Shown here in pieces: positions 1 to 64,000 of a DNA stretch of 64,000 nt. Location of the stretch: assembly GCA_051294905.1 (NCBI GenBank), contig CM119372.1:29886001-29950000 (forward strand), in the 5' to 3' direction. The number at the start of each line of letters is the position of its first letter. Within the stretch, counting starts at the first letter, position 1. The DNA comes from Botryllus schlosseri. Its lineage: Eukaryota. The position numbers were made by a program, and so were the translations under genes. Below the pieces are notes generated by a model. It was not told where the DNA came from. It saw only the letters and a list, made by a program, of their open reading frames with translations, and did not search any database.

Positions 1-1329
1 TTAAGCAAGGGCTGTAAACAGGGGCCTTCTTTTAAACATGTTCGCTTTAAATTGATTTTTGTTTTAAAAGCAACCCTAATTTATAGTAATAGGCATTTAG
101 GTTACAGCCAATACCGTGCCACGACACACCAAAAGACATATGCAGTTTCGACCAACACGCTACTTCACGAAGTGTGCTACTAAAGAAAGACCTTGGCCGA
201 AACTTAGGGTATGTGCCCATTGTCAATAGCCGCGCTGGGTGGGCGTGACTATAGTCTGGTCCTTCCAATCTGATCCCACAATGCAAATGCCACTCCCGGA
301 CACCCATAGAGCATTAAAGACATGACAATATGTGTGTGCGTCTCACGAAAGTTTTTTTCTTTTAGTCTGCTACGTTTGGGATACAACAATATCTTTTGAT
401 TATATTACAGACCAGAGGCCATGAATTAACAACATACACTAAAGTAATTATATAACAAGATACCAGACGTAGATCTGACCATCGTGGGCAGAGAGAGGAT
501 TAAAGATTAATAATAATATAATAATGCAATTACCAATGTTATTGACGACATTCAGTCTTCAAGTTGAAAATATCACACTATGGGGGCCAAAGACCAACGT
601 TTAGACTAGGGACGAATTGCTGTTTTGGTTCTGATTCTAGCTATATTCCACGCTAACATGATATATAAGCCCATGGCTTTGACGGCAGTAGAGTCATATG
701 AGAATAAGATTAAGACAATATAAAACTCTGCCTTCAACTGAATACTGATAATGTACTGCAAGCTGCCGTTACGAAAAACGGCAAAAACGGCTCGGTTATG
801 ATATATATCAGCAGCTGTTGATATTTAATGCTTCGTTATATTTGACGAGTACAAAATTTCAACTCTTTGTCCGGTGTACGTACGTAGCCTACTACATAGG
901 CCTACTGCTCGGTTAATCAGCAACGGTCAAACTGCGTTTAACTAAGCATAACCAAACATCAATGCACAAGTTACTATTTTAAACTAGGCAAAGTGGTGAT
1001 TAGTTATCCTGCTGCGAGGTACTATGGCGTGTGGAACGTGTTGATAAGCTGATAAACAGCACGGTGGGTGTTCTTACTATCACACTAATGTACGTACATT
1101 CAATATCTATTTACTGTGGATACTTCTTACGCAATGACTAGCAAAGCCAATAGGCTACTTCTGACGTAATAATGAGCAATGGCATTTGAAAATCAGACGC
1201 TTATGCTATCACGTAACTGGTATAACATCTCTTCCTTGTTCTCGAATATTCATTTCATTTCATAGTCCTTGTACAAATAAAAAGTAATCGTACTTTCACA
1301 AAGAAATCGATTAGATATGGGAAGTAGCC

Positions 1330-1455
1330 TAGTCGATTACGATTACGATTACTTCGGAATTTTTTCGAATGTAATCGATTGCGATTACGATTACTTGAAA
1401 ATGCTGTAATCGTCGTAATCGATTACGATTACTAATCGCGAATACCCCATGTCTG
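1330..1455. repeat. GATTAC/GTAATC-rich repeat, probably one end of a hAT-like MITE
   Basis: Many GATTAC and reverse GTAATC hexamers ending in ...ACCCCATGTCTG (CAG terminus on minus strand); no partner TIR found. Confidence 0.4.
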
Positions 1456-1921
1456 GTAATAGCATGACCAGCTAGGTCACTGTTTGAATTCTGTATGGGC
1501 AGTTCAGCCAATAACTACCTTAGTACTCAATCCTTGCTTAAAATTGTCGTGAAGGTTGGAGGTAGGACTAGAAGGAAAGGTATAAATAACGACAACACGG
1601 TTTTGTCCAGCATAGTTCAGTATAATAATTCTATTTTTCTGGTGCCAAATGTCCACAATACAGTTCAAATTGCTAATTCCGTGGTCGAGTTCATTATAGC
1701 TTCGTGCGTGCGAGAGGCGAGATGTTTTTTCTAGGTTTACCTTTGGCTTTGGATTTAAAAGGTTATCTAATAGTCTATCCTTCTGGGGTAGAAAGTAACA
1801 GATATATTTAAATCAAACAATATAATTTCACATATGTTCCTGCTACTTTTATCATCGTTCATAACAAAGAATGGTCAATTTGATGTGCTTTGTATCTTAG
1901 AATTACTTGTGAACTGATACA

Positions 1922-3572
1922 ATGTTCCGTAGCCTACAACGCTGCTTTCCTACCAATGATTCCCTGAAAGAAAGATGGATAGAGTGTATTAGAAAAAAAT
2001 ACTGGGTACCAGCAAGATCGTCGGTCATCTGCTCTGATCATTTTTCAGAAAGTGATCTTTACCGTGTTGGCGGGAGAACTCGTTTAAGGATGAATGCGGT
2101 GACGACAAGATTTCTGAATTTTTCAAAAGATATGAGGCCAAAGGTACGGTAGACACTAGACAGTGACTATATCTTTATAAAGTTTGAGTTCCAATTACTA
2201 TACCTTTATTTTAGCCCTACTTGACGTAAAATTCACAAATTTTAGGCTTCGAACAACCGACGAGTGAGACCTGCAGCAGCAACAGCAACGCCGTAGGGTG
2301 GCAGAAATTGAAAAGAGGTGGCATGCAGCCAGAATGAGAACATACTGTCTGAAAAAAAGTGAAAACTCTGGATGAGGTCATTGCATCTCTTAAGAAGAAC
2401 AATTTGATAAGCGATTCGTGTGTAGAGGTAATGTCACAAAAATTCAGTGGTCTACCAAGTGAGCTCTTGCAACGTATGAAGCTACAAGCTGGTGGAAGAG
2501 GAGTCAGATGCTCTAAGGAACTGCAATCATTTGCAATGATGCTTCAATATTATTCCGCTAAGGCATACCATTGTGTGCGTCGGAATTTTTAACTTGCTCT
2601 TCCCTATCCAAGTGTGATAAGACGCTGGTATGGAAAACTTCCCGCTGAGCCTAGCTTTACTAGTATTGCCTTTTCTGCTATCAGAAGAAAAGTAGAGGCA
2701 TCAGCAAATCCTGTAATATGCTCCATAATGATGGATGAAATGTCGATCCGCAAACAGTTTTTTTGGGATGGAAAACGATACCGAGGATATGTAGACATGG
2801 GTACTGACTATGAGGATGATGATTCTTTGCCTCTTGCTAAAGATGCATTAGTTTTTATGGCTGTTTGTATCAATTCATCCTGGAAGATCCCGCTTGGATA
2901 CTTTTTCATTAATGGACTAACAGGATCGGAACGAGTAAATTTGGTCAGAATTTGCATTAACAAGCTTAATGAAGTGGGTGCAACTGTTGCTTCATTGACA
3001 TGTGACGGACCTTCTTGTCACTTCGCAATGCTTTCTGCATTAGGAGCAAATATATCCTCCAGGAACATTGTATCTAGTTTTACTAATCCGTATTTACCCG
3101 ATCATCAAATCCAAGTAATTCTAGATCCTTGTCACATGCTCAAACTAATCAGAAACTGCCTAGCAGAATGGGGTAGGCTACTTTGCAAGATGGTAGTGGG
3201 CACCAAATTTCTTGGAATTTCATCATTTTACTGCAAGAACTCCAGGCATCAGAAAGCATGAGACTTGGCAATAAGCTGAAGAAGTGTCATGTGGAATGGA
3301 AGCAGCAAAAAATGAAAGTTAACTTGGCTGCTCAAACCATCAGCAGCAGTGTTGCTGATGCAATCGAATATTGTGACAAGAACCTCAAAATGAGATGCTT
3401 TTGGGGTAGTGCTGCTAATGCTAAGTTTTTGCGTAGTTTTGATCGCCTTTTGACATACTCAATTCGAGAAACCCGTATGCAAAAGGGCATAAGTCTAGCC
3501 GTAGCACGGAGTAAATGTGACAGTTCCATATCGGAAACAAAAGAAATCAATTACACTGGAACTCAAATCTGA
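1922..3572 (+). pseudogene. THAP9: P-element / THAP9-like DNA transposase, decayed and 3'-truncated
   Basis: THAP domain part (FP...W...ICSDHF, 1922-2143), probable GT..AG intron 2144-2245, transposase motifs DEMSIRK, LTCDG, DPCHMLKLIRN, KMKVNLAAQTIS; in-frame stop at 2590, frameshift near 3180; C-terminal catalytic Glu region not seen. Confidence 0.9.
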
Positions 3573-6500
3573 AACGGTAAGATTATAATACCTCGTTCGC
3601 AGATATTTAGCCCTAACTTATCCCACTTTTTATTTTCAGATCACCCTCAATTACATCGAGGGCGACGTGAAGTCAATTACCATTAATTTATTAATTCTGT
3701 CTTCATTTTTTCATGTTCTTTTAATATCATTCAATTATTCAAGACCTTGTGTTTCTCACAACTAAAGCCGTTGTTTCTGAAAAGGAAAGTTCAGTATTTT
3801 GGTACGAGGCAGTACAGCGCGTTATTTCGTGTGATCACAGAAATGGTGATCTAAAGCCAGGTTTGAGTGCTTCATCTAGTAGGGTAGGCAAGTATCGTGG
3901 TCAGAAAAACTGCGTGTGAAATGTTCACATGTCCAGTTAGTTTCGAATGTAATCTAATTTCTGGTTTCATGAGAGTGCAAAACAAGCCAAGCTTCATGTA
4001 CACGCGTATATGGGTAGCTATAGGTGTAATTATGATCAAATACATGTTGGCCATCTAGATTGTATCTTGTGCCGTATTGATCCGATAAAATTAATATTTA
4101 TTATAAAATCCTACAATGCACAGATTGCTGTAATCAACATAGCCTCAAATTTCAGTGTGAATTAGGCAATTCTAGCTACATCTGAATAAGGACCCATGCA
4201 TTTCTTGTTTTTCTCATTCAATGAACTCATTCGGTCACTTCTGCAGAAATCACTACACCATTGCTTGCTACACATAGCAGACGTATCTTTACTTTCTCTT
4301 TTTTGGATTTATATCTTTACTTTCTCTTTTTTGGATTTATTTATACACGCTGAAACAACCCAGCAAACACAGTACAGACCAAAGATGTAGAAAAGCTGAG
4401 TCGATATAGTAGATATTGGATCTCGGCAGGTAGTAGAAAGGGGGATTTTGTGTCGACTCAATTCAACGTCTTTTCCATGTACATCAATAATGTACATATT
4501 ATGCAGATGCTACAGCCTTTAAACATGGTGAGTAGAATGTAGATCCTACATTAGAAGAAGATCCTGACATAATAACCTGTTTTCTACCACTGGGCATAAC
4601 CTGATCACGGCTGCGTCCACACACACACACCACATTATCTACTACATATTAATCACATTTGCGGTAATTTAATTCAAAACGAATTGGCAAGTAAATAATG
4701 GCGGCGTAAAAAATGAAACGAACGAAATTACCTGTAGTGCAAAGTAGTGCCAATGAATGAAACCATGAGAACAGTCAGTAATCAGAAGGTTTCATCGTCT
4801 GATGATGATAATCCCTCTGGCGTTTTCTTTTCAACAACCTGCAGAAATAAAATGAAAATGACGATTATTAGCTAAGACATTCGTACTGCGAAAATGGCAG
4901 AGGTAGCGAGTAACGAATGACTCCAACATTTTTTTCACCGATACTTACTAAAATGGATTTGATTCTGGACTATTTCCACTCAAGTTTTCAAGTTTTTATT
5001 ATTATATTTTTTAATATTATATGACTAGAGAACTGACTTCAATCGCCACTTCTACTTGATTATCAAGATCAACGCTGACTACTTCAGCAATCTTTGAAAA
5101 CAGCCACTAACACAAAATGAATTCTTGACTAAAATTTCGTCACATTCTGTCAAAAATGATCAATTCAACAATCCAAACGAATCAGTTATTTGGCAGCTAG
5201 TTGGAGAGATATATACTAAGTCTAGAAAGTGGAATGATACTCTGCCTGGAAAGCTGAAGACCTAACAATATTGTGTACAGAGAACAAAACATTTGAGTGG
5301 TGGCACTGGTATAGACATTAACAAATTATTAGAATTGACAGCAAGATAACCAGCAAGACATTAAAATGAGAATTAGTGCAGTTCCTTAGGCTGTAGTGAT
5401 ACTCAGCCAGTAATTGACCTAGCAGAGAGCAAAATGTTGTAAATAAAGCGAGCGAAACCTCCGACAAATGATACGATAAAACATTAGAATCGACAGTCTT
5501 ACTAGAAGCAGAATAACAATCATGAGGGGTTGGAGAACAGAAGCCCGGGAAGTGACCATCAGAAATTACTGCATACTGGCCGAACAAATCCATGACCACT
5601 AACAAATGGTCTTTTAATAGTCAATATTGATACCAAATGACACCACCCCTATTTCACCGCAACATTTAGCAAATACAGCGCTGGAGTCAACCTTATATAA
5701 GCGCTAGCCAAACACCCATTAGTTTTTCCACCTACTACTTCGCGCTTCGCGGATGGAAATACGCATTAAAGCGAACGGACGCGACTTGTCACACTCCTGC
5801 TATTTCTGCTCCTTTTTTCTCTTCATTTCTCTCCTCTGTCGCTTCCGCTTGAGGAGAGAGACAGTCGGCCGCGTTTACGGATCGTGAATTCCCGGCTTAA
5901 TGGTGATTCTTCCTCCAATGGTCAGCACCTTGAAAATTGAGAACAATGTTGTTGCAAAATGCATGACAATTTGAAAGTTACATCATTCTAATTATTCCAG
6001 TTATGGCCGTGAATCGTTACAAGTGCGGTAACCATAAGAATTATTACTATACTTCAACTACAAATACAATATATTGTATAAAATAATTACCAATTCTTTT
6101 ACGTTGATCGAGTCCCAAATAGCTGAAATATGTCAAAGAATTTGCTAAAATTTTTTGTATAATTTGACAGATTCCAAAATTTCTCAAAGTGCACCTTTCA
6201 AAAATTTGATATCAAGACTCCCAACATTTTACAATTCGAAGTTGGATGGCTTAACCAATACAAGCGAACAGTTTGTATCGCAATTGACAATTATGTAGAG
6301 AACGCTGCGAGACATGTGAGTAGGCCTACCCTAAAACGTTTCTCTGACATGGACATTAGGGATCTTAAAAATGACTTTTTTTCTCAAATCGTTCTGGCTA
6401 CTTGATAAAATTGTTAGGTTACCTAATTCAAGCCTACACACCAAATTTGGTTCAATTCCAAACAGTAGCCGCATTGCTACAGGAAAAGAAAGTTTCTATT

Positions 6501-7006
6501 TATTATTTTAAAAATAAATAGAAAAAATTGAAAAATTTTCTGTTCACCCCATGAAAGTGTTAGGTTATGTATAGAAACGATGTTCATCAAATTTGGTTCG
6601 ATTCAAACAAGTGGAAGCGGAGTTATTGCCATCGAAAAATTTGGATTTGAATAAAATAGTATTTACAGTGGGCACCACTATAATAAATAATTAAAGAATT
6701 GTGTCACGCTGTCATACTGTTTTACGCAACTGTTATTATACACTGCATTGTTGCTGTGTTCTGGCTCCATTGATGTTATTTCTAAATTCGACATTAATAC
6801 GTCATAATTCTCAATCTGGTTTTGAATTAAACTGTGTTTTGCTTCCTTTATCGTGCCGGTAGCTCTTTAATTGGCACGCGAAAAGTTCTTCGGGTTTCAA
6901 TAACGTTCATCATGAAGGTACTTTTGAAAGCAGTATTAAAATTTTGTACCACCAACCAGTTATTTAATTACTATTTATCTTTAAAGTAAATGTTCATTGC
7001 ATGAAG

Positions 7007-7482
7007 CAGGGTTGTAAGACTCGAGTCACGATTTTCTGTTGACTCGACTTGACTCGGGTCATCTTCTCAAAGTACGGAAATGACTCGACTCATTGCGCAT
7101 GACTTGAGACTCAGACGGCCAAGACCGACATTTCACGGTTATTTCAAAGAATAGTACAGCAAATCGCTATTGGGATTTCGTCTATCGATACTGGTAAAAC
7201 TGCTAAAAGTAAGGAAAATTCGTATATTATAAATGCGACCCACTCGATATCACAAAAAAAATATAAAAAGTTGGTTTAACAAGACTTAAATTGGAAACTG
7301 AGCAGATAAGACAATGACTTTGACTCTGGCTCGAGTCATAACACCATAACTCGGACTTGGACCTCTGCTCGCTGACTTGGACTCGGACTTGACCCGGTGG
7401 TGAATTGAAAATGACTCCAGTCAAAACTATAAAAGTGAGATTGACTTGCGAATCGGAGCCTTGTGACTTGGTTACAACCCTG
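7007..7482. mobile_element. hAT-type MITE
   Basis: TIRs CAGGGTTGTAA ... TTACAACCCTG; 8-bp flanking duplication GCATGAAG (6999-7006) / GCATGACG (7483-7490); internal GACTC/GACTT subterminal repeats. Confidence 0.85.
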
Positions 7483-8199
7483 GCATGACGCCTCAATAAT
7501 TACATGAGTGGGGTGACTAGACAAAGAACACAGTCACATTTGCAGCATATCATGAATGTCTCTTACTATATGTGATCTTGTTCAAATGGAGGTTGATGAA
7601 AGCGTATTTCCCATTCTTTCCGACTCTGCTATAACTACACCAGACTGGGAACCTTCTTCAGGATGCTTCTTGCTGAATGACCAATATTGTCGCCGTCAAC
7701 GGTACGAGTGCAAATGTCTGATACGTCAATATAGGAACAGAATTAGTTGACTGTTCATGACCGTCCACGTTCAGAGTTGCATCTCAAAGATGCTAAAATA
7801 AGCCTAAATATAATCCAAGCAATACGATCGTCCACTTTGACTGACTGAATTTCTAAAAATAATAAACATAACACCTTGATAGCTTCCACATCTTACGTTT
7901 ATATATACCGTCTGCTATCGGCACAACAAAGTATTTAAAAATAACAAAACAGATTCAACATATCACATATCTTGCAAAGGCTTTTGCTTTCATTCAATAT
8001 GTCATCAAACTTCTTTAAATCCTCCTTTGTGGTGAGTGGCTTTGGAATTATTCTAGGATCAATTCCGATATCGTTTTATGATATACAATCTATGGCGGGA
8101 TAAAAGTTTTGGATAAGTTCTGAAACAAACACAATTTTCCACACAAAAGTCAATTGCCACACGAAATGTTAAATACTACGGTCCCATTTTACAAGGTAT

Positions 8200-8370
8200 G
8201 GCGAGGTAACGTAGTGGTACGTTCCATTATAGCTAAACACCAATGAATTGCGGGCTCGAGCCTGACACGTCGACTCCATAATTCCTACCGAAGTGTTGGC
8301 TCCTCCTCGCCATCTGATCCGCATAGCCATGTCTTAAAAAGCCTAGGAGTGGGCCGTGCTATAAGTGGGC
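8200..8370 (+). mobile_element. possible tRNA-derived SINE remnant
   Basis: GGCGAGGTAACGTAGTGG (A-box-like) and GGGCTCGAGCC (B-box-like, ~8252); no full cloverleaf. Confidence 0.25.
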
Positions 8371-8374
8371 AGAT

Positions 8375-9225
8375 GGTTGCCGATGAACTCGGCACTTGGT
8401 GAATTCGGCCCACGGGAAATTTTGTAATGAAGTGTATTAACAGCTATTAATATGAATTATTAAACTAATAATAGTATTATCAAGTGATTCGTCAATCTTG
8501 TAAGGAGGTCAGGGCATCCGTAGATCATGCAGTCACGGCGTGATCAGATCACGGATTGCATAGCCGCGGGAAATAACGCAGCGCTCATATACCGACCACG
8601 CGCGGTCTGCTTGGAATCGATGGCGTGAGTGACGGGCCTGTGTCGTGTAAGTTTTGAGAAGATGGATCTTGGCGTTGTATGTGAGATCGAAACCGTGGAA
8701 GATCAAGCGGCGCTTCTTCGTTTATCGATCACGACAAGCCAGTGTTCCTCATCAACAAATGTTTCGCATGATCACGTCAAAATAAATTATTTTCTGCCTT
8801 TGGAGAGACGATTCCACTCTGGGGTTAGGGTGTCTCGATAACAGGGTTGAAGGATCCCAAGATTACCAGATCTACCGCGAGCCACGACACGTTTAAATTT
8901 CCTTTTTGATACTGTTCATTCATATTAAATGCATTTCTAATGCGAAGGTGTTCTAGTGACAATTCCTCCAAGGGCCGAGTTCACCAAGTGAAGAGCGTCG
9001 CGTTATTTCCCGCGATTACACAATCTGTGATCTAATCACGCATTGACTGTGTGATCTACGCATGCCCTGACCCCCGTACAACATTGACAACCACTCAAAG
9101 TGCCAAGTTCACCGGCAAACATTCCAGTAACCAGTCATGGTGACCGGTACCGCTATTCCGGCCAAATTCACCAAGTGCCGAGTTTGTGCGGTCGAATTCA
9201 CTAAGTGCCGAGTTCACTGGTAATC
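8375..9225. mobile_element. degenerate inverted-repeat (MITE/foldback-like) composite
   Basis: GAACTCGGCACTTGGTGAATT at left versus several AATTCACCAAGTGCCGAGTT copies at right; inner ~96-bp inverted pair 8491-8586 / 8993-9088 with scattered mismatches. Confidence 0.5.
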
Positions 9226-10773
9226 GGGCAGATACGGAATGATAATAAGAACCGGCCTGGTGTAAAATGACCAGTGTAGTCGAACCACCACCATGAACAC
9301 CACAAACAAACAAACAAACATCTAACATGGAAAAGAAATTACCTTTACAGCCTTCGACAAACACAGTTACCATTGAAACCAGCAATCTAGGTCTTATTCG
9401 AAAGCAGAATAACAACTGTTTTAGCGGACATATCAAATCAAATGTTGGAAACTTCATGTAAATTAGCCCAAAATATTATCTTACTATGACCATATTCTAT
9501 CAATACGGTCTGGCTAGCCAAATTCTCTGGGCCAACATAAATACAAGCTGCGTTTGGTTACAACGATTAATAATCTTGTCACTGGATTCGAGGTATAATT
9601 GCACTCAAATATCAAATTTTGCTCCATTAATCAACATCAAGTTGAAAATGTCCATTCTTGCACCAACTTTTATAAAATCACGAATCAGTGTTCTACAGGT
9701 ATGTATCTATATTGACTTATATACCTAGAAAATTCAAGCATAAATATTACCGTATGATATGCCGTAGGTATATAGGTACCGGTAATTCAGATGTTTGAAG
9801 CGACTTGGACAACTAGATAATTATAGTGGTCTAATTTCACTAAATTAGAGCGAAATGCCAGCAATATAATTGTAATCTAATTCGGAAAAAAAGGTTTAGC
9901 TCTAATTCTAACCTGGAAAAGCTGAAACTTTTCTATAGTTGTCTACACCTGTTTTGCAGAAAGTCAAACAGCTCTAGGCGTCATATACTACAGGCAATTC
10001 GAAATACCCCATAAGCTATATGCTACTGCGTATATACCTTTAACCCGCTACCTCAGTCAGTCACCATTCCTATATATTTACGGCATTTACCATACAGAAA
10101 GAGCGAACTATGCCTGGGTGCGACCTGTTGCGCGTCAAATCTTTGTCCGGCGCGATGACGTAAAATTTGAATCGCCGAAATATTCTAGAAGTCACGCATC
10201 GATAATCATATTCCTGAACGTACAACATCTCACTTATTTAGTTATTCTCTGAATGAAACTGAATGAAACTATTAGCCATACTTGTTGAACAAGCGAGATT
10301 ACCGAAAGAGCGAATATATATATATAATGAAGATCATATATATCAGAAGAAAACAAAACTGTTCGACCTTAGAGCAACAACACGAATATACAACATCGGT
10401 GACATCCTCACGCAATAAAACGAAGGGAGAACATTGTTTTCTAATGGATAGAACGAAGCTACCGCATGAGATCGAACAAAACCGGATAGGAATTCATCGT
10501 GATTGAATGTACCGACAAAGTCATCCTTTCTACGTATTTTAGTCATACCCGCGAGAGATAGAAAATTTGCATTATTAGGTTAACTACCGGATATAACGAA
10601 GCCTAATGCATGAGATGGGACAACACTGAGTATGAATTTATTCTGATTGAATATAACCACAAGACCATCCTACTACGTATTTTAGACATTCCCTCGACAC
10701 TTAGAAAATCAGAACCTAATCGAGATGATCCCGGATGATCCTTTTACGGTTTTGTGTTTGCTGGGAATGAATA

Positions 10774-11776
10774 GGGGAGATGTGGTACCAATGTATCACT
10801 GGGGCCGAAAATACTTTGAAAATTCTCTATGATAATTCCATGATTACACTCCGTGAACTTGTCTGCAATTGCATGCTGGCAACATCTTTCCTCACATACA
10901 AAAAAATTCGACGTGCGCGAACTATGGGGTCTCTCACAGATGTTTTTTGTTTTGGGGGTGTAAAGTAAATTTATATCAACATAAACATTTTTCTTTGTAA
11001 CCTTCCACACGAACAAACCAGCAATAATTTTTATTGTGAAGTCGAGAGTTTGTATCAGGCTATGAAATGGAACCTATTATTTTTTCCGTACTTTCCTTGA
11101 GTGGATTTTTTTTCGATTCATATACGAAATTGGTAGGGTGGGGACCGATGATACAATAGCCAAATCAAACAAAATAATCAAGCATACTAATCATGAAACA
11201 AATGAAACATGACTACGTACAGAAAATCTTTATGTAATAATTGCATATGATGTTTTATCGCTATAACGAGGTATTTGGAAGTCACACCGTCGATTTTCGG
11301 ACAATATGTATGTACCCTCAAATTTATAAGTCCGAGCCTAAATCGAAACGTGATTTTATGACAACATTTGAGTTAATATTTAATCTATTTTTTGACGGTT
11401 GCGGCTGAAAATTCTTCTTCGGCTTGCTGTAGCTCAGATTATAACACTGAGCAAGAAAAGTTGTCACATCTGAGTTTTTTAGGGTATATGTGTCATAGGT
11501 CCCCGGATCGTGTGCCATTGGACCCACCGGGTGGGGACCTATGGCACGGGTCGTGTGCCATTGGACCCACCGGGTGGGGACCTATGACACGTTCGAGCAA
11601 CAAATTTTAAACGTCCATAAATATTTTTCGAAAAGACGGATATTCATGTATATGTGCGCAATAGGTAGAGCTTGTATCAAAGTGCTGAGCCAGCAAAAGA
11701 TCTGCTGTTTTCGGCGGAACATTTTGGGGCCAGCGATCATTTTCCAATTTTTGATCCATTGATACCACATCTCCCC
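10774..11776. mobile_element. TA-flanked non-autonomous DNA transposon (Tc1/mariner-pogo type)
   Basis: TA|GGGGAGATGTGGTACCAATGTATCA ... TGATCCATTGATACCACATCTCCCC|TA (25-bp TIR, 2 mismatches); internal ~43-bp tandem duplication at ~11505-11590. Confidence 0.75.
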
Positions 11777-12202
11777 TACGTAGAATAACCACAATATGGC
11801 ATTCAATTGATTTCAGCAGTGCCTTTTGATATGTCCCATGATGCTGAATTTTCTATATCAGCAATATTCACAGCCACCACGTAACAGGCAGTTACAGCAT
11901 TCACATCAGCTCCATTGCAGTATGAAGATTTTGGAACTAGTGAAGTATATGCCCGCTTACCCGTGTGTATGCTTGACGTCATTCATCACGATTCCCCATG
12001 ATCATTTAATTCAATTTCCTTATTCTATCACTTAATCTCTTTTTTCTTCTTGTTCTCTCGTTTTTCTCGCACGAGTCAAAAAATGCTGACTCAGCATTTT
12101 TTCTCGTTACGAGGTTTCAGTTTTGTCCGTTTGCTCTTATTATATGAATTTGGCCCGTTTGCCCATACTATTTCGCATATTTACACTCTGCCAAAAACAG
12201 CT

Positions 12203-12700
12203 TTACATCTTTTGTATGACTGTGGGTGGTATAGGGCCTTCGCACAATACCACTTCTTGCACGTTAGATTGCAACAATACAAGCCCCTTATTCCTTATAT
12301 CTGCTGCTTTCATGTAAATTACCACATTTCGTTTTTTGCTTTTCTTCGTTAACGTTTTGCTCAAATGAATGAATCTTCTGTTCATCCGTTCAATGCCTGC
12401 GGACATTATCTGTCTGGCATTGTTTTCGGTCGTCATGTGGTACAACACCTCGTTACCTTCATATTTACAGTACGGAGGGGGCGTCCCTTTTGTATGTCCA
12501 TGGGCGGCCGCCAGACCATATTCCGAGGTTATTGCTCTGTCGCACCTTTGCATGACGCTCTGTATTTCGTCCCTTTCCATTTGTTCCCCAGTTTTCTTTT
12601 TGAAGAGACCGCAAATATCTTCCCAGGGATGAAACCCGTCCACCGAGTTGTCACAAAGTTCATGGCGGCAATGAGACATCAGCATCTGCTGTATTTTTTC
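12203..12700 (-). CDS. TRPT1: Tpt1/KptA (NAD+-dependent RNA 2'-phosphotransferase) homologous domain fused in frame to RNase H
   Basis: Co-linear motifs LMSHCRH (LSxxLRH), DGFHP, EIQSVMQRCDR (KxR), AAHGH (AxQGHS), LYHMT (LYHGT), GIERMNRRFIHLS (GLxxMxRxHVHLS), VIY, QSN...VVLCEGPIPP; ~165 aa. Confidence 0.8.
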   Translation of the reverse strand, partial: EKIQQMLMSHCRHELCDNSVDGFHPWEDICGLFKKKTGEQMERDEIQSVMQRCDRAITSEYGLAAAHGHTKGTPPPYCKYEGNEVLYHMTTENNARQIMSAGIERMNRRFIHLSKTLTKKSKKRNVVIYMKAADIRNKGLVLLQSNVQEVVLCEGPIPPTVIQKM

Positions 12701-15700
12701 CGGTCGGGGTCTTTTCTGTCGGTACGAACCGCTCTTTTCCTTGGGAATTGTCGCCCAAACATGTGGGTCCTCTTCTCCCGCAGTCATTTCCATCCAATAA
12801 GATCGAGGCAATCCATCTGACGTAAATACCTGCATCGTACCTAAATGAATTACCTCTTTTATTTGGAATCCTGCGAGATGATTGAGCCACCTCTGAATCA
12901 GGGGTTTTGGGCTTGGATTTTTTGCTTTATCCGTCATTCTTTTGAGGAGCCCAAATACCCCAGTATTATCAGTGATTATTGTAAAGGATAAGGCTCTCAA
13001 CATTGACTGCCATTTTTCAACCGAATCCTTTAAGGCTTTCAATTCCTTTGTACACGGATCATAAGCTTTTGCCGTTGGAGTCGCCCACTTCTGACTGTAA
13101 TAAGCAATTGGGTAAACCTTTTCGAAAGGTGGTTTACACCCCTTTTCCGTCTGAAAAATGATTGATCCAAACCCAATATCTGAAGCGTCTGTTTCCACAA
13201 AAATGGGAAGATTTGGGTCCAGATGGTACAAAACCTTAGCATCATCGAGGGCTGCTTGTGCTGTTTTGAAATCCTGCAGTAATTCGTTGGTCCATAGCAC
13301 AGGCGTCGCTCGTCCTTGTGTCGCAGGAACCTTACCTGTCAGCGCATCAAATTTGGCCAGCTTCAAACTTAGCTCAGGAATATGTTCCGAGATATAGCGA
13401 AGGGCACCGATCCACCCCCGCAGCTCGTATACATTATGGGGTGGTGAGAGTTCTCGTAAAGCCCTTATTATTTCGGGCTGAACCTCTATTTCTTTCCCCG
13501 TCAAGGTTGCCCCCAAAAGGTTCACCCTTCGTTTTCCAATGAAACATTTATTGATGCTAACCGTTAGTTTCATTTTGGCAAGCTGTTCAAATACCATGTG
13601 TAGCAGCAGTAAGTGGTCTTCTACAGTTTTTGTGCTGAGAAAAATATCGTCTATGTAGGCCTCCATAGGCGTTGCATTTTCCTCATCTGTCCTGCCAACT
13701 TGCTTCATGTGTTGTTGGTGTTTTTCCGTGATAGGTTTCACCACGCATTCCTGCATATTCGCGCTCCAAAGGGCTACAGCTGTTTTAAGCCCCATCGGCA
13801 TTTTACGCCATCTTACATGCATCCCTTTGATGGCTATACCCACATATTGTTTAGATCTTTCCGTTACGTCCATGTGGAAATAGGCTTTTTTCAAATCTAG
13901 GAGGGAAAGCACTTCTCTGCCTTGGGCGAGCTGCTTTACGTCTGGTACAAGAGGCGGAGGTACTTCTATTGATTTTATGGCCGCATTAAGAGGTTGAAGG
14001 TTCTGTACCACCCTTCATGCTTGCTTCCATCCGTCTTCTTGTTTCTGTCTTTCATTCATTTTCTGAGGGACAACAAAGATAGCCAATTTCCATTCGGCAA
14101 AACCTCGTTCGATAACGCCCAAGTCCAGGAAGTTGTCTACTGCTTCTTTCAATGCTTTCGCCTGGCCCTCCCCCTTCAAATTATAAGGCCCAGACACAAA
14201 TGGTTTCGTCGAAGGATCCTTAAGCTCGATGTCGCATTTGTACTTCATGGTTTGTAGAGCGCCAAGGTGGCCCCGTAGGTCCTCGAGTTCAGACGCAAAC
14301 GGTGCGTAAATGGCTTTCCAGACATCATCAGCGATAATGGTATTTTCTGGAGTCGTCAGATCAGGAGGTTTGTATGGGAGTTTGGCCAGCGCTACCGATT
14401 GTGCGCAGAGATTTTCGAGCTCCGTCTTGACGCGCGGGTGAGTGTCCTTCTGTAAAACATACGTAGTAACTGGCCCAGCCATAGGCTGGTTTGAGATTCG
14501 TGATGACCGAGTTGTCGGTGTTGGTGGAGAGAGAGTGAGGTCCTTCGATGTAGGCCTCTGATCTCGGCGCGTGCCCGCACCTACCGTCACGCCGACGGAT
14601 TCCATTTCCGCCGGGAACCCTTTTTCTGGGGAGACGTGCATCTTAAAATCCCCAGACTCCTTGTCGAACATGTCCGGACGAGTATCCAGTTGACCGGCAA
14701 TTGCTGCTTCATTTGAACCTTTTGGGAAAGTATTCATTACTGTGGCTGTCGTCATGCATCTATGGGCCGATTCATCAAGGTTATTCGGACAAGTGCATCC
14801 ACGAAGGCACTTAGGACCAGTTTTCTCGTGCAGATGCATTTTCGCCAGCGGACATTCCACTCTGGATGTCAGCTGTAACAGTCGCTATGCATCTATGGGC
14901 CGGATTTCTATCATTATCCGGACAAGTGCATCCGCGAGAGTTTTCGGGACCAGTTTTCTCGTGCAGGTCCATCTTTACGCCTGCGGGGATTCCACGCTCG
15001 ACGTCTTCATTAACGGTGTCAGCAGGCATTCCTGTCTCAACACCAATAGTTTCCCATGGGTTATGTGTGACGTTAGTTGTTAATTTCAACTCGTCGCTCG
15101 CACCAGTGGTTTTTTCCATCTCGGTACTCGCGCCAGCGGCAATTTTCCGCTCCACGCTACCTTGGTTTGCAGCATCCATCAACCCATCGTCGGTTACAGT
15201 GTAGCTAATACTGCTTCCGACTTTGGTTCCGTTCCTTTGATCACCCTGATTCTCATCAAGTAGTGATACTAATGACAACTCCTCATTTGCGTTAGACGGG
15301 GTTTTGAATTCCGTGGTTATGCCCGGTAATTGTTGGACTTCCTCAATCCATTTCAGCCCTATGATATTAAGTGGGACTCCTGATCCGGTCACAAATGGAA
15401 CGGACAACCCATCAATATTAATCTCAACGAAGGAGTCCACTTGGGACGAGCCCCCTATTCCAGTCAATTCCATGTCTATTGGTTGACGTTCTTCCCAGCT
15501 TTGTGGGTATTTAGTAACAACGACCTTTTTCATTATCAAATTGGGGATGCTCCCCGTGTCAGCTAGGAATTTCGTGCCAGTTGCTGTATCAATCAAATAC
15601 AACAATTGGCCTCCAAACAATTCCGTAAAGTCGGGCTGTAGAGGGTCATCCGGCATATCAAGAAATGTAAATAAGGGTAAAGAAGAGTTATGTACAGTTT

Positions 15701-15726
15701 TTATATGTTTAAGTATTAAATTGTCT

Positions 15727-15770
15727 GGGAGCTGATTCACCGGATCAATCAGCACCCCAAGGCGTTTTTT
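15727..15770 (-). promoter_or_regulatory. -1 programmed ribosomal frameshift signal (gag to pol)
   Basis: Slippery A_AAA_AAC (15770-15764) in the gag frame, followed about 5 nt later by stem GGGGTGCTGATT...AATCAGCTCCC; the -1 frame is the protease ORF. Confidence 0.7.
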
Positions 15771-17242
15771 GAAAGTCGTACACCTTGATTTAGTTCCTCG
15801 TCCGTCCAATATGAAGCATCATATCGACGCGGGCGATCATGATATTGAGGTTTCGCCCAGGCCACTTGGGTATTTCCCCCAGATGGACGTGCAGGTGGTC
15901 CATGAGGACCCCATTGATCCCTATCTCGATTTTTTGGCCTGGTATCATAATAGGCTTCGCACAAAGCGGTTCTTTGTGTAAACGAGGGAGAACCTTGAGA
16001 AGCAAGATATCGGTCAAGACCTTCAATTGTAAGTATGTTATTTCTTGCAAGGAACGGTTTCCAGTTTCGTTCAGCAGACTCTTTAACATGAGGGGGTACA
16101 GGTCGTGCTCGCCCACGAATTACCCACCCTAATTCCTCATCTTTGGCAAGGACCTTATCGTTTAGCCACAGTATGAATTTAGCCACGCAATTTCGGGATT
16201 GATGTCCTGGTGCCTTACAGTAATAACAGACGGACAGGGATTGTCCCTGGGTGGGATTTAGATACAAACCTAGAGGAGCGAAAATATTTGGATTTCCAAG
16301 AAAATTGTATCGCTCACCTTGACTATAAGCAATGTTGCGGGCTTCCTGGCTGCTGGACGGCGTAATTTGTGAGCTGTCTGCACCCATCCCGGAGTCTTGC
16401 GTATTCGCCATTCGCGGACTTCGGTTCGAGGTTCCCGGTCCTGGGCTAGCACGTGGAGATCATGTTATTCTCGTTGGCTGTCCGTTAGGTCTCGTTGATG
16501 CCGTACGCCCATTCTGTTGTTGTACTGGCCTGGCCCTCGAGCCTTGTCCTCGCCTACCAGGTCCATTACCGTTCACGATGCGGGTAGGGGATCGATTGGT
16601 GCGCACTGTACGTTGAAGGTTACGACGTGGTTGCGGTTCCTGGCCTGCATTGGCAAGCTGACGCGGTGAGATCCCCCTAGATGGCCCAGGAGATGTTGCC
16701 CCCCCCCCAAAGTTATTCATTGGTTGCAGGGGCGAGGGTGATTGTACCACCGGCGGTGGTGTTACGCCAGGTGAAGGAGGGGTGTTGAGCTGACTGTCCT
16801 CGCTACCATGAGTGGGATAACTCTGCATTATTTGCCCTGCAGGTTGAACATTATAAATGTGTACTGGCGGCAAGGACGGTTTTGTATCACGCCCTTCCTT
16901 TGTTTCCTGATACCTGGGGCGCGTCTCTTGTTCGTCCAGAAACTCGGAGCTCCAAACAAGTTGTAGTTCCTCCGCAACATCCCGCCATCTTTTCTCCTCT
17001 TCTCATCCTCGTAACATCAATCTAAGCGCTTCTGGTAGTCGCTGTCGTAGATTTCGGAAAAGACGTAATTCGTCAGGATTATTTTTAATTTTACTATCCA
17101 TGTCTATTTCCAGTTGCTTCAAAGCGCTATTCAGGAGAGGTAGCGGCTCATCCTCCCAGCGATAATTTCTGCGGAAATCCCCAATGATCTTTTCGTCATT
17201 TACCAAACCCTGGGGATTGGATAAGGAAAGAGATCGCATCAC
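15749..17242 (-). pseudogene. gag: gag-like protein with one CCHC zinc knuckle
   Basis: ORFs 17242-17003, 16873-16460 and 16411-15749 share one frame, separated by two TGA stops; CYYCKAPGHQSRNC; Pro/Gln/Arg-rich middle. Confidence 0.8.
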
Positions 17243-17459
17243 CGATTCCCACTCTGCTTCCCCCGAATTGGTATTAAAAAATTTCCCAGCTGGGTAGCCT
17301 GTTTGTGTCGACCAGCAGCCCTCAATTTCTTCTGTAATGCATTAGCCAAAATAACATCAGTTTCATCTATATCCTACGACGCATTTTCTCGAGTGGGATG
17401 TTATAGGAAGCAAGACGAATCATTGTAAAAGTGTTGAAACTTAATTACATATGTAATTC

Positions 17460-18620
17460 CATCACTAAAGTTGATCACGCATAGGTACGTGCTACGCTCC
17501 CGCAAACAGATTCACGCGAAGTTGGTATAGAACTGCGCTAGTTTTAAAGGTGTTACATCATGAAATGTCTGACGAAATTTGGTATGGTGCATTGTTATTA
17601 TGTCCTACAACCGCGTATCAACGTTCAAGGTGAGAATTTAATGTTTAGCGTGCTAATTCTGTTATTAAAATTGACTATGTATGGGTATATGCTATGTTCA
17701 CGAAAAACAGATATGCGTAAAAGTTGGTATTCGACTGCGATAGTTTCAAAGGTGTTCCATCATTACATGTGTGATGAAATTTAGCATGGTGAATTGCCAT
17801 AATGTCCTATAACTACGTATCAAGTTTCGAGTTGGGATTCAATGTTAAGCATGGTAATTCCGTTATTAAAGTTGGCTATGTATGGGTAGGCTACGTGCTA
17901 TACGCTCCCACAAAACATATGTACGCAAAAAGTCGATGTAGAGCCGCGTTAGTTTTAAAGTTGTTCCATCATGAAATGTGTGATGGGATTTGGTATGGTG
18001 CATTGTTATAATCTCCTATAACCGCGTACCAACTTTCAAGGTGGGAATTCAATGTTTAACACGGTAATTCTGCTATTAAAATTGACTATGTATAGGTATA
18101 TGCTATGTTCACGCAAAACAGATATGCGTAAAAGTCGGTATTCGACTGCGTTAGTTTTAAAGGTGTTCCATCATTAGATGTGTGATGAAATTTAGCATGG
18201 TGCATTGCCATAATGTTCTACAACTACGTATCAAGTTTCGAGTTGGGATTCAATGTTAAGCATGGTAATTCCGTTGTTAAAGTTAACTATGTATAGGTAC
18301 GTGCTATACGCCCCCACGCAAAACAGATGTACGCAAAAAGTCGATGTAGAACCGCGTTAGTTTTAAAGTTGTTCCATTATGAAATGCGCGAGGAAATTTG
18401 GTATGCTGCATAATCACAATGTCCTACAACTACGTACCAAGTTTCAAGGTGAGGAGTCACATATTAGCATGATAATTCTGTTATTAAATCTGACTATGTA
18501 TATGTACACGCTGCCGAAAACAGATTCAGGCAAAAGTTGCTATAGAACTGCGTTAGTTTTAAAGTTGTTCCATCATGAAATGTGTGATGAAATTTGGTAT
18601 GCAGCATAATCACAATGCCC
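17460..18620 (+). repeat. ~203-bp tandem satellite array 1
   Basis: GAAATTT(G/A)G(T/C)ATGGTGCATT-like motif recurring at ~17574, 17776, 17985, 18187, 18393, 18589. Confidence 0.9.
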
Positions 18621-19034
18621 TGGAGCTCATTTAGATACGTTTTTTTAATTTAGTTATACATTCTAGTTGTTTTGATGTTAGGAGAAAATCATTCGATAAC
18701 TCGATACAGCTACTTTAACACGCGTTGATGTAACTTTCCTCATTTGTATGCATGCATAGCCTACGCGAAATTGGTTAGCGAATTTTTCGATTAGTTTATA
18801 TTCCGTCTTTTATTTAAAACTGAAACTGTTAAGTATTACTTAAAGTGTTATAAAATGTGAAAAAGTGTACAAGTAGAATTATTATTATGTCATGAACAAG
18901 TAGTTTACAAATTCATACGATTTCTCTTGTTGCGTTCCGGGATATAATGTAATTTTTCGCTCTTTTTATTTTTTATTTTTTCAATAAAATTAGTATTCAT
19001 TTTACAAAAAACGTCGTGTAAAGATAAAGTACTT

Positions 19035-19995
19035 GCAAAATTTGACATGGTGCATTGTCATAATGTCTTACAACTGCGTACCGAGTTTCAAGGTAGGGAG
19101 TCGAATATTAACATGGTAATTCCGTTAATAAAATTGACTATGTTTAGGTACGTGCTACGCTACGGAAAAACAGATTTAGCCAAAAGTCTGTATAGAACTG
19201 CGTTGGTTTTGAAGGTGTTACATCATGAAATGTCTGACGAAATTTGGTATGGTGCATTGTTATTATGTCCTACAACTGCGTACCAACGTTCAAGGTGAGA
19301 ATTTAATGTTTAGCATGCTAATTCTGTTATTAAAATTGACTATGTATGGGTATATGCTATGTTCACGAAAAACAGATATGCGTAAAAGTCGGTATTCGAC
19401 TGCGATAGTTTCAAAGGTGTTCCATCATTAGATGTGTGATGAAATTTAGCTTGGTGCATAGCCATAATGCCCTACAACTACGTATCAAGTTTAGAGTTGG
19501 GATTCAATGCATGGTAATTCCGTTATTAAAGTTGGCTATGTATGGGTACGTGCTATACGCTCCCGCAAAACAGATGTACGCAAAAAGTTGATGTAGAATC
19601 GCGTTAGTTTTAAAGTTGTTCCATCATGAAATGTCTGATGGGATTTGGTATGGTGCATTTTTATAATGTCCTATAACCGCGTACCAACTTTCAAGATGGG
19701 AATTCAATGTTTAACACGGTAATTCTGCTATTAAAATTGACTATGTATAGGTATATGCTAAGTTCACGCAAACAGATACGCGTAAAAGTCGGTATTCGAC
19801 TGCGTTAGTTTTAAAGGTGTTCCATCATTAGATGTGTGATGAAATTTAGCATGGTGCATTGCCATAATGTCCTACATCTACGTATCAAGTTTAGAGTTGG
19901 GATTCAATGTTAAGCATGGTAATTCAGTTATTAAAGTTGACTATGTATAGGTACGTGCTATACGCTCCCGCAAAAACAGATGCACGCAAAAACCG
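19035..19995 (+). repeat. ~203-bp tandem satellite array 2
   Basis: Same unit at ~19037, 19239, 19441, 19640, 19841. Confidence 0.9.
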
Positions 19996-20084
19996 AATTT
20001 TTCGATTAGTTTATATTCCGTATTTTATTTAAAACTAAAACTGTTAAGTACTACTTAAGGTGTTATAAAATGTGAAAAAGTGCA

Positions 20085-20364
20085 AATAGCGGAGACGTTT
20101 GGAGACTGCGTTTAGGACAGTTCGATGTCGCTCGAATATTTCATCCAAAATTGAGAGTATCTGGAAAACTTTTGGATATGTGAGGTCACAAACATAATAG
20201 AGAAGATCCAGCACCATCTCAAATGGTGTCGCTTCATTGTGAGACGATCCCTTTATGCGGAAGCCATTCGCCACGATCCATGACTGCAGGTCGCCATTTT
20301 CATGGTGCGCTAGTATGAGATGTCGAGGACTCAGCTTTGTGGCCGTTAATTGGACTGAATAGGC
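20085..20364 (-). pseudogene. isolated exon fragment, possibly C-terminus of a CACTA/EnSpm-associated (SAMD3-like) ORF
   Basis: Polypyrimidine-CAG acceptor at 20365-20366, open frame containing FEMVLDLLYYVCDLTYPK (resembles the YYVFNLxYP motif). Confidence 0.3.
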
Positions 20365-20440
20365 CTGGAATTGAAAGAAATATGTTAAGTAAAATTATAT
20401 TGCCAATAATCCATGTGCGAATTGAAAGCACAATATTTGG

Positions 20441-20850
20441 CAATGAAAAATAGCAAATTTGCTCTCTCAAGCATTGGCCATCGTTTTGTTTTTGAAAGAT
20501 GTCGCAATGTGGGTATAATATTTTCTAAAACTCAAACTAGGACGAAATCATGAATGTGTGGGACTTATGATAAACATATATTGTGCGCATACAAATTTGT
20601 TACAAGAACTATGATATTACTGTATTTGCACGAATTACAAATGCGCTATCGTAAATTAGTATATGCTACACAATTTCGCGGTCCAGAATGACTTATGGCC
20701 ATGAAAAAATAGCGAAAAATTTGAATCCAAAAAATCCTAATCCCCATAAGACGTACTGGGTGTGGGGTTCGAACCCACGTGAACACCTGTTCATTGAAGC
20801 TTAAGTTCAACGCCTTAACCACTCGACCAACCCAGTTCCATTGTAACGAT
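20441..20850 (+). repeat. duplicated block containing tRNA-Leu (partner at ~27685-28108)
   Basis: Shared CAATGAAAAATAGCAAA...AAACTCAAACTAGGACGAAATCATGAATG...CCCAGTTCCATTGTAACGAT. Confidence 0.75.
20754..20836 (-). tRNA. trnL-UAA: tRNA-Leu(UAA)
   Basis: Full cloverleaf: acceptor ACTGGGT/ACCCAGT+A, anticodon arm TTGAA-CTTAAGC-TTCAA, long variable arm GAACA/TGTTC, T arm GTGGG-TTCGAAC-CCCAC; T6 run ~20 nt downstream. Confidence 0.92.
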
Positions 20851-20964
20851 TTTTCGAATCGTGGGTATAAATAATTTTTAAAAAACCCAAATATGCCGCA
20901 TCCAAACTTCGTACATTTTTTAGATTAGTTTTTTCGTTTCTATATGCTTTAAAAGACTCATTCA

Positions 20965-21014
20965 GACCTCGAACCTACGTGAACACTTGTTCATTTGAAC
21001 TTAAGTCCAACGCC
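20965..21014 (-). pseudogene. partial tRNA-Leu(UAA) copy
   Basis: TCGAACCTACGTGAACACTTGTTCATTTGAACTTAAGTCCAACGCC matches the middle of the tRNA at 20754. Confidence 0.7.
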
Positions 21015-21124
21015 AAAAGCTCTACTTTACAAAATTTTCGGAGTACCGACTTTTTTTGGGTAAATTCTGTGATGCGCTTAATTACTAACTATGAAAGCAA
21101 GCAGTGTTTGGGGTATTTGATCAA

Positions 21125-21372
21125 CATGGAAATTCGTCCACTTTGCTTTTAGGTTATGCTGAAAACATGAGTTACTTAACAACATTTCGACTCATAGGTG
21201 TGGATAATTTAAAGTACATAGTATTAAAGTCATTAATGCATCGGTCGCATGGAAATTCGTCCACTTTGCTTTTAGGTTATGCTGAAAACATGAGTTACTT
21301 AACAACATTTCGACTCATAGGTGTGGATAATTTAAAGTACATAGTATTAAAGTCATTAATGCATCGGTCGCA
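21125..21372 (+). repeat. perfect 123-bp tandem duplication
   Basis: CATGGAAATTCGTCCAC... begins at 21125 and 21248; explains the repeated peptide in ORF 21104-21478. Confidence 0.9.
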
Positions 21373-21416
21373 AATAAATCATCAGTTGCACTGCAAGTTG
21401 AACATAAGTCGTACGG

Positions 21417-21704
21417 ATGGCACTAAAAATAACTGTGTATCGTTTTGCACGCACACATACTGCGGTGTTGCGATATAGTCCTGATACGATTGTCCAAGTT
21501 CTGAAAGCTGGAAAAGATACTCTCATATTATTTGATTGCGATTTCAATCCCACAGAATCTCAAGTTATTCGTACTCAATGGAATGGTACCTCTATCATAG
21601 ATGTAGAGGGAAAAGAGATCTTCCGATTTGTTGGTATCGTTAATATTCAACGCAAATCGGGCTTCATGATTGTGCGGGGGATCCCATTGTTGAATTTGAA
21701 TTGA
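21417..21704 (+). CDS. 95-aa orphan protein, family A copy 1
   Basis: Intact ATG ORF, near-identical to 29760-30047 and gaplessly alignable with 41716-41441. Confidence 0.65.
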   Translation: MALKITVYRFARTHTAVLRYSPDTIVQVLKAGKDTLILFDCDFNPTESQVIRTQWNGTSIIDVEGKEIFRFVGIVNIQRKSGFMIVRGIPLLNLN

Positions 21705-24700
21705 TCAGCGTGTCGCTGTACATGATGCACTATATCGAAAGCATTAATGCTAGTTGAATATTGTCGAATGGTTGTCTGTAATGTTAGTTGCATACAAGAG
21801 TCTCGGTGATCTAAGCTCAAGATTTACGTACGCATGGTTGATTTGTTTCCATAGCCCCGACATTGGGGATCACTTGTATGGGTCTAAAGAAAATAAGTCG
21901 TAAAATGTGTAAACTGTAGAAAGCGTAACTGCGAAGTTTAGATTAATGAAAAATATAGTGATTGAAAATAGATCACCGGATTATAGTTTACAGAAAACTC
22001 CACAATTCTATGTGACGTCCTTACATGCTAACAACCTTCGAACTATTCGCCGCCTCATAAACACTTGAGTAGGCCTACATTTAATGCGTGTGGAGAAAAC
22101 CTAGCTAAATTTTCATATGCATTTAGTTTCCAGCTCTGAAAGCAAGCTTGGTCCATGATCAATAGCAACTTTTGCGTAAACTCCGCTCTATTTCACTTCA
22201 TACCTACACAAGTCTATTCGAATAATTCGATGTATAATTGAACTTTACTCTGCATGATCATTAGGGCTTCTATTTTTTGTTGCAGGGCAACTTTGTTGTA
22301 GCCGAAAGTGGTATTATCTAGCAACAAGGTTTAAATGACTCGCCTCCGGCGTTTATTGACCGTATTAGCCGTATTCTCGTCATGCAAAAATTATGCATGT
22401 ATTAGTACGAAGCTCAGATGCAGCAAAGTGTGTGAGACTGCCTGTGCGTTGTTGTTCCTAATCCCGACCTTCCGCTCGTATCGTATATACTACAAGCCAG
22501 TGATCGCTACATCAACAAGAATCGAGCGAAAGCGCTGTTTCACGCCGTCTTGCATCGGTCACGATTAGTTTTACTTTTCAACTAACTTGTTGTCTGTCGT
22601 TATATTCATTAGACTCGCTTTCATGCGGCTAATTTGTCCCTATCATTATAACGTCGGTGATCGCGTACCTGCGGCAAAGGTGTTCGTTTAATTATAGCAA
22701 CGAGAACCGGCTCCCTGCGGCTATTCCGTTGGCATTTTAGTGGCGAGTTAAATACCCTTATACTCGACATGCAAACATTATACAGGTAGCGGTTATACTG
22801 CGAGCTGATGAATTCGTCATCTATTCGCCTAGCGTAGTTGTTCATAATCCCGACCTTCCGCTCGTATCGTATATACTACAAGCCAGTGATCGCTACATCA
22901 AACAAAACGGTCAGATCGAACGCAAGAACTCGGATCGCAGTGTCGGACGCCAGCAAAGCGGTGTACCTCGAAACATCAACCGATCTGGAGGATTTCAGCT
23001 AGTGAATCGACGCAATAACGATCAACGATATCATTGATATGCTCTTTTTTCGAAATAAAATGAACTCGTACACTAAACAATGCTATTTCAAGGAGACTGA
23101 GTAAAGTGCCAATGTAAGTTTTGAGCGCGCGGGAATGTTTTTATGCCTATACAACTAAACGAATACCCATCGGCCTGCTTACTACATTTTAAAGATTCTC
23201 TTCACTATTGTGTATACAAGAATATACTTCTCTTAGTAAGCAATTTCTCGTGAATTCCGAAGCACATTGACGCGTGTTAACTTCTATATTAGGTGATAGT
23301 ATCATTTTCATGTCTGATAATGTTACTTGTCAAGGTGATACAATCGTAAGCTCAAACTACTTTAAAATTTAAAGTCTTACCAAATTTTATCTAAAACTGT
23401 CGAGTACCGATAAAGTACTCTAAAACCTAGTCACTTTTTACGTGGAGGGAGAACATAGCGAAGTACTTGTACATGTTGCAGTAGGCCTACTCAAGTATAG
23501 GTTTGGCCTGCTTGCGCTATACTTAATGAAGTGATTACCTATTTACACTGCATCTACTTCGATTTCAGAGTTTTTCGCTTTTTCCAGCAAACTTTACCTT
23601 CAATACTTACTTTTCAACTAACTGGGAAATCATTACTTCTTGTACTTTAGTAGGACTTTACTGCTACAATGTACTTTTTTCAGTGGACCAGCGGTCTTGG
23701 TGAGTGTTGTCAGTTTCATCTATATCCTACGAAAAGCTACTTGAGTACTTCACGGGTTCGTATCATCGCAAATAATATATTCTAAACATGTTTAGATAGC
23801 GAGGAGTTGTAATTATAGGTGAAAGGGATAAATTTTATCTAAAACTGAAACTGTAAAGTACCGATAAAGTGGTCTAGAGTATTTTTTATGTTTATTCAAC
23901 TCAACGAATATCTTCATTTGGCCTGCTTACTACATTTTAAAGATTTTCTACGCTAGAAAAATCGCTGTAACATGATAAGTATATTATAATTAATCTTATC
24001 AGCGCGGCATAGTACATTCGAGTAAATTCATTAAATTAGCTTATGTTTATGAAATTATTTGGTTTCTGAATTCTATCTAAACTGAAACCGACGAGTATCG
24101 GTAAAAGCACTTATTACGTGCAGGGAGGCGATAGCGAAGTACTCGTGCATTTTGTACTACTCAAGTATAGGTTTTATCTGCTTGCGCTAAACTTAATCAA
24201 GTGATTAACTATTTACACTGCATCTACTTCTATTTCAGAGTATTCGGTTTTCAGCTAAACTATACCTGCAATACTTTTTAACTCACTCAGAAATCATCAC
24301 GTCTTGAACTTTACTAGAAATTTACTGCTACTAAATGTTGAAACGTACTGTTTTCAGCGGTCTTGATGAGTGGTGCTAGTTTCATCTATATCCTACGACG
24401 CATTTTCGCGCTGCAGAATGACTTATCGCAATAAAAATAACAAAAATACTTCGAGAATTTGCGAACTCTCACTGCGCAATATTTGAGTTTACGAAGTAAC
24501 CTTCAAAGTGAGCCTACATCTTGGATGTTATCCAAAACCACATACAATTTCGCTTCGAATGAGGTATCCTTTAAAATAAGGTAGAAGTAGTCATTTCCGA
24601 GTAAGTAAAACGTTAGTACTCTAGGTATATTACTGTTTAATACTCTAGCTATCATGAAGTTGATGTACTCCAATATCATAAGGACTTGAGACTATGTGCT

Positions 24701-25738
24701 GCATCTAGGCAAAAAAAAAAAACCTACTTGGGTATTCTCAAGAAGTATGAGTGCTCAAGTATAAGTTTTCAAACCATTACCTTGACAAAATTTTCAGAAT
24801 AGCAACTTTTGCGTAAAGTCTGTCTTGCATTTAGTTGCCGTTGCAATTTAGCGACCTTAGGTCGTGAGTAAAGCTAGAATTCATAGACTAACATCCATCT
24901 CAAATCCGAAGTGCATACCCGCGCGGAGTAATTATAACCAAATTTAGTCAAATTTGACCTGCAATGTATTCTGGGTAACCCTAACAATTTCCTTACGTAG
25001 CTGTAGAAATTTGAAAAATTAAGTTACAAACGCGGTATCGTAAATTAGTATATATTACTAAAATACAAACTCGTACGAAATCATGAATTTTTCAACTGCG
25101 TGCCTTTTCTCGCATGTGTGGCTTATCCCTTGAAAAGAATGTGAATCCAAAGTGCATGTACGGATGGTAAGCAGCGTGAAATTAGACCCAACTGAAAATA
25201 TCTTGAGGACATGCTACTACAAATATGATGTTTATGCTACTTATACTTGACAATCTTCATTTAAACCAACTCATGAATACTTACATTTTGCTTACTTGAG
25301 AATCACGACTTCCACTTGCAGTCGAGTATAAATTTATGGATGCGTCTTCTACTTGAGTATCTATGAGTTTTCGTTTAGGAAAAACTAAAGCTAGTAGCCT
25401 CTATCTAACTTTATCAGCTGTTGGGGTATTAGCGAGAATCCAATATAAACATGACGCTTTGGAACGTCGCTATGGTTGGTGTTATCGCGAATTAGCTATT
25501 CTCAATGAGGTTCTAATTGGCTACGTAAGGTTAACGAAAGGTTGAGTTGTCTTCGCGGAGCTATATTATCCTTGATAGGTGGTAAGAGTATTCTGATTTA
25601 ATGTTGGTAGAGTTTTTTGTTTATCTGTTTAGTTTTTTCGACATCGTAAGAATGATTGATCTCTATTTAGGTGAAATCTTAGTGCTCGCAAAGAATTAGA
25701 CATACATTTATTGGGAGGGTTCTGGAAATAGTTGCGGA

Positions 25739-26434
25739 TTGCCTCGAGGATGGTTAGAAAAAAATATATTCAGAATATATATTATGGTGAATGTTTTTCG
25801 TTATGTATCGTATCGTATCAGAGAAATGCCTCAGCAGGTGAAAAGACGATTAACTGTACAGAATATGGTGGAGCTTCTATTAAGACATGAAGATGAGAAT
25901 CTAACTGATCCGAATACCTGGCGAAATATATTATCTGACTATCGTTCGTATTCAAATTCACTCTCGAAGAAGCGTAAAGAAGATGATATCAAATTTCTCA
26001 AGCGATTTCTTGCGCGTTATGAGATTCAAATTCTCATGGGAATGGCGGTGTTTCATGGAATATCAACAAGTCTTGTAGATGAAACTGATATAGTTTCTGT
26101 CTACTATCGATCTGAGCTCACCAGAGAAGAGTGGAGCGTAATGCTGAACTCATTTCATTCGAAAAATTGTTTGAGATGGGAGGGTATTTTATGTAGGAAG
26201 CTACTGATGTATAAGAGTTGCTGCTCGTTCTTCTTCGAGGCCGTTGAATATAATGGTTTCGTTGAGCGATTACCAATTTTCCAGATTCGTGGCTACTGTA
26301 GATCTATTGGGTGTCATGTGAAATTTCACTTAATTTCACCATATAACAGCAAGCGAAATGTCCTCATAAAAGTGAATGAAACTATGATTGATTGTGAACG
26401 AATTTATCCGGAAATTAAACGTGAAACTGAATGA
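25739..26434 (+). CDS. hypothetical protein; C-terminal W...CC.F...GYC...C..F pattern reminiscent of NOF-FB/MULE transposon N-terminal domains
   Basis: Longest ORF (231 aa) in an AT-rich repeat zone; family resemblance is from memory only. Confidence 0.35.
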   Translation: MPRGWLEKNIFRIYIMVNVFRYVSYRIREMPQQVKRRLTVQNMVELLLRHEDENLTDPNTWRNILSDYRSYSNSLSKKRKEDDIKFLKRFLARYEIQILMGMAVFHGISTSLVDETDIVSVYYRSELTREEWSVMLNSFHSKNCLRWEGILCRKLLMYKSCCSFFFEAVEYNGFVERLPIFQIRGYCRSIGCHVKFHLISPYNSKRNVLIKVNETMIDCERIYPEIKRETE

Positions 26435-26729
26435 ATTCGACGTTAAGGGTAATATGCAAATTGTACCAATTTCGTTTCCCAAAATTAGCGCCGAGAGTAG
26501 ATGAATTTAATGTTTACTCTACGCAAATGGTAATGATTCGTATAATTAATGATGTATTATCACATATTACGAATATAAAAATCATTCTGGAAATGTGTTT
26601 ATTGCTCTGAACAGGTGATTGGTGATATATTTCGAGCGATAGGGCTATGCGAGAGTTATTTAGCGAGATGAAAGTGATTGCAAATTCTACTCAGTAACTA
26701 TTTTAGTTAGAAATCGAGAACACAGGGTT

Positions 26730-27262
26730 ATCGACTTTTACGTATATCTGTTTTGCGTGAACATAGCATATACCTATACATAGTCAATTTCAATAGCAGA
26801 ATTAGCGTGTTAAACATTGAATTCCCACCTTTAAAGTTGGTACGCGGTTATAGGACATTATAAAATGCACCATACCAAATCCCATCACACATTTCATGAT
26901 GGAACAACTTTAAAACTAACGCGGCTCTACATCGGCTTTTTGCGTACATCTGTTTGTGGGAGCGTATAGCACGTACCCATACATAGCCGACTTTAATAAC
27001 GGAATTACCATGCTTAACATTGAATACCAACTCTAAACTTGATACGTAGTTGTAGAGCCTTATGACAATGCACCATGCTAAATTTCATCACACACATCTA
27101 ATGATGGAACACCTTTGAAACTATCGCAGTCGAATACCGACTTTTAGGCATATCTGATTTTCGTGAACATAGCATATACCCATACATAGTCAATTTCAAT
27201 AACAGAATTAGCATGCTAAACATTAAATTCTCACCTTGAACGTTAGTACACAGTTGTAGGAC
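26730..27262 (-). repeat. inverted copy of the ~203-bp satellite
   Basis: Reverse complement of arrays 1 and 2 (AATGCACCATACCAAAT, AATGCACCATGCTAAATTTC). Confidence 0.85.
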
Positions 27263-28011
27263 AAGATGATATTCCTGTACTTGCACTTCGAAATGATTTA
27301 CTGACTGTTGGCCCCTCGCCAAAATTTCGGGCTTTAGGAGTCAAATTGTCTTTCTTATGGTAAATTAACGTAGGGAGAATTAATCAGAAAATTTTGTAGG
27401 GTATAGACCTACTCTATACTGTAGGCATTGATACATTTAACGCATGAGCCGTCGAGTTCGTACATGATAAAATTCCTGGTCAAGGAATATGCTTCGGATA
27501 TAATTTCATCCTTTTCTTCAGTGATCGAAGGTGCTGATACTCGTGATAATTCCATGGTTTGAGGAGAATAGCGAGTCAAAGCTTATTTCGAGATCTAAGC
27601 TACTTTGAAAATGAGGATCCTAGGATTTGCTTAATTTTCATCTATATCGTTCAATGCGTTTTCGCGTTCCAGAATGACTTATGTCAATGAAAAATAGCAA
27701 AAATGATCTCTCGACCATTGATCATGGTTTTGTTTTTAAAAGATGCCGCGATGTCGGTATAATATTTTATAAAACTCAAACTAGGACGAAATCATGAATG
27801 TGTAGGACTTATGATTAAGATATATTGTGCGCAGACAACTTTCTTACAAGAACTATGATATTCCTGTACTTGCACGAATTACAAATGCGGTATTGTAAAT
27901 TAGTATATAGCCTACTACACAAAATCCGGAGTCTAAAAGTTTTTATTACAGTTGAGAAAAAGTACTCGATACGCTATATTTGAATCTAAAAATGTTAATC
28001 CCCGTAAAACG

Positions 28012-28094
28012 TACTGGCTGTGGGGTTCGAAGCCACGTGAACACCTGTTCATTGAAACTCAAGTCCAATGCCTTTACCGCTCGCTCAACCCAGT
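28012..28094 (-). pseudogene. degenerate tRNA-Leu copy
   Basis: Aligns end to end with 20754-20836 but has mismatches in the acceptor, D, anticodon and T stems; a further fragment lies at ~28213-28237. Confidence 0.75.
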
Positions 28095-29759
28095 TCCATT
28101 GTAACGATATCTGAGAAATCTATTAAATTAGGGTAGAAATAACTATTTCCAAGTAACTTTCACGAAGTCTCGATACGCTATATTTAATCTAAAAATATTA
28201 ATCCTCATAAAACGTACTAGGTGTGTGCTTCGAAGCCTAGAATAATAAGCGGATCGTGATTGAAAATAGAAGAAGGATCACCGGATTAACGTTTATGGAA
28301 TACTCCGCAATGTAAAATTAGTATATACTGCACAAAATCCAGAGTGTAAGAGTCTTCAGTGCATCGGAATAGTGTAGTTTTCTATCTACTTTATAAAATT
28401 TATACGCTTTTTCTTGCTACGTTCCGGGATAAAATGTAATTTTTCGTGCTTTTTGTTTATTTTTAATAAAATTAGTATCCATTATACAAAAACGACGTGT
28501 AAAGGTAAAGTACGAATACAAGTACAAGTTGATAGCCTACTTGGTATAGTTTGTTAAACACCATTCGAGAGTAGAAATGCATCACGATATCGCGAAAACT
28601 GTTACGTTATAATTTTGCAGCTAGCGGACAGTTGACGAGGCACAATTATAGGTCTAATATTATAGAATTTGACAAATATTGACCTGAGATCATAGCATTG
28701 GAGCGGTACAGCCTAATCCGGGTTTTAGCCATACTCCTGATAACTAGGCTATTAATCATGTCATCACCAAAGTCAAATTAAATCAGCGTTAGATTTAGCT
28801 TCGACTATTGGAACAGATCAATGACAACTTGAATATAATGACTAATGTGCCATATAGCAATAGAAATGTCAAATCGCCGACGGATCCATTGGTGTTACAG
28901 CTGTGGGGCGTAGGCTGCCACTACGTTACTCGACGAATTTAATTGGCGACAATATCATGGATAATGAGACCCAAGATCACATAGGATGTAACTAACTATA
29001 CATCAAGATACATAATACCAATTTTCGCCATACCGACCTAGCTCGAAATCAAAACACGCAACGCAAGCTACAACCTCGTTTTCTGATGTAAATATCTAGC
29101 AGGCGTACGGGGTCAATCTTGACTTCATATGTTTACTTATCATAAAAGCCAAATCCGTGCGATTGCGGTGTTGCCTACACCTGTATAACTTGTTAATGGG
29201 GTAATATCGGTAGCAGGTATATTAACCCGTTTTGCACTCTGCTCATCAACCTACTTGAGTACATAATTTTAACTTTTTTCATTAACGCAAATCTGCGCGA
29301 ATAGCTGCATAAATCGCGAAAAGGTGCAACTCTAATTTTTAGGCTTTATTGCAAATACCGATGCTGAAATTGTACTTATGTCACATAGAACTCGGACACT
29401 ATCGGTGAAATTCACATAAAATCATGCGTAGTTGATCGCGCGAAATGTATGTATAATTTTAATATATAACAATAAAACCGCGAGTGTAAAATTGCTGTTC
29501 AATGGCTTTATCACGTTCTTACCAAGTACCTTAATAAGGATAGACAGCTCCAAGCAGTAATTGTTAGGTCATCATCACTAGCTTTCACCTCTTTACTCTT
29601 TTCAGCTGCAATCGTAACTTCGATCAATTCTGCAATGAAGTAAATAGTAGTTTAAGGTAATGTTTGTATAACCTTTACGAGTGCCATTGTCACACTCGAA
29701 AGAGATATTACCGTCTTTAAATCATCAGTTGCACTGCAAGTTGAACATAAGTCTTACGG

Positions 29760-30047
29760 ATGGCGCTAAAAATAACTGTGTATCGTTTTGTACGCGCACA
29801 TACTGCGGTGTTGCGATATAGTCCTGACACGATTGTCCAAGTTCTGAAAGCTGGAAAAGATACTCTCATATTATTTGATTGCGATTTCGATCCCACAGAA
29901 TCTCAAGTTATTCGTGGTCAATGGAATGGTACCTCTATTATAGATGTAGAGGGAAAAGAGATCTTCCGATTTGTAGGTATCGTTAATATTCAGCGCAAAT
30001 CGGGCTTCATAATTGTGCGGGGGATCCCATTGTTGAATTTGAATTGA
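29760..30047 (+). CDS. 95-aa orphan protein, family A copy 2
   Basis: Within a ~545-bp duplication (21375-21921 / 29718-30265); frame intact. Confidence 0.65.
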   Translation: MALKITVYRFVRAHTAVLRYSPDTIVQVLKAGKDTLILFDCDFDPTESQVIRGQWNGTSIIDVEGKEIFRFVGIVNIQRKSGFIIVRGIPLLNLN

Positions 30048-30921
30048 TCGGCGTGTCGCTGTACATGATGCACTATATCGAAAACATTATTGTTGGTTGA
30101 ATATTGTCGAATGATTGTCTATAATGTTAGTTGCATACAAGAATCTCGGAGATCTAAGCTCAAGATTTACGTACTCATGCTTGATTTGTTCCCATAGCCT
30201 CGACCTTGGGAATCGCTTGTATGCATCCAAAGAAAATAAGTCGTGAAATGCGGAAACTGTAGAAACCATTAGGAATCGCGTACCTGCCGCGAAAAGTTTG
30301 TTTAATTGTAACGCCGAGAATTGTGCGCCTACGGCTAGTCCGCTGGCGTTTAGCGCTGATTAAATTATCCTTATACTCGACATGCAAAGTAAATTTGCAG
30401 GTATTGGAATGAATTCAGTTGTAGTGTGCGTTCATATTAGGTCATGAAATGCGGAGACCTCGGCAATCGAAACCGCGATCTGTCTGCGCTCAAAATCGCA
30501 TTTTATATGAATTAATTAATTAGTGATGATGTGTAGAATTTTGATATATCATCATAGAACCCCGCGCCTAGTTCAACGTTGATGAGTGTTATCTGTGAAT
30601 ATCTGACAACTATAGTATTCTATTGACATCATAGTTTTCGAAATTTATGTGTAATCTGAATGTTATTTATATCCAAAAAAGTAAGTTATTATATTAATAT
30701 TTTCAAGTCGCAGCGCTTAAAATCGCATTTTATATTAATTAATTAGTGATGATACATTTCAAGTTATTCAATACATATTGCTAAATATACATAGAAAAAC
30801 CGGTATTGAAATTCACAAAACAATGAAATTTGCTCATAAATACACACGATGTGGCACTGGCAGGTGACTTGGCAATGGGCATCCTGTAGGCGTGACAATG
30901 GGTGTCATATAGGCGTGGCAA

Positions 30922-32202
30922 TTAAGGCGACAATGTAGGCGTGGCAATTAAGGCGACGTGGCCTTCTGGGATTGGCGGGGCACAAACGATACCCATAACA
31001 CTACTAACATCCACATCCGTATTTCCGGGACCGTGGCGTATTCGTCGCATCGAATTCTCCATCCATTTTAGCAGTGGCATGTCTCCAGGGTCCATCATAA
31101 GCTGAAGCATTTCTTTTTCTGATTGGATTTTAGCAGACACATTGAGCAATGGGGCCGAAACACCAGAATACTCGCGTGGCTGTTGCTGCTGTTGTCGCCT
31201 AGTCCTTCCCCAATACTCTTTTGGAGTGGAGGTAGCGCGAGGTGTATTAGGAGAACGAGAGATATCGGAAAGTTCCTCATCGAGAGATTCTTCCGCGGAA
31301 TCCTGAGAGCTCGCACCGCCCCGTAGGGACCTTATATTATCTCTTATTTCATTGGAAATACGTTTTAGTTGAGTATTGAAATCGACTTCGCTGTCTTCTG
31401 CATCAGATTGTTCCTCGCCTGGACTATGAAAGGTTACCCGTCGGGAAGCGCCGTCCGCATTTATACGGGATTCTGTTTCCGAATTGCGGCGTTCCTGCCA
31501 ACCTTGATATCCCCTATATTTACTCAAGGAACTTTTTGCAGGTTCCGTCCTTGTTCCCACCGTTGCTGGGTTTCCATCTTTTTGTTTGGCGCGTGCACCA
31601 CTGCCCACATGGAAGCATGGCGTCGTCCCTATTAGAGAGTCTGACAACGAGGTCGAATCAGAACGTGGTAGCTTAGGATAGACGGCCGTTACAGTATGAC
31701 AATCTAGACCCTTGCGAACCGTCATCGTTGGTCCTTGTTGTATGTTACCAGACGGCTGCTCAGTGAGAGGAACGTAAGCCGGAGGGTCATATTCTGGTGC
31801 AGTTGGAGCTACTGTCAAAACGGGAGATTGGATGCTATCTCGTGTAGCCTGTGCATGCGACTTTCCGAGCTCAAATTCTGACGTAAGGATGTCATTCAGC
31901 ACGTCGGTGGAGACCTTCCCGCTAACTTTTGTTGTGGCATCACAAACAGCTTTGAGGTCCGCTTGAGCTTTTCGAACCTCTTTCTTTGCCTTTTCTAAAC
32001 CTTTCATGGTTTCCGGTAGAGCTGTCCTTACTTCTTTCAATAGCTCTGTTTGTTCAGCCACATCCTTAGCAAGTTGTCTTTCTTGTCGCCGAACATCTTC
32101 ATGGCGTTTTTGTGTCGCTTTAAGCAAGGTAATCCCTTGTTTGAGTTCGTCTGTCGCTTCTGACGACTTTTTCCTTTTGAATGCTTTCAACATCCTTCGC
32201 AT
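30922..32202 (-). CDS. gag: Gag-like protein, 3'-truncated, with N-terminal coiled coil and PTAP/PPAY/YPKL motifs
   Basis: 426-aa ORF downstream of a PBS; APTAPEYDPPAY and VYPKLP; the end runs into short tandem repeats at ~30850-30960. Confidence 0.6.
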   Translation of the reverse strand: MRRMLKAFKRKKSSEATDELKQGITLLKATQKRHEDVRRQERQLAKDVAEQTELLKEVRTALPETMKGLEKAKKEVRKAQADLKAVCDATTKVSGKVSTDVLNDILTSEFELGKSHAQATRDSIQSPVLTVAPTAPEYDPPAYVPLTEQPSGNIQQGPTMTVRKGLDCHTVTAVYPKLPRSDSTSLSDSLIGTTPCFHVGSGARAKQKDGNPATVGTRTEPAKSSLSKYRGYQGWQERRNSETESRINADGASRRVTFHSPGEEQSDAEDSEVDFNTQLKRISNEIRDNIRSLRGGASSQDSAEESLDEELSDISRSPNTPRATSTPKEYWGRTRRQQQQQPREYSGVSAPLLNVSAKIQSEKEMLQLMMDPGDMPLLKWMENSMRRIRHGPGNTDVDVSSVMGIVCAPPIPEGHVALIATPTLSP

Positions 32203-32210
32203 AGCCCTTC

Positions 32211-32480
32211 CTATTGACTGGAGGAAGTACTGTTGACGGAAGGTAGTAAATCAGGTGAAGATATGTTGAAATAGACTATAGATCCTAGCGGCGTATTTGT
32301 GGGTTGGACGTAAGCAGTAGATTCGCTGCTATTGGATCCCAAAAATAAGTTCAACAAATTAGAAAATGCTCCAGGCGACACGTGCAGATAATCTGCTGCC
32401 AATATAATCAGAAGAGATACAGACGATGAAAGCAAGGATACGACAAGTACAAGTTTTACGATGGTCGTCTTAGAAAGCAT
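32211..32480 (-). CDS. pre-gag small ORF with signal/TM anchor and N-glycosylation sequons
   Basis: MLSKTTIVKLVLVVSLLSSSVSLLIILAA hydrophobic N-terminus; NSS, NIS, NST sequons; lies between the PBS and gag. Confidence 0.45.
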   Translation of the reverse strand: MLSKTTIVKLVLVVSLLSSSVSLLIILAADYLHVSPGAFSNLLNLFLGSNSSESTAYVQPTNTPLGSIVYFNISSPDLLPSVNSTSSSQ

Positions 32481-32510
32481 CGATTGGTCAACGTCTGAAC
32501 ACCGGAAGTT

Positions 32511-32528
32511 TCCCCGTACTGGCCACCA
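32511..32528 (-). promoter_or_regulatory. primer-binding site complementary to tRNA-Ile(AAU)
   Basis: Minus strand TGGTGGCCAGTACGGGGA; plus strand equals the tRNA-Ile 3' end TCCCCGTACTGGCCACCA. Confidence 0.8.
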
Positions 32529-33894
32529 ATTTATTTTTTATAGTGCAGCTCCACAACGATTGTTATTCGAGTAGTCCACACTTGTTCGGGATACTTCGTA
32601 GGACAAAGTTGACACTCTTTGCTCTCTTGTAGTACAGACGACCTTCGTAGATCCGTATATGTTGACTTGAGATTTTCCACAGTCGGAAATGTTGATTGAA
32701 GTATTCCGTGGTTGTAGTTTTGTCTTGTTTCCAAACAGCCAATGACCATTAGGTCCAAAATTCTAATCTAACCTTAATACGTGTACTCTAAAACTCTTAA
32801 TACAACCAAATACTCCAATCAGTTAATCGTGCAGACGGAAATGAGGTAACTCTATGCAAAGCTTGGTTAAATTGGCATACACATCATTCATCAATTGTAA
32901 CACAAGGCATGGTTTAACCTATACATCATCATACACGATTAATAAACATTTTCAATACTCCAAGGTTTGTTTACGCATATAATTCATGCGACGGCCTGTC
33001 CTGCCGAAAAGCAGCTCCAAGGTTGATTTACACATATAATACATGTGACGGCTTTTCCTGCCGAAAATTTCATTCATTACATATCGTTTCACAATACTTC
33101 ATTACAATAGTCATGTAAGAAATAATATCATTTCTAACTGTTATACTAAAATAGCCAGAGAGAGAACGTCAAATAGTTTAGACACTCTTACGTTAGGTCC
33201 TAGTATGATGTCGAGCGGTGCGGACGCTTTTTCGACGCCAAGGAATATCTAGGCTATTTCAGTACAAGGGTATTTAAGATTTTTAATACAATTTAAAGCA
33301 TTACAATTTTAGAATTCATTCACAATATTTCTCATAATAATTAAACACAAGGTAATTGACATTAAGGACGTCACATCTTCAGTACAATTATCGTTACTAT
33401 AAGCCTATTAATCGGCCCGTGTGATACTATCCCTAACAAGGTGTTGCTTATTCGAACACTGTCAATATCCCTATGATTTATTTCATTGAAATATCGTAAA
33501 TGGGTCGCATCAGGATTTTATATTTTATAATGTTTAGCATTATTTTTATCAATAACGGTTCGCACCCGAAAGTCTAGGATTTTGTTTCCGTTAAACTAGG
33601 GGGTGATAAGGTCCCTAGGGTCCTGCTTATATAGCGTAGCAGTGTATAACGCATTATATACATACTGTAGGGATGACGAGGCCCCACAATATTAAACATC
33701 ATTTGCAGTCAACAAAGTATCAATAATCAGTACCAACTGTAAACATTTCTAAATACAGTTTGACCAAACCATACACGTGACGGAATCAATTCAATGTGCG
33801 ACAAAATATAATAAAACTACTCTACGCAAGACGCAATAGAGATTTTAACCATTCTATATCCCGTAGGCTAGTTATAACGGGTTATAAGTGAAAT

Positions 33895-34278
33895 TCAAAA
33901 ATAAGCAACATACGGGGCTCTGGGGGCTTCCGCTCTTTCTTTTAGCCACGTCGCAGTTACAAGATTACTTAGAGGGTGCATGCGGGCTATGTGTTGGAAC
34001 CACAAAATTTTTGCTTGTTCATAATTGCCATGAGTTTCAGTTATAAGTCGTTTATGTTCTTGGACTGCTTCAAACTTCCTTGTTTTTATTTCTTCTTTTG
34101 TGAGATCATGACCAAATCGATCAACATAGATGCTTACTCCATGCACCACAGCATTTATTTCAGTAGAGGCCCATTTTTCCCAACGCAATGCCGGTTCGAC
34201 CTTTTCGTATCGTTCCTTGAACATCCAGATATAGAAGTTCACATCAACTTGGGCAATATTGAGTTCCATTTGCGACAC
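33895..34278 (-). CDS. orphan family B protein (paralog of 49766-50134)
   Basis: Shared RWxxWA and EHxR...GNYxxAKxLWxQHIxRMHP; first ATG at 34269. Confidence 0.7.
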   Translation of the reverse strand: MSQMELNIAQVDVNFYIWMFKERYEKVEPALRWEKWASTEINAVVHGVSIYVDRFGHDLTKEEIKTRKFEAVQEHKRLITETHGNYEQAKILWFQHIARMHPLSNLVTATWLKERAEAPRAPYVAYF

Positions 34279-34481
34279 TCCTGGATTAATTAGGGATTGT
34301 CCAAGAATTATTTTAGCTCCTTATACAAAAGGGTGCATCATTAAACGATCCAATACATGAAGAAAGAATTATAATCATGGGGTTTCATTGATTCTAACAA
34401 ATTCCAATAATTTCGTCATCGCATCATTAGTAGATCTGTAATAATCATATACCAAACTGAAGCAAACATAACATTCCGTAT

Positions 34482-34877
34482 CTAGTATGCCCACTCACAA
34501 TTATTGCATTTCATCTTATGTATAAGTATAGCAGCTCTTACATCAGAGGGAAAGGTATCGTTAAAGAGTTTATCTGTGGTATAAATACAAAATCCAGTTC
34601 TATCCGAACAAGGCATTCTTTCTAGTACCCATCCTTCAGGTATGACATCCGAAGCAGGATGCAATCCAACACAGAAGACAAACCAACAAAACTTTGCATG
34701 TTCATAATTTTCAAACAGTATCATGCGAGAGATCCTTAAGTAAGGTGTCATAAATGTCTCCAGTTCATCCCGTGTTGTCGCAGCCCATCTGCTGAAGTCT
34801 TTGTGTTCATATTTCTTTTCAAAGGAATCGAAAAAAACGTCAAGTTCGTGCTTTACTCTAACAATTTTATCCCCCAT
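34482..34877 (-). CDS. orphan family B protein (paralog of 50140-50595)
   Basis: Shared FExxYxHxxFxxW and A..xWF...LHP...PE..L.ERxP. Confidence 0.7.
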   Translation of the reverse strand: MGDKIVRVKHELDVFFDSFEKKYEHKDFSRWAATTRDELETFMTPYLRISRMILFENYEHAKFCWFVFCVGLHPASDVIPEGWVLERMPCSDRTGFCIYTTDKLFNDTFPSDVRAAILIHKMKCNNCEWAY

Positions 34878-35007
34878 ATTTTCTTAACATAGAGAACTTT
34901 AAATTGGTTATTGGACCGAAAACTTTCCTTACTAATATTTTAAACATATATAACAACACTTCCGAAATATTCATCAATTGTGATAAACATACTAGATACC
35001 TAGTAAT

Positions 35008-35023
35008 TTACTTAGCATACATA
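35008..35023 (-). CDS. displaced 3' end (MYAK*) of the E2 gene
   Basis: ATG TAT GCT AAG TAA at 35022-35008 joins ...WTDM of the E2 once the insertion and one TSD are removed. Confidence 0.8.
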
Positions 35024-35057
35024 AGTAGTTAGTATGATCGGTCGCGATTCGTAATGG

Positions 35058-35331
35058 GGTTCTTATGGGCGGGGTGGTGACGCGCCTGAAAACCGGGGGT
35101 GGTGATGCGCCTTTTTTGCTATAGGCTGCGGCGGTGATGCGCCATGTGTTCTTATGGGTGCGGTCGTGATTCGCCTTTTTTGCTATAGGCGGTGGCGGTG
35201 ATTCGCCGTGAAAACTCGCGGTCGTGACTCGTCTTTTTTGCTATGGGCTGCGGCGGTGATGCGCCATGTATTCTTACGGGATCTGTGGTGACTCGCCATG
35301 TGTTCTTATGGGTGCGGTCGTGATTCGCACT
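35058..35331. repeat. GC-rich subterminal repeats (mirror 48251-48524)
   Basis: Recurrent GGTGATGCGCC, TTCTTATGGGTGCGGTCGTGATTCGC and TTTTTTGCTATAGGC units. Confidence 0.8.
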
Positions 35332-38300
35332 TTCAACCATCTCTCGCGTGGTGTTGAATAGTCACCAACAATAACCGCACAAACGGAAACGTGGCTTGTT
35401 GTGAGGATTAAGCAGTGCGACCTATATTTCGAATGACCTGCGCGCTGAATTGTTTCCGTGCAGTCGTGTGCTACTATCGATTATTACACTAGACCAGTCA
35501 GTGCGAAATAGTTTACCAAATCTAGGAATCAGTCGCATGGTGTTACTTTAGTAATTAGTTTACCACAGAGCCGGCGTAGACGGCGATTCGAATATCAACA
35601 ATAACCGCGTTCACATACTATCACTTCGAAAAAAGGTGTGAAATATTTGTAAAATCCTACGATCGCCCACAAGATAACACCTAAGACATAACCATTTTTG
35701 CGTCTTGTCATTACTTACATCCCAATCGCTACAGTTTAATATGTCGATGGTTTTTTACTATCAAGTAATAAGTAATGAATAACAGAACCGGTGCAGACTC
35801 TGATTCGAAAACCAACAATTTGGCACTTGCACGCGATCGCTATATGTTTTGACACTTCGGAAGAGTGGTTGACTTTAGTTGCGTGATACAAATCATGAGA
35901 ATATTCAATCAATGTACCAATTTGTCAACTTGAAATGAAACTCACTATATACAAATCAAGTTGATTCGTATTTGAATGTGTTGATTCGACACAACTCAAA
36001 TCCTTTGAGAAATCCTTTTAACACGATCTATCGAATCAAACGTAACCTGAATATTACTGACGCTAACATTCGGCCGCGTCGGATTATTCGCACATTCCGC
36101 GCTGCTGTTTTCACGTCTATAGAATCAATACCAACTATAACTCTACAAGAATCAAGAATCACAAGTATGTGCATTATACAGTTATTGTCTTTATCAACTT
36201 GAAATCAATCCCTTAACAAAAACACACATCTTATCACTTGTCAACTCTATCATGAAAATCCTCGAACCCGTATTATTAAGAATGTTATAGTACGGCGTCG
36301 GAAATCCACTCGCGAGATGTACTAAAGGTAAATCCAAATAATCCAGAATGAAATATTTGGACTTGACATTGTGTGAATTGAAATATGTTTGAAAAACATG
36401 ACTACCAACTTTCAACCCAGTCATAGTTAGAGATTATACGCATATTGATTTGAAACAAGTAATGAAACCTTACAACTCTATTCACAGTTTTCCGTTTGTC
36501 AAATAGAGTTTCAGTAAATAATTTCACTATGCTATCGCGATATTTAAATGTGTTACTACACACAATCAAGTCAATCAATGAAATCGCACCTGTTGTAAAT
36601 ATTTCACACTTGACAACCGCTTGCACATAACACGATCGAGTTGCAATGCGATGAGTTGAATCGGAATATTTCAACCTACTTTGTCAAATCGCGATTTGAA
36701 GTAGGATCGCCAGACAGACTGGGTAAACTTTCACTCCAATGCGTTTCAGATTAATTTATTCACACGATCACCATCTCGCTGTCTTCACACTTACACAATC
36801 GCGTACTGTTTCCACTCGCAACTTCGGTACGATATTTCAACTTGTCACAATAACTGATTATTCACATGTTGATTTGAAACAAAAGAAGCCTTGAACAAGT
36901 TATCTGGTTATTTTTTTTGTCGCAATTGAGTTAATGGAAATAGTATTACGCCTCGAAATTTTAACATCTTACCATACTCAAAAGAGTCAATCATGAAAAC
37001 CTTGTCAAGTAAATCCGTAAACCTTGTCAAGTAAATCCGTTTGTAACTCGACCAACCAACTATACAGTACCCGTACAGAAAGAAGACAAGATTATGCGAG
37101 TACATACAATCGCTACAATCTAAGCAAGTTCGGTTGTAGTCATATACCACCAAATCGTCTTTTTTGTTCAACTGTAAAAGTCGTTACTATTCTGTAAGAT
37201 AAAGTAATTACTACTCGGTATATTTTATAAACCAAAGTAAATACTACTCGGTGGGCGGTTTGAGATTAACATATTACATTTGAGTATACGAGATTTGAAT
37301 GTCTGACCAACGTAGTTGAGAATTCATTTCTTACAATCGAACGCAGGCGTTATATTGAAAATTTTCACGATGTAAACATTCTTATTAACACATTGATTTT
37401 GACATATGAGATTTTGTAATAGTCGATCATGACTTGATTATTAAATTATGACATTATTAGACCGGGGTTGTGTTGAAGGCTATTACGATACAAACAAACT
37501 TTACAGAAACATTGTTATTAGCATATCGATTTGTGGAACTAGATTAACATGTCAGAAATGTTTTGATTGGGAAGATTAAGCCGTGTTCGTAAAAACCACA
37601 CAGCGTATCGCGGATATCAGAAAATATTTTACAAATGTAATTGTCTCCACTAACCAAGACTAAAGATGAAAAAACAATTTCCTCTGTTAAACAATAACCG
37701 GTACAATAATTTATCATCGTAATCAGCAGTGAGAATTGCAACACTTTCGCACATTATCCGGTGTCAAGATATCACACTTGGTGAATTGACATACCGCCGC
37801 TTGATTAATGCTTAATCCGTTCGCACCATTTCACATACTTTGATCATTACAAAAGTAAATTGGAATATGTTTGCTAGATGCATTCAATTCAGTTAGAAAT
37901 GTCTGGTACACAACAATCGTAATATCAAAAAAGTACTTGCTACACTGTAATTCACTTAACGTGTTTTGCATTGTTGTTCATTTGTAGTATTGATTGTTTT
38001 TGAACCTCCAAATAATAATTCCCGACATGAAACCAAACCGCTGAAAGTCGTTACCATCACAACGAAACAATTTGTACGATGTTTGCCAAATGTATCCTAT
38101 AGTTAGGTGTACTAGAATCACTGGTCCAACACATACACCGACAATGCAATCGAAATTTTCCCCATTGTCATTCGTCAAAGTAAAGGTCGTCACAATACTC
38201 AACCCATAAAAGATCTTACTTGTATGTGATTGAATCGCAGGTAATTAACCCACTAAATCAAACCATAAGGAAATTTCACTCACTCATCGGATATGAAACA

Positions 38301-40122
38301 GCGTCACTTAATCGGCGTAGATCGTTTTACTAAATGCAAATCATACCTGACCAACAGAAAACAATTTTCACTCACCTTGTAATGAAACCAAGTGGTGGGC
38401 CTTCGTTCAATATTTTGTCTGTGTCAAATACTTTGTAATAAACACAATGGAGTGGTTGAGCTTTACATCATCAAGCTGTCATTAATAAATCAAGATTTCG
38501 GTAAACTTGTAAATGTATCGTTTAACTAACCGAGTTGTATACACAGTTTGATATTTTTGTCATTTAGTGATTGCTGAACATACCACTTCGAAATACTGCG
38601 TTGATCTCAATTCCCTTTGTCCTGATAATCGAAGTACTTTTGTTTTGAATTCATAACAATCGGCTTTTCTATGACATAATAAATTAGAAGAATTAGAAGA
38701 TTGGTTGCATATCACTAAAAATAAGATACCACACATATTATTACTGTTACTCCATTCATCGGTATTTTTTCCGTTGTCGATTTTCAAACGAGTAAAATTT
38801 ATTACTTGAGTTGCTCTGCTTACTATAATTAAATGTAAACTCACCCGTCTTTCAACAACAAACAATGTTAAAAAAGTACGCAATCAAACACAACAAGTTT
38901 TACGATACTAATAATTATCCCACATAACCCATTTCTTACCGAGGACATATGAAATATATTCATGTTACACGAAAAGATTCGCTCATGCTACAAACCTGTA
39001 CAATGATTGGTGGTGCTTTCAAACTGTTTCGATACCTCAAGAACTTTATTGTCTGAATGGTTGTTCATGTATCGTAATAATCAAGTAGTTCAACACAGAA
39101 CTAGTATTAACAGAAACACCAGAGTTGTTTACACAAAAGTTTGTCTGTGTACAGTATGCGAATACCATGTGTAAGTCCAGCACAATTGTGGTATCCATAC
39201 GAGTTTAGTTAACACAATTTACGACACCGAGGTCGCCTCATCTTTCGTAAGACAACAAACCAAGGCTTCAGGATATGTCCATGTCATAACAATAAATCAG
39301 CTACTCCAACAACAGAGTACATATGTTTTCTAGTTACGGTGCTTACATCTTACACACAAATCGACCTACTTTGCTAACGAAAAGCGCTGAGTCATCACAT
39401 GGTTATCCTCACAACAATACAACTAAAACATCCTGTCATACAAAATTGCCGTTATAGTTTGCACACCAACGATACATCGTACAAGTAGCAAGTCTCGAGA
39501 ATCCAGTTATTCAAAAAACGTGAAAGTGTTTCTACGCCAAGTCGGTATGTTGACGAAAGCATATATTGTAATATCATGATCGATTTACATTCGTTGGTCA
39601 CAAAATGTCACTACTCTAAATAATTATTTTTCACTCAAAGCCTACTTGTCGCCATTCGTTTCATCAAGCACGAGTTCAAGAAACCTGCTACGACATGAAT
39701 TGTTATTTTTATGTTGTGTAAATAGGTAATAATTAATTTTAGTAACACTAAATCAACATCATCGAGTTGCGCGAATAGATTTACATGTGGTCTTGTAGTT
39801 TTAATCGAAGTATACAGCACGGTCTAATGTAGAGTCATCTCTACTGTACAGCAACTCGGTAATCGAAATGTATTAAAATTTAAACAACGATCTTGTTTCG
39901 TCGCACCAAAAATATGTTTACCATCGCGATACTCTGCACAGGCCGTGTAAATCCTTTTCACACTCGTAATAGTATACCAACAGCTACCGGCGACAACGTT
40001 TAACAATACCAACGACACTAAACATACGATACCTACCCAAGTAAAATTACCATTTTCACCTGAAGGTCGGTCGTTACCCGAGTAGAAATACCATTGTCCT
40101 TTGGAGATTTATCGTTTACGCA

Positions 40123-40476
40123 GTGTAACAAACCCCTTTTCCTTTGGAAATCTATTTTTTCTCTGGGTAACAAACCTTTTTCACTTGGAAATATATTTTT
40201 TCTCTGGTTAACAAACCTTTTTCACTTGGAAATATATTTTTTCTCTTGGTAACAAACCTTTTTCACTTGGAAATCTATTTTTTTCCTGGGTAACAAACCT
40301 TTTTCACTTGGAAATATCTTTTTTCCTCGGGTAACAAACCTTTTTCGCTAGGAAACATATTTTTTTCCCTGGGTAACAAACCTTTTTCACTTGAAAATAT
40401 ATTTTTTCCTCGGGTAACAAACCTTTTTCACTTGGAAATATATTTTTTCCTCGGGTAACAAACCATTTTCACTTGG
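40123..40476. repeat. ~41-bp minisatellite, about 9 copies (mirror 43107-43460)
   Basis: GGGTAACAAACCTTTTTCACTTGGAAATATATTTTTTCCTC units. Confidence 0.9.
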
Positions 40477-40991
40477 CCGTCCGTCGTTTACCTGAGTAAA
40501 AATATCATTTTCCTTTGGGGATCTGGCGTTTACCCAGTGTAACAATACATTTTCTCTTGGTCATCTAGCTTTTCCTAGAGTAACAAAACCATTTTCATTT
40601 TGAAATCTGACAAACACACCAGACAATTTGATATTTTTGTATATTGTTACAACGGATAGCGACAAAATATACACCAACAACAACTCCAATACATTTGTGT
40701 AATCGCATATTCACTTGTGCTGATGCAACCCATCAAAATCATTGGTTACTCACATGTAATGTACTGTACATCGATGTGAATGTTTTGGAAAATTGGACAA
40801 TAGACTTCGATAGTTCTGTGATGTCCGGGTTCGTGCTTTGGGTTTTCCAGAGTCAAAATGTCTGAATAAAACACCTCCTCGACGATGGTTGGTATGTGGA
40901 TAACGGTGTTCGGAAAACGGTTCACCCATCGCGATAACAATTCCAGATCGAGTTTTCCCCCTGCATGTTTACTATATTGTGTCTTTATTGG

Positions 40992-41444
40992 TCAATGTAT
41001 GTCTCGACATTCAGTTTGAAATCGGAAACCCTGATAAAGTATGTAACCGGATCCGGATATCAACTCTGAATCGATAAACCAATGAACAATATTCAAAGTA
41101 AACATGGTACACCCTGTGTTTCCACGAAAAAAATACCATCCAGACATACGTCGCGCTTGTTTGCCCACACCAGTATACACGCAAATGGAGGTGTGTGACA
41201 TTGCATGCAATGTGTTGGTATACAAACATCGATCCACAGACATTATCATAGCCGGTAGTTTTGATGTAGATCGAATGTCATCACACCCGATAACAATGTC
41301 ATACCAATAAGCCACATTGCAATGACTCTGAGTCAATCTGAAGCAGGACATACAGACACACAAACAGGGAGCCGTAACATGGGGTATTCGCACGACAGTG
41401 AAAGTGAACTGTACAGTACATACCAATATTGTGATCACAGTCAA
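40992..41444 (-). CDS. hypothetical Cys-rich protein crossing the arm/spacer junction
   Basis: 150-aa ORF whose ATG overlaps the upstream ORF stop (ATGA); only a 5'-truncated mirror exists at 42249-42591. Confidence 0.4.
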   Translation of the reverse strand: MTVITILVCTVQFTFTVVRIPHVTAPCLCVCMSCFRLTQSHCNVAYWYDIVIGCDDIRSTSKLPAMIMSVDRCLYTNTLHAMSHTSICVYTGVGKQARRMSGWYFFRGNTGCTMFTLNIVHWFIDSELISGSGYILYQGFRFQTECRDIH

Positions 41445-41716
41445 ATATGCGAACCGTGCACAATCATATACCCTGGTTTTTGTTGGATATGTACGAAACC
41501 AATAAATCGATACATTTGTTTTCCTTTGACGTCAACAATACAAGCACCATTCCAATGCATCGCTCGAATGTGAGGTTCGTCGGGTGTAAAATCCATGTCA
41601 AATAACACCAAAGTGTGCCTTCCGTGTTTTATTATTTCCACCGACGCTTCTTGTCTGTGTCGTAACACTATGGTGCGTGGAGTTGAAAAACGGTAAATTG
41701 TAAAACGGATTGACAT
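41441..41716 (-). CDS. orphan family A protein, copy 3, in the palindrome spacer
   Basis: Gapless alignment with 21417-21704, about 41/88 identical by hand count (YRF, VLR, LFDxDF, WNG, DVxGK, RFxG, IQxKxG). Confidence 0.7.
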   Translation of the reverse strand: MSIRFTIYRFSTPRTIVLRHRQEASVEIIKHGRHTLVLFDMDFTPDEPHIRAMHWNGACIVDVKGKQMYRFIGFVHIQQKPGYMIVHGSHI

Positions 41717-42248
41717 GACCAACAGAATCGACGTCAATAGTCTTGTGACGATGTCGTTTCAAAATGTTACCGATCTCTTGTGGTGATGACCGTTTTTTGT
41801 AATGTCACCGGATGAACTGGACCCTTACGATGATGTGTTTTATGATTGCGTGTGAAATCACGAGGTAGTGTTCTATTGTGGTGTACGATTGCAGTCTTCA
41901 TTCCACAGAAACACACCTTATTGGATCACAATATCAGTCCGAGATTTTCAGAATCACTGTTCGCGATATTTATCTGGAGTCGTTATGTGGGAGTAGCGAC
42001 ATCCATACATCGTGACTGAAAGACTGATCGCAATCATTTCGAGCGCCGTACTTCGATGGTTCACCTTGGTCAAACGCTGTACAACAGAAAACTTCGGTCT
42101 CGACAACACGACTGATATTGACCGATGTATCCAATTGGTCTGGGTGATCTGTCCGGAGATAGGGTCATGACTATTTTGTAATGTTACAACGCGATAAAAC
42201 CATCGAGTAAATCAGTGAACGGTGTCGAAATATCGATGTAACAGCGCG

Positions 42249-45200
42249 GACTCAGAGTCATTGCAATGTGGCTTATTGGTATGACATTGTTATCGGGTGT
42301 GATGACATTCGATCTACATCAAAACTACCGGCTATGATAATGTCTGTGGATCGATGTTTGTATACCAACACATTGCATGCAATGTCACACACCTCCATTT
42401 GCGTGTATACTGGTGTGGGCAAACAAGCGCGACGTATGTCTGGATGGTATTTTTTTCGTGGAAACACAGGGTGTACCATGTTTACTTTGAATATTGTTCA
42501 TTGGTTTATCGATTCAGAGTTGATATCCGGATCCGGTTACATACTTTATCAGGGTTTCCGATTTCAAACTGAATGTCGAGACATACATTGACCAATAAAG
42601 ACACAATATAGTAAACATGCAGGGGGAAAACTCGATCTGGAATTGTTATCGCGATGGGTGAACCGTTTTCCGAACACCGTTATCCACATACCAACCATCG
42701 TCGAGGAGGTGTTTTATTCAGACATTTTGACTCTGGAAAACCCAAAGCACGAACCCGGACATCACAGAACTATCGAAGTCTATTGTCCAATTTTCCAAAA
42801 CATTCACATCGATGTACAGTACATTACATGTGAGTAACCAATGATTTTGATGGGTTGCATCAGCACAAGTGAATATGCGATTACACAAATGTATTGGAGT
42901 TGTTGTTGGTGTATATTTTGTCGCTATCCGTTGTAACAATATACAAAAATATCAAATTGTCTGGTGTGTTTGTCAGATTTCAAAATGAAAATGGTTTTGT
43001 TACTCTAGGAAAAGCTAGATGACCAAGAGAAAATGTATTGTTACACTGGGTAAACGCCAGATCCCCAAAGGAAAATGATATTTTTACTCAGGTAAACGAC
43101 GGACGGCCAAGTGAAAATGGTTTGTTACCCGAGGAAAAAATATATTTCCAAGTGAAAAAGGTTTGTTACCCGAGGAAAAAATATATTTTCAAGTGAAAAA
43201 GGTTTGTTACCCAGGGAAAAAAATATGTTTCCTAGCGAAAAAGGTTTGTTACCCGAGGAAAAAAGATATTTCCAAGTGAAAAAGGTTTGTTACCCAGGAA
43301 AAAAATAGATTTCCAAGTGAAAAAGGTTTGTTACCAAGAGAAAAAATATATTTCCAAGTGAAAAAGGTTTGTTAACCAGAGAAAAAATATATTTCCAAGT
43401 GAAAAAGGTTTGTTACCCAGAGAAAAAATAGATTTCCAAAGGAAAAGGGGTTTGTTACACTGCGTAAACGATAAATCTCCAAAGGACAATGGTATTTCTA
43501 CTCGGGTAACGACCGACCTTCAGGTGAAAATGGTAATTTTACTTGGGTAGGTATCGTATGTTTAGTGTCGTTGGTATTGTTAAACGTTGTCGCCGGTAGC
43601 TGTTGGTATACTATTACGAGTGTGAAAAGGATTTACACGGCCTGTGCAGAGTATCGCGATGGTAAACATATTTTTGGTGCGACGAAACAAGATCGTTGTT
43701 TAAATTTTAATACATTTCGATTACCGAGTTGCTGTACAGTAGAGATGACTCTACATTAGACCGTGCTGTATACTTCGATTAAAACTACAAGACCACATGT
43801 AAATCTATTCGCGCAACTCGATGATGTTGATTTAGTGTTACTAAAATTAATTATTACCTATTTACACAACATAAAAATAACAATTCATGTCGTAGCAGGT
43901 TTCTTGAACTCGTGCTTGATGAAACGAATGGCGACAAGTAGGCTTTGAGTGAAAAATAATTATTTAGAGTAGTGACATTTTGTGACCAACGAATGTAAAT
44001 CGATCATGATATTACAATATATGCTTTCGTCAACATACCGACTTGGCGTAGAAACACTTTCACGTTTTTTGAATAACTGGATTCTCGAGACTTGCTACTT
44101 GTACGATGTATCGTTGGTGTGCAAACTATAACGGCAATTTTGTATGATAGGATGTTTTAGTTGTATTGTTGTGAGGATAACCATGTGATGACTTAGCGCT
44201 TTTCGTTAGCAAAGTAGGTCGATTTGTGTGTAAGATGTAAGCACCGTAACTAGAAAACATATGTACTCTGTTGTTGGAGTAGCTGATTTATTGTTATGAC
44301 ATGGACATATCCTGAAGCCTTGGTTTGTTGTCTTACGAAAGATGAGGCGACCTCGGTGTCGTAAATTGTGTTAACTAAACTCGTATGGATACCACAATTG
44401 TGCTGGACTTACACATGGTATTCGCATACTGTACACAGACAAACTTTTGTGTAAACAACTCTGGTGTTTCTGTTAATACTAGTTCTGTGTTGAACTACTT
44501 GATTATTACGATACATGAACAACCATTCAGACAATAAAGTTCTTGAGGTATCGAAACAGTTTGAAAGCACCACCAATCATTGTACAGGTTTGTAGCATGA
44601 GCGAATCTTTTCGTGTAACATGAATATATTTCATATGTCCTCGGTAAGAAATGGGTTATGTGGGATAATTATTAGTATCGTAAAACTTGTTGTGTTTGAT
44701 TGCGTACTTTTTTAACATTGTTTGTTGTTGAAAGACGGGTGAGTTTACATTTAATTATAGTAAGCAGAGCAACTCAAGTAATAAATTTTACTCGTTTGAA
44801 AATCGACAACGGAAAAAATACCGATGAATGGAGTAACAGTAATAATATGTGTGGTATCTTATTTTTAGTGATATGCAACCAATCTTCTAATTCTTCTAAT
44901 TTATTATGTCATAGAAAAGCCGATTGTTATGAATTCAAAACAAAAGTACTTCGATTATCAGGACAAAGGGAATTGAGATCAACGCAGTATTTCGAAGTGG
45001 TATGTTCAGCAATCACTAAATGACAAAAATATCAAACTGTGTATACAACTCGGTTAGTTAAACGATACATTTACAAGTTTACCGAAATCTTGATTTATTA
45101 ATGACAGCTTGATGATGTAAAGCTCAACCACTCCATTGTGTTTATTACAAAGTATTTGACACAGACAAAATATTGAACGAAGGCCCACCACTTGGTTTCA

Positions 45201-48200
45201 TTACAAGGTGAGTGAAAATTGTTTTCTGTTGGTCAGGTATGATTTGCATTTAGTAAAACGATCTACGCCGATTAAGTGACGCTGTTTCATATCCGATGAG
45301 TGAGTGAAATTTCCTTATGGTTTGATTTAGTGGGTTAATTACCTGCGATTCAATCACATACAAGTAAGATCTTTTATGGGTTGAGTATTGTGACGACCTT
45401 TACTTTGACGAATGACAATGGGGAAAATTTCGATTGCATTGTCGGTGTATGTGTTGGACCAGTGATTCTAGTACACCTAACTATAGGATACATTTGGCAA
45501 ACATCGTACAAATTGTTTCGTTGTGATGGTAACGACTTTCAGCGGTTTGGTTTCATGTCGGGAATTATTATTTGGAGGTTCAAAAACAATCAATACTACA
45601 AATGAACAACAATGCAAAACACGTTAAGTGAATTACAGTGTAGCAAGTACTTTTTTGATATTACGATTGTTGTGTACCAGACATTTCTAACTGAATTGAA
45701 TGCATCTAGCAAACATATTCCAATTTACTTTTGTAATGATCAAAGTATGTGAAATGGTGCGAACGGATTAAGCATTAATCAAGCGGCGGTATGTCAATTC
45801 ACCAAGTGTGATATCTTGACACCGGATAATGTGCGAAAGTGTTGCAATTCTCACTGCTGATTACGATGATAAATTATTGTACCGGTTATTGTTTAACAGA
45901 GGAAATTGTTTTTTCATCTTTAGTCTTGGTTAGTGGAGACAATTACATTTGTAAAATATTTTCTGATATCCGCGATACGCTGTGTGGTTTTTACGAACAC
46001 GGCTTAATCTTCCCAATCAAAACATTTCTGACATGTTAATCTAGTTCCACAAATCGATATGCTAATAACAATGTTTCTGTAAAGTTTGTTTGTATCGTAA
46101 TAGCCTTCAACACAACCCCGGTCTAATAATGTCATAATTTAATAATCAAGTCATGATCGACTATTACAAAATCTCATATGTCAAAATCAATGTGTTAATA
46201 AGAATGTTTACATCGTGAAAATTTTCAATATAACGCCTGCGTTCGATTGTAAGAAATGAATTCTCAACTACGTTGGTCAGACATTCAAATCTCGTATACT
46301 CAAATGTAATATGTTAATCTCAAACCGCCCACCGAGTAGTATTTACTTTGGTTTATAAAATATACCGAGTAGTAATTACTTTATCTTACAGAATAGTAAC
46401 GACTTTTACAGTTGAACAAAAAAGACGATTTGGTGGTATATGACTACAACCGAACTTGCTTAGATTGTAGCGATTGTATGTACTCGCATAATCTTGTCTT
46501 CTTTCTGTACGGGTACTGTATAGTTGGTTGGTCGAGTTACAAACGGATTTACTTGACAAGGTTTACGGATTTACTTGACAAGGTTTTCATGATTGACTCT
46601 TTTGAGTATGGTAAGATGTTAAAATTTCGAGGCGTAATACTATTTCCATTAACTCAATTGCGACAAAAAAATAACCAGATAACTTGTTCAAGGCTTCTTT
46701 TGTTTCAAATCAACATGTGAATAATCAGTTATTGTGACAAGTTGAAATATCGTACCGAAGTTGCGAGTGGAAACAGTACGCGATTGTGTAAGTGTGAAGA
46801 CAGCGAGATGGTGATCGTGTGAATAAATTAATCTGAAACGCATTGGAGTGAAAGTTTACCCAGTCTGTCTGGCGATCCTACTTCAAATCGCGATTTGACA
46901 AAGTAGGTTGAAATATTCCGATTCAACTCATCGCATTGCAACTCGATCGTGTTATGTGCAAGCGGTTGTCAAGTGTGAAATATTTACAACAGGTGCGATT
47001 TCATTGATTGACTTGATTGTGTGTAGTAACACATTTAAATATCGCGATAGCATAGTGAAATTATTTACTGAAACTCTATTTGACAAACGGAAAACTGTGA
47101 ATAGAGTTGTAAGGTTTCATTACTTGTTTCAAATCAATATGCGTATAATCTCTAACTATGACTGGGTTGAAAGTTGGTAGTCATGTTTTTCAAACATATT
47201 TCAATTCACACAATGTCAAGTCCAAATATTTCATTCTGGATTATTTGGATTTACCTTTAGTACATCTCGCGAGTGGATTTCCGACGCCGTACTATAACAT
47301 TCTTAATAATACGGGTTCGAGGATTTTCATGATAGAGTTGACAAGTGATAAGATGTGTGTTTTTGTTAAGGGATTGATTTCAAGTTGATAAAGACAATAA
47401 CTGTATAATGCACATACTTGTGATTCTTGATTCTTGTAGAGTTATAGTTGGTATTGATTCTATAGACGTGAAAACAGCAGCGCGGAATGTGCGAATAATC
47501 CGACGCGGCCGAATGTTAGCGTCAGTAATATTCAGGTTACGTTTGATTCGATAGATCGTGTTAAAAGGATTTCTCAAAGGATTTGAGTTGTGTCGAATCA
47601 ACACATTCAAATACGAATCAACTTGATTTGTATATAGTGAGTTTCATTTCAAGTTGACAAATTGGTACATTGATTGAATATTCTCATGATTTGTATCACG
47701 CAACTAAAGTCAACCACTCTTCCGAAGTGTCAAAACATATAGCGATCGCGTGCAAGTGCCAAATTGTTGGTTTTCGAATCAGAGTCTGCACCGGTTCTGT
47801 TATTCATTACTTATTACTTGATAGTAAAAAACCATCGACATATTAAACTGTAGCGATTGGGATGTAAGTAATGACAAGACGCAAAAATGGTTATGTCTTA
47901 GGTGTTATCTTGTGGGCGATCGTAGGATTTTACAAATATTTCACACCTTTTTTCGAAGTGATAGTATGTGAACGCGGTTATTGTTGATATTCGAATCGCC
48001 GTCTACGCCGGCTCTGTGGTAAACTAATTACTAAAGTAACACCATGCGACTGATTCCTAGATTTGGTAAACTATTTCGCACTGACTGGTCTAGTGTAATA
48101 ATCGATAGTAGCACACGACTGCACGGAAACAATTCAGCGCGCAGGTCATTCGAAATATAGGTCGCACTGCTTAATCCTCACAACAAGCCACGTTTCCGTT

Positions 48201-48558
48201 TGTGCGGTTATTGTTGGTGACTATTCAACACCACGCGAGAGATGGTTGAAAGTGCGAATCACGACCGCACCCATAAGAACACATGGCGAGTCACCACAGA
48301 TCCCGTAAGAATACATGGCGCATCACCGCCGCAGCCCATAGCAAAAAAGACGAGTCACGACCGCGAGTTTTCACGGCGAATCACCGCCACCGCCTATAGC
48401 AAAAAAGGCGAATCACGACCGCACCCATAAGAACACATGGCGCATCACCGCCGCAGCCTATAGCAAAAAAGGCGCATCACCACCCCCGGTTTTCAGGCGC
48501 GTCACCACCCCGCCCATAAGAACCCCATTACGAATCGCGACCGATCATACTAACTACT
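42249..48558 (-). repeat. right arm of giant inverted repeat
   Basis: Reverse complement of 35024-41334; I saw only two substitutions (~44148, ~44194) and one homopolymer indel (~46670). Confidence 0.97.
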
Positions 48559-49004
48559 TACATATCAGTCCAGTTTCGTGCCGTATTCTGATAACAATCA
48601 TAATCATCCTGGTACAGTCTGGCGCTCTCAACATACATTGGATCTTTTGGGTTCGGGGAAGCCAATAATGACGAAATTGAGACCAATACTTTCCCCAACG
48701 TTAAAGCAGGCGACCATTCCTCTGCAAGAATGTCAATGCATATGGTACCCTTACGGCTTATATTTGGATGAAAAATTCTGGTCTCGAATTTAATCTTCGG
48801 GGGCTTGAATGGATATTCCGTTGGAAATTCGATTCTCAGATTGAAGATCCCTTTTTCATATGGTGTTTTTGATGGTCCGCGCAATATTGCTTGCCAAACA
48901 TAGATATCCGACTCGTCCAATGGCCCCGCTTGTAAAATTACGGGATTTGTTTGAATTTCTTGAACAATCTTCCGCCGCTCCACATGTAATCTATGTTTTG
49001 CCAT
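48559..49004 (-). CDS. UBE2D: ubiquitin-conjugating enzyme E2 (Ubc4/5, UBE2D-like), intronless, last codons displaced by insertion
   Basis: WQAILRGPSKTPYEKG, FPTEYPFKPPK, FHPNI..G.ICIDIL (catalytic Cys), WSPALT; likely ATG at 49004. Confidence 0.93.
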
Positions 49005-49061
49005 TCGTTGTAGATTTATACTATCCAATAAGATTTACACACATAAAAAGAAAGGGAAACA

Positions 49062-49571
49062 TTACCAATTCAGTCGTTTATCCATAGCATACATATTTCG
49101 TGAAAAGCCGGCAATAGTTCTGCTAGTAATGTTCCAATCTTCGTCAACATTAGCTATAGCCAACACATATCGTAGAAATACATACAAATAATATGCAGGA
49201 CTTTCTCCAAAGTTTTCTTCCACAATGCGCTCCAGTACCTTTCTGGCGCATTCCAATTGTTCCACCACCTCATGGTCCCGATATAACCAAACAAGGAAAT
49301 CCTTCAATACGTATTCCATGTCATTGGCTGTCATAGTCGGAAAGTTCTCTATCCTTTCTTTTATTCGTTCATGTACAACTCCCATCCTTAGCCAGGCAAC
49401 TCTGCTGTCAGGTATTGTAGGATATGGACACGGTCTGAACTTTTTCCGATTCAATTTTTTCTTCTGTGGGTCTTTGGGCACATATTCGTACTTTTCATAA
49501 TTGACTTCCAACATGTCACGATTAAAGGTCAAATAAATTCTTAATATCTTATACAAAAAACCGAACATCAT
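49062..49571 (-). CDS. hypothetical protein with basic NLS-like patch
   Basis: Long ORF in the compact co-oriented block; KKKLNRKKFRPCPYP; start may be the ATG at 49514. Confidence 0.6.
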   Translation of the reverse strand: MMFGFLYKILRIYLTFNRDMLEVNYEKYEYVPKDPQKKKLNRKKFRPCPYPTIPDSRVAWLRMGVVHERIKERIENFPTMTANDMEYVLKDFLVWLYRDHEVVEQLECARKVLERIVEENFGESPAYYLYVFLRYVLAIANVDEDWNITSRTIAGFSRNMYAMDKRLNW

Positions 49572-49765
49572 TAAACATTTATCGAGCCTTAATTAGCAAA
49601 CCAACATAATTACATAAATAAAAGTTTTAATTTTAGTTATTATATTAGACATAGTACATGGTTTTTTAAAATCACGAAATACTTTATATGTTTAATTGAT
49701 ATAGTGGAAAATTTGATGCAGTACATGTATCATTTCAGTTAATCATCTTTCAAACATTCTTTTAT

Positions 49766-50134
49766 CTATTGTTCTGAAAAATTCTCCTTCATGGGATGCA
49801 TACGAACAATATGTTGGTACCAAAGAAATTTGGCTTCCTTATAGTTTCCCAATGTAATAATTGCAATCCGATTATGTTCTTTAATAGCGGCATGATAACC
49901 CAGAGCCTTGCCTTGCGGAGACAAAGCACTTCCGTAAACTTTGTCAACATACAGCGTCAGCATTTTGACAATGTCATTGGGTCTTGTCATAGCCCATCTT
50001 TGCCATCTGTCGGAAATTTCCACATCTTCTTCATAGTATTTACAGAACATGTCAAAATAATATTTCAAGTCGCACACTGCAGATTCATGTCCCATTTGCA
50101 ATAATTCCTGGTTACTTATGGTTCTTCGAGACAT
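49766..50134 (-). CDS. orphan family B protein
   Basis: Paralog of 33895-34278. Confidence 0.7.
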   Translation of the reverse strand: MSRRTISNQELLQMGHESAVCDLKYYFDMFCKYYEEDVEISDRWQRWAMTRPNDIVKMLTLYVDKVYGSALSPQGKALGYHAAIKEHNRIAIITLGNYKEAKFLWYQHIVRMHPMKENFSEQ

Positions 50135-50139
50135 TCCTC

Positions 50140-50595
50140 TTAATCGTGCAGTATAACAATTTTGGAAAAAGCGTCTTCTAAAATTGAAATAGCAACAGTT
50201 TCAAATTCTCGAACATTTAAAAGCAGTGTAGTAGTATCTTGTAATTCCATTTGTGGTAATCTTTCATCCAAAAATTCTTCTGGTAAATATTTATGAGCTG
50301 GGTGTAGTTTAAGGACAAGCCCAAACCATGTATATTGAGCCAGATCAAAGTCTTTCGTAACAAAAACGCGAGCAATATCACTATGGGCGTTATAAGCCTT
50401 ATCCAAAAGTTTATCGGTAACATTTTCAAAACATTGTTGAAGGTATTTCTTTATCAATTGTTTGAATTTTTCCTTCGGGGTATTTTTCCACATATCAAAA
50501 TTCCTGTGGTGATATTCCTGTTCGAACTCATCATAGTATTCATTAATTTGTTGCTTAGCTAGCGTAATTTCCCAATTTTCCAATACACTATTCAT
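50140..50595 (-). CDS. orphan family B protein
   Basis: Paralog of 34482-34877; ATG at 50595. Confidence 0.7.
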   Translation of the reverse strand: MNSVLENWEITLAKQQINEYYDEFEQEYHHRNFDMWKNTPKEKFKQLIKKYLQQCFENVTDKLLDKAYNAHSDIARVFVTKDFDLAQYTWFGLVLKLHPAHKYLPEEFLDERLPQMELQDTTTLLLNVREFETVAISILEDAFSKIVILHD

Positions 50596-50743
50596 CTTAA
50601 AATAGAGTCGAATCACTATTAAATTATATGTTCAATTCTATAAGTAATTGATTCATATGCACAAAGCTAACTAGTAACATTATGTATTATCCATATGCAT
50701 CAAGAGCATTCATGCCACAAATATAATAGTCCTGCCTGCTCCA

Positions 50744-51351
50744 TCAAGCTCTATACACCTTTATCTTTTCAAGTATTGTTTCACCACAAATGGTGCATCT
50801 TTCAGAATTTGTTGCACATCTTTCACAACTACATAAATGTCCACAAGGTATGAAAGTAATTTCACTTTTGTTTTTCTTGCAATTTTTGCAAAGCACAGCC
50901 TCTTGTATTTCTTTCAAATTTTGCGCAATCTCATCCACCGACATTGCTTCGGCAACAGCTGCTTCGTTCGTTTCTTTATCGGTGTTCACTTCATGGTTAT
51001 TTTCAGATATACTAGTGACTTGTTGTTGTGTTGTTTTCATTGGACTGGTGGAAATTGTATCCACTGTCATCAATAAATCTTGAACAATGTCGCCAGTAGA
51101 GAAATGATCATTAGTCCGTCTACTTATAGTTCTTTCTATTTGATCTCTCGTGAATCCCATGTCTTCCAATTGCATCCTGTTTATGTATTGTCCGGACAAC
51201 CTTGTTTGATTCTGATTCCGACGTATTTCTTCTCGTGGTACATCAAGACATATTACATTCCTTAGCGATGGTCGATTGAGATTGGGATGTTCATCTCTTA
51301 GTCGTAAAACGAAGTCAATACCTTTCATTTGCAAAACATATTCACAACCAG
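50744..51351 (-). pseudogene. iap: IAP 3' part: end of BIR3, UBA-like segment, C-terminal RING
   Basis: GCEYVLQMKGIDFV; LEDMGF; CKNC...FIPCGHLCSCERC...CTIC. Confidence 0.9.
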
Positions 51352-51356
51352 GAAAC

Positions 51357-51613
51357 TGTTATGTTCTTGATCTTGTTTGAACAATAACTCAATACGACGA
51401 GGTTGCAATATGAAATCAGTATATATTAACAGCAGAATAACTTTAGGCAGCGACACGATCCAGAGTGCAGTTAAATGAAAAGACCACGAGACAACAGAAC
51501 ACAGGATATAAATACAAGCACGACACACGAGGAAATAATGATTGGCTGTAATTACTAATCCTATAGAAAGAAAGAGTGGTACGACACTAAAACGTAAATG
51601 CACGAACATAACA
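51357..51613 (-). repeat. 3' LTR
   Basis: Two mismatches seen versus 59239-59495. Confidence 0.95.
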
Positions 51614-51647
51614 GTCCTCCCCTATAAGTTGAGAGGGTTGCCCACAT

Positions 51648-54600
51648 TTACTTAGGTCTGTAGAAATCGGTTTGCTTTCTGTTCCTAAGAGGATAACGTC
51701 TACCCGACGTACGGGCAGGACTAGCTGCAGGACCTTGTGCCCTGTTCCTAACCAATGGTTGCTCAGCTTGTGACTGTTGAGGCTGAGCAACTTCCTGTGT
51801 GGCTGTATTATTGCCAGCTGAAATCAAGCGTGGTTGGAGTTGGTTTTTGTGCCTCCTCCAAAACCCATGATCTGTTTTTATGATGTACACAACACGACCC
51901 AGTATTTCCGTCACCACGCCAGCAACCCACTTAGGTCCGCTTCGGTAACTGCGAGCGTAAACCGAGGAACCAATCTCAAAATGAGTGACTGATTGTCCAG
52001 GCGTAACGGGTTTCGATTTGTCGAAGGGCGAGCACAAACTCAACAAATTGCGCGGCTGTCGACCATGTAAAATCTCGACAGGCGTTTTCCAGTCTATGCC
52101 CGGGTGCGGTGCACATCGGTACGTAGCGAGAAGTGTTTGGAGCGCGAAGTTGAGATCTTTTCCCCCGTCGCAATTTTTTATTAATCCAGCTTTTAAAGTC
52201 TGGACGAAACGCTCCGCTTCCCCGTTCGAGGCAGGGTGAAAAGACGGTGATACCATATGGCTGATTGCCAAATTAGAGCAAAACGTATCGAATTCATTCG
52301 ATGTGAATTGCGGCCCGCCATCCGTGACAATTGTTACGGGTAAGCCTTCAATAGAGAAGACATCCCGCAAAGCGTTGACTACACACAAGGTTGTGGTAGA
52401 TCCGACATTCATTACTTTAACGAAAGGATATTTCGAATGCGCATCGACGATGACAAGAAACATTTTATTGTTTATTGGACCTGCGAAGTCCAAGTGAATT
52501 CGATCAAAGCTTTCGGAAGTTTTAGGCCATTCGCGATACTGACGATCAGGCGCTTTCATTACTTTGCGGCAAGCGTCGCAACTCTTCACGAGATTTTCAA
52601 TGTCGCGATTAATGGAAGGCCATGCGATGTAACGTCGAGCCATCTGCTTCATTTTCGCGATACCCCAATGTCCTTCGTGCAACAATGATAAGACTCGCGA
52701 GCGAAGTGACTGCGGAATTACTACGCGCTGAACACCATCAATATTGAGCATGACTATGTCTTCGTGCAGAGAAAGCGAATGTTTGCGAGTCGAAAACCAA
52801 GAAAAATCATCAATGTGCGTCTTTGGATTCCAATTACCATGAGTGACAGATAATTTTACTAGTTTCATGGTTTGGTCCTTCAGCGTCGCGTCGCGAATTT
52901 CATTGCGAGTTAACGGTAAGCCATCGAATGCCATATTAATAGCGTGAACGATCTCCGCGTTTTCACGAATTTCCAGTTCGTCAAACTCAGGGTCTGGACC
53001 CTTCGGTAGGCGAGATAAACCGTCGGCGTTTCCGTGCTGATTAGTCGGTTTATAGCGAATATCGTATTGGTAAGCCATGAGCGTTAGTGCCCATCGCTGT
53101 AAGCGTTGCGCTGTAATCACGGGAATTTTCGTGTCTGGCGAGAAAATAGCTAAAAGCGGTTTGTGGTCCGTTACGAGCGTAAATTTTCTACCATACAAGA
53201 ATTGACGAAATTTAGTGACTCCGTAAATGATTGACAGAGCTTCCTTCTCGATTTGAGAGTAGGATTTTTGCGAATCTGAAAGGGTTTTCGATGCGTGCGC
53301 GATCGGTCTCTCTTCGCCATTGTGCTCGATTGAGAGGACAGCGCCGATTCCGAATTGAGAAGCATCAGTTGACAAAATGAGCTGCTTGTTTACATCATAA
53401 TGAGCTAACTGCGTAGCGTCGATTACGTCGTTTTTGAGAATGCGAAAAGCTGCGTCACAGTCCGTATTCCAAATGAATTTCGCGTCTTTTTGAAGAAAAC
53501 GGTACAAGGCAGCGGCTTTATTCGTAAAATTAGGAATAAACGCGCGATAATAATTGACTTTGCCCAGGAATGCCTGTAGCTGGCGAACATCCTGAGGTTT
53601 AGGCAACTGTTTGATTGCGTCAACGGATTTCTGAGACGGGCGTTTGCCGTCCTTGTCGATTATATGACCAAGGTACTCGATACTACTTTTGAAAAATTCA
53701 CATTTAGCGAAGTTGACGGTGAAACCGTATTCGGTGAGGCGCTCAAAGAGTAGCGATAAGTTGCGAAAATGATCGCGTTCATCAATGCCAGTAACGATTA
53801 TGTCATCGATAAAACTAGCAACACCGGGTAAGCCGGCGATCATGGCATCAATACAGCGTTGAAAATTTGCGGGACTAGATGCGACTCCGAAACACATGCG
53901 TCGATAACGGAATAGACCGAATTGCGTGTTGATGACACACAAATTCTTCGCATCATCATCTAATTCTAGCTGAAAATAAGCATCGGCAAGATCAATTTTC
54001 GTGAAAATACAACCACCCTGTAACTTGTGAAGAATTTCATCCAAGGAGGGCAGGGGATGTTGATCTATCTGAATTTGTTGATTCAATGCTTTGAAGTCAC
54101 CACAAATGCGTATTGATCCATTTGATTTAGTGACGGCAACAATTGGTGCTGCCCAATCACTGTAATTGATTGGTTCGAGGATACCTTGATTGACTAATCT
54201 ATCCAATTCGGTTTGAACAGCGATTTGCCTTGCGAAAGGCAAAGGGCGTGGCTTGTTGAATACGGGCTTGGCATTAGGTTTCAAGTGAATTGTCACCTTT
54301 GTCTTAGTGCATCGTCCAAATACATTAGAGAAAACAGTGCATCGTCCAAATACATTAGAGAAAACGGAGGGAAATTTGGACTGAAAAGATACCAATTTGT
54401 CGTTCGAATCAGAAATGTCAATAGTATTACATGATTGCGATTTGACCATCTGCGAGGAAATTGCATCCAAAGCAGAAGTTCCCTTAGTGGTCATGGAGAA
54501 AGCATCGCTCCAATCGAGACCAAAAATGTTTTGCCCACGGTGTTCGTCGAGAACCACCAATTTTAAGCCAACTCGAACTTCAGAACCCACCTGCACGCTT

Positions 54601-54896
54601 ACAGTGCAAATACCTTTCACTTTCAGTGGCTTGTCGCCATACGCTACGAAAGAGCAATGGTATGCTGAGAGTTTCGGAGAGCCCAAAGTTTTGTACCCAG
54701 TCAATCCCACCATGGCGGAGGGTGCACCAGTGTCCCACTGTGTCGGCAACGGAAGGCCGTTGATGCTGGAGTTGATCCAGAGCTGGTTTCCTACGTGTCG
54801 ATATAGTTGATCGATGTCGAAGGAGAGGAGTGGCACTGAGCAGAAATTGACTGATGTGACCTGTTGCGTGATACTAGGTTTGGTAGACATGCACAC
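51648..54896 (-). CDS. pol: Gypsy pol: protease, RT, RNase H, integrase
   Basis: WDTGA; IDLADAY, FIDD; TDAS; HEGH..CDAC; HLDF, VTDGGPQF, NGEAERFV. Confidence 0.96.
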   Translation of the reverse strand: MCMSTKPSITQQVTSVNFCSVPLLSFDIDQLYRHVGNQLWINSSINGLPLPTQWDTGAPSAMVGLTGYKTLGSPKLSAYHCSFVAYGDKPLKVKGICTVSVQVGSEVRVGLKLVVLDEHRGQNIFGLDWSDAFSMTTKGTSALDAISSQMVKSQSCNTIDISDSNDKLVSFQSKFPSVFSNVFGRCTVFSNVFGRCTKTKVTIHLKPNAKPVFNKPRPLPFARQIAVQTELDRLVNQGILEPINYSDWAAPIVAVTKSNGSIRICGDFKALNQQIQIDQHPLPSLDEILHKLQGGCIFTKIDLADAYFQLELDDDAKNLCVINTQFGLFRYRRMCFGVASSPANFQRCIDAMIAGLPGVASFIDDIIVTGIDERDHFRNLSLLFERLTEYGFTVNFAKCEFFKSSIEYLGHIIDKDGKRPSQKSVDAIKQLPKPQDVRQLQAFLGKVNYYRAFIPNFTNKAAALYRFLQKDAKFIWNTDCDAAFRILKNDVIDATQLAHYDVNKQLILSTDASQFGIGAVLSIEHNGEERPIAHASKTLSDSQKSYSQIEKEALSIIYGVTKFRQFLYGRKFTLVTDHKPLLAIFSPDTKIPVITAQRLQRWALTLMAYQYDIRYKPTNQHGNADGLSRLPKGPDPEFDELEIRENAEIVHAINMAFDGLPLTRNEIRDATLKDQTMKLVKLSVTHGNWNPKTHIDDFSWFSTRKHSLSLHEDIVMLNIDGVQRVVIPQSLRSRVLSLLHEGHWGIAKMKQMARRYIAWPSINRDIENLVKSCDACRKVMKAPDRQYREWPKTSESFDRIHLDFAGPINNKMFLVIVDAHSKYPFVKVMNVGSTTTLCVVNALRDVFSIEGLPVTIVTDGGPQFTSNEFDTFCSNLAISHMVSPSFHPASNGEAERFVQTLKAGLIKNCDGGKDLNFALQTLLATYRCAPHPGIDWKTPVEILHGRQPRNLLSLCSPFDKSKPVTPGQSVTHFEIGSSVYARSYRSGPKWVAGVVTEILGRVVYIIKTDHGFWRRHKNQLQPRLISAGNNTATQEVAQPQQSQAEQPLVRNRAQGPAASPARTSGRRYPLRNRKQTDFYRPK

Positions 54897-54994
54897 AGGT
54901 TTGATATGACCTTTGCGACCACATTTCTGACATACTGCATGTCGATATTGACAGTCTTTTCTCTGGTGATCGATGAAACAGCGGCTGCAGGATT

Positions 54995-55245
54995 TCAGTC
55001 TTTCCTGGAAGTTGCCTTGGTTGGATTTGGAAGGTTTTTTCCCTTCTGATAACTTCCCGTCATTTTGTTGACGACGGAAGTGTCTTTACCGCTACTCTCG
55101 CCTTGGATAACTCTATCAGTTTCCAGCGTTCTCACGTATGTTGCGGCTACTTTGAGAACGTCGTCGAGGGATGGATTGGTTTGTGTTAGACAATGCCGTC
55201 TCACATCCGCGTGCTGCGTTTCTTTAATGATGAGATCGCGCATTA
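54995..55245 (-). pseudogene. gag: Gypsy gag, 3' part
   Basis: Continues VDELM|RDLII across the LINE; the CCHC knuckles follow in the pol frame after a frameshift near 55030. Confidence 0.8.
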
Positions 55246-55417
55246 TGAAAACCTAACTAAACTGAGAAGAGATCTCTTCTTCCAAGCACGAAAGCTCCAG
55301 AAGAGCATGGATTACCAGTACATATGGACCGCTGATGGAAATATTTTCATCAAGAAGGATAACGACTCAAACAGGATACATATTCGATCCTCGAAAGACC
55401 TATCCAAGATCATATAG
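55246..55417 (+). pseudogene. LINE ORF1 C-terminal fragment
   Basis: ENLTKLRRDLF...YQYIWTADGNIFIKK, typical of CR1-type ORF1 C-termini. Confidence 0.7.
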
Positions 55418-55468
55418 GCTAGCCTAAGATGGGAACATGCCTCATGATAACAAATCAAATTTGATGCA

Positions 55469-58420
55469 ATGACCCACAATATCTGTCAAGTACATGACTG
55501 TATTAGTGTTGCACCGGGAGATCCAGCTTTGGTACCAAAATCTAGAGGATTTCTTTTTGCCCATATAAATACGAGGTCATTACCAGCACACCTGGAAGAT
55601 ATCTCTGCTCTCTTCAAAACATGCAACTGTTCCCCAACGTTCATCGGCATCTCTGAAACGAAGCTGAAGAACAATTATCAAGTAAATGTTAATCTCCCTG
55701 GATATAACTTCCTACACTGCCCTTCAAAAACTAACGCAGGTGGAGTTGGTCTATATGTTAAAGAAAATCTATCGTGTCAAGAAGTACATGAGCTAAACTG
55801 CTATACAGATGGCGTCGAAAGTATTTTTGTCAGAATTGCAACACGGAATCAAAAGCCCATTATCATCGGAGTAATATATAAACATCCCGGAACTAAACAA
55901 GAAACCTTCATGGAAGAATTCTCTAAAACCTTGGACAGCTTAACCGACTCTAATAACCAATTCCTTATAATGGGAGATTTCAATATTGACCTCCTACAGA
56001 ACACAAGTTTCACCACAAAATATTCTGATATGCTTGAGTCGTACGGGGTGGTCCAGATGGCTACCAAACCAACCAGAGTGACTGACCATTCCAGTACTCT
56101 CCTGGACCACATGTATACCAACATAAGTAAATATAGACTTGCTCCATTTGTCATTGAGCACTGTATGACTGACCATTATCCTATTATGTGTCATGTCAAT
56201 CAAATTTTACCTGTTACTACTAGTATTTTTGAATGCAGAATCCCGCTGAATCCTCAGGGGATTGACGACTTCATTGAAAACATTGGAGACGCTTTCAAGG
56301 ATTATCAACTTGAGCCACTCACTAGCGAAAACTTTGACTCCCAATTTGACAAGTTTATTCTTGACATAAGTCAAGCCATTGACAAAGAATTTCCTATCCG
56401 CAAAGTCAATCGGAACGCCCGACGCCTAAAATCTAAGCCCTGGATCAGTCGAGAAATTCTGGCAGCCATCAAAACAAGAGATTGGATACATAAAAGATAT
56501 TATATTAACGGAACTGAAGATGAGAAAAAGATCTTCAAACGATATGCCAACAAGGTAACAAAAATGAAAGAAAAGGCCAAAAGAGCATTCTACATGAACC
56601 GGTTCGAGCAGAGTTCCAAGGATCAAAAGCAAACCTGGAGAACCATTCGTGAAATTGTGAACGCTTCCAATAACAAAAACGAAGCACAATTGCAGAACAT
56701 TGAAATAGCATGTGGCAATACGGTCATCAAAGATCCTGATGTTGTAGCAGAAAAGTTCAACCATCACTTTTGCCAGATTGGTTCAGAGCTAGCATCTTCT
56801 ATACCTCAAAGCCCGCATGATATCCTATCATTCATGAAGCCTCGCTCCATGAATTCCATCTTTATGGAGCCGACCGACGTAGGAGAGGTAGCAACGATAT
56901 TATCTGGAATGAAGGACACAAAAGCAGTAGGACCTGACTCAATACCAATCTACTTCATAAAACTAGTATTTAATATTATAGGAGATACAATTTGTACGTT
57001 GTTCAATGGCTCCATGAACTTGGGTATTTTTCCTAGTGCTCTAAAAACTGCCAGGGTTATTCCAGTTCATAAAAAAGGCTGCAAAAATTCAATGTCTAAT
57101 TACCGTCCCATTTCAATTCTGTCAAACCTTTCCACTCTATATGAGAAATTGCTAGATTAAAGGCTCAAGAAATTTTTTGAATTGCAATCGGTATTCACTC
57201 CATCCCAATTTGGCTTTAGATCGGGTCATAACAATAACCATGCCACCCTATCAATTGTGACAAATTACTACAAAATTATTAAAGATAAAAGAGTTGGCTG
57301 TAGTATCTTTATTGATCTTCGGAAAGCTTTTGATACTGTGAACCACGAGATACTGCTACGAAAACTAGAGCATTATGGAATTAGAGGGATTGCCAAGTCG
57401 CTGCTCACGAACTACCTTGCAAACCGTAAGCAGTTTGTGAAACTGGGTCTGGCAAAATCGGTAGAAATGGATGTAAAGTGTGGAGTGCCTCAGGGCTCAG
57501 TTTTAGGACCGACCCTATTTTTGATCTACATCAATGACATTATCAACTGTTCCTCCTTTTATACTACACTGTTTGCCGATGATACCCATCTTTTTCTTTC
57601 ATCCGATACTATAAGCAACCTACAAAGTTCTGTGCAGAGTGAACTTACAAAAGTCTCTCAATGGCTTGCTGCTAACAAACTAAGTTTAAATACCGATAAA
57701 ACTGTGATGATGCTCTTTAATACTGCTTCTGATAACCTTACTGTGAATCTAGATAATAACTGTATCTCACTGTGTGACTCAGCAAAATATCTTGGAATCA
57801 TCATTGACTCTAAATTGTCATGGAAACCGCATATTGCTCATACCATAACACAGCTTTCTAGATGTGTAGGTGTAATGACAAAACTCAAGCACATAGTTCC
57901 TAGATCTGTGCTTAGGACAATTTCCTTTTCGCTTTTTTACTCGTATCTACAGTATGGCATAATTGTATGGGGGAATGCTTGTACTTCACATTGTTCTAAA
58001 ATTCGTACCCTGCAAAACCGAGCCATGCGTTTGATGGCTGGCTTGCCCCAACGAACAAGATTATCCCAGTACTACCGCAAATACAAAATTCTAAAATTTG
58101 ACGATATTTTTACATTTGAAGTAGCTAAATTTATGCATCAATATTTTTCAAATGAATTGCCTCCTGTGTTTAATGATTTCTTCGCCCTTGCTCAAACTGT
58201 TCACTCACATAATACCAGATTTTCTTCCAAGGTAACATCTATTTTCATCGACCCACAAGTAACCTCACAAAGAAATCGATCGACTATGCCGGTCCTGTCA
58301 TATGGAATGCTATACCCTCATCAATACGGGACCTCCCATACCACTCCTTCAAAAAGGAATTATTCAGTCACCTCATCTCCCGTTACCAATGATCCGCTTG
58401 TCTCACACCAATTTTTTTAG
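55469..58420 (+). pseudogene. LINE ORF2: AP endonuclease and reverse transcriptase
   Basis: ISET, MGDFNID, LLDH, TDHYP; NYRPIS, QFGFR, IDLRKAFD, GVPQGSVLGP, FADD, KYLG; in-frame stop at 57158-57160; probable frameshift near 58270. Confidence 0.95.
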
Positions 58421-58655
58421 TTTCTTCAGTATTTTATTTTTATGCTGAGCTGAATTGATTGATCCCAACCAATGCATCCAAATTTATGACACGATATCTG
58501 TATTTGTTAATGCAGGGTGTGATCAGACTAGTTGACCCTACCCAGAGTCATATCGGTCACACCCTGTCCTATACCGTTAAGTTCATTTATTGTTGTTTCA
58601 TGTGCCAATGATGTTTTCTTTACGGTTGGACAAATCAATAAATATCTCTCTCTCT

Positions 58656-59237
58656 CATTAGCTCATCAACGTAGCTCTGATCACAGCCATCTCTTGAGCA
58701 TATGAAGTTGCAATCCTTGGAGATTCCGCGTAGAGTAGCGATCCAATCGGCGTATGACTGTCCCGGCTGCATTTTGCAATTGTAAAATTCGTACCTGGCA
58801 GCTTGCACATGAATGTAGTCTTTGATGTGTGTAGACAACTTCTCAGTCAACGCGTCGAAGGATTGTGCACTGACATCAGCAGCACCAAACAAATTACGTA
58901 GGAGCGAGTACGTTTCAGGTCCGACCCATGAGAGTAGACACGCTCTTTTCTTCTCCATGTTTGATATGCCGTAAATTGCAAGGTGATGGTTGCATCGTTG
59001 CAGATATTGGTCCCATTTCTCCTTTGATTTTACGAACGAATCAAACTTGGGAGCGGTAGCTTCAGATGTTGATGCACAGGGATTCAATCTCTGCGTTAAT
59101 TGCGCCATTTCTTCTTTGTGCTGAGCATTTTGTTGCTTCATGTCTTCTTTGTGCTGCTTCTCAAGAATTTTTAAAATACCCGATTCCATGATATATATTC
59201 GTCGCAGACAAACTTTGAATCCGACTTCTGACACCAA
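58656..59237 (-). pseudogene. gag: Gypsy gag, 5' part
   Basis: WDQYLQR, LLSWVGPETY, ARYEFY..KMQPGQSY; interrupted by the LINE. Confidence 0.85.
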
Positions 59238-59238
59238 T

Positions 59239-59495
59239 TGTTATGTTCTTGATCTTGTTTGAACAATAACTCAATACGACGAGGTTGCAATATGAAATCA
59301 GTATATATTAACAGCAGAATAACTTTAGGCAGCGACACGACCCAGAGTGCAGTTAAATGAAAAGACCACGAGACAACAGAACACAGGATATAAATACAAG
59401 CACGACACACGAGGAAATAATGATTGGCTGTAATTACTAATCCTATAGAAAGAAAGAGTTGTACGACACTAAAACGTAAATGCACGAACATAACA
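59239..59495 (-). repeat. 5' LTR
   Basis: Adjacent to the PBS; near-identical to 51357-51613. Confidence 0.95.
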
Positions 59496-60639
59496 GAAAC
59501 CACTTTGCATGCTCCGTCCACGGCTCATCATTGTAGTCCCAGTTTTGTAATCCTCCATTGCAATAAAAGCATTTCGTTCTGTCCGAATCCCCGAGATAGT
59601 ACAGACCAGCTTTAGCCAACTGTTCCGCTGTTGCTAGGATCCTTTTCCTAGGCCATTTATCATTAAATGAAGATATTCTTTGTTGTAACGATATCATATG
59701 CAAATTCATCGGGTAAAGACAAGGGAATCTTTCCATCAACTGGAGTTGTTCTTCCGGTGATGGATCCGAAGGTTCTCCCATATTGGCAGTTAGCCTTTCA
59801 ATTTTTATTCTGAGTTCGTTATCCGCCTGGTTTCTCTCGAAGTCTGTCAAAGGTATATTTTCCGCATACTCATTGTTTGCCATTTTACATTTTGTAAAAT
59901 GTCTCTGATGTTGTTCAAAGACATTATCAGTAGGCGCCCATTTTCTCAATACTCCTGAACACGAAAAACATTGTGTTCTATCAAGATTCCCTAGGTAGAA
60001 AAATCCCTGTTTTGCCAACTCCCCTACCAAGTATGGAGTAGGATAAGAAGGCCATTTGTCGAAAGTTTGCCTTCTCCCGAGTTCACTTCTCAGATTTGCA
60101 GTTCGTAATAGAGTCTCATGTTCTTGATCACAGATGTTTGCAAATACGATTTGCGGCAATGGACACTCTTCCTCTTTAATAGTTGTTCTTTGTACGTTCC
60201 GATGGGTTAGTTGTCTACTTGTAGTGAGATTAAGGTGGCACCTGATTTGTTCAAAAAGGAGCCTCCTGGAGCAATTTGAAATGGGTAAGTTGTAACCATG
60301 TTGTCCCGAAATCAAGTCACAAGTAGATTTATGCCACTTATCTTCAAAAACATCATCTCCAATGTCCCATTTTTCCACAGATATGCCACAGCAGCAACAT
60401 CTTACTCTGTCTTGAAATCCTGTCCAATAGAAACCAGCAGCGGCTAGATAACTCGATATCACAGGAGTTTCTTTGGGAAAATGTTTGAACGTTGCAAGTC
60501 TGTAATGTTCAACCCAATGATTTCCAGGTGGGATATAACTGCAGTTATGTCCAGGAGGATCACGATCTCTTTTCATCAGAATGCCCATAGTTTCAAATTG
60601 GTCGCTTCTCGGTGTAATTGCTTTTGATAGAACAGGCAT
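59496..60639 (-). pseudogene. iap: IAP 5' part: BIR1, BIR2, BIR3; intronless
   Basis: Three BIRs (LAAAGFYWTG..DRVRC; LAKQGFFY..DRTQCFSC..HQRH..C; LAKAGLYY..DRTKCFYC..EHAKWF). Confidence 0.95.
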
Positions 60640-60934
60640 TCAATAATACAGACCAGGAAGTTTAAATACAATCATACCAATCTAATATTCTAATATTATT
60701 TGATAAGCAATATGTTCTTAAATGAAAACAAAGATCATTAAAATTTCATGCAACAAAAACATAATGTTATCAATATTTTCAATAGATCACATTTCAATTT
60801 TATACAATCTTAAATTCCTCCCATGTATACCAAATTCTACAAGTTTCACAATTAGCATTGGTTATATACATTCCATAGATTTTGTGTTAAGTTATTGTTT
60901 GATCGTTTATACCTAATAATAATTAATGAAGATT

Positions 60935-61228
60935 TCAGCCAAGAATATAGGAATTTTCCAGATATTGATTCATCGACTGGGTCTTCTTATCTACTTTCTT
61001 CGAGTATATATATATATATGCGTCCATAACAGAGGTATCAGAATCCAATAACATATAACCTTTTATTCCTAGATTGGTTTGGCTGTGCCAAATCCACTTG
61101 CAATTTGCGTCTGTAACATAAGCAAGGCTATTTGCACATATCAACAACCTTGTATAGCCCATTATTACTCCTCGTATTACTTCATATATTACTCTCCTCA
61201 TACATAGGGGGGGGTATTCTTCGGACAA
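60935..61228 (-). CDS. hypothetical protein
   Basis: Co-oriented ORF overlapping the upstream ORF in another frame. Confidence 0.35.
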   Translation of the reverse strand: MSEEYPPLCMRRVIYEVIRGVIMGYTRLLICANSLAYVTDANCKWIWHSQTNLGIKGYMLLDSDTSVMDAYIYIYSKKVDKKTQSMNQYLENSYILG

Positions 61229-61587
61229 CTCCCATCAAGGTTTCCGTAATTATTAATCCATGAATTTTCATCGGGTCGTATTGTCTGTTTATTCCATACT
61301 ATGAGTCGTCGTCGTTGTAATGAATTTTTCACAATGGCAGAATCTTGGGAGTCGTCAGAGTCCATATTGCTAGATGTTTCGTCCTCCGACGTCTCATCAT
61401 GGGATGTTTCATCACCGCGTGGAAGTTGCCTTTTGTACCAATTATGTTCTTGTTCGAAAAAGGTTTTTAACATCTCCATCAGTGATGTTAAACATCCTGT
61501 ATTTTTTTGTACATCAACTTTATCTAATTGACTCATCAATTTACAAAAAATAGCAGTATTATGATCCTGTACTTCAGATAGATACAT
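61198..61587 (-). CDS. hypothetical protein with acidic DETS repeats
   Basis: ATG ORF of 129 aa; DETSHDETSEDETS. Confidence 0.55.
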   Translation of the reverse strand: MYLSEVQDHNTAIFCKLMSQLDKVDVQKNTGCLTSLMEMLKTFFEQEHNWYKRQLPRGDETSHDETSEDETSSNMDSDDSQDSAIVKNSLQRRRLIVWNKQTIRPDENSWINNYGNLDGSCPKNTPPYV

Positions 61588-61838
61588 TTTATCCCTGTGA
61601 ATATAACAATAATGTGCAATAACAATAAAAGATCTTAATTCAAGATTTCAATGCATCAAATCCCGGTATTAGATATTATATAACACACATGTGAGTCATA
61701 ACACATTCAGCGTGTGCAACATGTAATATTTGATCTTCTTGTAAGAATTGCTCATGTCTCTTCAATATATACATTTATTAAATCATTTAAGTCACTGGCA
61801 TGTATAATTTCTGTATGTACCAACATCGACATTTAGTT

Positions 61839-62393
61839 TCATGCAGGCACTTTCAAAGTCATAAATTGACAATCAGCTTCTTTTAACGATATTTCCTGCG
61901 TCTTTGCCAATGCGTAGATCTGAACTTCCGGAAAGATTATCCACATTATGAGATCTCTTTCAGAATCTCCCTTTTTTAGAAATTCCCTCATTTCAGGATT
62001 TACTCTTTTCAAAATTGTTACCCAATTTATGCAGATTTCTGCACAAGCCATTTGTATAGGTTTTTCAGGGTAAATGCTTCCTGTATAAATTTCTTCCCAC
62101 TCATTTTCCACCAGATGTTTCCCAGGCCAATTATTGTTGAATGTAGTTACACCGTACTTTTGTTTCCAATATCGTAATCGTGGATTTAATTCATCGTACA
62201 TTATATCACGTAAGTGATCCGTTAATGTATATGTCATTAACAGAAACTTCAGCGACTTTAATCCTTTATCTATAAGTGTTTCTTTCTGGGGTATCCATGT
62301 CGAATGTTGTATCTCCGGATCATCACAACGCAATCCCAAACACATTTTGATACTTTTAGTAATATTTTTACCGTATTCTAATATATTAAACAT
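61839..62393 (-). CDS. hypothetical protein
   Basis: 184-aa ATG ORF in the co-oriented block; ATAAG just upstream. Confidence 0.65.
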   Translation of the reverse strand: MFNILEYGKNITKSIKMCLGLRCDDPEIQHSTWIPQKETLIDKGLKSLKFLLMTYTLTDHLRDIMYDELNPRLRYWKQKYGVTTFNNNWPGKHLVENEWEEIYTGSIYPEKPIQMACAEICINWVTILKRVNPEMREFLKKGDSERDLIMWIIFPEVQIYALAKTQEISLKEADCQFMTLKVPA

Positions 62394-62602
62394 ATCTTAT
62401 TAGTTGAAAAGAACAATACTGAATCAAAACCTCGAGATTCCATATTTTCTTCAAATTACATCAGTTCAATAGTGACTAGCCAAACAATAACGGCAAATGT
62501 ACCTGTTAAATGTATAGTTACACAATGGGATAGATTTTTCATCTTATCATAATATAATCTTGATTGTTTACGCACAAAGGGTCTTTTGGTAGATGTTTCA
62601 TT

Positions 62603-64000
62603 TGTTATGTTCTTGATCTTGTTTGAACAATAACTCAATGCGACGAGGTTGCAATACAGAATCAGTATATTATCAACAGAATAACTTTAAGGCAGCGACA
62701 CGATCCAGAGTGCAGTTAAATGAAAAGACGTAGAGAACAGAACACAAAGGGTATAAATACAAGCACGACACACGAGGAAATAATGATTGGAGGTAATTAC
62801 TAGTCCTATAGAAATTAGGAGTGAAACAACACTGAACGTAAATGCACGAACATAACAGTCCTCCCCTGTAAGTTAGAGGGTTGCCCACATTTACGTAGCT
62901 CTATAGAAATCGGTGGGTTTCCTATTCCTAAGAGGATAACGTCTACCCGACGTACGGGCAGGACTAGCTGCAGGATCTTGTGCCCTGTTCCTAACCAATG
63001 GTTGCTCAGCTTGTGACTGTTGCGGCTGAGCAACTTCCTGTGTAGCTTTATCATGACCAGTGGAAATCAAGCGTGGTTGGAGTTGGTTCTTGTGCCTTCT
63101 CCAATACCCATGATCTGTTTTTATAATGTACACAACACGCCCCAGTATTTCCGTCACCACGCCAGCAACCCACTTTGGTCCGCTTCGGTAACTGCGGGCG
63201 TAAACCGTGGAACCAATCTCGAAATGAGTGACTGATTGTCCAGGCGTAACGGATTTCGATTTGTCGAAGGGCGAGCACAGACTCAACAAATTGCGCGGCT
63301 GTCGACCATGTAAAATCTCGGCAGGCGTTTTCCAGTCTATGCCCGGGTGCGGTGCACATCGGTACGTAGCGAGAACTGTTTGGAGCGCGAAGCTGAGATC
63401 TTTTCCCCCGTCGCAATTTTTTATAATTCCAGCTTTTAAAGACTGGACGAATCGCTCCGCTTCCCCGTTCGAGGCAGGGTGAAAAGACGGTGATACGATA
63501 TGGCTGATTGCCAAATTAGAGCAAAACGTATCGAATTCATTCGATGTGAATTGCGGCCCGCCATCCGTGACAATTGTTATGGGCAAGCCTTCGATAGAGA
63601 AGACTTCCCTCAAAGCGTTGACCACACACAAGGTTGTGGTAGAACCGACATTCATTACTTTAACGAAAGGATATTTCGAATGCGCATCGACGATGACAAG
63701 AAACATTTTATTGTTTATTGGACCTGCTAAATCCAAGTGAATTCGTTCAAAGCTTTCAGAAGTTTTTGGCCATTCGCGATACTGACGATCAGGCGCTTTC
63801 ATTACCTTACGGCAAGCGTCGCAACTCTTCAAGAGATTTTCAATGTCGCGATTAATGGAAGGCCATGCGATGTAACGTCGAGCCATCTGCTTCATTTTCG
63901 CGATACCCCAATGTCCTTCGTGCAACAATGATAAGACTCGCGAGCGAAGTGACTGCGGAATTACTACGCGCTGAAAACCATCAATATTGAGCATGACTAT
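62603..64000 (-). mobile_element. second Gypsy copy of the same family (3' LTR 62603-62857, integrase), continuing beyond the window
   Basis: Diverged LTR TGTTATG...CATAACA, PPT, integrase highly similar to the C-terminal part of 51648-54896. Confidence 0.95.
62891..63994 (-). CDS. pol: Gypsy integrase (C-terminal part of pol)
   Basis: HEGH..CDAC, HLDL, VTDGGPQF, NGEAERFV. Confidence 0.95.
   Translation of the reverse strand: MLNIDGFQRVVIPQSLRSRVLSLLHEGHWGIAKMKQMARRYIAWPSINRDIENLLKSCDACRKVMKAPDRQYREWPKTSESFERIHLDLAGPINNKMFLVIVDAHSKYPFVKVMNVGSTTTLCVVNALREVFSIEGLPITIVTDGGPQFTSNEFDTFCSNLAISHIVSPSFHPASNGEAERFVQSLKAGIIKNCDGGKDLSFALQTVLATYRCAPHPGIDWKTPAEILHGRQPRNLLSLCSPFDKSKSVTPGQSVTHFEIGSTVYARSYRSGPKWVAGVVTEILGRVVYIIKTDHGYWRRHKNQLQPRLISTGHDKATQEVAQPQQSQAEQPLVRNRAQDPAASPARTSGRRYPLRNRKPTDFYRAT

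What the first reader, a model, noticed from the sequence alone, without database searches (positions are those of the whole stretch)
12203..14011. Retroelement Pol ends in a complete Tpt1/KptA RNA 2'-phosphotransferase domain instead of an integrase
Seen: RT (YIDD) and RNase H run in frame, through a ~35-aa linker, into ~165 aa bearing Tpt1 motifs in the correct order (SHCRH, DGF, CDR, AHGH, LYHMT, MNRRFIHLS, VVL..PIPP), then a stop; no DDE integrase follows. Known: Tpt1 uses NAD+ to remove the 2'-phosphate from RNA splice junctions, has an Arg-His-Arg-Arg catalytic tetrad, and some members ADP-ribose-cap 5'-phosphorylated DNA/RNA ends. All four tetrad residues have plausible counterparts (RH of CRH, R of CDR, R of MNR), though HGT is HMT and IRAxQGH is LAAAHGH. 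Inference: an undescribed PR-RT-RH-Tpt1 lineage that might cap or protect cDNA ends, repair primer tRNA or genomic RNA, or counter host defence. I know of no described retroelement with this fusion, and this copy is itself decayed.
Basis: partly seen in the sequence, partly recalled or inferred. Interest (0 to 1): 0.92.

Follow-up and report, generated by a model that had tools for sequence, protein, structure and literature searches.

The report
Retrovirus-like polymerase fused to Tpt1 enzyme
A family of giant virus-like retroelements in this animal-type genome carries a complete, conserved RNA 2'-phosphotransferase (Tpt1) domain on the end of its reverse transcriptase, a fusion I could not find described and which points to an unknown RNA-processing step in retroelement replication.

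Summary
Window 12203-14014 (minus strand) is a 603-aa frame reading RT - RNase H - linker - Tpt1/KptA. Pfam PF01885 scores E 6e-11, 43 bits against a cut-off of 26. An AlphaFold model matches only Tpt1/KptA structures. All four catalytic tetrad residues and the NAD+ contacts are kept.

It is not a one-off. The genome holds 135 matches, and 52 end open frames of 1000 aa or more, in lineages down to about 33% identity. dN/dS is about 0.13-0.22. RT-RH-Tpt1 proteins also occur in other public assemblies, and all of them form one clade.

The window copy is broken by stops, frameshifts and nested insertions. It is the 3' module of a repeated unit of at least 38 kb, with no LTRs, no retroviral integrase and no inverted ends found. 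The unit also carries two IS1595-type DDE genes, an env-like gene, LRR, IAP and E2 genes. A DNA copy of the host spliced leader lies before gag.

Most likely function (inferred, about 45%): NAD+-dependent removal of RNA 2'-phosphates that would stall reverse transcription. The main rival is ADP-ribose capping of nucleic-acid ends. Four full-text searches found no description of this fusion.

The parts
12206..12706 (-). Tpt1/KptA-like domain at the C-terminus of Pol (both lobes; the Pfam-matched part is 12236-12640)
   Evidence: PF01885 at E 6.2e-11, 43.1 bits against a cut-off of 26. PDB sequence hits are all Tpt1. The AF2 model of the 91%-identical L031 domain has pLDDT 83.7, and Foldseek ranks 1-22 are all Tpt1/KptA. 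Tetrad R-H-R-R is invariant.
12203..12205 (-). Pol stop codon (TAA)
12707..12865 (-). linker between RNase H and Tpt1 (conserved ...QVFTSDGL.RS.WMEMAAG.DDP..W motif)
   Evidence: Alignments. The same motif is in the outside proteins P0007, P0006, P0034 and P0154.
12866..13294 (-). RNase H with its tether (RT_RNaseH_2 / RT_RNaseH)
13502..14026 (-). reverse transcriptase (YIDD), interrupted by an in-frame stop at 14015-14017
12206..15818 (-). whole Pol (PR - about 350 aa with 45-aa repeats - RT - RH - Tpt1); frameshift near 14820-14836
   Evidence: tblastn of the intact 1205-aa Pol of L031: aa 1-333 and 329-1205 lie in two frames
15333..15575 (-). aspartic protease region (LADTGS)
   Evidence: RVP is weak here (E 0.075). 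RVP scores E 4.8e-5 in sister lineage L038. The DTGS motif is read.
15752..17364 (-). Gag, C-terminal part (zf-CCHC); in-frame stops at 16460-16462 and 17003-17005, frameshift near 17280
31006..32247 (-). Gag, N-terminal part, separated from the rest by a nested insertion
11933..12202 (-). 3' tail. The conserved terminal 22-mer GGGCATATACTTCACTAGTTCC lies at 11933-11954 and the element ends at 11933.
   Evidence: Sharp boundary in 29 of 29 other loci compared. The 22-mer occurs once per copy, 49 hits genome-wide. A related terminus is found in lineage L033/L040.
17359..31004 (.). nested insertion 1 (about 13.6 kb; includes a 200-bp satellite at 17448-20000 and a tRNA at 20754-20836), not part of the element
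32789..32819 (-). DNA copy of the host trans-spliced leader inside the element's leader, upstream of gag
   Evidence: RNA reads made of template-switch oligo + this sequence + diverse continuations. The 24-nt core is conserved across copies and lineages.
32248..33880 (-). non-coding leader between the accessory genes and gag
34495..35023 (-). remnant of the two paralogous ORFs of about 150 aa that follow E2
35024..48558 (.). nested insertion 2 (about 13.5 kb), not part of the element
48558..49034 (-). ubiquitin-conjugating enzyme E2 cargo gene
   Evidence: PF00179 at E 1.5e-46; repeated with the unit
49062..50631 (-). ORF176 and two more members of the 150-aa paralog family (no Pfam match)
50744..51358 (-). 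IAP cargo gene, C-terminal RING part
   Evidence: zf-C3HC4_3 at E 3.6e-10
51400..59400 (.). nested insertion 3 (approximate coordinates): an ordinary Ty3/gypsy with integrase (Pol 51648-55085, minus strand), itself hit by a LINE (55451-58420, plus strand); it splits the IAP gene
59443..60639 (-). IAP cargo gene, three BIR domains
   Evidence: PF00653 at E 6.9e-57, 3 stretches; repeated with the unit
61198..62396 (-). ORF149 and ORF185 (unknown function). Between them, at about 61692-61805, other copies carry a 317-aa IS1595-type DDE gene that is missing here.
62456..62602 (-). 3' end of the LRR cargo gene. The rest lies beyond a nested gypsy and beyond the window.
   Evidence: LRR_8 at E 1.5e-42 in the C1 copy; colinearity
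62615..64000 (-). nested insertion 4: a second copy of the same gypsy family (integrase end plus 3' LTR). The giant unit resumes outside the window.

Best explanation
SHOWN (about 95% sure). The frame is the decayed C-terminal part of the Pol polyprotein of a distinct, deep-branching retrovirus-like element family. Pol reads protease - RT - RNase H - conserved linker - complete two-lobed Tpt1/KptA domain. The domain keeps the Arg-His-Arg-Arg tetrad and the NAD+-binding residues and evolves under purifying selection. It is present in every lineage of the family examined here and in relatives from other assemblies, and it was apparently acquired once. The gag-pol-Tpt1 block is the 3' end of a same-strand unit of at least 38 kb. 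The gene order is DDE - env-like - cargo - LRR - DDE - IAP - E2 - leader carrying a spliced-leader copy - gag - pol. No LTRs, no retroviral integrase and no inverted termini were found.

INFERRED (about 45-50%). Tethered to RT/RNase H in the replication complex, the domain uses NAD+ to remove internal or terminal 2'-phosphates from the element's own RNA template or primer. Such marks are left by 2',3'-cyclic-phosphate/5'-OH type cleavage-and-ligation or by damage, and they impede reverse transcriptase. Removing them lets a very long RNA be copied completely. Integration is probably done by the IS1595-type DDE proteins and not by Tpt1.
For: Domain identity: Pfam PF01885 is above cut-off in the window and in 7 of 8 Pols from different lineages, with the eighth at 23.9 bits. 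All 10 PDB sequence hits are Tpt1. The AF2 model has pLDDT 83.7. Foldseek PDB hits with E<=0.001, 22 of 22, are Tpt1/KptA, with TM up to 0.81.

Catalytic competence: R47, H48, R90 and R143 are invariant in 10 of 10 lineages. H48, R90 and R143 are invariant and R47 nearly so among 19 sequences that include canonical Tpt1s. They map to RslTpt1 R16, H17, R64 and R119 (one search counted out; PMC8464070 and PMC6333775 passages). The NAD+ contacts His99/Thr101, Met117 and Asn163/Val165 have conserved counterparts.

Arg64 is selectively needed for step 2: R64A slows step 1 3-fold and step 2 214-fold (PMC6097658 passages). Its invariance here therefore argues that the full 2'-phosphate removal is selected. 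All tested Tpt1s do the 2'-PO4 reaction and only a subset cap 5'-phosphates (PMC6182162 passages). A 2'-phosphorylated template reduces cDNA synthesis (PMC5824351 passages).

Selection and spread: there are 135 genome matches, and 52 lie in open frames of 1000 aa or more. Median dN/dS for Tpt1 is 0.13-0.22 against 0.04-0.06 for RT-RH. The RT-RH part has only two close relatives among 5.8 billion clusters, P0007 and P0154 (215 members), and both carry PF01885. All other hits are 26% identical or less. All 20 retroelement-linked domains, plus the fragment P0034, sit on one side of a branch with SH-aLRT 94.

RNA passage: a DNA copy of the spliced leader lies in the leader before gag. Cargo genes are single ORFs on the same strand.

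Precedent: Tpt1-fold domains occur in a baculovirus, in giant viruses and inside RNA-virus replicase polyproteins.
Against: No enzymatic activity has been measured. The clade has lost two residues conserved in canonical Tpt1: the Arg of IRAxQGH (Rsl Arg75) and the Lys62 equivalent, which contacts the phosphate in CthTpt1. It has also changed HGT to H(M/V/I/L/A)T. Substrate or chemistry may therefore differ.

No source of 2'-phosphates on the element's RNA is known. No ribozyme or other known RNA family was found in the element at the gathering threshold or at E<=1. I could not test whether the host has a ligase that leaves 2'-phosphates.

The best structural matches are KptA complexes with DNA and 5'-phospho-ADP-ribosylated DNA, which suits the capping rival equally well. 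dN/dS of the Tpt1 domain is 3-4 times that of RT-RH. Transcription of the copy examined is very low, so nothing is known about the protein in vivo.
Confidence: 0.5

Rival explanations
1. The domain works as a one-step NAD+-dependent ADP-ribosyltransferase. It caps 5'-phosphate ends of the element's cDNA or RNA, for example to protect ends from exonucleases, block premature ligation, or mark ends for the DDE transposase.
For: A subset of Tpt1 enzymes ADP-ribosylate RNA or DNA 5'-monophosphate ends (PMC6182162 passages). The top Foldseek matches are TkoKptA bound to DNA/NAD+ and to 5'-p-ADPR-DNA. The domain sits where integrase, a cDNA-end-binding protein, sits in other Pols. The clade-specific loss of the Lys62 and Arg75 equivalents and the HGT to HMT change could reflect a change of substrate.
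Against: Capping needs no step 2, yet the step-2-specific Arg64 equivalent is invariant in all members. All Tpt1s tested keep the 2'-phosphotransferase reaction.
Confidence: 0.25
2. The domain is a counter-defence or host-manipulation enzyme that acts on host or damaged RNAs. It would complete repair of tRNAs or mRNAs cut by host antiviral nucleases, or erase RNA 2'-phosphate marks. It would not act on the element's own replication intermediates.
For: The unit carries other host-manipulating cargo, IAP and E2. Unrelated viruses (a baculovirus, giant viruses, RNA viruses) have independently acquired Tpt1-fold proteins.
Against: Unlike the cargo genes, which vary between lineages, Tpt1 is covalently part of Pol in every lineage and in the outside relatives, and it shares the history of the RT clade. 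That pattern fits a core replication function.
Confidence: 0.12
3. The domain is catalytically inert and serves as a nucleic-acid-binding or structural module. Its winged-helix lobe would, for example, bind cDNA or RNA in place of integrase domains.
For: Some canonical phosphate-contacting residues are lost. dN/dS is higher than for RT-RH.
Against: The four tetrad residues and the NAD+ ribose contacts (His and Thr of HxT), Met117 and the Asn/Val equivalents are conserved across lineages that are only about 33% identical. That is hard to explain without catalysis.
Confidence: 0.05
4. The fusion is a one-off chimera or an assembly or annotation artefact in this decayed copy.
For: The window copy itself is broken and riddled with nested insertions.
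Against: There are 135 matches in the genome, and 52 lie at the end of open frames of 1000 aa or more on many chromosomes with unrelated 3' flanks. The same fusion occurs in independent public assemblies.
Confidence: 0.01

Closest known systems
Cellular Tpt1/KptA/TRPT1 RNA 2'-phosphotransferases (Pfam PF01885; e.g. RslTpt1 7kw8, CthTpt1 6e3a, TkoKptA 9ld6)
   Same: It has the same two-lobed fold, the same Arg-His-Arg-Arg tetrad and the same NAD+ ribose contacts (His/Thr). Its size is close to that of the compact prokaryotic enzymes.
   Different: It is covalently fused behind RT-RNase H in a polyprotein. HGT is replaced by H(M/V/I/L/A)T. The IRAxQGH arginine and the Lys62 equivalent are lost. 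The retroelement-linked domains form their own clade.
Ty3/gypsy-type LTR retrotransposons and errantivirus-like elements with env (Metaviridae)
   Same: It has Gag with a CCHC knuckle, an aspartic protease, RT, RNase H with the RT_RNaseH_2 tether, a gag/pol overlap and an env-like gene in the unit.
   Different: RT-RH is 26% identical or less to any integrase-bearing Pol found. There are no LTRs and no rve integrase. Tpt1 sits at the Pol C-terminus, and IS1595-type DDE genes are present instead of integrase.
Burro giant gypsy-like retrotransposons of planarians (PMC6431247, passages read)
   Same: It is a very large retrovirus-like element carrying env and apoptosis- and ubiquitin-related cargo (BIR and others), all on one strand.
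   Different: Burro has LTRs and PR-RT-RH-IN. No Tpt1 or IS1595 DDE is reported in the passages I read.
Terminons, giant Penelope-like retroelements of rotifers (PMC6431247, passages read)
   Same: As there, a roughly 6-kb RT unit turns out to be the 3'-terminal part of a retroelement of about 40 kb with upstream accessory genes and no LTRs.
   Different: The RT clade is different (Penelope/telomerase-like). Terminons are telomere-associated and have no gag-PR-RH and no Tpt1.
Virus-encoded Tpt1-fold proteins: Neodiprion sertifer NPV 'RNA 2'-phosphotransferase', Bodo saltans virus, and replicase polyproteins of Botrylloides leachii nidovirus and Melipona quadrifasciata virus 1a (BFVD)
   Same: Viruses of invertebrates and protists have recruited the same fold. 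In the two RNA viruses it is embedded in the replicase polyprotein.
   Different: None of them is a reverse-transcribing element. Identity is only 16-20%. The relationship rests on predicted structures only.
IS1595/Merlin DDE transposons
   Same: The unit's DDE ORFs carry the IS1595-type DDE domain (PF12762 at E 4e-13 and 7e-15). By my reading of the sequence they also have an N-terminal Cys-rich ribbon.
   Different: No terminal inverted repeat matching the conserved 3' terminus was found. The DDE genes travel with gag-pol-env in a unit of at least 38 kb.

Membership tests
Tpt1/KptA (PF01885) | Profile match above Pfam's gathering score | tested here: met
   43.1 bits against 26 in the window. 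7 of 8 sister Pols are above the cut-off, and L035 scores 23.9.
Tpt1/KptA (PF01885) | Two-lobed fold: a winged-helix RNA lobe plus an ADP-ribosyltransferase-like NAD+ lobe | tested here: met
   AF2 pLDDT 83.7. 22 of 22 significant PDB matches are Tpt1/KptA, with TM up to 0.81 over about 180 columns.
Tpt1/KptA (PF01885) | Arg-His-Arg-Arg catalytic tetrad (Rsl R16, H17, R64, R119) | tested here: met
   HCRH, CDR and MNR positions are invariant in 10 of 10 lineages. They align to the tetrad (PMC8464070 passages).
Tpt1/KptA (PF01885) | NAD+ contacts (His99/Thr101 of HGT, Met117, Asn163/Val165) | tested here: met
   H123, T125, M141 and N..V185 are conserved. The Gly of HGT is replaced by M/V/I/L/A.
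Tpt1/KptA (PF01885) | NAD+-dependent removal of an internal RNA 2'-phosphate | not testable with these tools
   This needs a biochemical assay or yeast tpt1-delta complementation.
LTR retrotransposon / Metaviridae | Gag, PR, RT and RNase H of the Ty3/gypsy-retrovirus type | tested here: met
LTR retrotransposon / Metaviridae | Long terminal repeats | tested here: not met
   No direct repeats flank gag-pol in 10-kb loci. Head and tail are unrelated. The leader and the 3' 22-mer each occur once per copy. The true 5' end of the giant unit is seen in one copy only.
LTR retrotransposon / Metaviridae | Retroviral-type integrase (rve plus zinc-binding domain) in Pol | tested here: not met
   None is found in 8 of 8 Pols. 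rve is found only in the nested ordinary gypsy.
DIRS/Ngaro tyrosine-recombinase retroelements | Tyrosine recombinase ORF and inverted or split direct terminal repeats | tested here: not met
   No Phage_integrase hit in any ORF scanned. No such repeats were found. About 17 kb of the unit was not read.
IS1595/Merlin DNA transposon | DDE_Tnp_IS1595 transposase | tested here: met
   PF12762 at E 3.6e-13 and 6.9e-15 in L035 and L039. Two paralogs per unit in the window's lineage by six-frame search.
IS1595/Merlin DNA transposon | Terminal inverted repeats and target-site duplication | tested here: inconclusive
   The 3' 22-mer has no inverted partner at 2 mismatches or fewer. The 5' end is known from one copy only. 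No TSD is evident in that copy.

The most novel reading that the evidence does not exclude
These are a previously unrecognised class of giant (at least 38 kb), env-bearing, reverse-transcribing virus-like elements of animals. They dispense with LTRs and retroviral integrase, integrate through IS1595/Merlin-type DDE transposases, and express their same-strand genes by spliced-leader trans-splicing. They need a polymerase-tethered Tpt1 because their replication involves an RNA 2'-phosphate intermediate. The different position of the DDE-env block in different lineages (after pol, or far upstream of gag) would then reflect different linearisation points of a circular or concatemeric intermediate.
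Probability: 0.3. Interest if true: 0.93.

Novelty: new variant of a known kind. Interest (0 to 1): 0.86.

Why it matters
Retroelement polymerases are among the best-studied proteins in biology, and their accessory domains (integrase, dUTPase, chromodomain, G-patch) each revealed a step of the life cycle. A conserved, catalytically intact NAD+-dependent RNA 2'-phosphotransferase fused to RT-RNase H implies a replication step that handles 2'-phosphorylated, or ADP-ribosylated, nucleic acid. No retrovirus or retrotransposon is known to have such a step.

Tpt1's role in animals, where it is not needed for tRNA splicing, is a long-standing open question. A virus-like element that depends on it offers a tractable handle. 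The host element is itself unusual: it lacks LTRs and integrase, is giant, bears DDE, env, IAP and E2 genes, and carries a spliced-leader footprint. It bears on how retroviruses, DNA transposons and cargo-carrying giant elements exchange modules.

Practically, one relative is annotated in NCBI as a cellular 'probable RNA 2'-phosphotransferase'. Such annotations may therefore hide retroelement fragments.

Tried and rejected
1. I first misassigned the third tetrad residue to the IRAxQGH arginine and concluded that the clade was a natural 'step-2-arrest' mutant. Counting the 7kw8 alignment and reading PMC6097658, PMC8464070 and PMC6333775 showed that Arg64 is the KKRF arginine, which the family keeps. 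That reading is withdrawn.

2. I read the window copy as 5'-truncated. It is in fact split by nested insertions.

3. I read the element as a 16-kb unit ending at window about 62602-62614. This was rejected when the DDE, env and upstream-DNA searches showed that the repeated unit continues at least 22 kb further.

4. LTRs and TIRs: none found.

5. The 5' end of the giant unit: in the one copy fetched, another abundant repeat abuts about 270 nt upstream of the first DDE.

6. A word-indexed search for Pol-length proteins with a similar Tpt1 tail found none at E<=0.001 among 175 candidates. The exhaustive HMMER search did find them.

7. Known RNA families and ribozymes in the element: none at gathering score (the only hit is a tRNA inside a nested insertion) and none at E<=1.

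8. No RNA holder was listed by the look-up of sequencing runs.

9. The careful maximum-likelihood search did not finish, so the tree cited is the quick one.

10. Literature: four full-text searches and passages of the giant-transposon review gave no description of an RT-Tpt1 fusion or of a gag-pol-env element with IS1595 DDE genes. Repbase and subscription journals were not searchable. No supplements were consulted.

11. PMC12621583 held nothing on reverse transcription.

12. Earlier scan notes: nothing on this genome.


Full report
**1. The observation**

The minus-strand frame 12203..14014 is open for 603 aa. Pfam finds:
- RVT_1 at aa 28-171.
- RT_RNaseH_2 and RT_RNaseH at aa 241-383.
- PTS_2-RNA (PF01885, Tpt1/KptA) at aa 459-593, with E 6.2e-11 and 43.1 bits against a gathering cut-off of 26, covering profile positions 28-177 of 177.

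The frame ends in TAA at 12203-12205. No integrase domain is present.

**2. Is the Tpt1 domain real and complete?**

A phmmer search of the 91%-identical domain of an intact sister copy (L031) against all PDB sequences returns 10 hits at E<=1, all Tpt1/KptA. An AlphaFold2 model built on a 19-row alignment has mean pLDDT 83.7. Only the 30-residue linker is disordered. In Foldseek against the PDB, all 22 hits with E<=0.001 are Tpt1/KptA chains spanning both lobes. Target-normalised TM is up to 0.81, and the best hits are TkoKptA complexes with DNA and NAD+.

I first misread the catalytic tetrad. Counting out the RslTpt1 (7kw8) alignment shows that Arg64 is the arginine of KKRF and Arg119 that of MSRHHVHLS. 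Passages of PMC8464070 and PMC6333775 give the tetrad as Arg16-His17-Arg64-Arg119 (Cth Arg18-His19-Arg68-Arg121). They are invariant in 10 of 10 lineages that are as little as 33-35% identical. They also align with the tetrad of nine canonical Tpt1s.

The NAD+ contacts named in PMC8464070 (His99/Thr101, Met117, Asn163/Val165) also have conserved counterparts. Three things differ from canonical enzymes, in every retroelement-linked member:
- HGT has become H(M/V/I/L/A)T.
- The arginine of IRAxQGH is lost.
- The Lys62 equivalent is lost.

**3. Not a one-off**

A six-frame search of the window's own 495-Mb genome with the 175-aa tail gives 135 matches, from 100% down to about 31% identity. By my count of the table, 52 lie at the end of open frames of 1000-1324 aa without stops. 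Pols from eight lineages all read (PR)-RT-RH-Tpt1. PF01885 is above the cut-off in 7 of 8 and scores 23.9 bits in L035. One lineage (L038) also has a G-patch.

Nei-Gojobori dN/dS was computed over 35 frames. These include four duplicate pairs. Two rows, L016 and L029, gave meaningless values because their frames are shorter than the 560-aa slice. Median dN/dS is 0.04-0.06 for RT-RH and 0.13-0.22 for Tpt1 across the dS bins. Copies differ mainly at synonymous sites, so the divergence arose in replicating lineages.

An exhaustive HMMER search of 1.84 billion representatives finds 1361 Tpt1-family proteins, 7 of them at E<=1e-30. Among the best hits are RT-RH-Tpt1 fusions from other assemblies: P0007 (1003 aa), P0013, P0015, P0006 and P0011. 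One relative, P0008, is annotated in NCBI as 'probable RNA 2'-phosphotransferase [Styela clava]', and its N-terminus is the Pol linker motif.

Searching with RT-RH alone, the only close relatives among 5.8 billion clusters are P0007 (51% identity) and P0154 (43%, a cluster of 215 members on large contigs). Both carry PF01885. All other hits are integrase-bearing Ty3/gypsy-type Pols at 26% identity or less.

In a quick ML tree of 85 domains, all 20 retroelement-linked rows fall on one side of a branch with SH-aLRT 94. So does P0034, which I had mislabelled and which turns out to be a Pol fragment. The careful search did not finish. One acquisition by one RT clade is the simplest reading.

**4. 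What the element is**

The window holds one copy on the minus strand, interrupted by nested insertions at 17359-31004, 35024-48558, about 51400-59400 (an ordinary gypsy hit by a LINE) and 62615 onward (the same gypsy family).

*The 3' end.* It is sharp. 29 of 29 other loci lose similarity at the same point, after ...GGGCATATACT(G/T)CACTAGTTCC. There is no poly(A), and the flanks are unrelated apart from two duplicated pairs. A lineage only 62% identical ends in the related ...TTCACAAGTTCC. The 22-mer occurs 49 times in the genome, once per copy and always in the Pol orientation.

*Genes upstream of gag.* On the same strand lie a non-coding leader, a family of paralogous 150-aa ORFs, a ubiquitin-conjugating E2 (PF00179, E 1.5e-46), a three-BIR/RING IAP, and two unknown ORFs. 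The 3' end of an LRR gene also lies there (LRR_8, E 1.5e-42 in the C1 copy). All are repeated colinearly at more than 20 loci.

*DDE and env-like genes.* Six-frame searches add three points:
- Most copies have a 317-aa IS1595-type DDE gene between the unknown ORFs. It is missing in the window copy, between about 61692 and 61805.
- Nearly every copy has a second 327-aa DDE gene directly followed by an 877-aa env-like ORF, 16-34 kb upstream on the same strand.
- In one copy the unit runs from C1:15449141 to C1:15487394, so it is at least 38 kb.

The env-like reading rests on sequence features only: many N-x-S/T sites, an RRKR/RSKR site before a hydrophobic stretch, and a C-terminal membrane anchor. 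These ORFs have no Pfam match.

*Other lineages.* In L034, L036, L037 and L033 the DDE-env block lies 3-18 kb upstream of gag. In L035 and L039 it follows Pol directly: in frame after the stop in L035 and with a 46-nt overlap in L039.

*Terminal repeats.* No LTRs or inverted termini were found. The 5' end is seen in only one copy, where another abundant repeat abuts about 270 nt upstream of the first DDE. It remains unresolved.

**5. RNA evidence**

Four RNA-seq runs with the same species label were laid on the intact C1 copy. Depth is only about 0-3.5 over gag, pol and Tpt1. Thousands of reads consist of the template-switch oligo, then L031:114-~144, then many unrelated continuations. That is the signature of a trans-spliced leader on host mRNAs.

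The element therefore carries a DNA copy of the spliced leader about 570 nt upstream of gag. Its 24-nt core is identical in 26 of the 28 hits listed (two carry one change) and in three lineages, while the flanks diverge. This is a footprint of reverse transcription of a trans-spliced RNA. It also suggests how a long same-strand gene array could be expressed.

**6. How it most likely works**

*Shown.* A catalytically intact-looking Tpt1 is a constant part of the replicase of this clade.

[quoted passage not shown] R64A slows step 1 3-fold and step 2 214-fold. PMC6182162 (passages) reports that all Tpt1s tested remove internal 2'-phosphates, while only a subset cap 5'-phosphates in a one-step reaction. 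PMC5824351 (passages) shows that a 2'-phosphorylated template nucleotide reduces cDNA synthesis.

The invariance of the Arg64 equivalent therefore favours genuine 2'-phosphate removal from the element's own RNA, so that RT can copy it (about 45-50%). The rivals are:
- ADP-ribose capping of cDNA or RNA 5'-phosphate ends (about 25%). The DNA-bound KptA structures that best match the model fit this.
- Action on host RNAs as counter-defence (about 12%).
- An inert binding module (about 5%).
- An artefact (about 1%, refuted).

I found no source of 2'-phosphates. No known ribozyme or RNA family was detected, and the host's ligase repertoire could not be searched.

**7. Comparison and novelty**

The domain passes every sequence and structure test for Tpt1/KptA membership. 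Activity is untested. The element shares Gag-PR-RT-RH with Metaviridae but fails the LTR and integrase criteria.

The nearest described analogues are planarian Burro elements (giant, with env and BIR and ubiquitin-related cargo, but with LTRs and IN) and rotifer Terminons (a giant retroelement with the RT unit at the 3' end, but Penelope-like) (PMC6431247 passages).

Tpt1-fold proteins exist in a baculovirus, in giant viruses, and inside the replicase polyproteins of two RNA viruses, one of them a tunicate nidovirus (BFVD). Viral use of the fold therefore has precedent, but none in a reverse-transcribing element.

Four full-text searches found no description of the fusion.

I rate this a new variant of a known kind (a retrovirus-like element with a new replicase domain). 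The architecture as a whole may prove to be categorically new once both ends are defined.

Noticed in passing
window 32789-32819 (-); L031:114-144; L035:331; L037:1562: A DNA copy of what RNA-seq shows to be the host's trans-spliced leader sits in the element's leader about 570 nt before gag. The reads are template-switch oligo + this stretch + diverse mRNAs. The 24-nt core is identical in 26 of the 28 hits listed (two carry one change) and in three lineages, and similarity breakpoints between copies fall 11 nt upstream of it.
   Followed up: partly
window 48558-49034, 50744-51358 + 59443-60639, 62456-62602 (all -): The unit carries single-ORF cargo genes on one strand: a ubiquitin-conjugating E2, a three-BIR/RING IAP (split here by a nested gypsy) and an LRR protein.
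   Followed up: partly
window 49766-50631 and 34495-35023 (-); L053:492-950 and 1077-1565: There are four paralogous ORFs of about 150 aa per unit, sharing a ...Y(E/K)xAK(F/L)xW(F/Y)....HP... motif. They have no Pfam match and their function is unknown.
   Followed up: no
L035:28-354 (G000:C1:24293028-24293354) and its counterparts: A leader block that ends with the spliced-leader copy is 96-98% identical among copies whose neighbouring sequence is only 87-92% identical. Two isolated fragments of just this block exist (C12:13794394, C1:7110498).
   Followed up: partly
G000:C5:27074848-27079312 (coordinates only): This looks like a short derivative of the unit: a DDE gene, an env-like gene, and about 860 nt later the conserved 3' terminal 22-mer, with no gag-pol-Tpt1 match between them.
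   Followed up: no
window 51648-55085 (-), 55451-58420 (+), 62891-64000 (-): Two copies of one ordinary Ty3/gypsy family (PR-RT-RH-IN) have inserted into this single element copy. One of them is itself interrupted by a LINE.
   Followed up: partly
window 17448-20000 and 20754-20836: A tandem satellite of about 200 bp and a tRNA gene (Rfam 55.8 bits) lie inside the 13.6-kb insertion that splits gag.
   Followed up: no
L038 (G000:C3:28672001-28682000), Pol aa 367-410: The most divergent lineage has a G-patch domain (E 5.7e-13) between protease and RT. By my recall this is also the case in betaretroviruses. It also has its own 933-aa env-like ORF.
   Followed up: no
P0015 / P0153 (outside proteins): In these gene models an RT-RH-Tpt1 frame runs into an Exo_endo_phos (LINE-type endonuclease) domain partway through Tpt1. 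This is probably a LINE insertion merged into the model.
   Followed up: no
BFVD hits A0A650BL21_4 and A0A4D6NVE0_1: Predicted Tpt1-fold domains occur inside the replicase polyproteins of Botrylloides leachii nidovirus and Melipona quadrifasciata virus 1a. I did not check whether this is described in print.
   Followed up: no
window 11504-11589 and 8377-9223: A 43-nt tandem duplication lies just outside the element's 3' end, and a set of inverted repeats (96-nt arms, 83% complementary) lies further out. They are probably other small mobile elements.
   Followed up: no

Follow-up and report, generated by a model that had tools for sequence, protein, structure and literature searches.

What kind of element does the compact gene block at positions 33895 to 62602 of this 64,000-nucleotide stretch of Botryllus schlosseri DNA (the window) belong to? 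An earlier note on the same DNA read it as a probable segment of an endogenous large DNA virus, or else as the cargo of a giant transposon. The answer that we favor, and consider probable, is that the block is the accessory region of a gag-pol element without integrase or long terminal repeats (LTRs), and that this element is the provirus of a pararetrovirus-like, enveloped virus with a reverse-transcribed circular genome that a captured Merlin/IS1595 transposase would insert and probably re-excise. The block and its insertions are as follows:

33895..34269, minus strand: family-B gene B4
34482..34877, minus strand: family-B gene B3, longer in other copies
35024..48558: palindromic insertion of 13,535 bp at the 3' end of the E2 gene
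48561..49004, minus strand: E2 ubiquitin-conjugating gene, cut just short of its end
49062..49571, minus strand: orphan accessory ORF (150-182 aa elsewhere)
49766..50134, minus strand: family-B gene B1, with an early stop in the window copy
50140..50595, minus strand: family-B gene B2
50744..51355, minus strand: 3' part of the IAP gene, end of BIR3 through RING
51357..59495, minus strand: Gypsy LTR retrotransposon, integrase present, within BIR3
59496..60639, minus strand: 5' part of the IAP gene, three BIR repeats
60935..61587, minus strand: one orphan accessory gene, in two frames here (129 + 88 aa; 216-229 aa elsewhere)
61839..62393, minus strand: 184-aa accessory gene, with homologues in the related family F2
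62459..62597, minus strand: 3' piece of a leucine-rich-repeat (LRR) gene
62603..64000, minus strand: second Gypsy element, with a 5-bp duplication, which splits the LRR gene and exceeds the window

Every ORF of the block is intronless and lies on the minus strand, as first described, and these are not the spliced, syntenic host genes that the earlier note had named as the outcome counting against it. The insertions bounded by target-site duplications are also real, namely the palindrome (6-bp duplication, AGTAGT ends, 6.3-kb arms that are 99.95% identical and a ~0.9-kb spacer) and the first Gypsy element (5-bp duplication, LTRs three positions apart, and a LINE nested at ~55250-58635); once they are removed the remaining parts sum to 7,023 bp, close to the ~7 kb predicted. 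The gene count had been set too high: there are nine genes rather than ten or more, and the supposed three orphans are two genes, one of which is split into two frames (the larger at 61198-61587). Several window ORFs are damaged forms of longer ORFs in other copies of the same element. The window E2 matches UQ_con (E = 1e-46), and its nearest relative is a tandem array of intronless genes on host contig C1 (80-81% identity); for the IAP, the nearest relatives are those of ascidians. The four family-B genes can be aligned with one another; their predicted model (pLDDT 73) has no Foldseek match at E<=0.001 in the viral and PDB libraries, its best VIA Z is 5.8, and the Atlas gives unnamed clusters only.

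The block is not confined to these limits, but extends into gag-pol within the window and, at the opposite side, up to C2:29979341. The earlier statement that the window holds no viral core gene does not hold either, as window gag (from 32202 down) and pol (15656-12206) belong to the block:

11925..11932: target-site duplication of 8 bp, with its twin at C2:29979341 outside the window
11933..11955, minus strand: right (3') imperfect terminal inverted repeat, CC end
12203..15656, minus strand: pol, encoding protease (DTGS), RT (YIDD), RNase H and a Tpt1/KptA-like domain, without integrase
15749..17364, minus strand: 3' part of gag, CCHC knuckle, damaged in the window copy
15764..15770, minus strand: -1 frameshift heptamer A AAA AAC in the gag/pol overlap, with a predicted hairpin after it
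17359..31004: 13.6-kb insertion within gag, with a 6-7-bp duplication, 202-bp tandem arrays and two 95-aa ORFs
31006..32202, minus strand: 5' part of gag
32211..32480, minus strand: conserved hydrophobic 89-aa ORF immediately ahead of gag
32511..32528, minus strand: primer-binding site, inside the element and not at its end

The window thus holds a decayed copy of an element, F1, that is 38-40 kb long and dispersed in the genome (40 left and 40 right exact terminal 23-mers). Its right end is at window position 11933 and its opposite end at C2:29979341, and the portion outside the window comprises accessory genes, two glycoprotein genes, the transposase and the left end. The F1 tips are imperfect 23-bp terminal inverted repeats (GG...CC) that agree at 17 of 23 positions. 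An exact 8-bp target duplication flanks 23 of the 26 copies read at both ends, and the remaining three have 8 bp with one mismatch, 9 bp, and none, respectively; internally deleted copies (4.7-27 kb) have perfect duplications of their own. LTRs are absent: when the outermost 3 kb at the two ends were compared with each other, 6/6 copies had no direct repeat >14 bp in common between them. A G-tailed purine tract lies ~212 bp inward of the left end (24/26 copies), and it is the sole one of its kind in 5/5 whole copies. From left to right, F1 encodes the Merlin/IS1595 transposase, fusion-type and mucin-stalk glycoproteins, accessory genes, the primer site, gag and pol, amounting to >20 ORFs (~16 of them accessory genes) on the same strand throughout; no conserved long frame was found in the 9-kb stretch beyond env2.

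The F1 transposase matches DDE_Tnp_IS1595 (Pfam PF12762; E = 7e-10 and 6.5e-18), and its D-D-E triad is intact in all five sequences aligned. F1 has the 5'-GG inverted repeats, 8-9-bp duplication and triad-bearing DDE_Tnp_IS1595 domain that define the Merlin superfamily, and departs from its single-gene organization in having >20 ORFs that include a selected gag-pol and a primer site. Other F1 copies contain a second IS1595-type transposase, which lies between the 184-aa gene and its neighbor and is missing from the window copy. Class I viral fusion proteins are recognized by a signal peptide, a furin site, a fusion peptide, a heptad helix and a C-terminal anchor. In the first glycoprotein, env1, a signal peptide is present together with a hydrophobic peptide preceded by a furin site, an extended helical stretch and a membrane-spanning segment, and with every listed feature represented it would be a class I-like fusion protein. 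The furin site and hydrophobic peptide are kept in four families and in P0075, and F4 env1 has a basic site. Atlas leads for env1 are spike, F and HA at 0.88-0.90 (weak), its predicted model (pLDDT 36) is unusable, and a PDB profile search returned coiled-coil look-alikes only and no fusion protein.

Three related families, F1b (24.9 kb), F2 (17.8 kb) and F3 (21.0 kb), retain the F1 layout and are represented by one copy each. Their tips are GG..CC with agreement at 14-17 of 23 positions, an 8-bp duplication is present in 3/3, and the RT-RH-Tpt1 identity for F2 and F3 is 51-55%; element sizes across the families span 17.8-40.3 kb. In the sister family F4, sampled as four stretches that are all damaged, no transposase match was found in any of the four. 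Three of them read pol-env-accessory-gag, with starts at pol aa 220, pol aa 413 and late gag, and in the fourth gag is inverted. Because the F4 pieces are circularly permuted with differing start points, they point to a circular genome map; head-to-tail concatemers or later rearrangement could be an alternative source of the permutations. The primer site is kept in two of the four stretches, a clear duplication was not found at the ends of one copy, and F4 ORF233 has no match in Pfam or PDB.

In the window copy the internal primer site of F1, ~7 kb away from the right end, is complementary at 18/18 positions, those of the non-encoded CCA among them, to the 3' terminus of the host tRNA-Ile(AAT). 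Exact 18-mers match tRNA-Ile in F1, tRNA-Thr in F1b and tRNA-Gln in F4, and F3 matches tRNA-Ile at 15/18 positions; for the F2 site, no host tRNA with an exact match turned up. An early search limited to four tRNA types had given, at best, one match with 4 mismatches. Pol terminates in the Tpt1/KptA domain in 5/5 families (F1, F1b, F2, F3 and F4), and no rve integrase match was found among the element ORFs scanned; window pol is damaged by a frame break near 14830 and one stop. The frameshift heptamer is present in 22 of 27 3' stretches, and F1b, F2 and a relative from a marine metagenome also have it where gag ends; it is absent from the F3 gag/pol junction. Purifying selection acts on every gene tested: among open-frame copies dN/dS is 0.11-0.34 in five core genes (pol 0.16, gag 0.21), 0.08-0.32 in 16 other ORFs, and 0.14-0.46 for changes unique to single copies. 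The F1 copies diverge by a median of 10%, and 11 of 210 pairs are <1% apart.

According to the reading that we favor, the provirus would be a circle with the order gag-pol-joined ends-transposase-env-env-accessory, cut open where the ends meet. The circle would be restored by excision and subsequent end-joining and would give rise to an RNA slightly over genome length, with its start a short way upstream of the primer site, for packaging by Gag; tRNA-primed reverse transcription would copy the packaged RNA into circular DNA, to be opened and inserted by the transposase. The envelope would come from the fusion and attachment glycoproteins, and the IAP, E2, LRR and family-B genes may modulate host-cell death and ubiquitin signaling. 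Merlin-type insertion with 8-bp duplications, the DDE residues, the primer site, the frameshift signal, selection, and the permuted F4 copies support this reading. Excision and end-joining of the provirus we purely infer, and against the reading stands that neither a circle nor a joined-end junction, a genome-length RNA or a particle was observed. Near the primer site no single conserved position was found for a poly(A) signal or short terminal redundancy, and a linkage analysis, meant to show whether the recombination map is circular, revealed heavy mosaicism with no gradient from the pol end to the transposase. In the genomic end lists no right end directly abuts a left end. A right-to-left joint was not among the matches listed for eight runs (three raw RNA runs, ~6-13% read, and five contig sets) searched against the 4.7-kb deleted copy, which is not evidence of absence, as the reference held only ~75 bp of the right end and high-copy flanks dominated the raw RNA matches. 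Very few raw RNA reads match the element, and no RNA data set containing it was among the matches listed.

The paucity of RNA reads would also suit the same virus with the same transposase-made insertions, if an exogenous episomal circle replicates and the germ-line copies are repeated, dead-end captures that are never re-excised. The copies diverge by a median of 10% and yet purifying selection is seen on their private changes, as expected if divergence arose in a virus pool, and a linear provirus cannot template genome-length RNA without excision; moreover, most endogenous caulimovirids are non-infectious (PMC7660458). However, the near-identical pairs and the deleted copies with their own perfect duplications suggest mobilization from genomic copies, and the transposase and terminal repeats are retained among families ~50% apart. 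We regard dead-end capture as unlikely.

Less likely still is a giant cut-and-paste Merlin transposon that swallowed a viral circle, in which the cargo and the gag, pol and env genes would be passengers, or just helpers of spread, and reverse transcription would have no role in copying. Every end feature is indeed that of Merlin as defined in PMC8101967, and neither a circle nor a genome-length transcript has been seen. However, passengers are expected to have dN/dS near 1, far from the pol and gag values, the frameshift signal is conserved, and the primer site is not only kept but re-matched to different host tRNAs with their CCA, which requires reverse transcription.

Internal priming with template jumps is known from DIRS-like elements, and a transcript that spans the linear provirus from one end to the other might be reverse-transcribed in this way with no prior excision. 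The placement of all genes on one strand and the purine tract near the left end would fit such a transcript, but the first and last 3 kb share no terminal redundancy and the permuted F4 copies point to a circle; the primer site and the right end are ~7 kb apart, and copying would miss gag-pol unless a jump occurred. We judge this route very improbable. Large DNA viruses do have intronless, tightly packed IAP, E2 and paralogous orphan genes, as this block does, but an endogenized segment of one (asfar-, baculo-, nudi- or malacoherpes-like), or a set of resident host genes, is the least credible origin: dozens of dispersed copies have the block co-linear with gag-pol and enclosed by the same two ends, its IAP and E2 are ascidian-like and its family-B model is unmatched among viral structures. 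The large-DNA-virus origin was rejected on the five whole copies without a core gene and the ascidian-like IAP: polB, major capsid and terminase, sought in these five other copies, have no candidate ORF, PIF core genes were likewise not found in them, the ORFs >350 aa in the five end-to-end copies are solely IAP, glycoprotein, gag or pol, and the largest ORF without an assigned family, the two glycoproteins aside, is 287 aa (Pfam scans of most ORFs). Of the original proposal, mobile-element or virus cargo has thus survived, with the giant-transposon fallback coming close, and the large DNA virus has not.

Reverse-transcribing viruses are known to enter genomes by a retroviral integrase with LTRs or by tyrosine-recombinase insertion. 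The captured transposase, if our reading is true, would be a third route, and pararetrovirus-like circular genomes would exist in animals, in a tunicate, a close kin of vertebrates. We think it reasonably likely that these elements represent a new lineage of animal viruses, enveloped and reverse-transcribing, with circles as large as 40 kb and standing in animals where pararetroviruses stand in plants, in which one branch became temperate by using a captured Merlin transposase as a prophage-like integrase/excisase, the provirus being a circular permutation. States with and without the transposase occur in one genome, which opens the acquisition of an integration enzyme to direct study. A reverse-transcribed genome of 38-40 kb with selected IAP, E2 and LRR genes bears on the size limit of such genomes, and elements of this kind bear on the uptake of host death and ubiquitin genes.

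Retroviridae and env-bearing Metaviridae have a gag-pol -1 frameshift, an 18-nt primer site and a class-I-like env. The element resembles them in all three and in encoding the gag, protease, RT, RNase H and tRNA primer site of Ty3/Gypsy (Metaviridae) and Retroviridae, with a circle order of gag-pol-DDE enzyme-env-accessory, but has no rve integrase and no LTRs (long terminal direct repeats), an internal primer site, inverted ends and 8-bp duplications. A literature search (mostly open-access, without Repbase) found no description of gag-pol combined with Merlin ends. Merlin/IS1595 transposons (PMC8101967) have DDE_Tnp_IS1595, ends in 5'-GG, inverted repeats that are short and imperfect, and 8-9-bp duplications, and those described there contain a single transposase gene; ends, duplications and domain are alike, whereas our element encloses 18-40 kb with selected gag, pol, primer site, glycoproteins and accessory genes. 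Teratorn (PMC5601938 and PMC6431247) is an alloherpesvirus joined to piggyBac for which excision followed by virus replication was proposed. It likewise places a virus genome within DNA-transposon ends with its own transposase, but here a reverse-transcribing gag-pol is combined with Merlin, and herpesvirus core genes with a piggyBac transposase were not found in the element ORFs. The giant planarian Ty3/Gypsy element Burro (PMC6431247) is similarly >30 kb and RT-based with an env-like fusion protein and BIR and BCL2-like cargo, but is flanked by LTRs and encodes an integrase, in one polyprotein, whereas our element has neither LTRs nor integrase and encodes its cargo as separate ORFs. Caulimoviridae have circular genomes of 7.1-9.8 kb that replicate through a terminally redundant RNA with no integration phase, tRNA-Met priming, non-enveloped particles and plant hosts (PMC7660458). 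By gene content, the element shares with them capsid-protease-RT-RNase H without integrase, tRNA priming and internal purine tracts, and F4 resembles them in its permuted integrated fragments, from which its map would be circular. The element departs from the tRNA-Met, non-enveloped, 7.1-9.8-kb, plant-infecting definition of that family in its animal host, envelope-type glycoproteins, 18-40-kb size, tRNA-Ile/Thr/Gln primer sites and Tpt1 domain, and, in four families, in having a dedicated integration enzyme.

The minus-strand gene block at window 33895..62602 is mobile cargo: of 65 matches to a family-B protein (family B being four paralogous accessory genes), 28 are at 73-100% and are spread over 12 contigs, and reading around five other copies delimited a common unit of 37,658-40,291 bp. 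As the earlier note had described, every ORF of the block lies on the minus strand and lacks introns, insertions bounded by target-site duplications (TSDs) break it, and the parts left without them total 7,023 bp (about 7 kb had been given). The insertions number two, and Pfam names an E2 enzyme and an IAP with three BIR domains and a RING. Its count of ten or more ORFs has to be lowered to nine genes, several of them damaged relative to other copies. Pfam returned no convincing match for the remaining block ORFs; four of these form family B, at 21-40% identity to the first member, and their structure model is helical and confident, with no structural relative found for it. The insertions are as follows:

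window 35024-48558, at the end of E2: palindrome of 13,535 bp, TSD-bounded
in BIR3 of the IAP: Gypsy element with a nested LINE, TSD-bounded

The window corresponds to G000:C2:29886001-29950000 in an animal assembly of 495 Mb. Nested insertions stretch its copy to 81,409 bp, with the element's right end at window 11933. This copy is dead, being broken in gag, pol, IAP, E2, LRR and both glycoprotein genes. The near-perfect palindrome, devoid of a long ORF, has a 6-bp duplication and AGTAGT ends, which we take to be Maverick-like, and its spacer recurs at 90-93% in at least 39 other places (best 40 of 1059 candidates scored). A similar palindrome with 6.25-kb arms interrupts the pol of a copy of the sister family F4 on contig C2. 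ORFs of 91-95 aa at window 21417-21704, 29760-30047 and 41441-41716 form a family common to the palindrome spacer and the gag insertion, and Pfam matched neither of the two searched. Outside the element, window 2728-3572 holds a broken P-element/THAP9-like transposase remnant.

The exact terminal 23-mers of the unit each occur 40 times (reversed controls, 0), and 31 end pairs could be matched up by position. Both ends were read for 26 copies: an exact 8-bp target duplication flanks 23 of them, another shows 8 bp with a mismatch and another 9 bp; the single copy without a matching duplication, G000:C11:19498082-19538372, is possibly a recombinant of two copies. The ends are imperfect inverted repeats beginning GG that match at 17/23 positions, no direct terminal repeats of the element were found, and both end type and duplication are those of Merlin as given in PMC8101967. 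Insertion of the element is of Merlin type. All its genes lie on the same strand, in this order:

transposase 1, first gene: IS1595-type
env1: 838 aa; signal peptide, RRRRKR furin site, hydrophobic peptide, long helix, anchor
env2: paralogue of env1, ~1,150 aa; Ser/Thr stalk, anchor
element 7.5-16.5 kb: ORF-poor region, ~9 kb without long frames
accessory set: ~16 ORFs, with an LRR protein, a second IS1595 transposase, IAP, E2 and four family-B genes
89-aa ORF
gag: CCHC knuckle
pol, last gene: protease, RT, RNase H, Tpt1/KptA-like domain

An integrase is absent from the element's pol, whose frame is -1 relative to gag. An A AAA AAC heptamer followed by a predicted hairpin marks the shift; the heptamer was present in 22 of 27 3' stretches, the motif not being found in the other five. 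Some 320 nt upstream of gag, and 7 kb in from the right end, 18 nt are complementary to host tRNA-Ile(AAT), non-encoded CCA included. This site was detected in the window, where 0.00 matches are expected by chance, and at 21 of 123 loci examined. Near the left end, at +210-213, 24/26 copies have a purine tract with a G tail. At the level of sequence, the element shows the signals of tRNA-primed reverse transcription. The ORF-poor region is moderately conserved in other copies outside the window and much shorter in the related families F1b, F2 and F3. A 188-aa accessory ORF (L016:3803-4366), with a paralogue inside the element and an F4 homologue, matches Bcl-2 weakly (E 0.0085, below cut-off).

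An RT search gave 123 matches, 53 of them full-length at 86-100%, 10 at 58-61% and 4 at 49-50%. F1b, F2 and F3, each read in a single copy (24.9, 17.8 and 21.0 kb), run from transposase through env1, env2 and accessory genes to gag and pol, and have GG..CC ends with an 8-bp duplication; their transposases are 36-75% identical and keep D-D-E, and RT-RH-Tpt1 identity is 51-84%. The F1b primer site corresponds to host tRNA-Thr(AGT) at 18/18 positions and that of F3 to tRNA-Ile at 15/18; that of F2 is Thr-like, with no exact host tRNA found. F4 (RT-RH-Tpt1 identity 38-41%) holds pol, a 233-aa orphan, an env1 homologue, accessory ORFs, a tRNA-Gln primer site and, in one copy, two family-B genes, and no transposase matched across four stretches of 50-70 kb. 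Three F4 copies run pol, env, accessory, gag, starting at pol residue 220, at pol residue 413 and late in gag just ahead of the knuckle, and in a fourth gag is inverted relative to pol. Jointly the copies supply all junctions of a circle (gag-pol, pol-env, env-accessory, accessory-gag): F4 is a circularly permuted sister family, and the Merlin-bounded families read as its circle opened between pol and env.

Outside the Botryllus genome pol of this RT-RH-Tpt1 type occurs in unnamed, mostly metagenomic proteins, and one marine contig holds gag, heptamer and pol together. In a quick tree (52 rows, 4 removed on length, named caulimovirids not among them) element-type RTs form one clade (SH-aLRT 98) separate from the sampled Gypsy-like RTs. 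About 45 short genome-wide repeats, mostly stop-containing (e.g. G000:C14:25449552), hold only ~60 codons of element pol at 69-90% and may be a non-autonomous derivative.

Frames open over >=93% of length, counted among copies with any piece of the gene, number 22/24 for transposase, 19/24 for env1, 20/24 for env2, 15/25 for gag and 16/26 for pol, with pairwise dN/dS of 0.11, 0.20, 0.34, 0.21 and 0.16, respectively (median dS 0.23-0.35). Sixteen other ORFs gave 0.08-0.32 (3-5 copies), and changes private to a single copy 0.14-0.46; these ratios show selection on all tested genes. Low env dN/dS would point to infectious spread, by an argument drawn from endogenous retroviruses. Copies are mosaics of each other and differ by a median of 10%, with <1% in 11 of 210 pairs.

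As to the cargo, the closest relatives of the IAP are ascidian (Styela clava at 44%, then Ciona, Phallusia and Clavelina), a further hint that the host is an ascidian, and the E2 is 80-81% identical to members of an intronless tandem array at G000:C1:34.12-34.49 Mb (L153-L156; ~20 genes, 51-81%), its likely donor or recipient. Elsewhere (L157-L172, e.g. G000:C2:36469745-36487165), two Polinton/Maverick-like families, a probable assignment, each carry an E2 beside tRNA-Ala, one family also with tRNA-Pro; one is 17.4 kb long, with 330-bp inverted ends, an rve-chromo integrase and copies 99.97% alike. Another intronless BIR frame (~394 aa) has ~110 genome-wide matches, mostly inverted pairs 1-15 kb apart (e.g. 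G000:C3:2137436 and 2141787), probably a second, palindromic mobile family with an IAP.

We favour, with some reserve, a circular pararetrovirus-like enveloped virus whose captured transposase would insert, and probably excise, the genome circle. From the circle a terminally redundant RNA would be transcribed, and its reverse transcription would regenerate a circle without integrase, as in caulimovirids (PMC7660458), to which cycle an envelope of predicted fusion activity would be added. Insertion by the transposase would take place where the ends of the circle are joined, and the same enzyme would cut the provirus out again, as PMC5601938 proposes for Teratorn; excision would be needed, as an RNA that starts at the internal primer site cannot cover the whole genome on a linear provirus. 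Weak tests revealed no end junction, circle or long RNA, and a linkage test for a circular map gave heavy mosaicism with no gradient between pol end and transposase. That the germ-line copies are instead dead-end captures of an exogenous virus is the strongest alternative, and an unlikely one. The earlier note's fallback, cargo of a giant transposon, comes close; a DNA transposon with passenger genes, which has the ends on its side and the reverse-transcription signals to account for, is doubtful. Linear end-to-end copying is more doubtful still, and the large DNA virus first proposed for the E2 and IAP block is very improbable.

Compared with known systems, the element has the ends and transposase of Merlin and differs in holding more than a single gene; it lacks the integrase and LTRs of Ty3/Gypsy and retroviruses, and departs from Caulimoviridae in host, size, envelope and primer. 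Literature searches of partial coverage yielded no published description of this combination of features. Burro (PMC6431247) has size, env and BIR/BCL2 cargo in common with the element, but it possesses LTRs and an integrase, both of which the element lacks.

Follow-up and report, generated by a model that had tools for sequence, protein, structure and literature searches.

The window, the whole 64,000-nucleotide stretch of Botryllus schlosseri DNA analysed here, contains a 13,535-bp palindromic element at 35024-48558, which begins with AGTAGT and finishes with ACTACT. The hexamer TACATA flanks the element as a direct repeat at 35018-35023 and 48559-48564; its reverse complement is TATGTA, and hence this target-site duplication lies outside the palindrome. 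The boundaries given in the preliminary description (35018-48564) are real, but that span includes both duplications. A left arm of 6311 bp (35024-41334, forward strand), AT-rich and without a conserved long reading frame, and a right arm of 6310 bp (42249-48558, reverse strand), which terminates in ACTACT, surround a unique spacer of 914 bp (41335-42248), the loop of the predicted fold-back form. The terminal inverted repeat (TIR) of 6311 bp accounts for 93% of the element. When the window was compared with itself by BLAST, 35022-41334 aligned with 48560-42249 over 6313 columns at 99.952% identity, with three differences: one gap of 1 bp (36911) and two substitutions (39389/44194 and 39435/44148). 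Both the AGTAGT...ACTACT termini with their exact duplication and the near-identical arms of about 6.3 kb around a 914-bp spacer, as first described, were therefore confirmed.

The left terminus (35024-35514, forward strand) carries the (AGT)2 end and subterminal 32/122-bp repeats. Over these 491 bp it shares 96% identity with one end of the intact Maverick C13:18340424-18356688, which is among several candidate helpers described below. Further inwards lie a 41-bp tandem array at 40125-40608 (forward strand), whose length varies among copies, and a 28-bp core at 41045-41072, with its mirror copy at 42511-42538. The arm ends in a junction segment with two short self-complementary motifs (41313-41334, forward strand), beyond which the spacer encodes a 91-aa protein on the reverse strand (41441-41716). 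Searching the helper core proteins against the element gave no match, with pPolB, integrase, capsid proteins, ATPase and protease all absent, and most of the arm DNA has no match to helper DNA. Pfam was blank for the reading frames of the element, except for a RING match below the cut-off, and no arm frame was conserved with a convincing coding signal. Thus, the earlier statement that no core Maverick gene is present stands, but the conserved spacer gene had been overlooked.

The target site and its host element

The element interrupts an intronless gene for an E2 ubiquitin-conjugating enzyme (48558-49034, reverse strand; Pfam UQ_con, E=1.5e-46), whose frame reads ...WTDM and then meets a stop at the element edge, so that only three codons were lost through the insertion. 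In all 11 paralogous E2 loci that were fetched, both flanks were contiguous around a single TACATA, and the C-terminus was WTDMYAK* in 10 and MYAQ* in the other. These loci are natural empty sites. Among the contigs from other samples, none reached over the final 100 bp of the left flank of the insertion. The E2 gene is present in 26 dispersed intronless copies at an identity of at least 86%, among 114 matches. As it is one of 26 near-identical dispersed copies and lies inside a mobile element, the insertion is not a knockout of a host gene; one mobile element has landed in another. The proposal of a clean insertion in an E2 gene is supported by the contiguous empty paralogues and their WTDMYAK* ends, but the E2 is the cargo of a mobile element and not an ordinary host gene.

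The E2-bearing host element occupies 12206-17358 and 31005-64000 of the window, continues to about C2:29,979,300, and is gene-rich and multi-copy. Along with the intronless E2 it contains an IAP gene (three BIR domains and a RING), an LRR protein, a weak Bcl-2-like frame, two large frames without a Pfam family and paralogous small frames. Its gag-pol-like frames include a zinc knuckle, RT, RNase H and a Tpt1-like domain. Two other copies, at C3:21.17-21.20 Mb and C8:9.42-9.47 Mb, are collinear with it at about 70-92%; they have two ISXO2/Merlin-like transposase frames, and the window has one. This host element is possibly a giant retroelement or a virus-like element.

Other insertions have accumulated in the host element. 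A second one, of 13.6 kb (about 17359-31005), is missing from the C3 and C8 copies, shows a 6-bp duplication, ends on the right like a Maverick, and is a rearranged relative of a second palindrome family (98.7% over 1.7 kb). Gypsy-like LTR elements at 51354-59496 and from 62599 onward split the IAP gene, with LTRs that are 98.9% identical, and the first of them holds a LINE-like element.

The 91-aa gene and the conserved core

The spacer frame, of 91-93 aa, is open in 29 of 30 copies. A protein 64% identical to it is encoded in the second palindrome family of the same genome, and the genes of the two families align without gaps from start to stop. Against eight copies, at a dS of about 0.7, dN/dS was 0.31-0.36 for this gene and 0.58-2.1 for the other five frames. 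The gene is thus real and under purifying selection, with a dN/dS of about 0.33. Within the family, pN/pS does not discriminate the gene (0.53) from the other frames (0.27-1.64).

When a profile of 12 satellite variants was searched against 5200 stop-free pieces, a 101-aa frame was the only one to stand out (E=7e-8 and 9e-7, the next score being 0.58; pairwise identity 34%); it comes from a third intact Maverick family. This homologue lies between the protease and the right TIR of that family, and no homologue was found in the other two helper families. The only intact-Maverick homologue belongs to a family whose ends are not shared by the element. The 91-aa protein has no Pfam match, sequence searches retrieved its own kin only, PDB sequences gave nothing better than E=0.17, and matches in the atlas were under 0.9 or absent. 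The structural model, built from 14 sequences, is predicted to be all-beta (pLDDT 76) and has no fold match at E<=0.001 in the viral or PDB libraries. A small-heat-shock fold was considered and rejected, as the rows were weak and the rmsd was about 10-15 A.

The core, about 370 bp from the 91-aa gene, was found in 23 of the 25 loci tested and in none of the intact Mavericks tested. Among 10 chosen sequences that represent both palindrome families, its 28 columns do not vary, and a 26-mer taken from it occurs 980 times. A structured RNA in the core was rejected for now, with no Rfam match and covariation in 1 of 31 predicted pairs. Our guess is that the 91-aa protein targets either the conserved core or the helper and thereby benefits the satellite. 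A small gene that is under selection across satellite families and has an intact-Maverick homologue is a candidate for satellite-helper interaction in this group of viruses.

RNA records over 5.2 kb of this multi-copy family amounted to 205 of 12.9 million and 422 of 22.2 million, with a depth of about 2 over the 91-aa gene, a coverage too low to use. None of the sequencing runs holding this stretch is on record as RNA.

Related palindromes and intact Mavericks in the genome

The terminal 377 bp of the element matched paired ends across the genome, on many chromosomes (40 of 2162 candidates scored), and all 40 scored candidates for the spacer region matched at an identity of at least 90%. The arm/spacer junction falls at the identical nucleotide in 29 of the 30 loci examined, and a 25-mer spanning it has 350 exact occurrences, compared with 0 for the control. 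Thirty further copies, which were picked by spacer similarity and are not a random sample, were fetched. An exact, private 6-bp duplication was present in each of the 24 with both ends readable; 21 of these measure 13.1-14.7 kb, and the other three (15.2-16.0 kb) have one-arm insertions or unlike arms. Assuming full length, about 340 copies of 13.5 kb in 495 Mb mean that palindromes of this junction class make up ~1% of the genome, and gene-based surveys of Mavericks miss such elements.

The fold point is not the same in every related copy. A subfamily has arms that reach 25 bp further into the loop and end at a 5-bp microhomology, and copies with the same kind of ends and other fold sites have loops of about 560-675, 1905 and 3061 bp. 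Six of these other-fold copies had both ends in view, five of them of 13.2-14.0 kb and one of 15.4 kb. Two copies of about 21 kb (C2:28391982-28413504 and C13:4144261-4165136) contain internal duplications that are 99.8-100% identical and could be replication by-products or misassemblies. In helpers and satellites, the sequence after AGTAGT (the first 30-500 bp) consists of shuffled short modules, different in almost every copy and nearly always alike at both ends of one copy.

A search with the terminal sequence for autonomous partners, as first proposed, recovered intact Mavericks with matching ends as well as other insertions. Five regions fetched from this search are 15-17 kb long and have short TIRs, about 650 bp in length. 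Among them, the region that was scanned completely (C13:18340424-18356688) encodes a pPolB (E=6.5e-8), an rve integrase with a chromodomain, a P-loop ATPase below the Pfam cut-off and a protease recognised by its H/D/Q/C motif only, for which Pfam and PDB searches were blank. It also encodes a 423-aa protein whose predicted fold (pLDDT 93.6) matches double jelly-roll capsids (E=1e-16), namely those of iridovirus, PBCV-1, Sputnik and mavirus. At least 85 copies of this capsid gene at 95% identity or more, plus 11 at 79%, were found among 97 scored of 306 candidates. The same intact Maverick itself sits inside the arm of a satellite-family copy. A third intact Maverick family is also present in the genome.

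Some satellite copies have pieces of the helper left or right end in both arms. In two of the four helper TIR pairs compared, the differences cluster in the inner part. Helpers have an OB-fold-like frame (weak PF01336) beside the left TIR, and one satellite carries this frame in both arms at 98%. Shared helper termini, hundreds of copies and independent 6-bp duplications bear out the earlier view of a non-autonomous Maverick derivative. Because the ends are shared with intact Mavericks and the duplication has the same size, we infer that the element is mobilised in trans by helper enzymes.

The second palindrome family is about 15-20 kb long (for example C6:9987515-10003282), with loops of about 33-90 or 480-850 bp. 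Each of its arms contains the 91-aa gene, which can point either way, and in some copies each arm also contains a Bcl-2 gene (PF00452, E=2e-21). All 14 end pairs examined in this family are long-armed, and no helper was found for it, its ends matching none of the three helper families. The small gene of the third Maverick family occurs in many inverted pairs 11-28 kb apart, often broken (for example C13:19811135/19824312), which suggests a third palindrome family.

Origin of the palindromes and comparison with known systems

In our view the element is a palindromic satellite that has Maverick/Polinton ends and probably relies on proteins of intact Mavericks in the genome for its copying and insertion, a mechanism read here from integrated copies. 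In this model, the protein-primed polymerase of the helper would start at one element end and displace a strand, which would fold back on itself to form a stem of 6.3 kb closed by a loop of 0.9 kb; the duplex end of this structure would again serve as an origin. Satellites and helpers would co-replicate and recombine, one arm would then usually be recopied from the other, and the helper integrase would insert the product. The fold point would remain constant because homology ends there, and would shift only through template switching at a microhomology; the subfamily with arms 25 bp longer shows how such a shift can occur.

The arms carry the evidence on this point. In 19 of the 22 copies aligned, the two arms of a copy differ by 0-56 mismatches over about 6.4 kb (median 6). 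In contrast, the outer arm differs between copies by a median of 15-33% per segment, distances which alignment noise inflates, and segment distances between copies barely correlate (terminus vs spacer, rho -0.35). The arm in the window is a mosaic: its nearest relative over 36224-39523 is one copy, mostly at 97-100%, over 39524-40123 it is other copies, and at the terminus of the arm it is a helper. The same mosaic is carried by both arms of the element, which argues for recombination followed by arm-to-arm copying.

Such copying could also have taken place after insertion, by gene conversion between the chromosomal arms, as in the palindromes of Y chromosomes, whose arms are kept alike in this way. 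Private changes are about twofold more frequent in the spacer (0.72%) than in the adjacent arm (0.38%), as expected if conversion favours the old state, and ectopic conversion, with several hundred copies in the chromosomes, could also produce mosaic arms. However, one-arm insertions persist uncorrected, and in three of the 22 copies the arms have stayed unlike over kilobases, despite matching ends and a target duplication. Moreover, the satellite target duplications were exact in all 38 read, an outcome with a probability of 0.04 at 0.7% divergence and 0.0001 at 2%, so the copies look as young as their arms indicate. The uncorrected insertions and the exact duplications together favour copying before or at insertion over long-term chromosomal conversion, which we regard as an unlikely explanation. 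The three copies with unlike arms also indicate that recopying is not obligatory. No deamination skew was found in the spacer, and thus it bears no positive trace of a single-stranded loop.

A foldback-type transposon (FB, Galileo and TU-like elements) moved by cut-and-paste by an unrelated transposase would likewise have a unique loop between very long inverted arms that contain internal tandem repeats. This explanation is already largely refuted and we consider it highly improbable, since the ends and the 6-bp duplications are those of co-resident Mavericks, the terminal modules are common to both, and the only gene of the element is related to a Maverick gene. Although near-perfect palindromes can arise in long-read libraries, and the two fetched copies with 99.8-100% identical internal duplications could be misassembled, a fold-back assembly or library artefact can practically be dismissed given the direct duplication with natural empty sites, the dozens of copies that share the junction but each have another duplication, the three differences between the arms, and the presence of the stretch in runs from 10 studies; the earlier argument from the target-site duplication has thus held up.

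Returning to the helper-dependent satellite, its length deserves attention. Non-autonomous transposons usually shrink. The satellites have remained at 13-14.7 kb, in a genome whose helpers measure 15-17 kb; elements with several different fold points, from two or more families of which one has Bcl-2 cargo, fall at 13-17 kb. With alignment-free anchors, the lengths of the outer arm and of the tandem-array segment are inversely related (rho -0.60), and the total arm length, for 32 of 36 arms, has an SD of 274 compared with 371 for shuffled segments (P=0.0009). This compensation weakens to r -0.32 to -0.39 (P 0.04-0.11) after tree-based contrasts. A capsid-size limit may therefore act on satellite length. 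For intact Mavericks, Barreat and Katzourakis 2021 (PMC8097293) argue along the same lines.

More tentatively, and with somewhat less confidence than an even chance would call for, we hypothesize that the palindromes are satellite viruses: snap-back genomes that would have duplicated themselves to fit the helper capsid, with a Maverick-derived protein and a candidate binding core acting on the helper, and that are archived in the germ line. If this were true, satellite size would be a fossil record of a packaged virion stage in animal Mavericks, whose replication and possible virion formation are inferred from gene content (PMC4028283, PMC8097293). On the replication model above, the hundreds of young, symmetric and recombinant copies preserve products of Maverick replication. 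Concrete predictions follow: hairpins measuring about 7 kb, palindromes measuring about 13.5 kb, and particles that contain satellite DNA.

Among known systems, the element resembles autonomous Mavericks/Polintons in its (AGT)2//(ACT)2 ends and 6-bp duplication, as described in PMC8097293 and PMC4028283 (Krupovic et al. 2014), and in its length, which is within the 12.7-24.6 kb given for intact vertebrate elements in PMC8097293. The end motif listed in PMC8097293 is (AGT)2//(ACT)2 or (AG)3//(CT)3. In contrast, its TIRs of 6311 bp far exceed the 46-1447 bp that PMC8097293 gives for intact Mavericks. None of autonomous Mavericks' eight core genes is present in the element.

Non-autonomous Polintons, according to what Kapitonov and Jurka reportedly wrote in 2006, are deletion derivatives with short TIRs, for which a racket-shaped replication intermediate was predicted. 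The element shares with them Polinton ends, the apparent dependence on a helper, and a predicted intermediate in which the two ends form a stem with a single-stranded loop. It is unlike them in that the stem is almost the whole element, the length is near that of the helper, and a gene is maintained by selection.

A close analogy is offered by the adenovirus inverted-repeat mini-genomes and panhandle repair of Steinwaerder, Stecher and Lieber: in this virus with protein-primed replication, inverted repeats reportedly give rise to genomes that lack genes and have a central cassette between two copies of one end, and that a helper replicates and packages. These are laboratory vectors that do not integrate, whereas the element family is natural, inherited and probably mobilised by an integrase. 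Hairpin and palindromic derivatives of protein-capped linear plasmids (yeast pGKL and those of Streptomyces) are also related in principle, as fold-back at a short repeat turns a protein-primed end into a long palindrome; unlike the element, they are episomes and have neither an integrase nor germ-line copies nor the capsid of a helper. As a general class, viral satellites and snap-back defective genomes combine the cis signals of the helper with a small accessory gene and outnumber the helper. Like viral satellites, the element has helper ends and a small gene of its own, and it is known here from integrated copies alone.

Searches of the open-access literature, outside subscription journals and Repbase, turned up no account of Maverick derivatives that are palindromic over their whole length. 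The element is a real variation on the theme of Maverick derivatives: a palindromic satellite that probably depends on helpers and has a single gene to itself.
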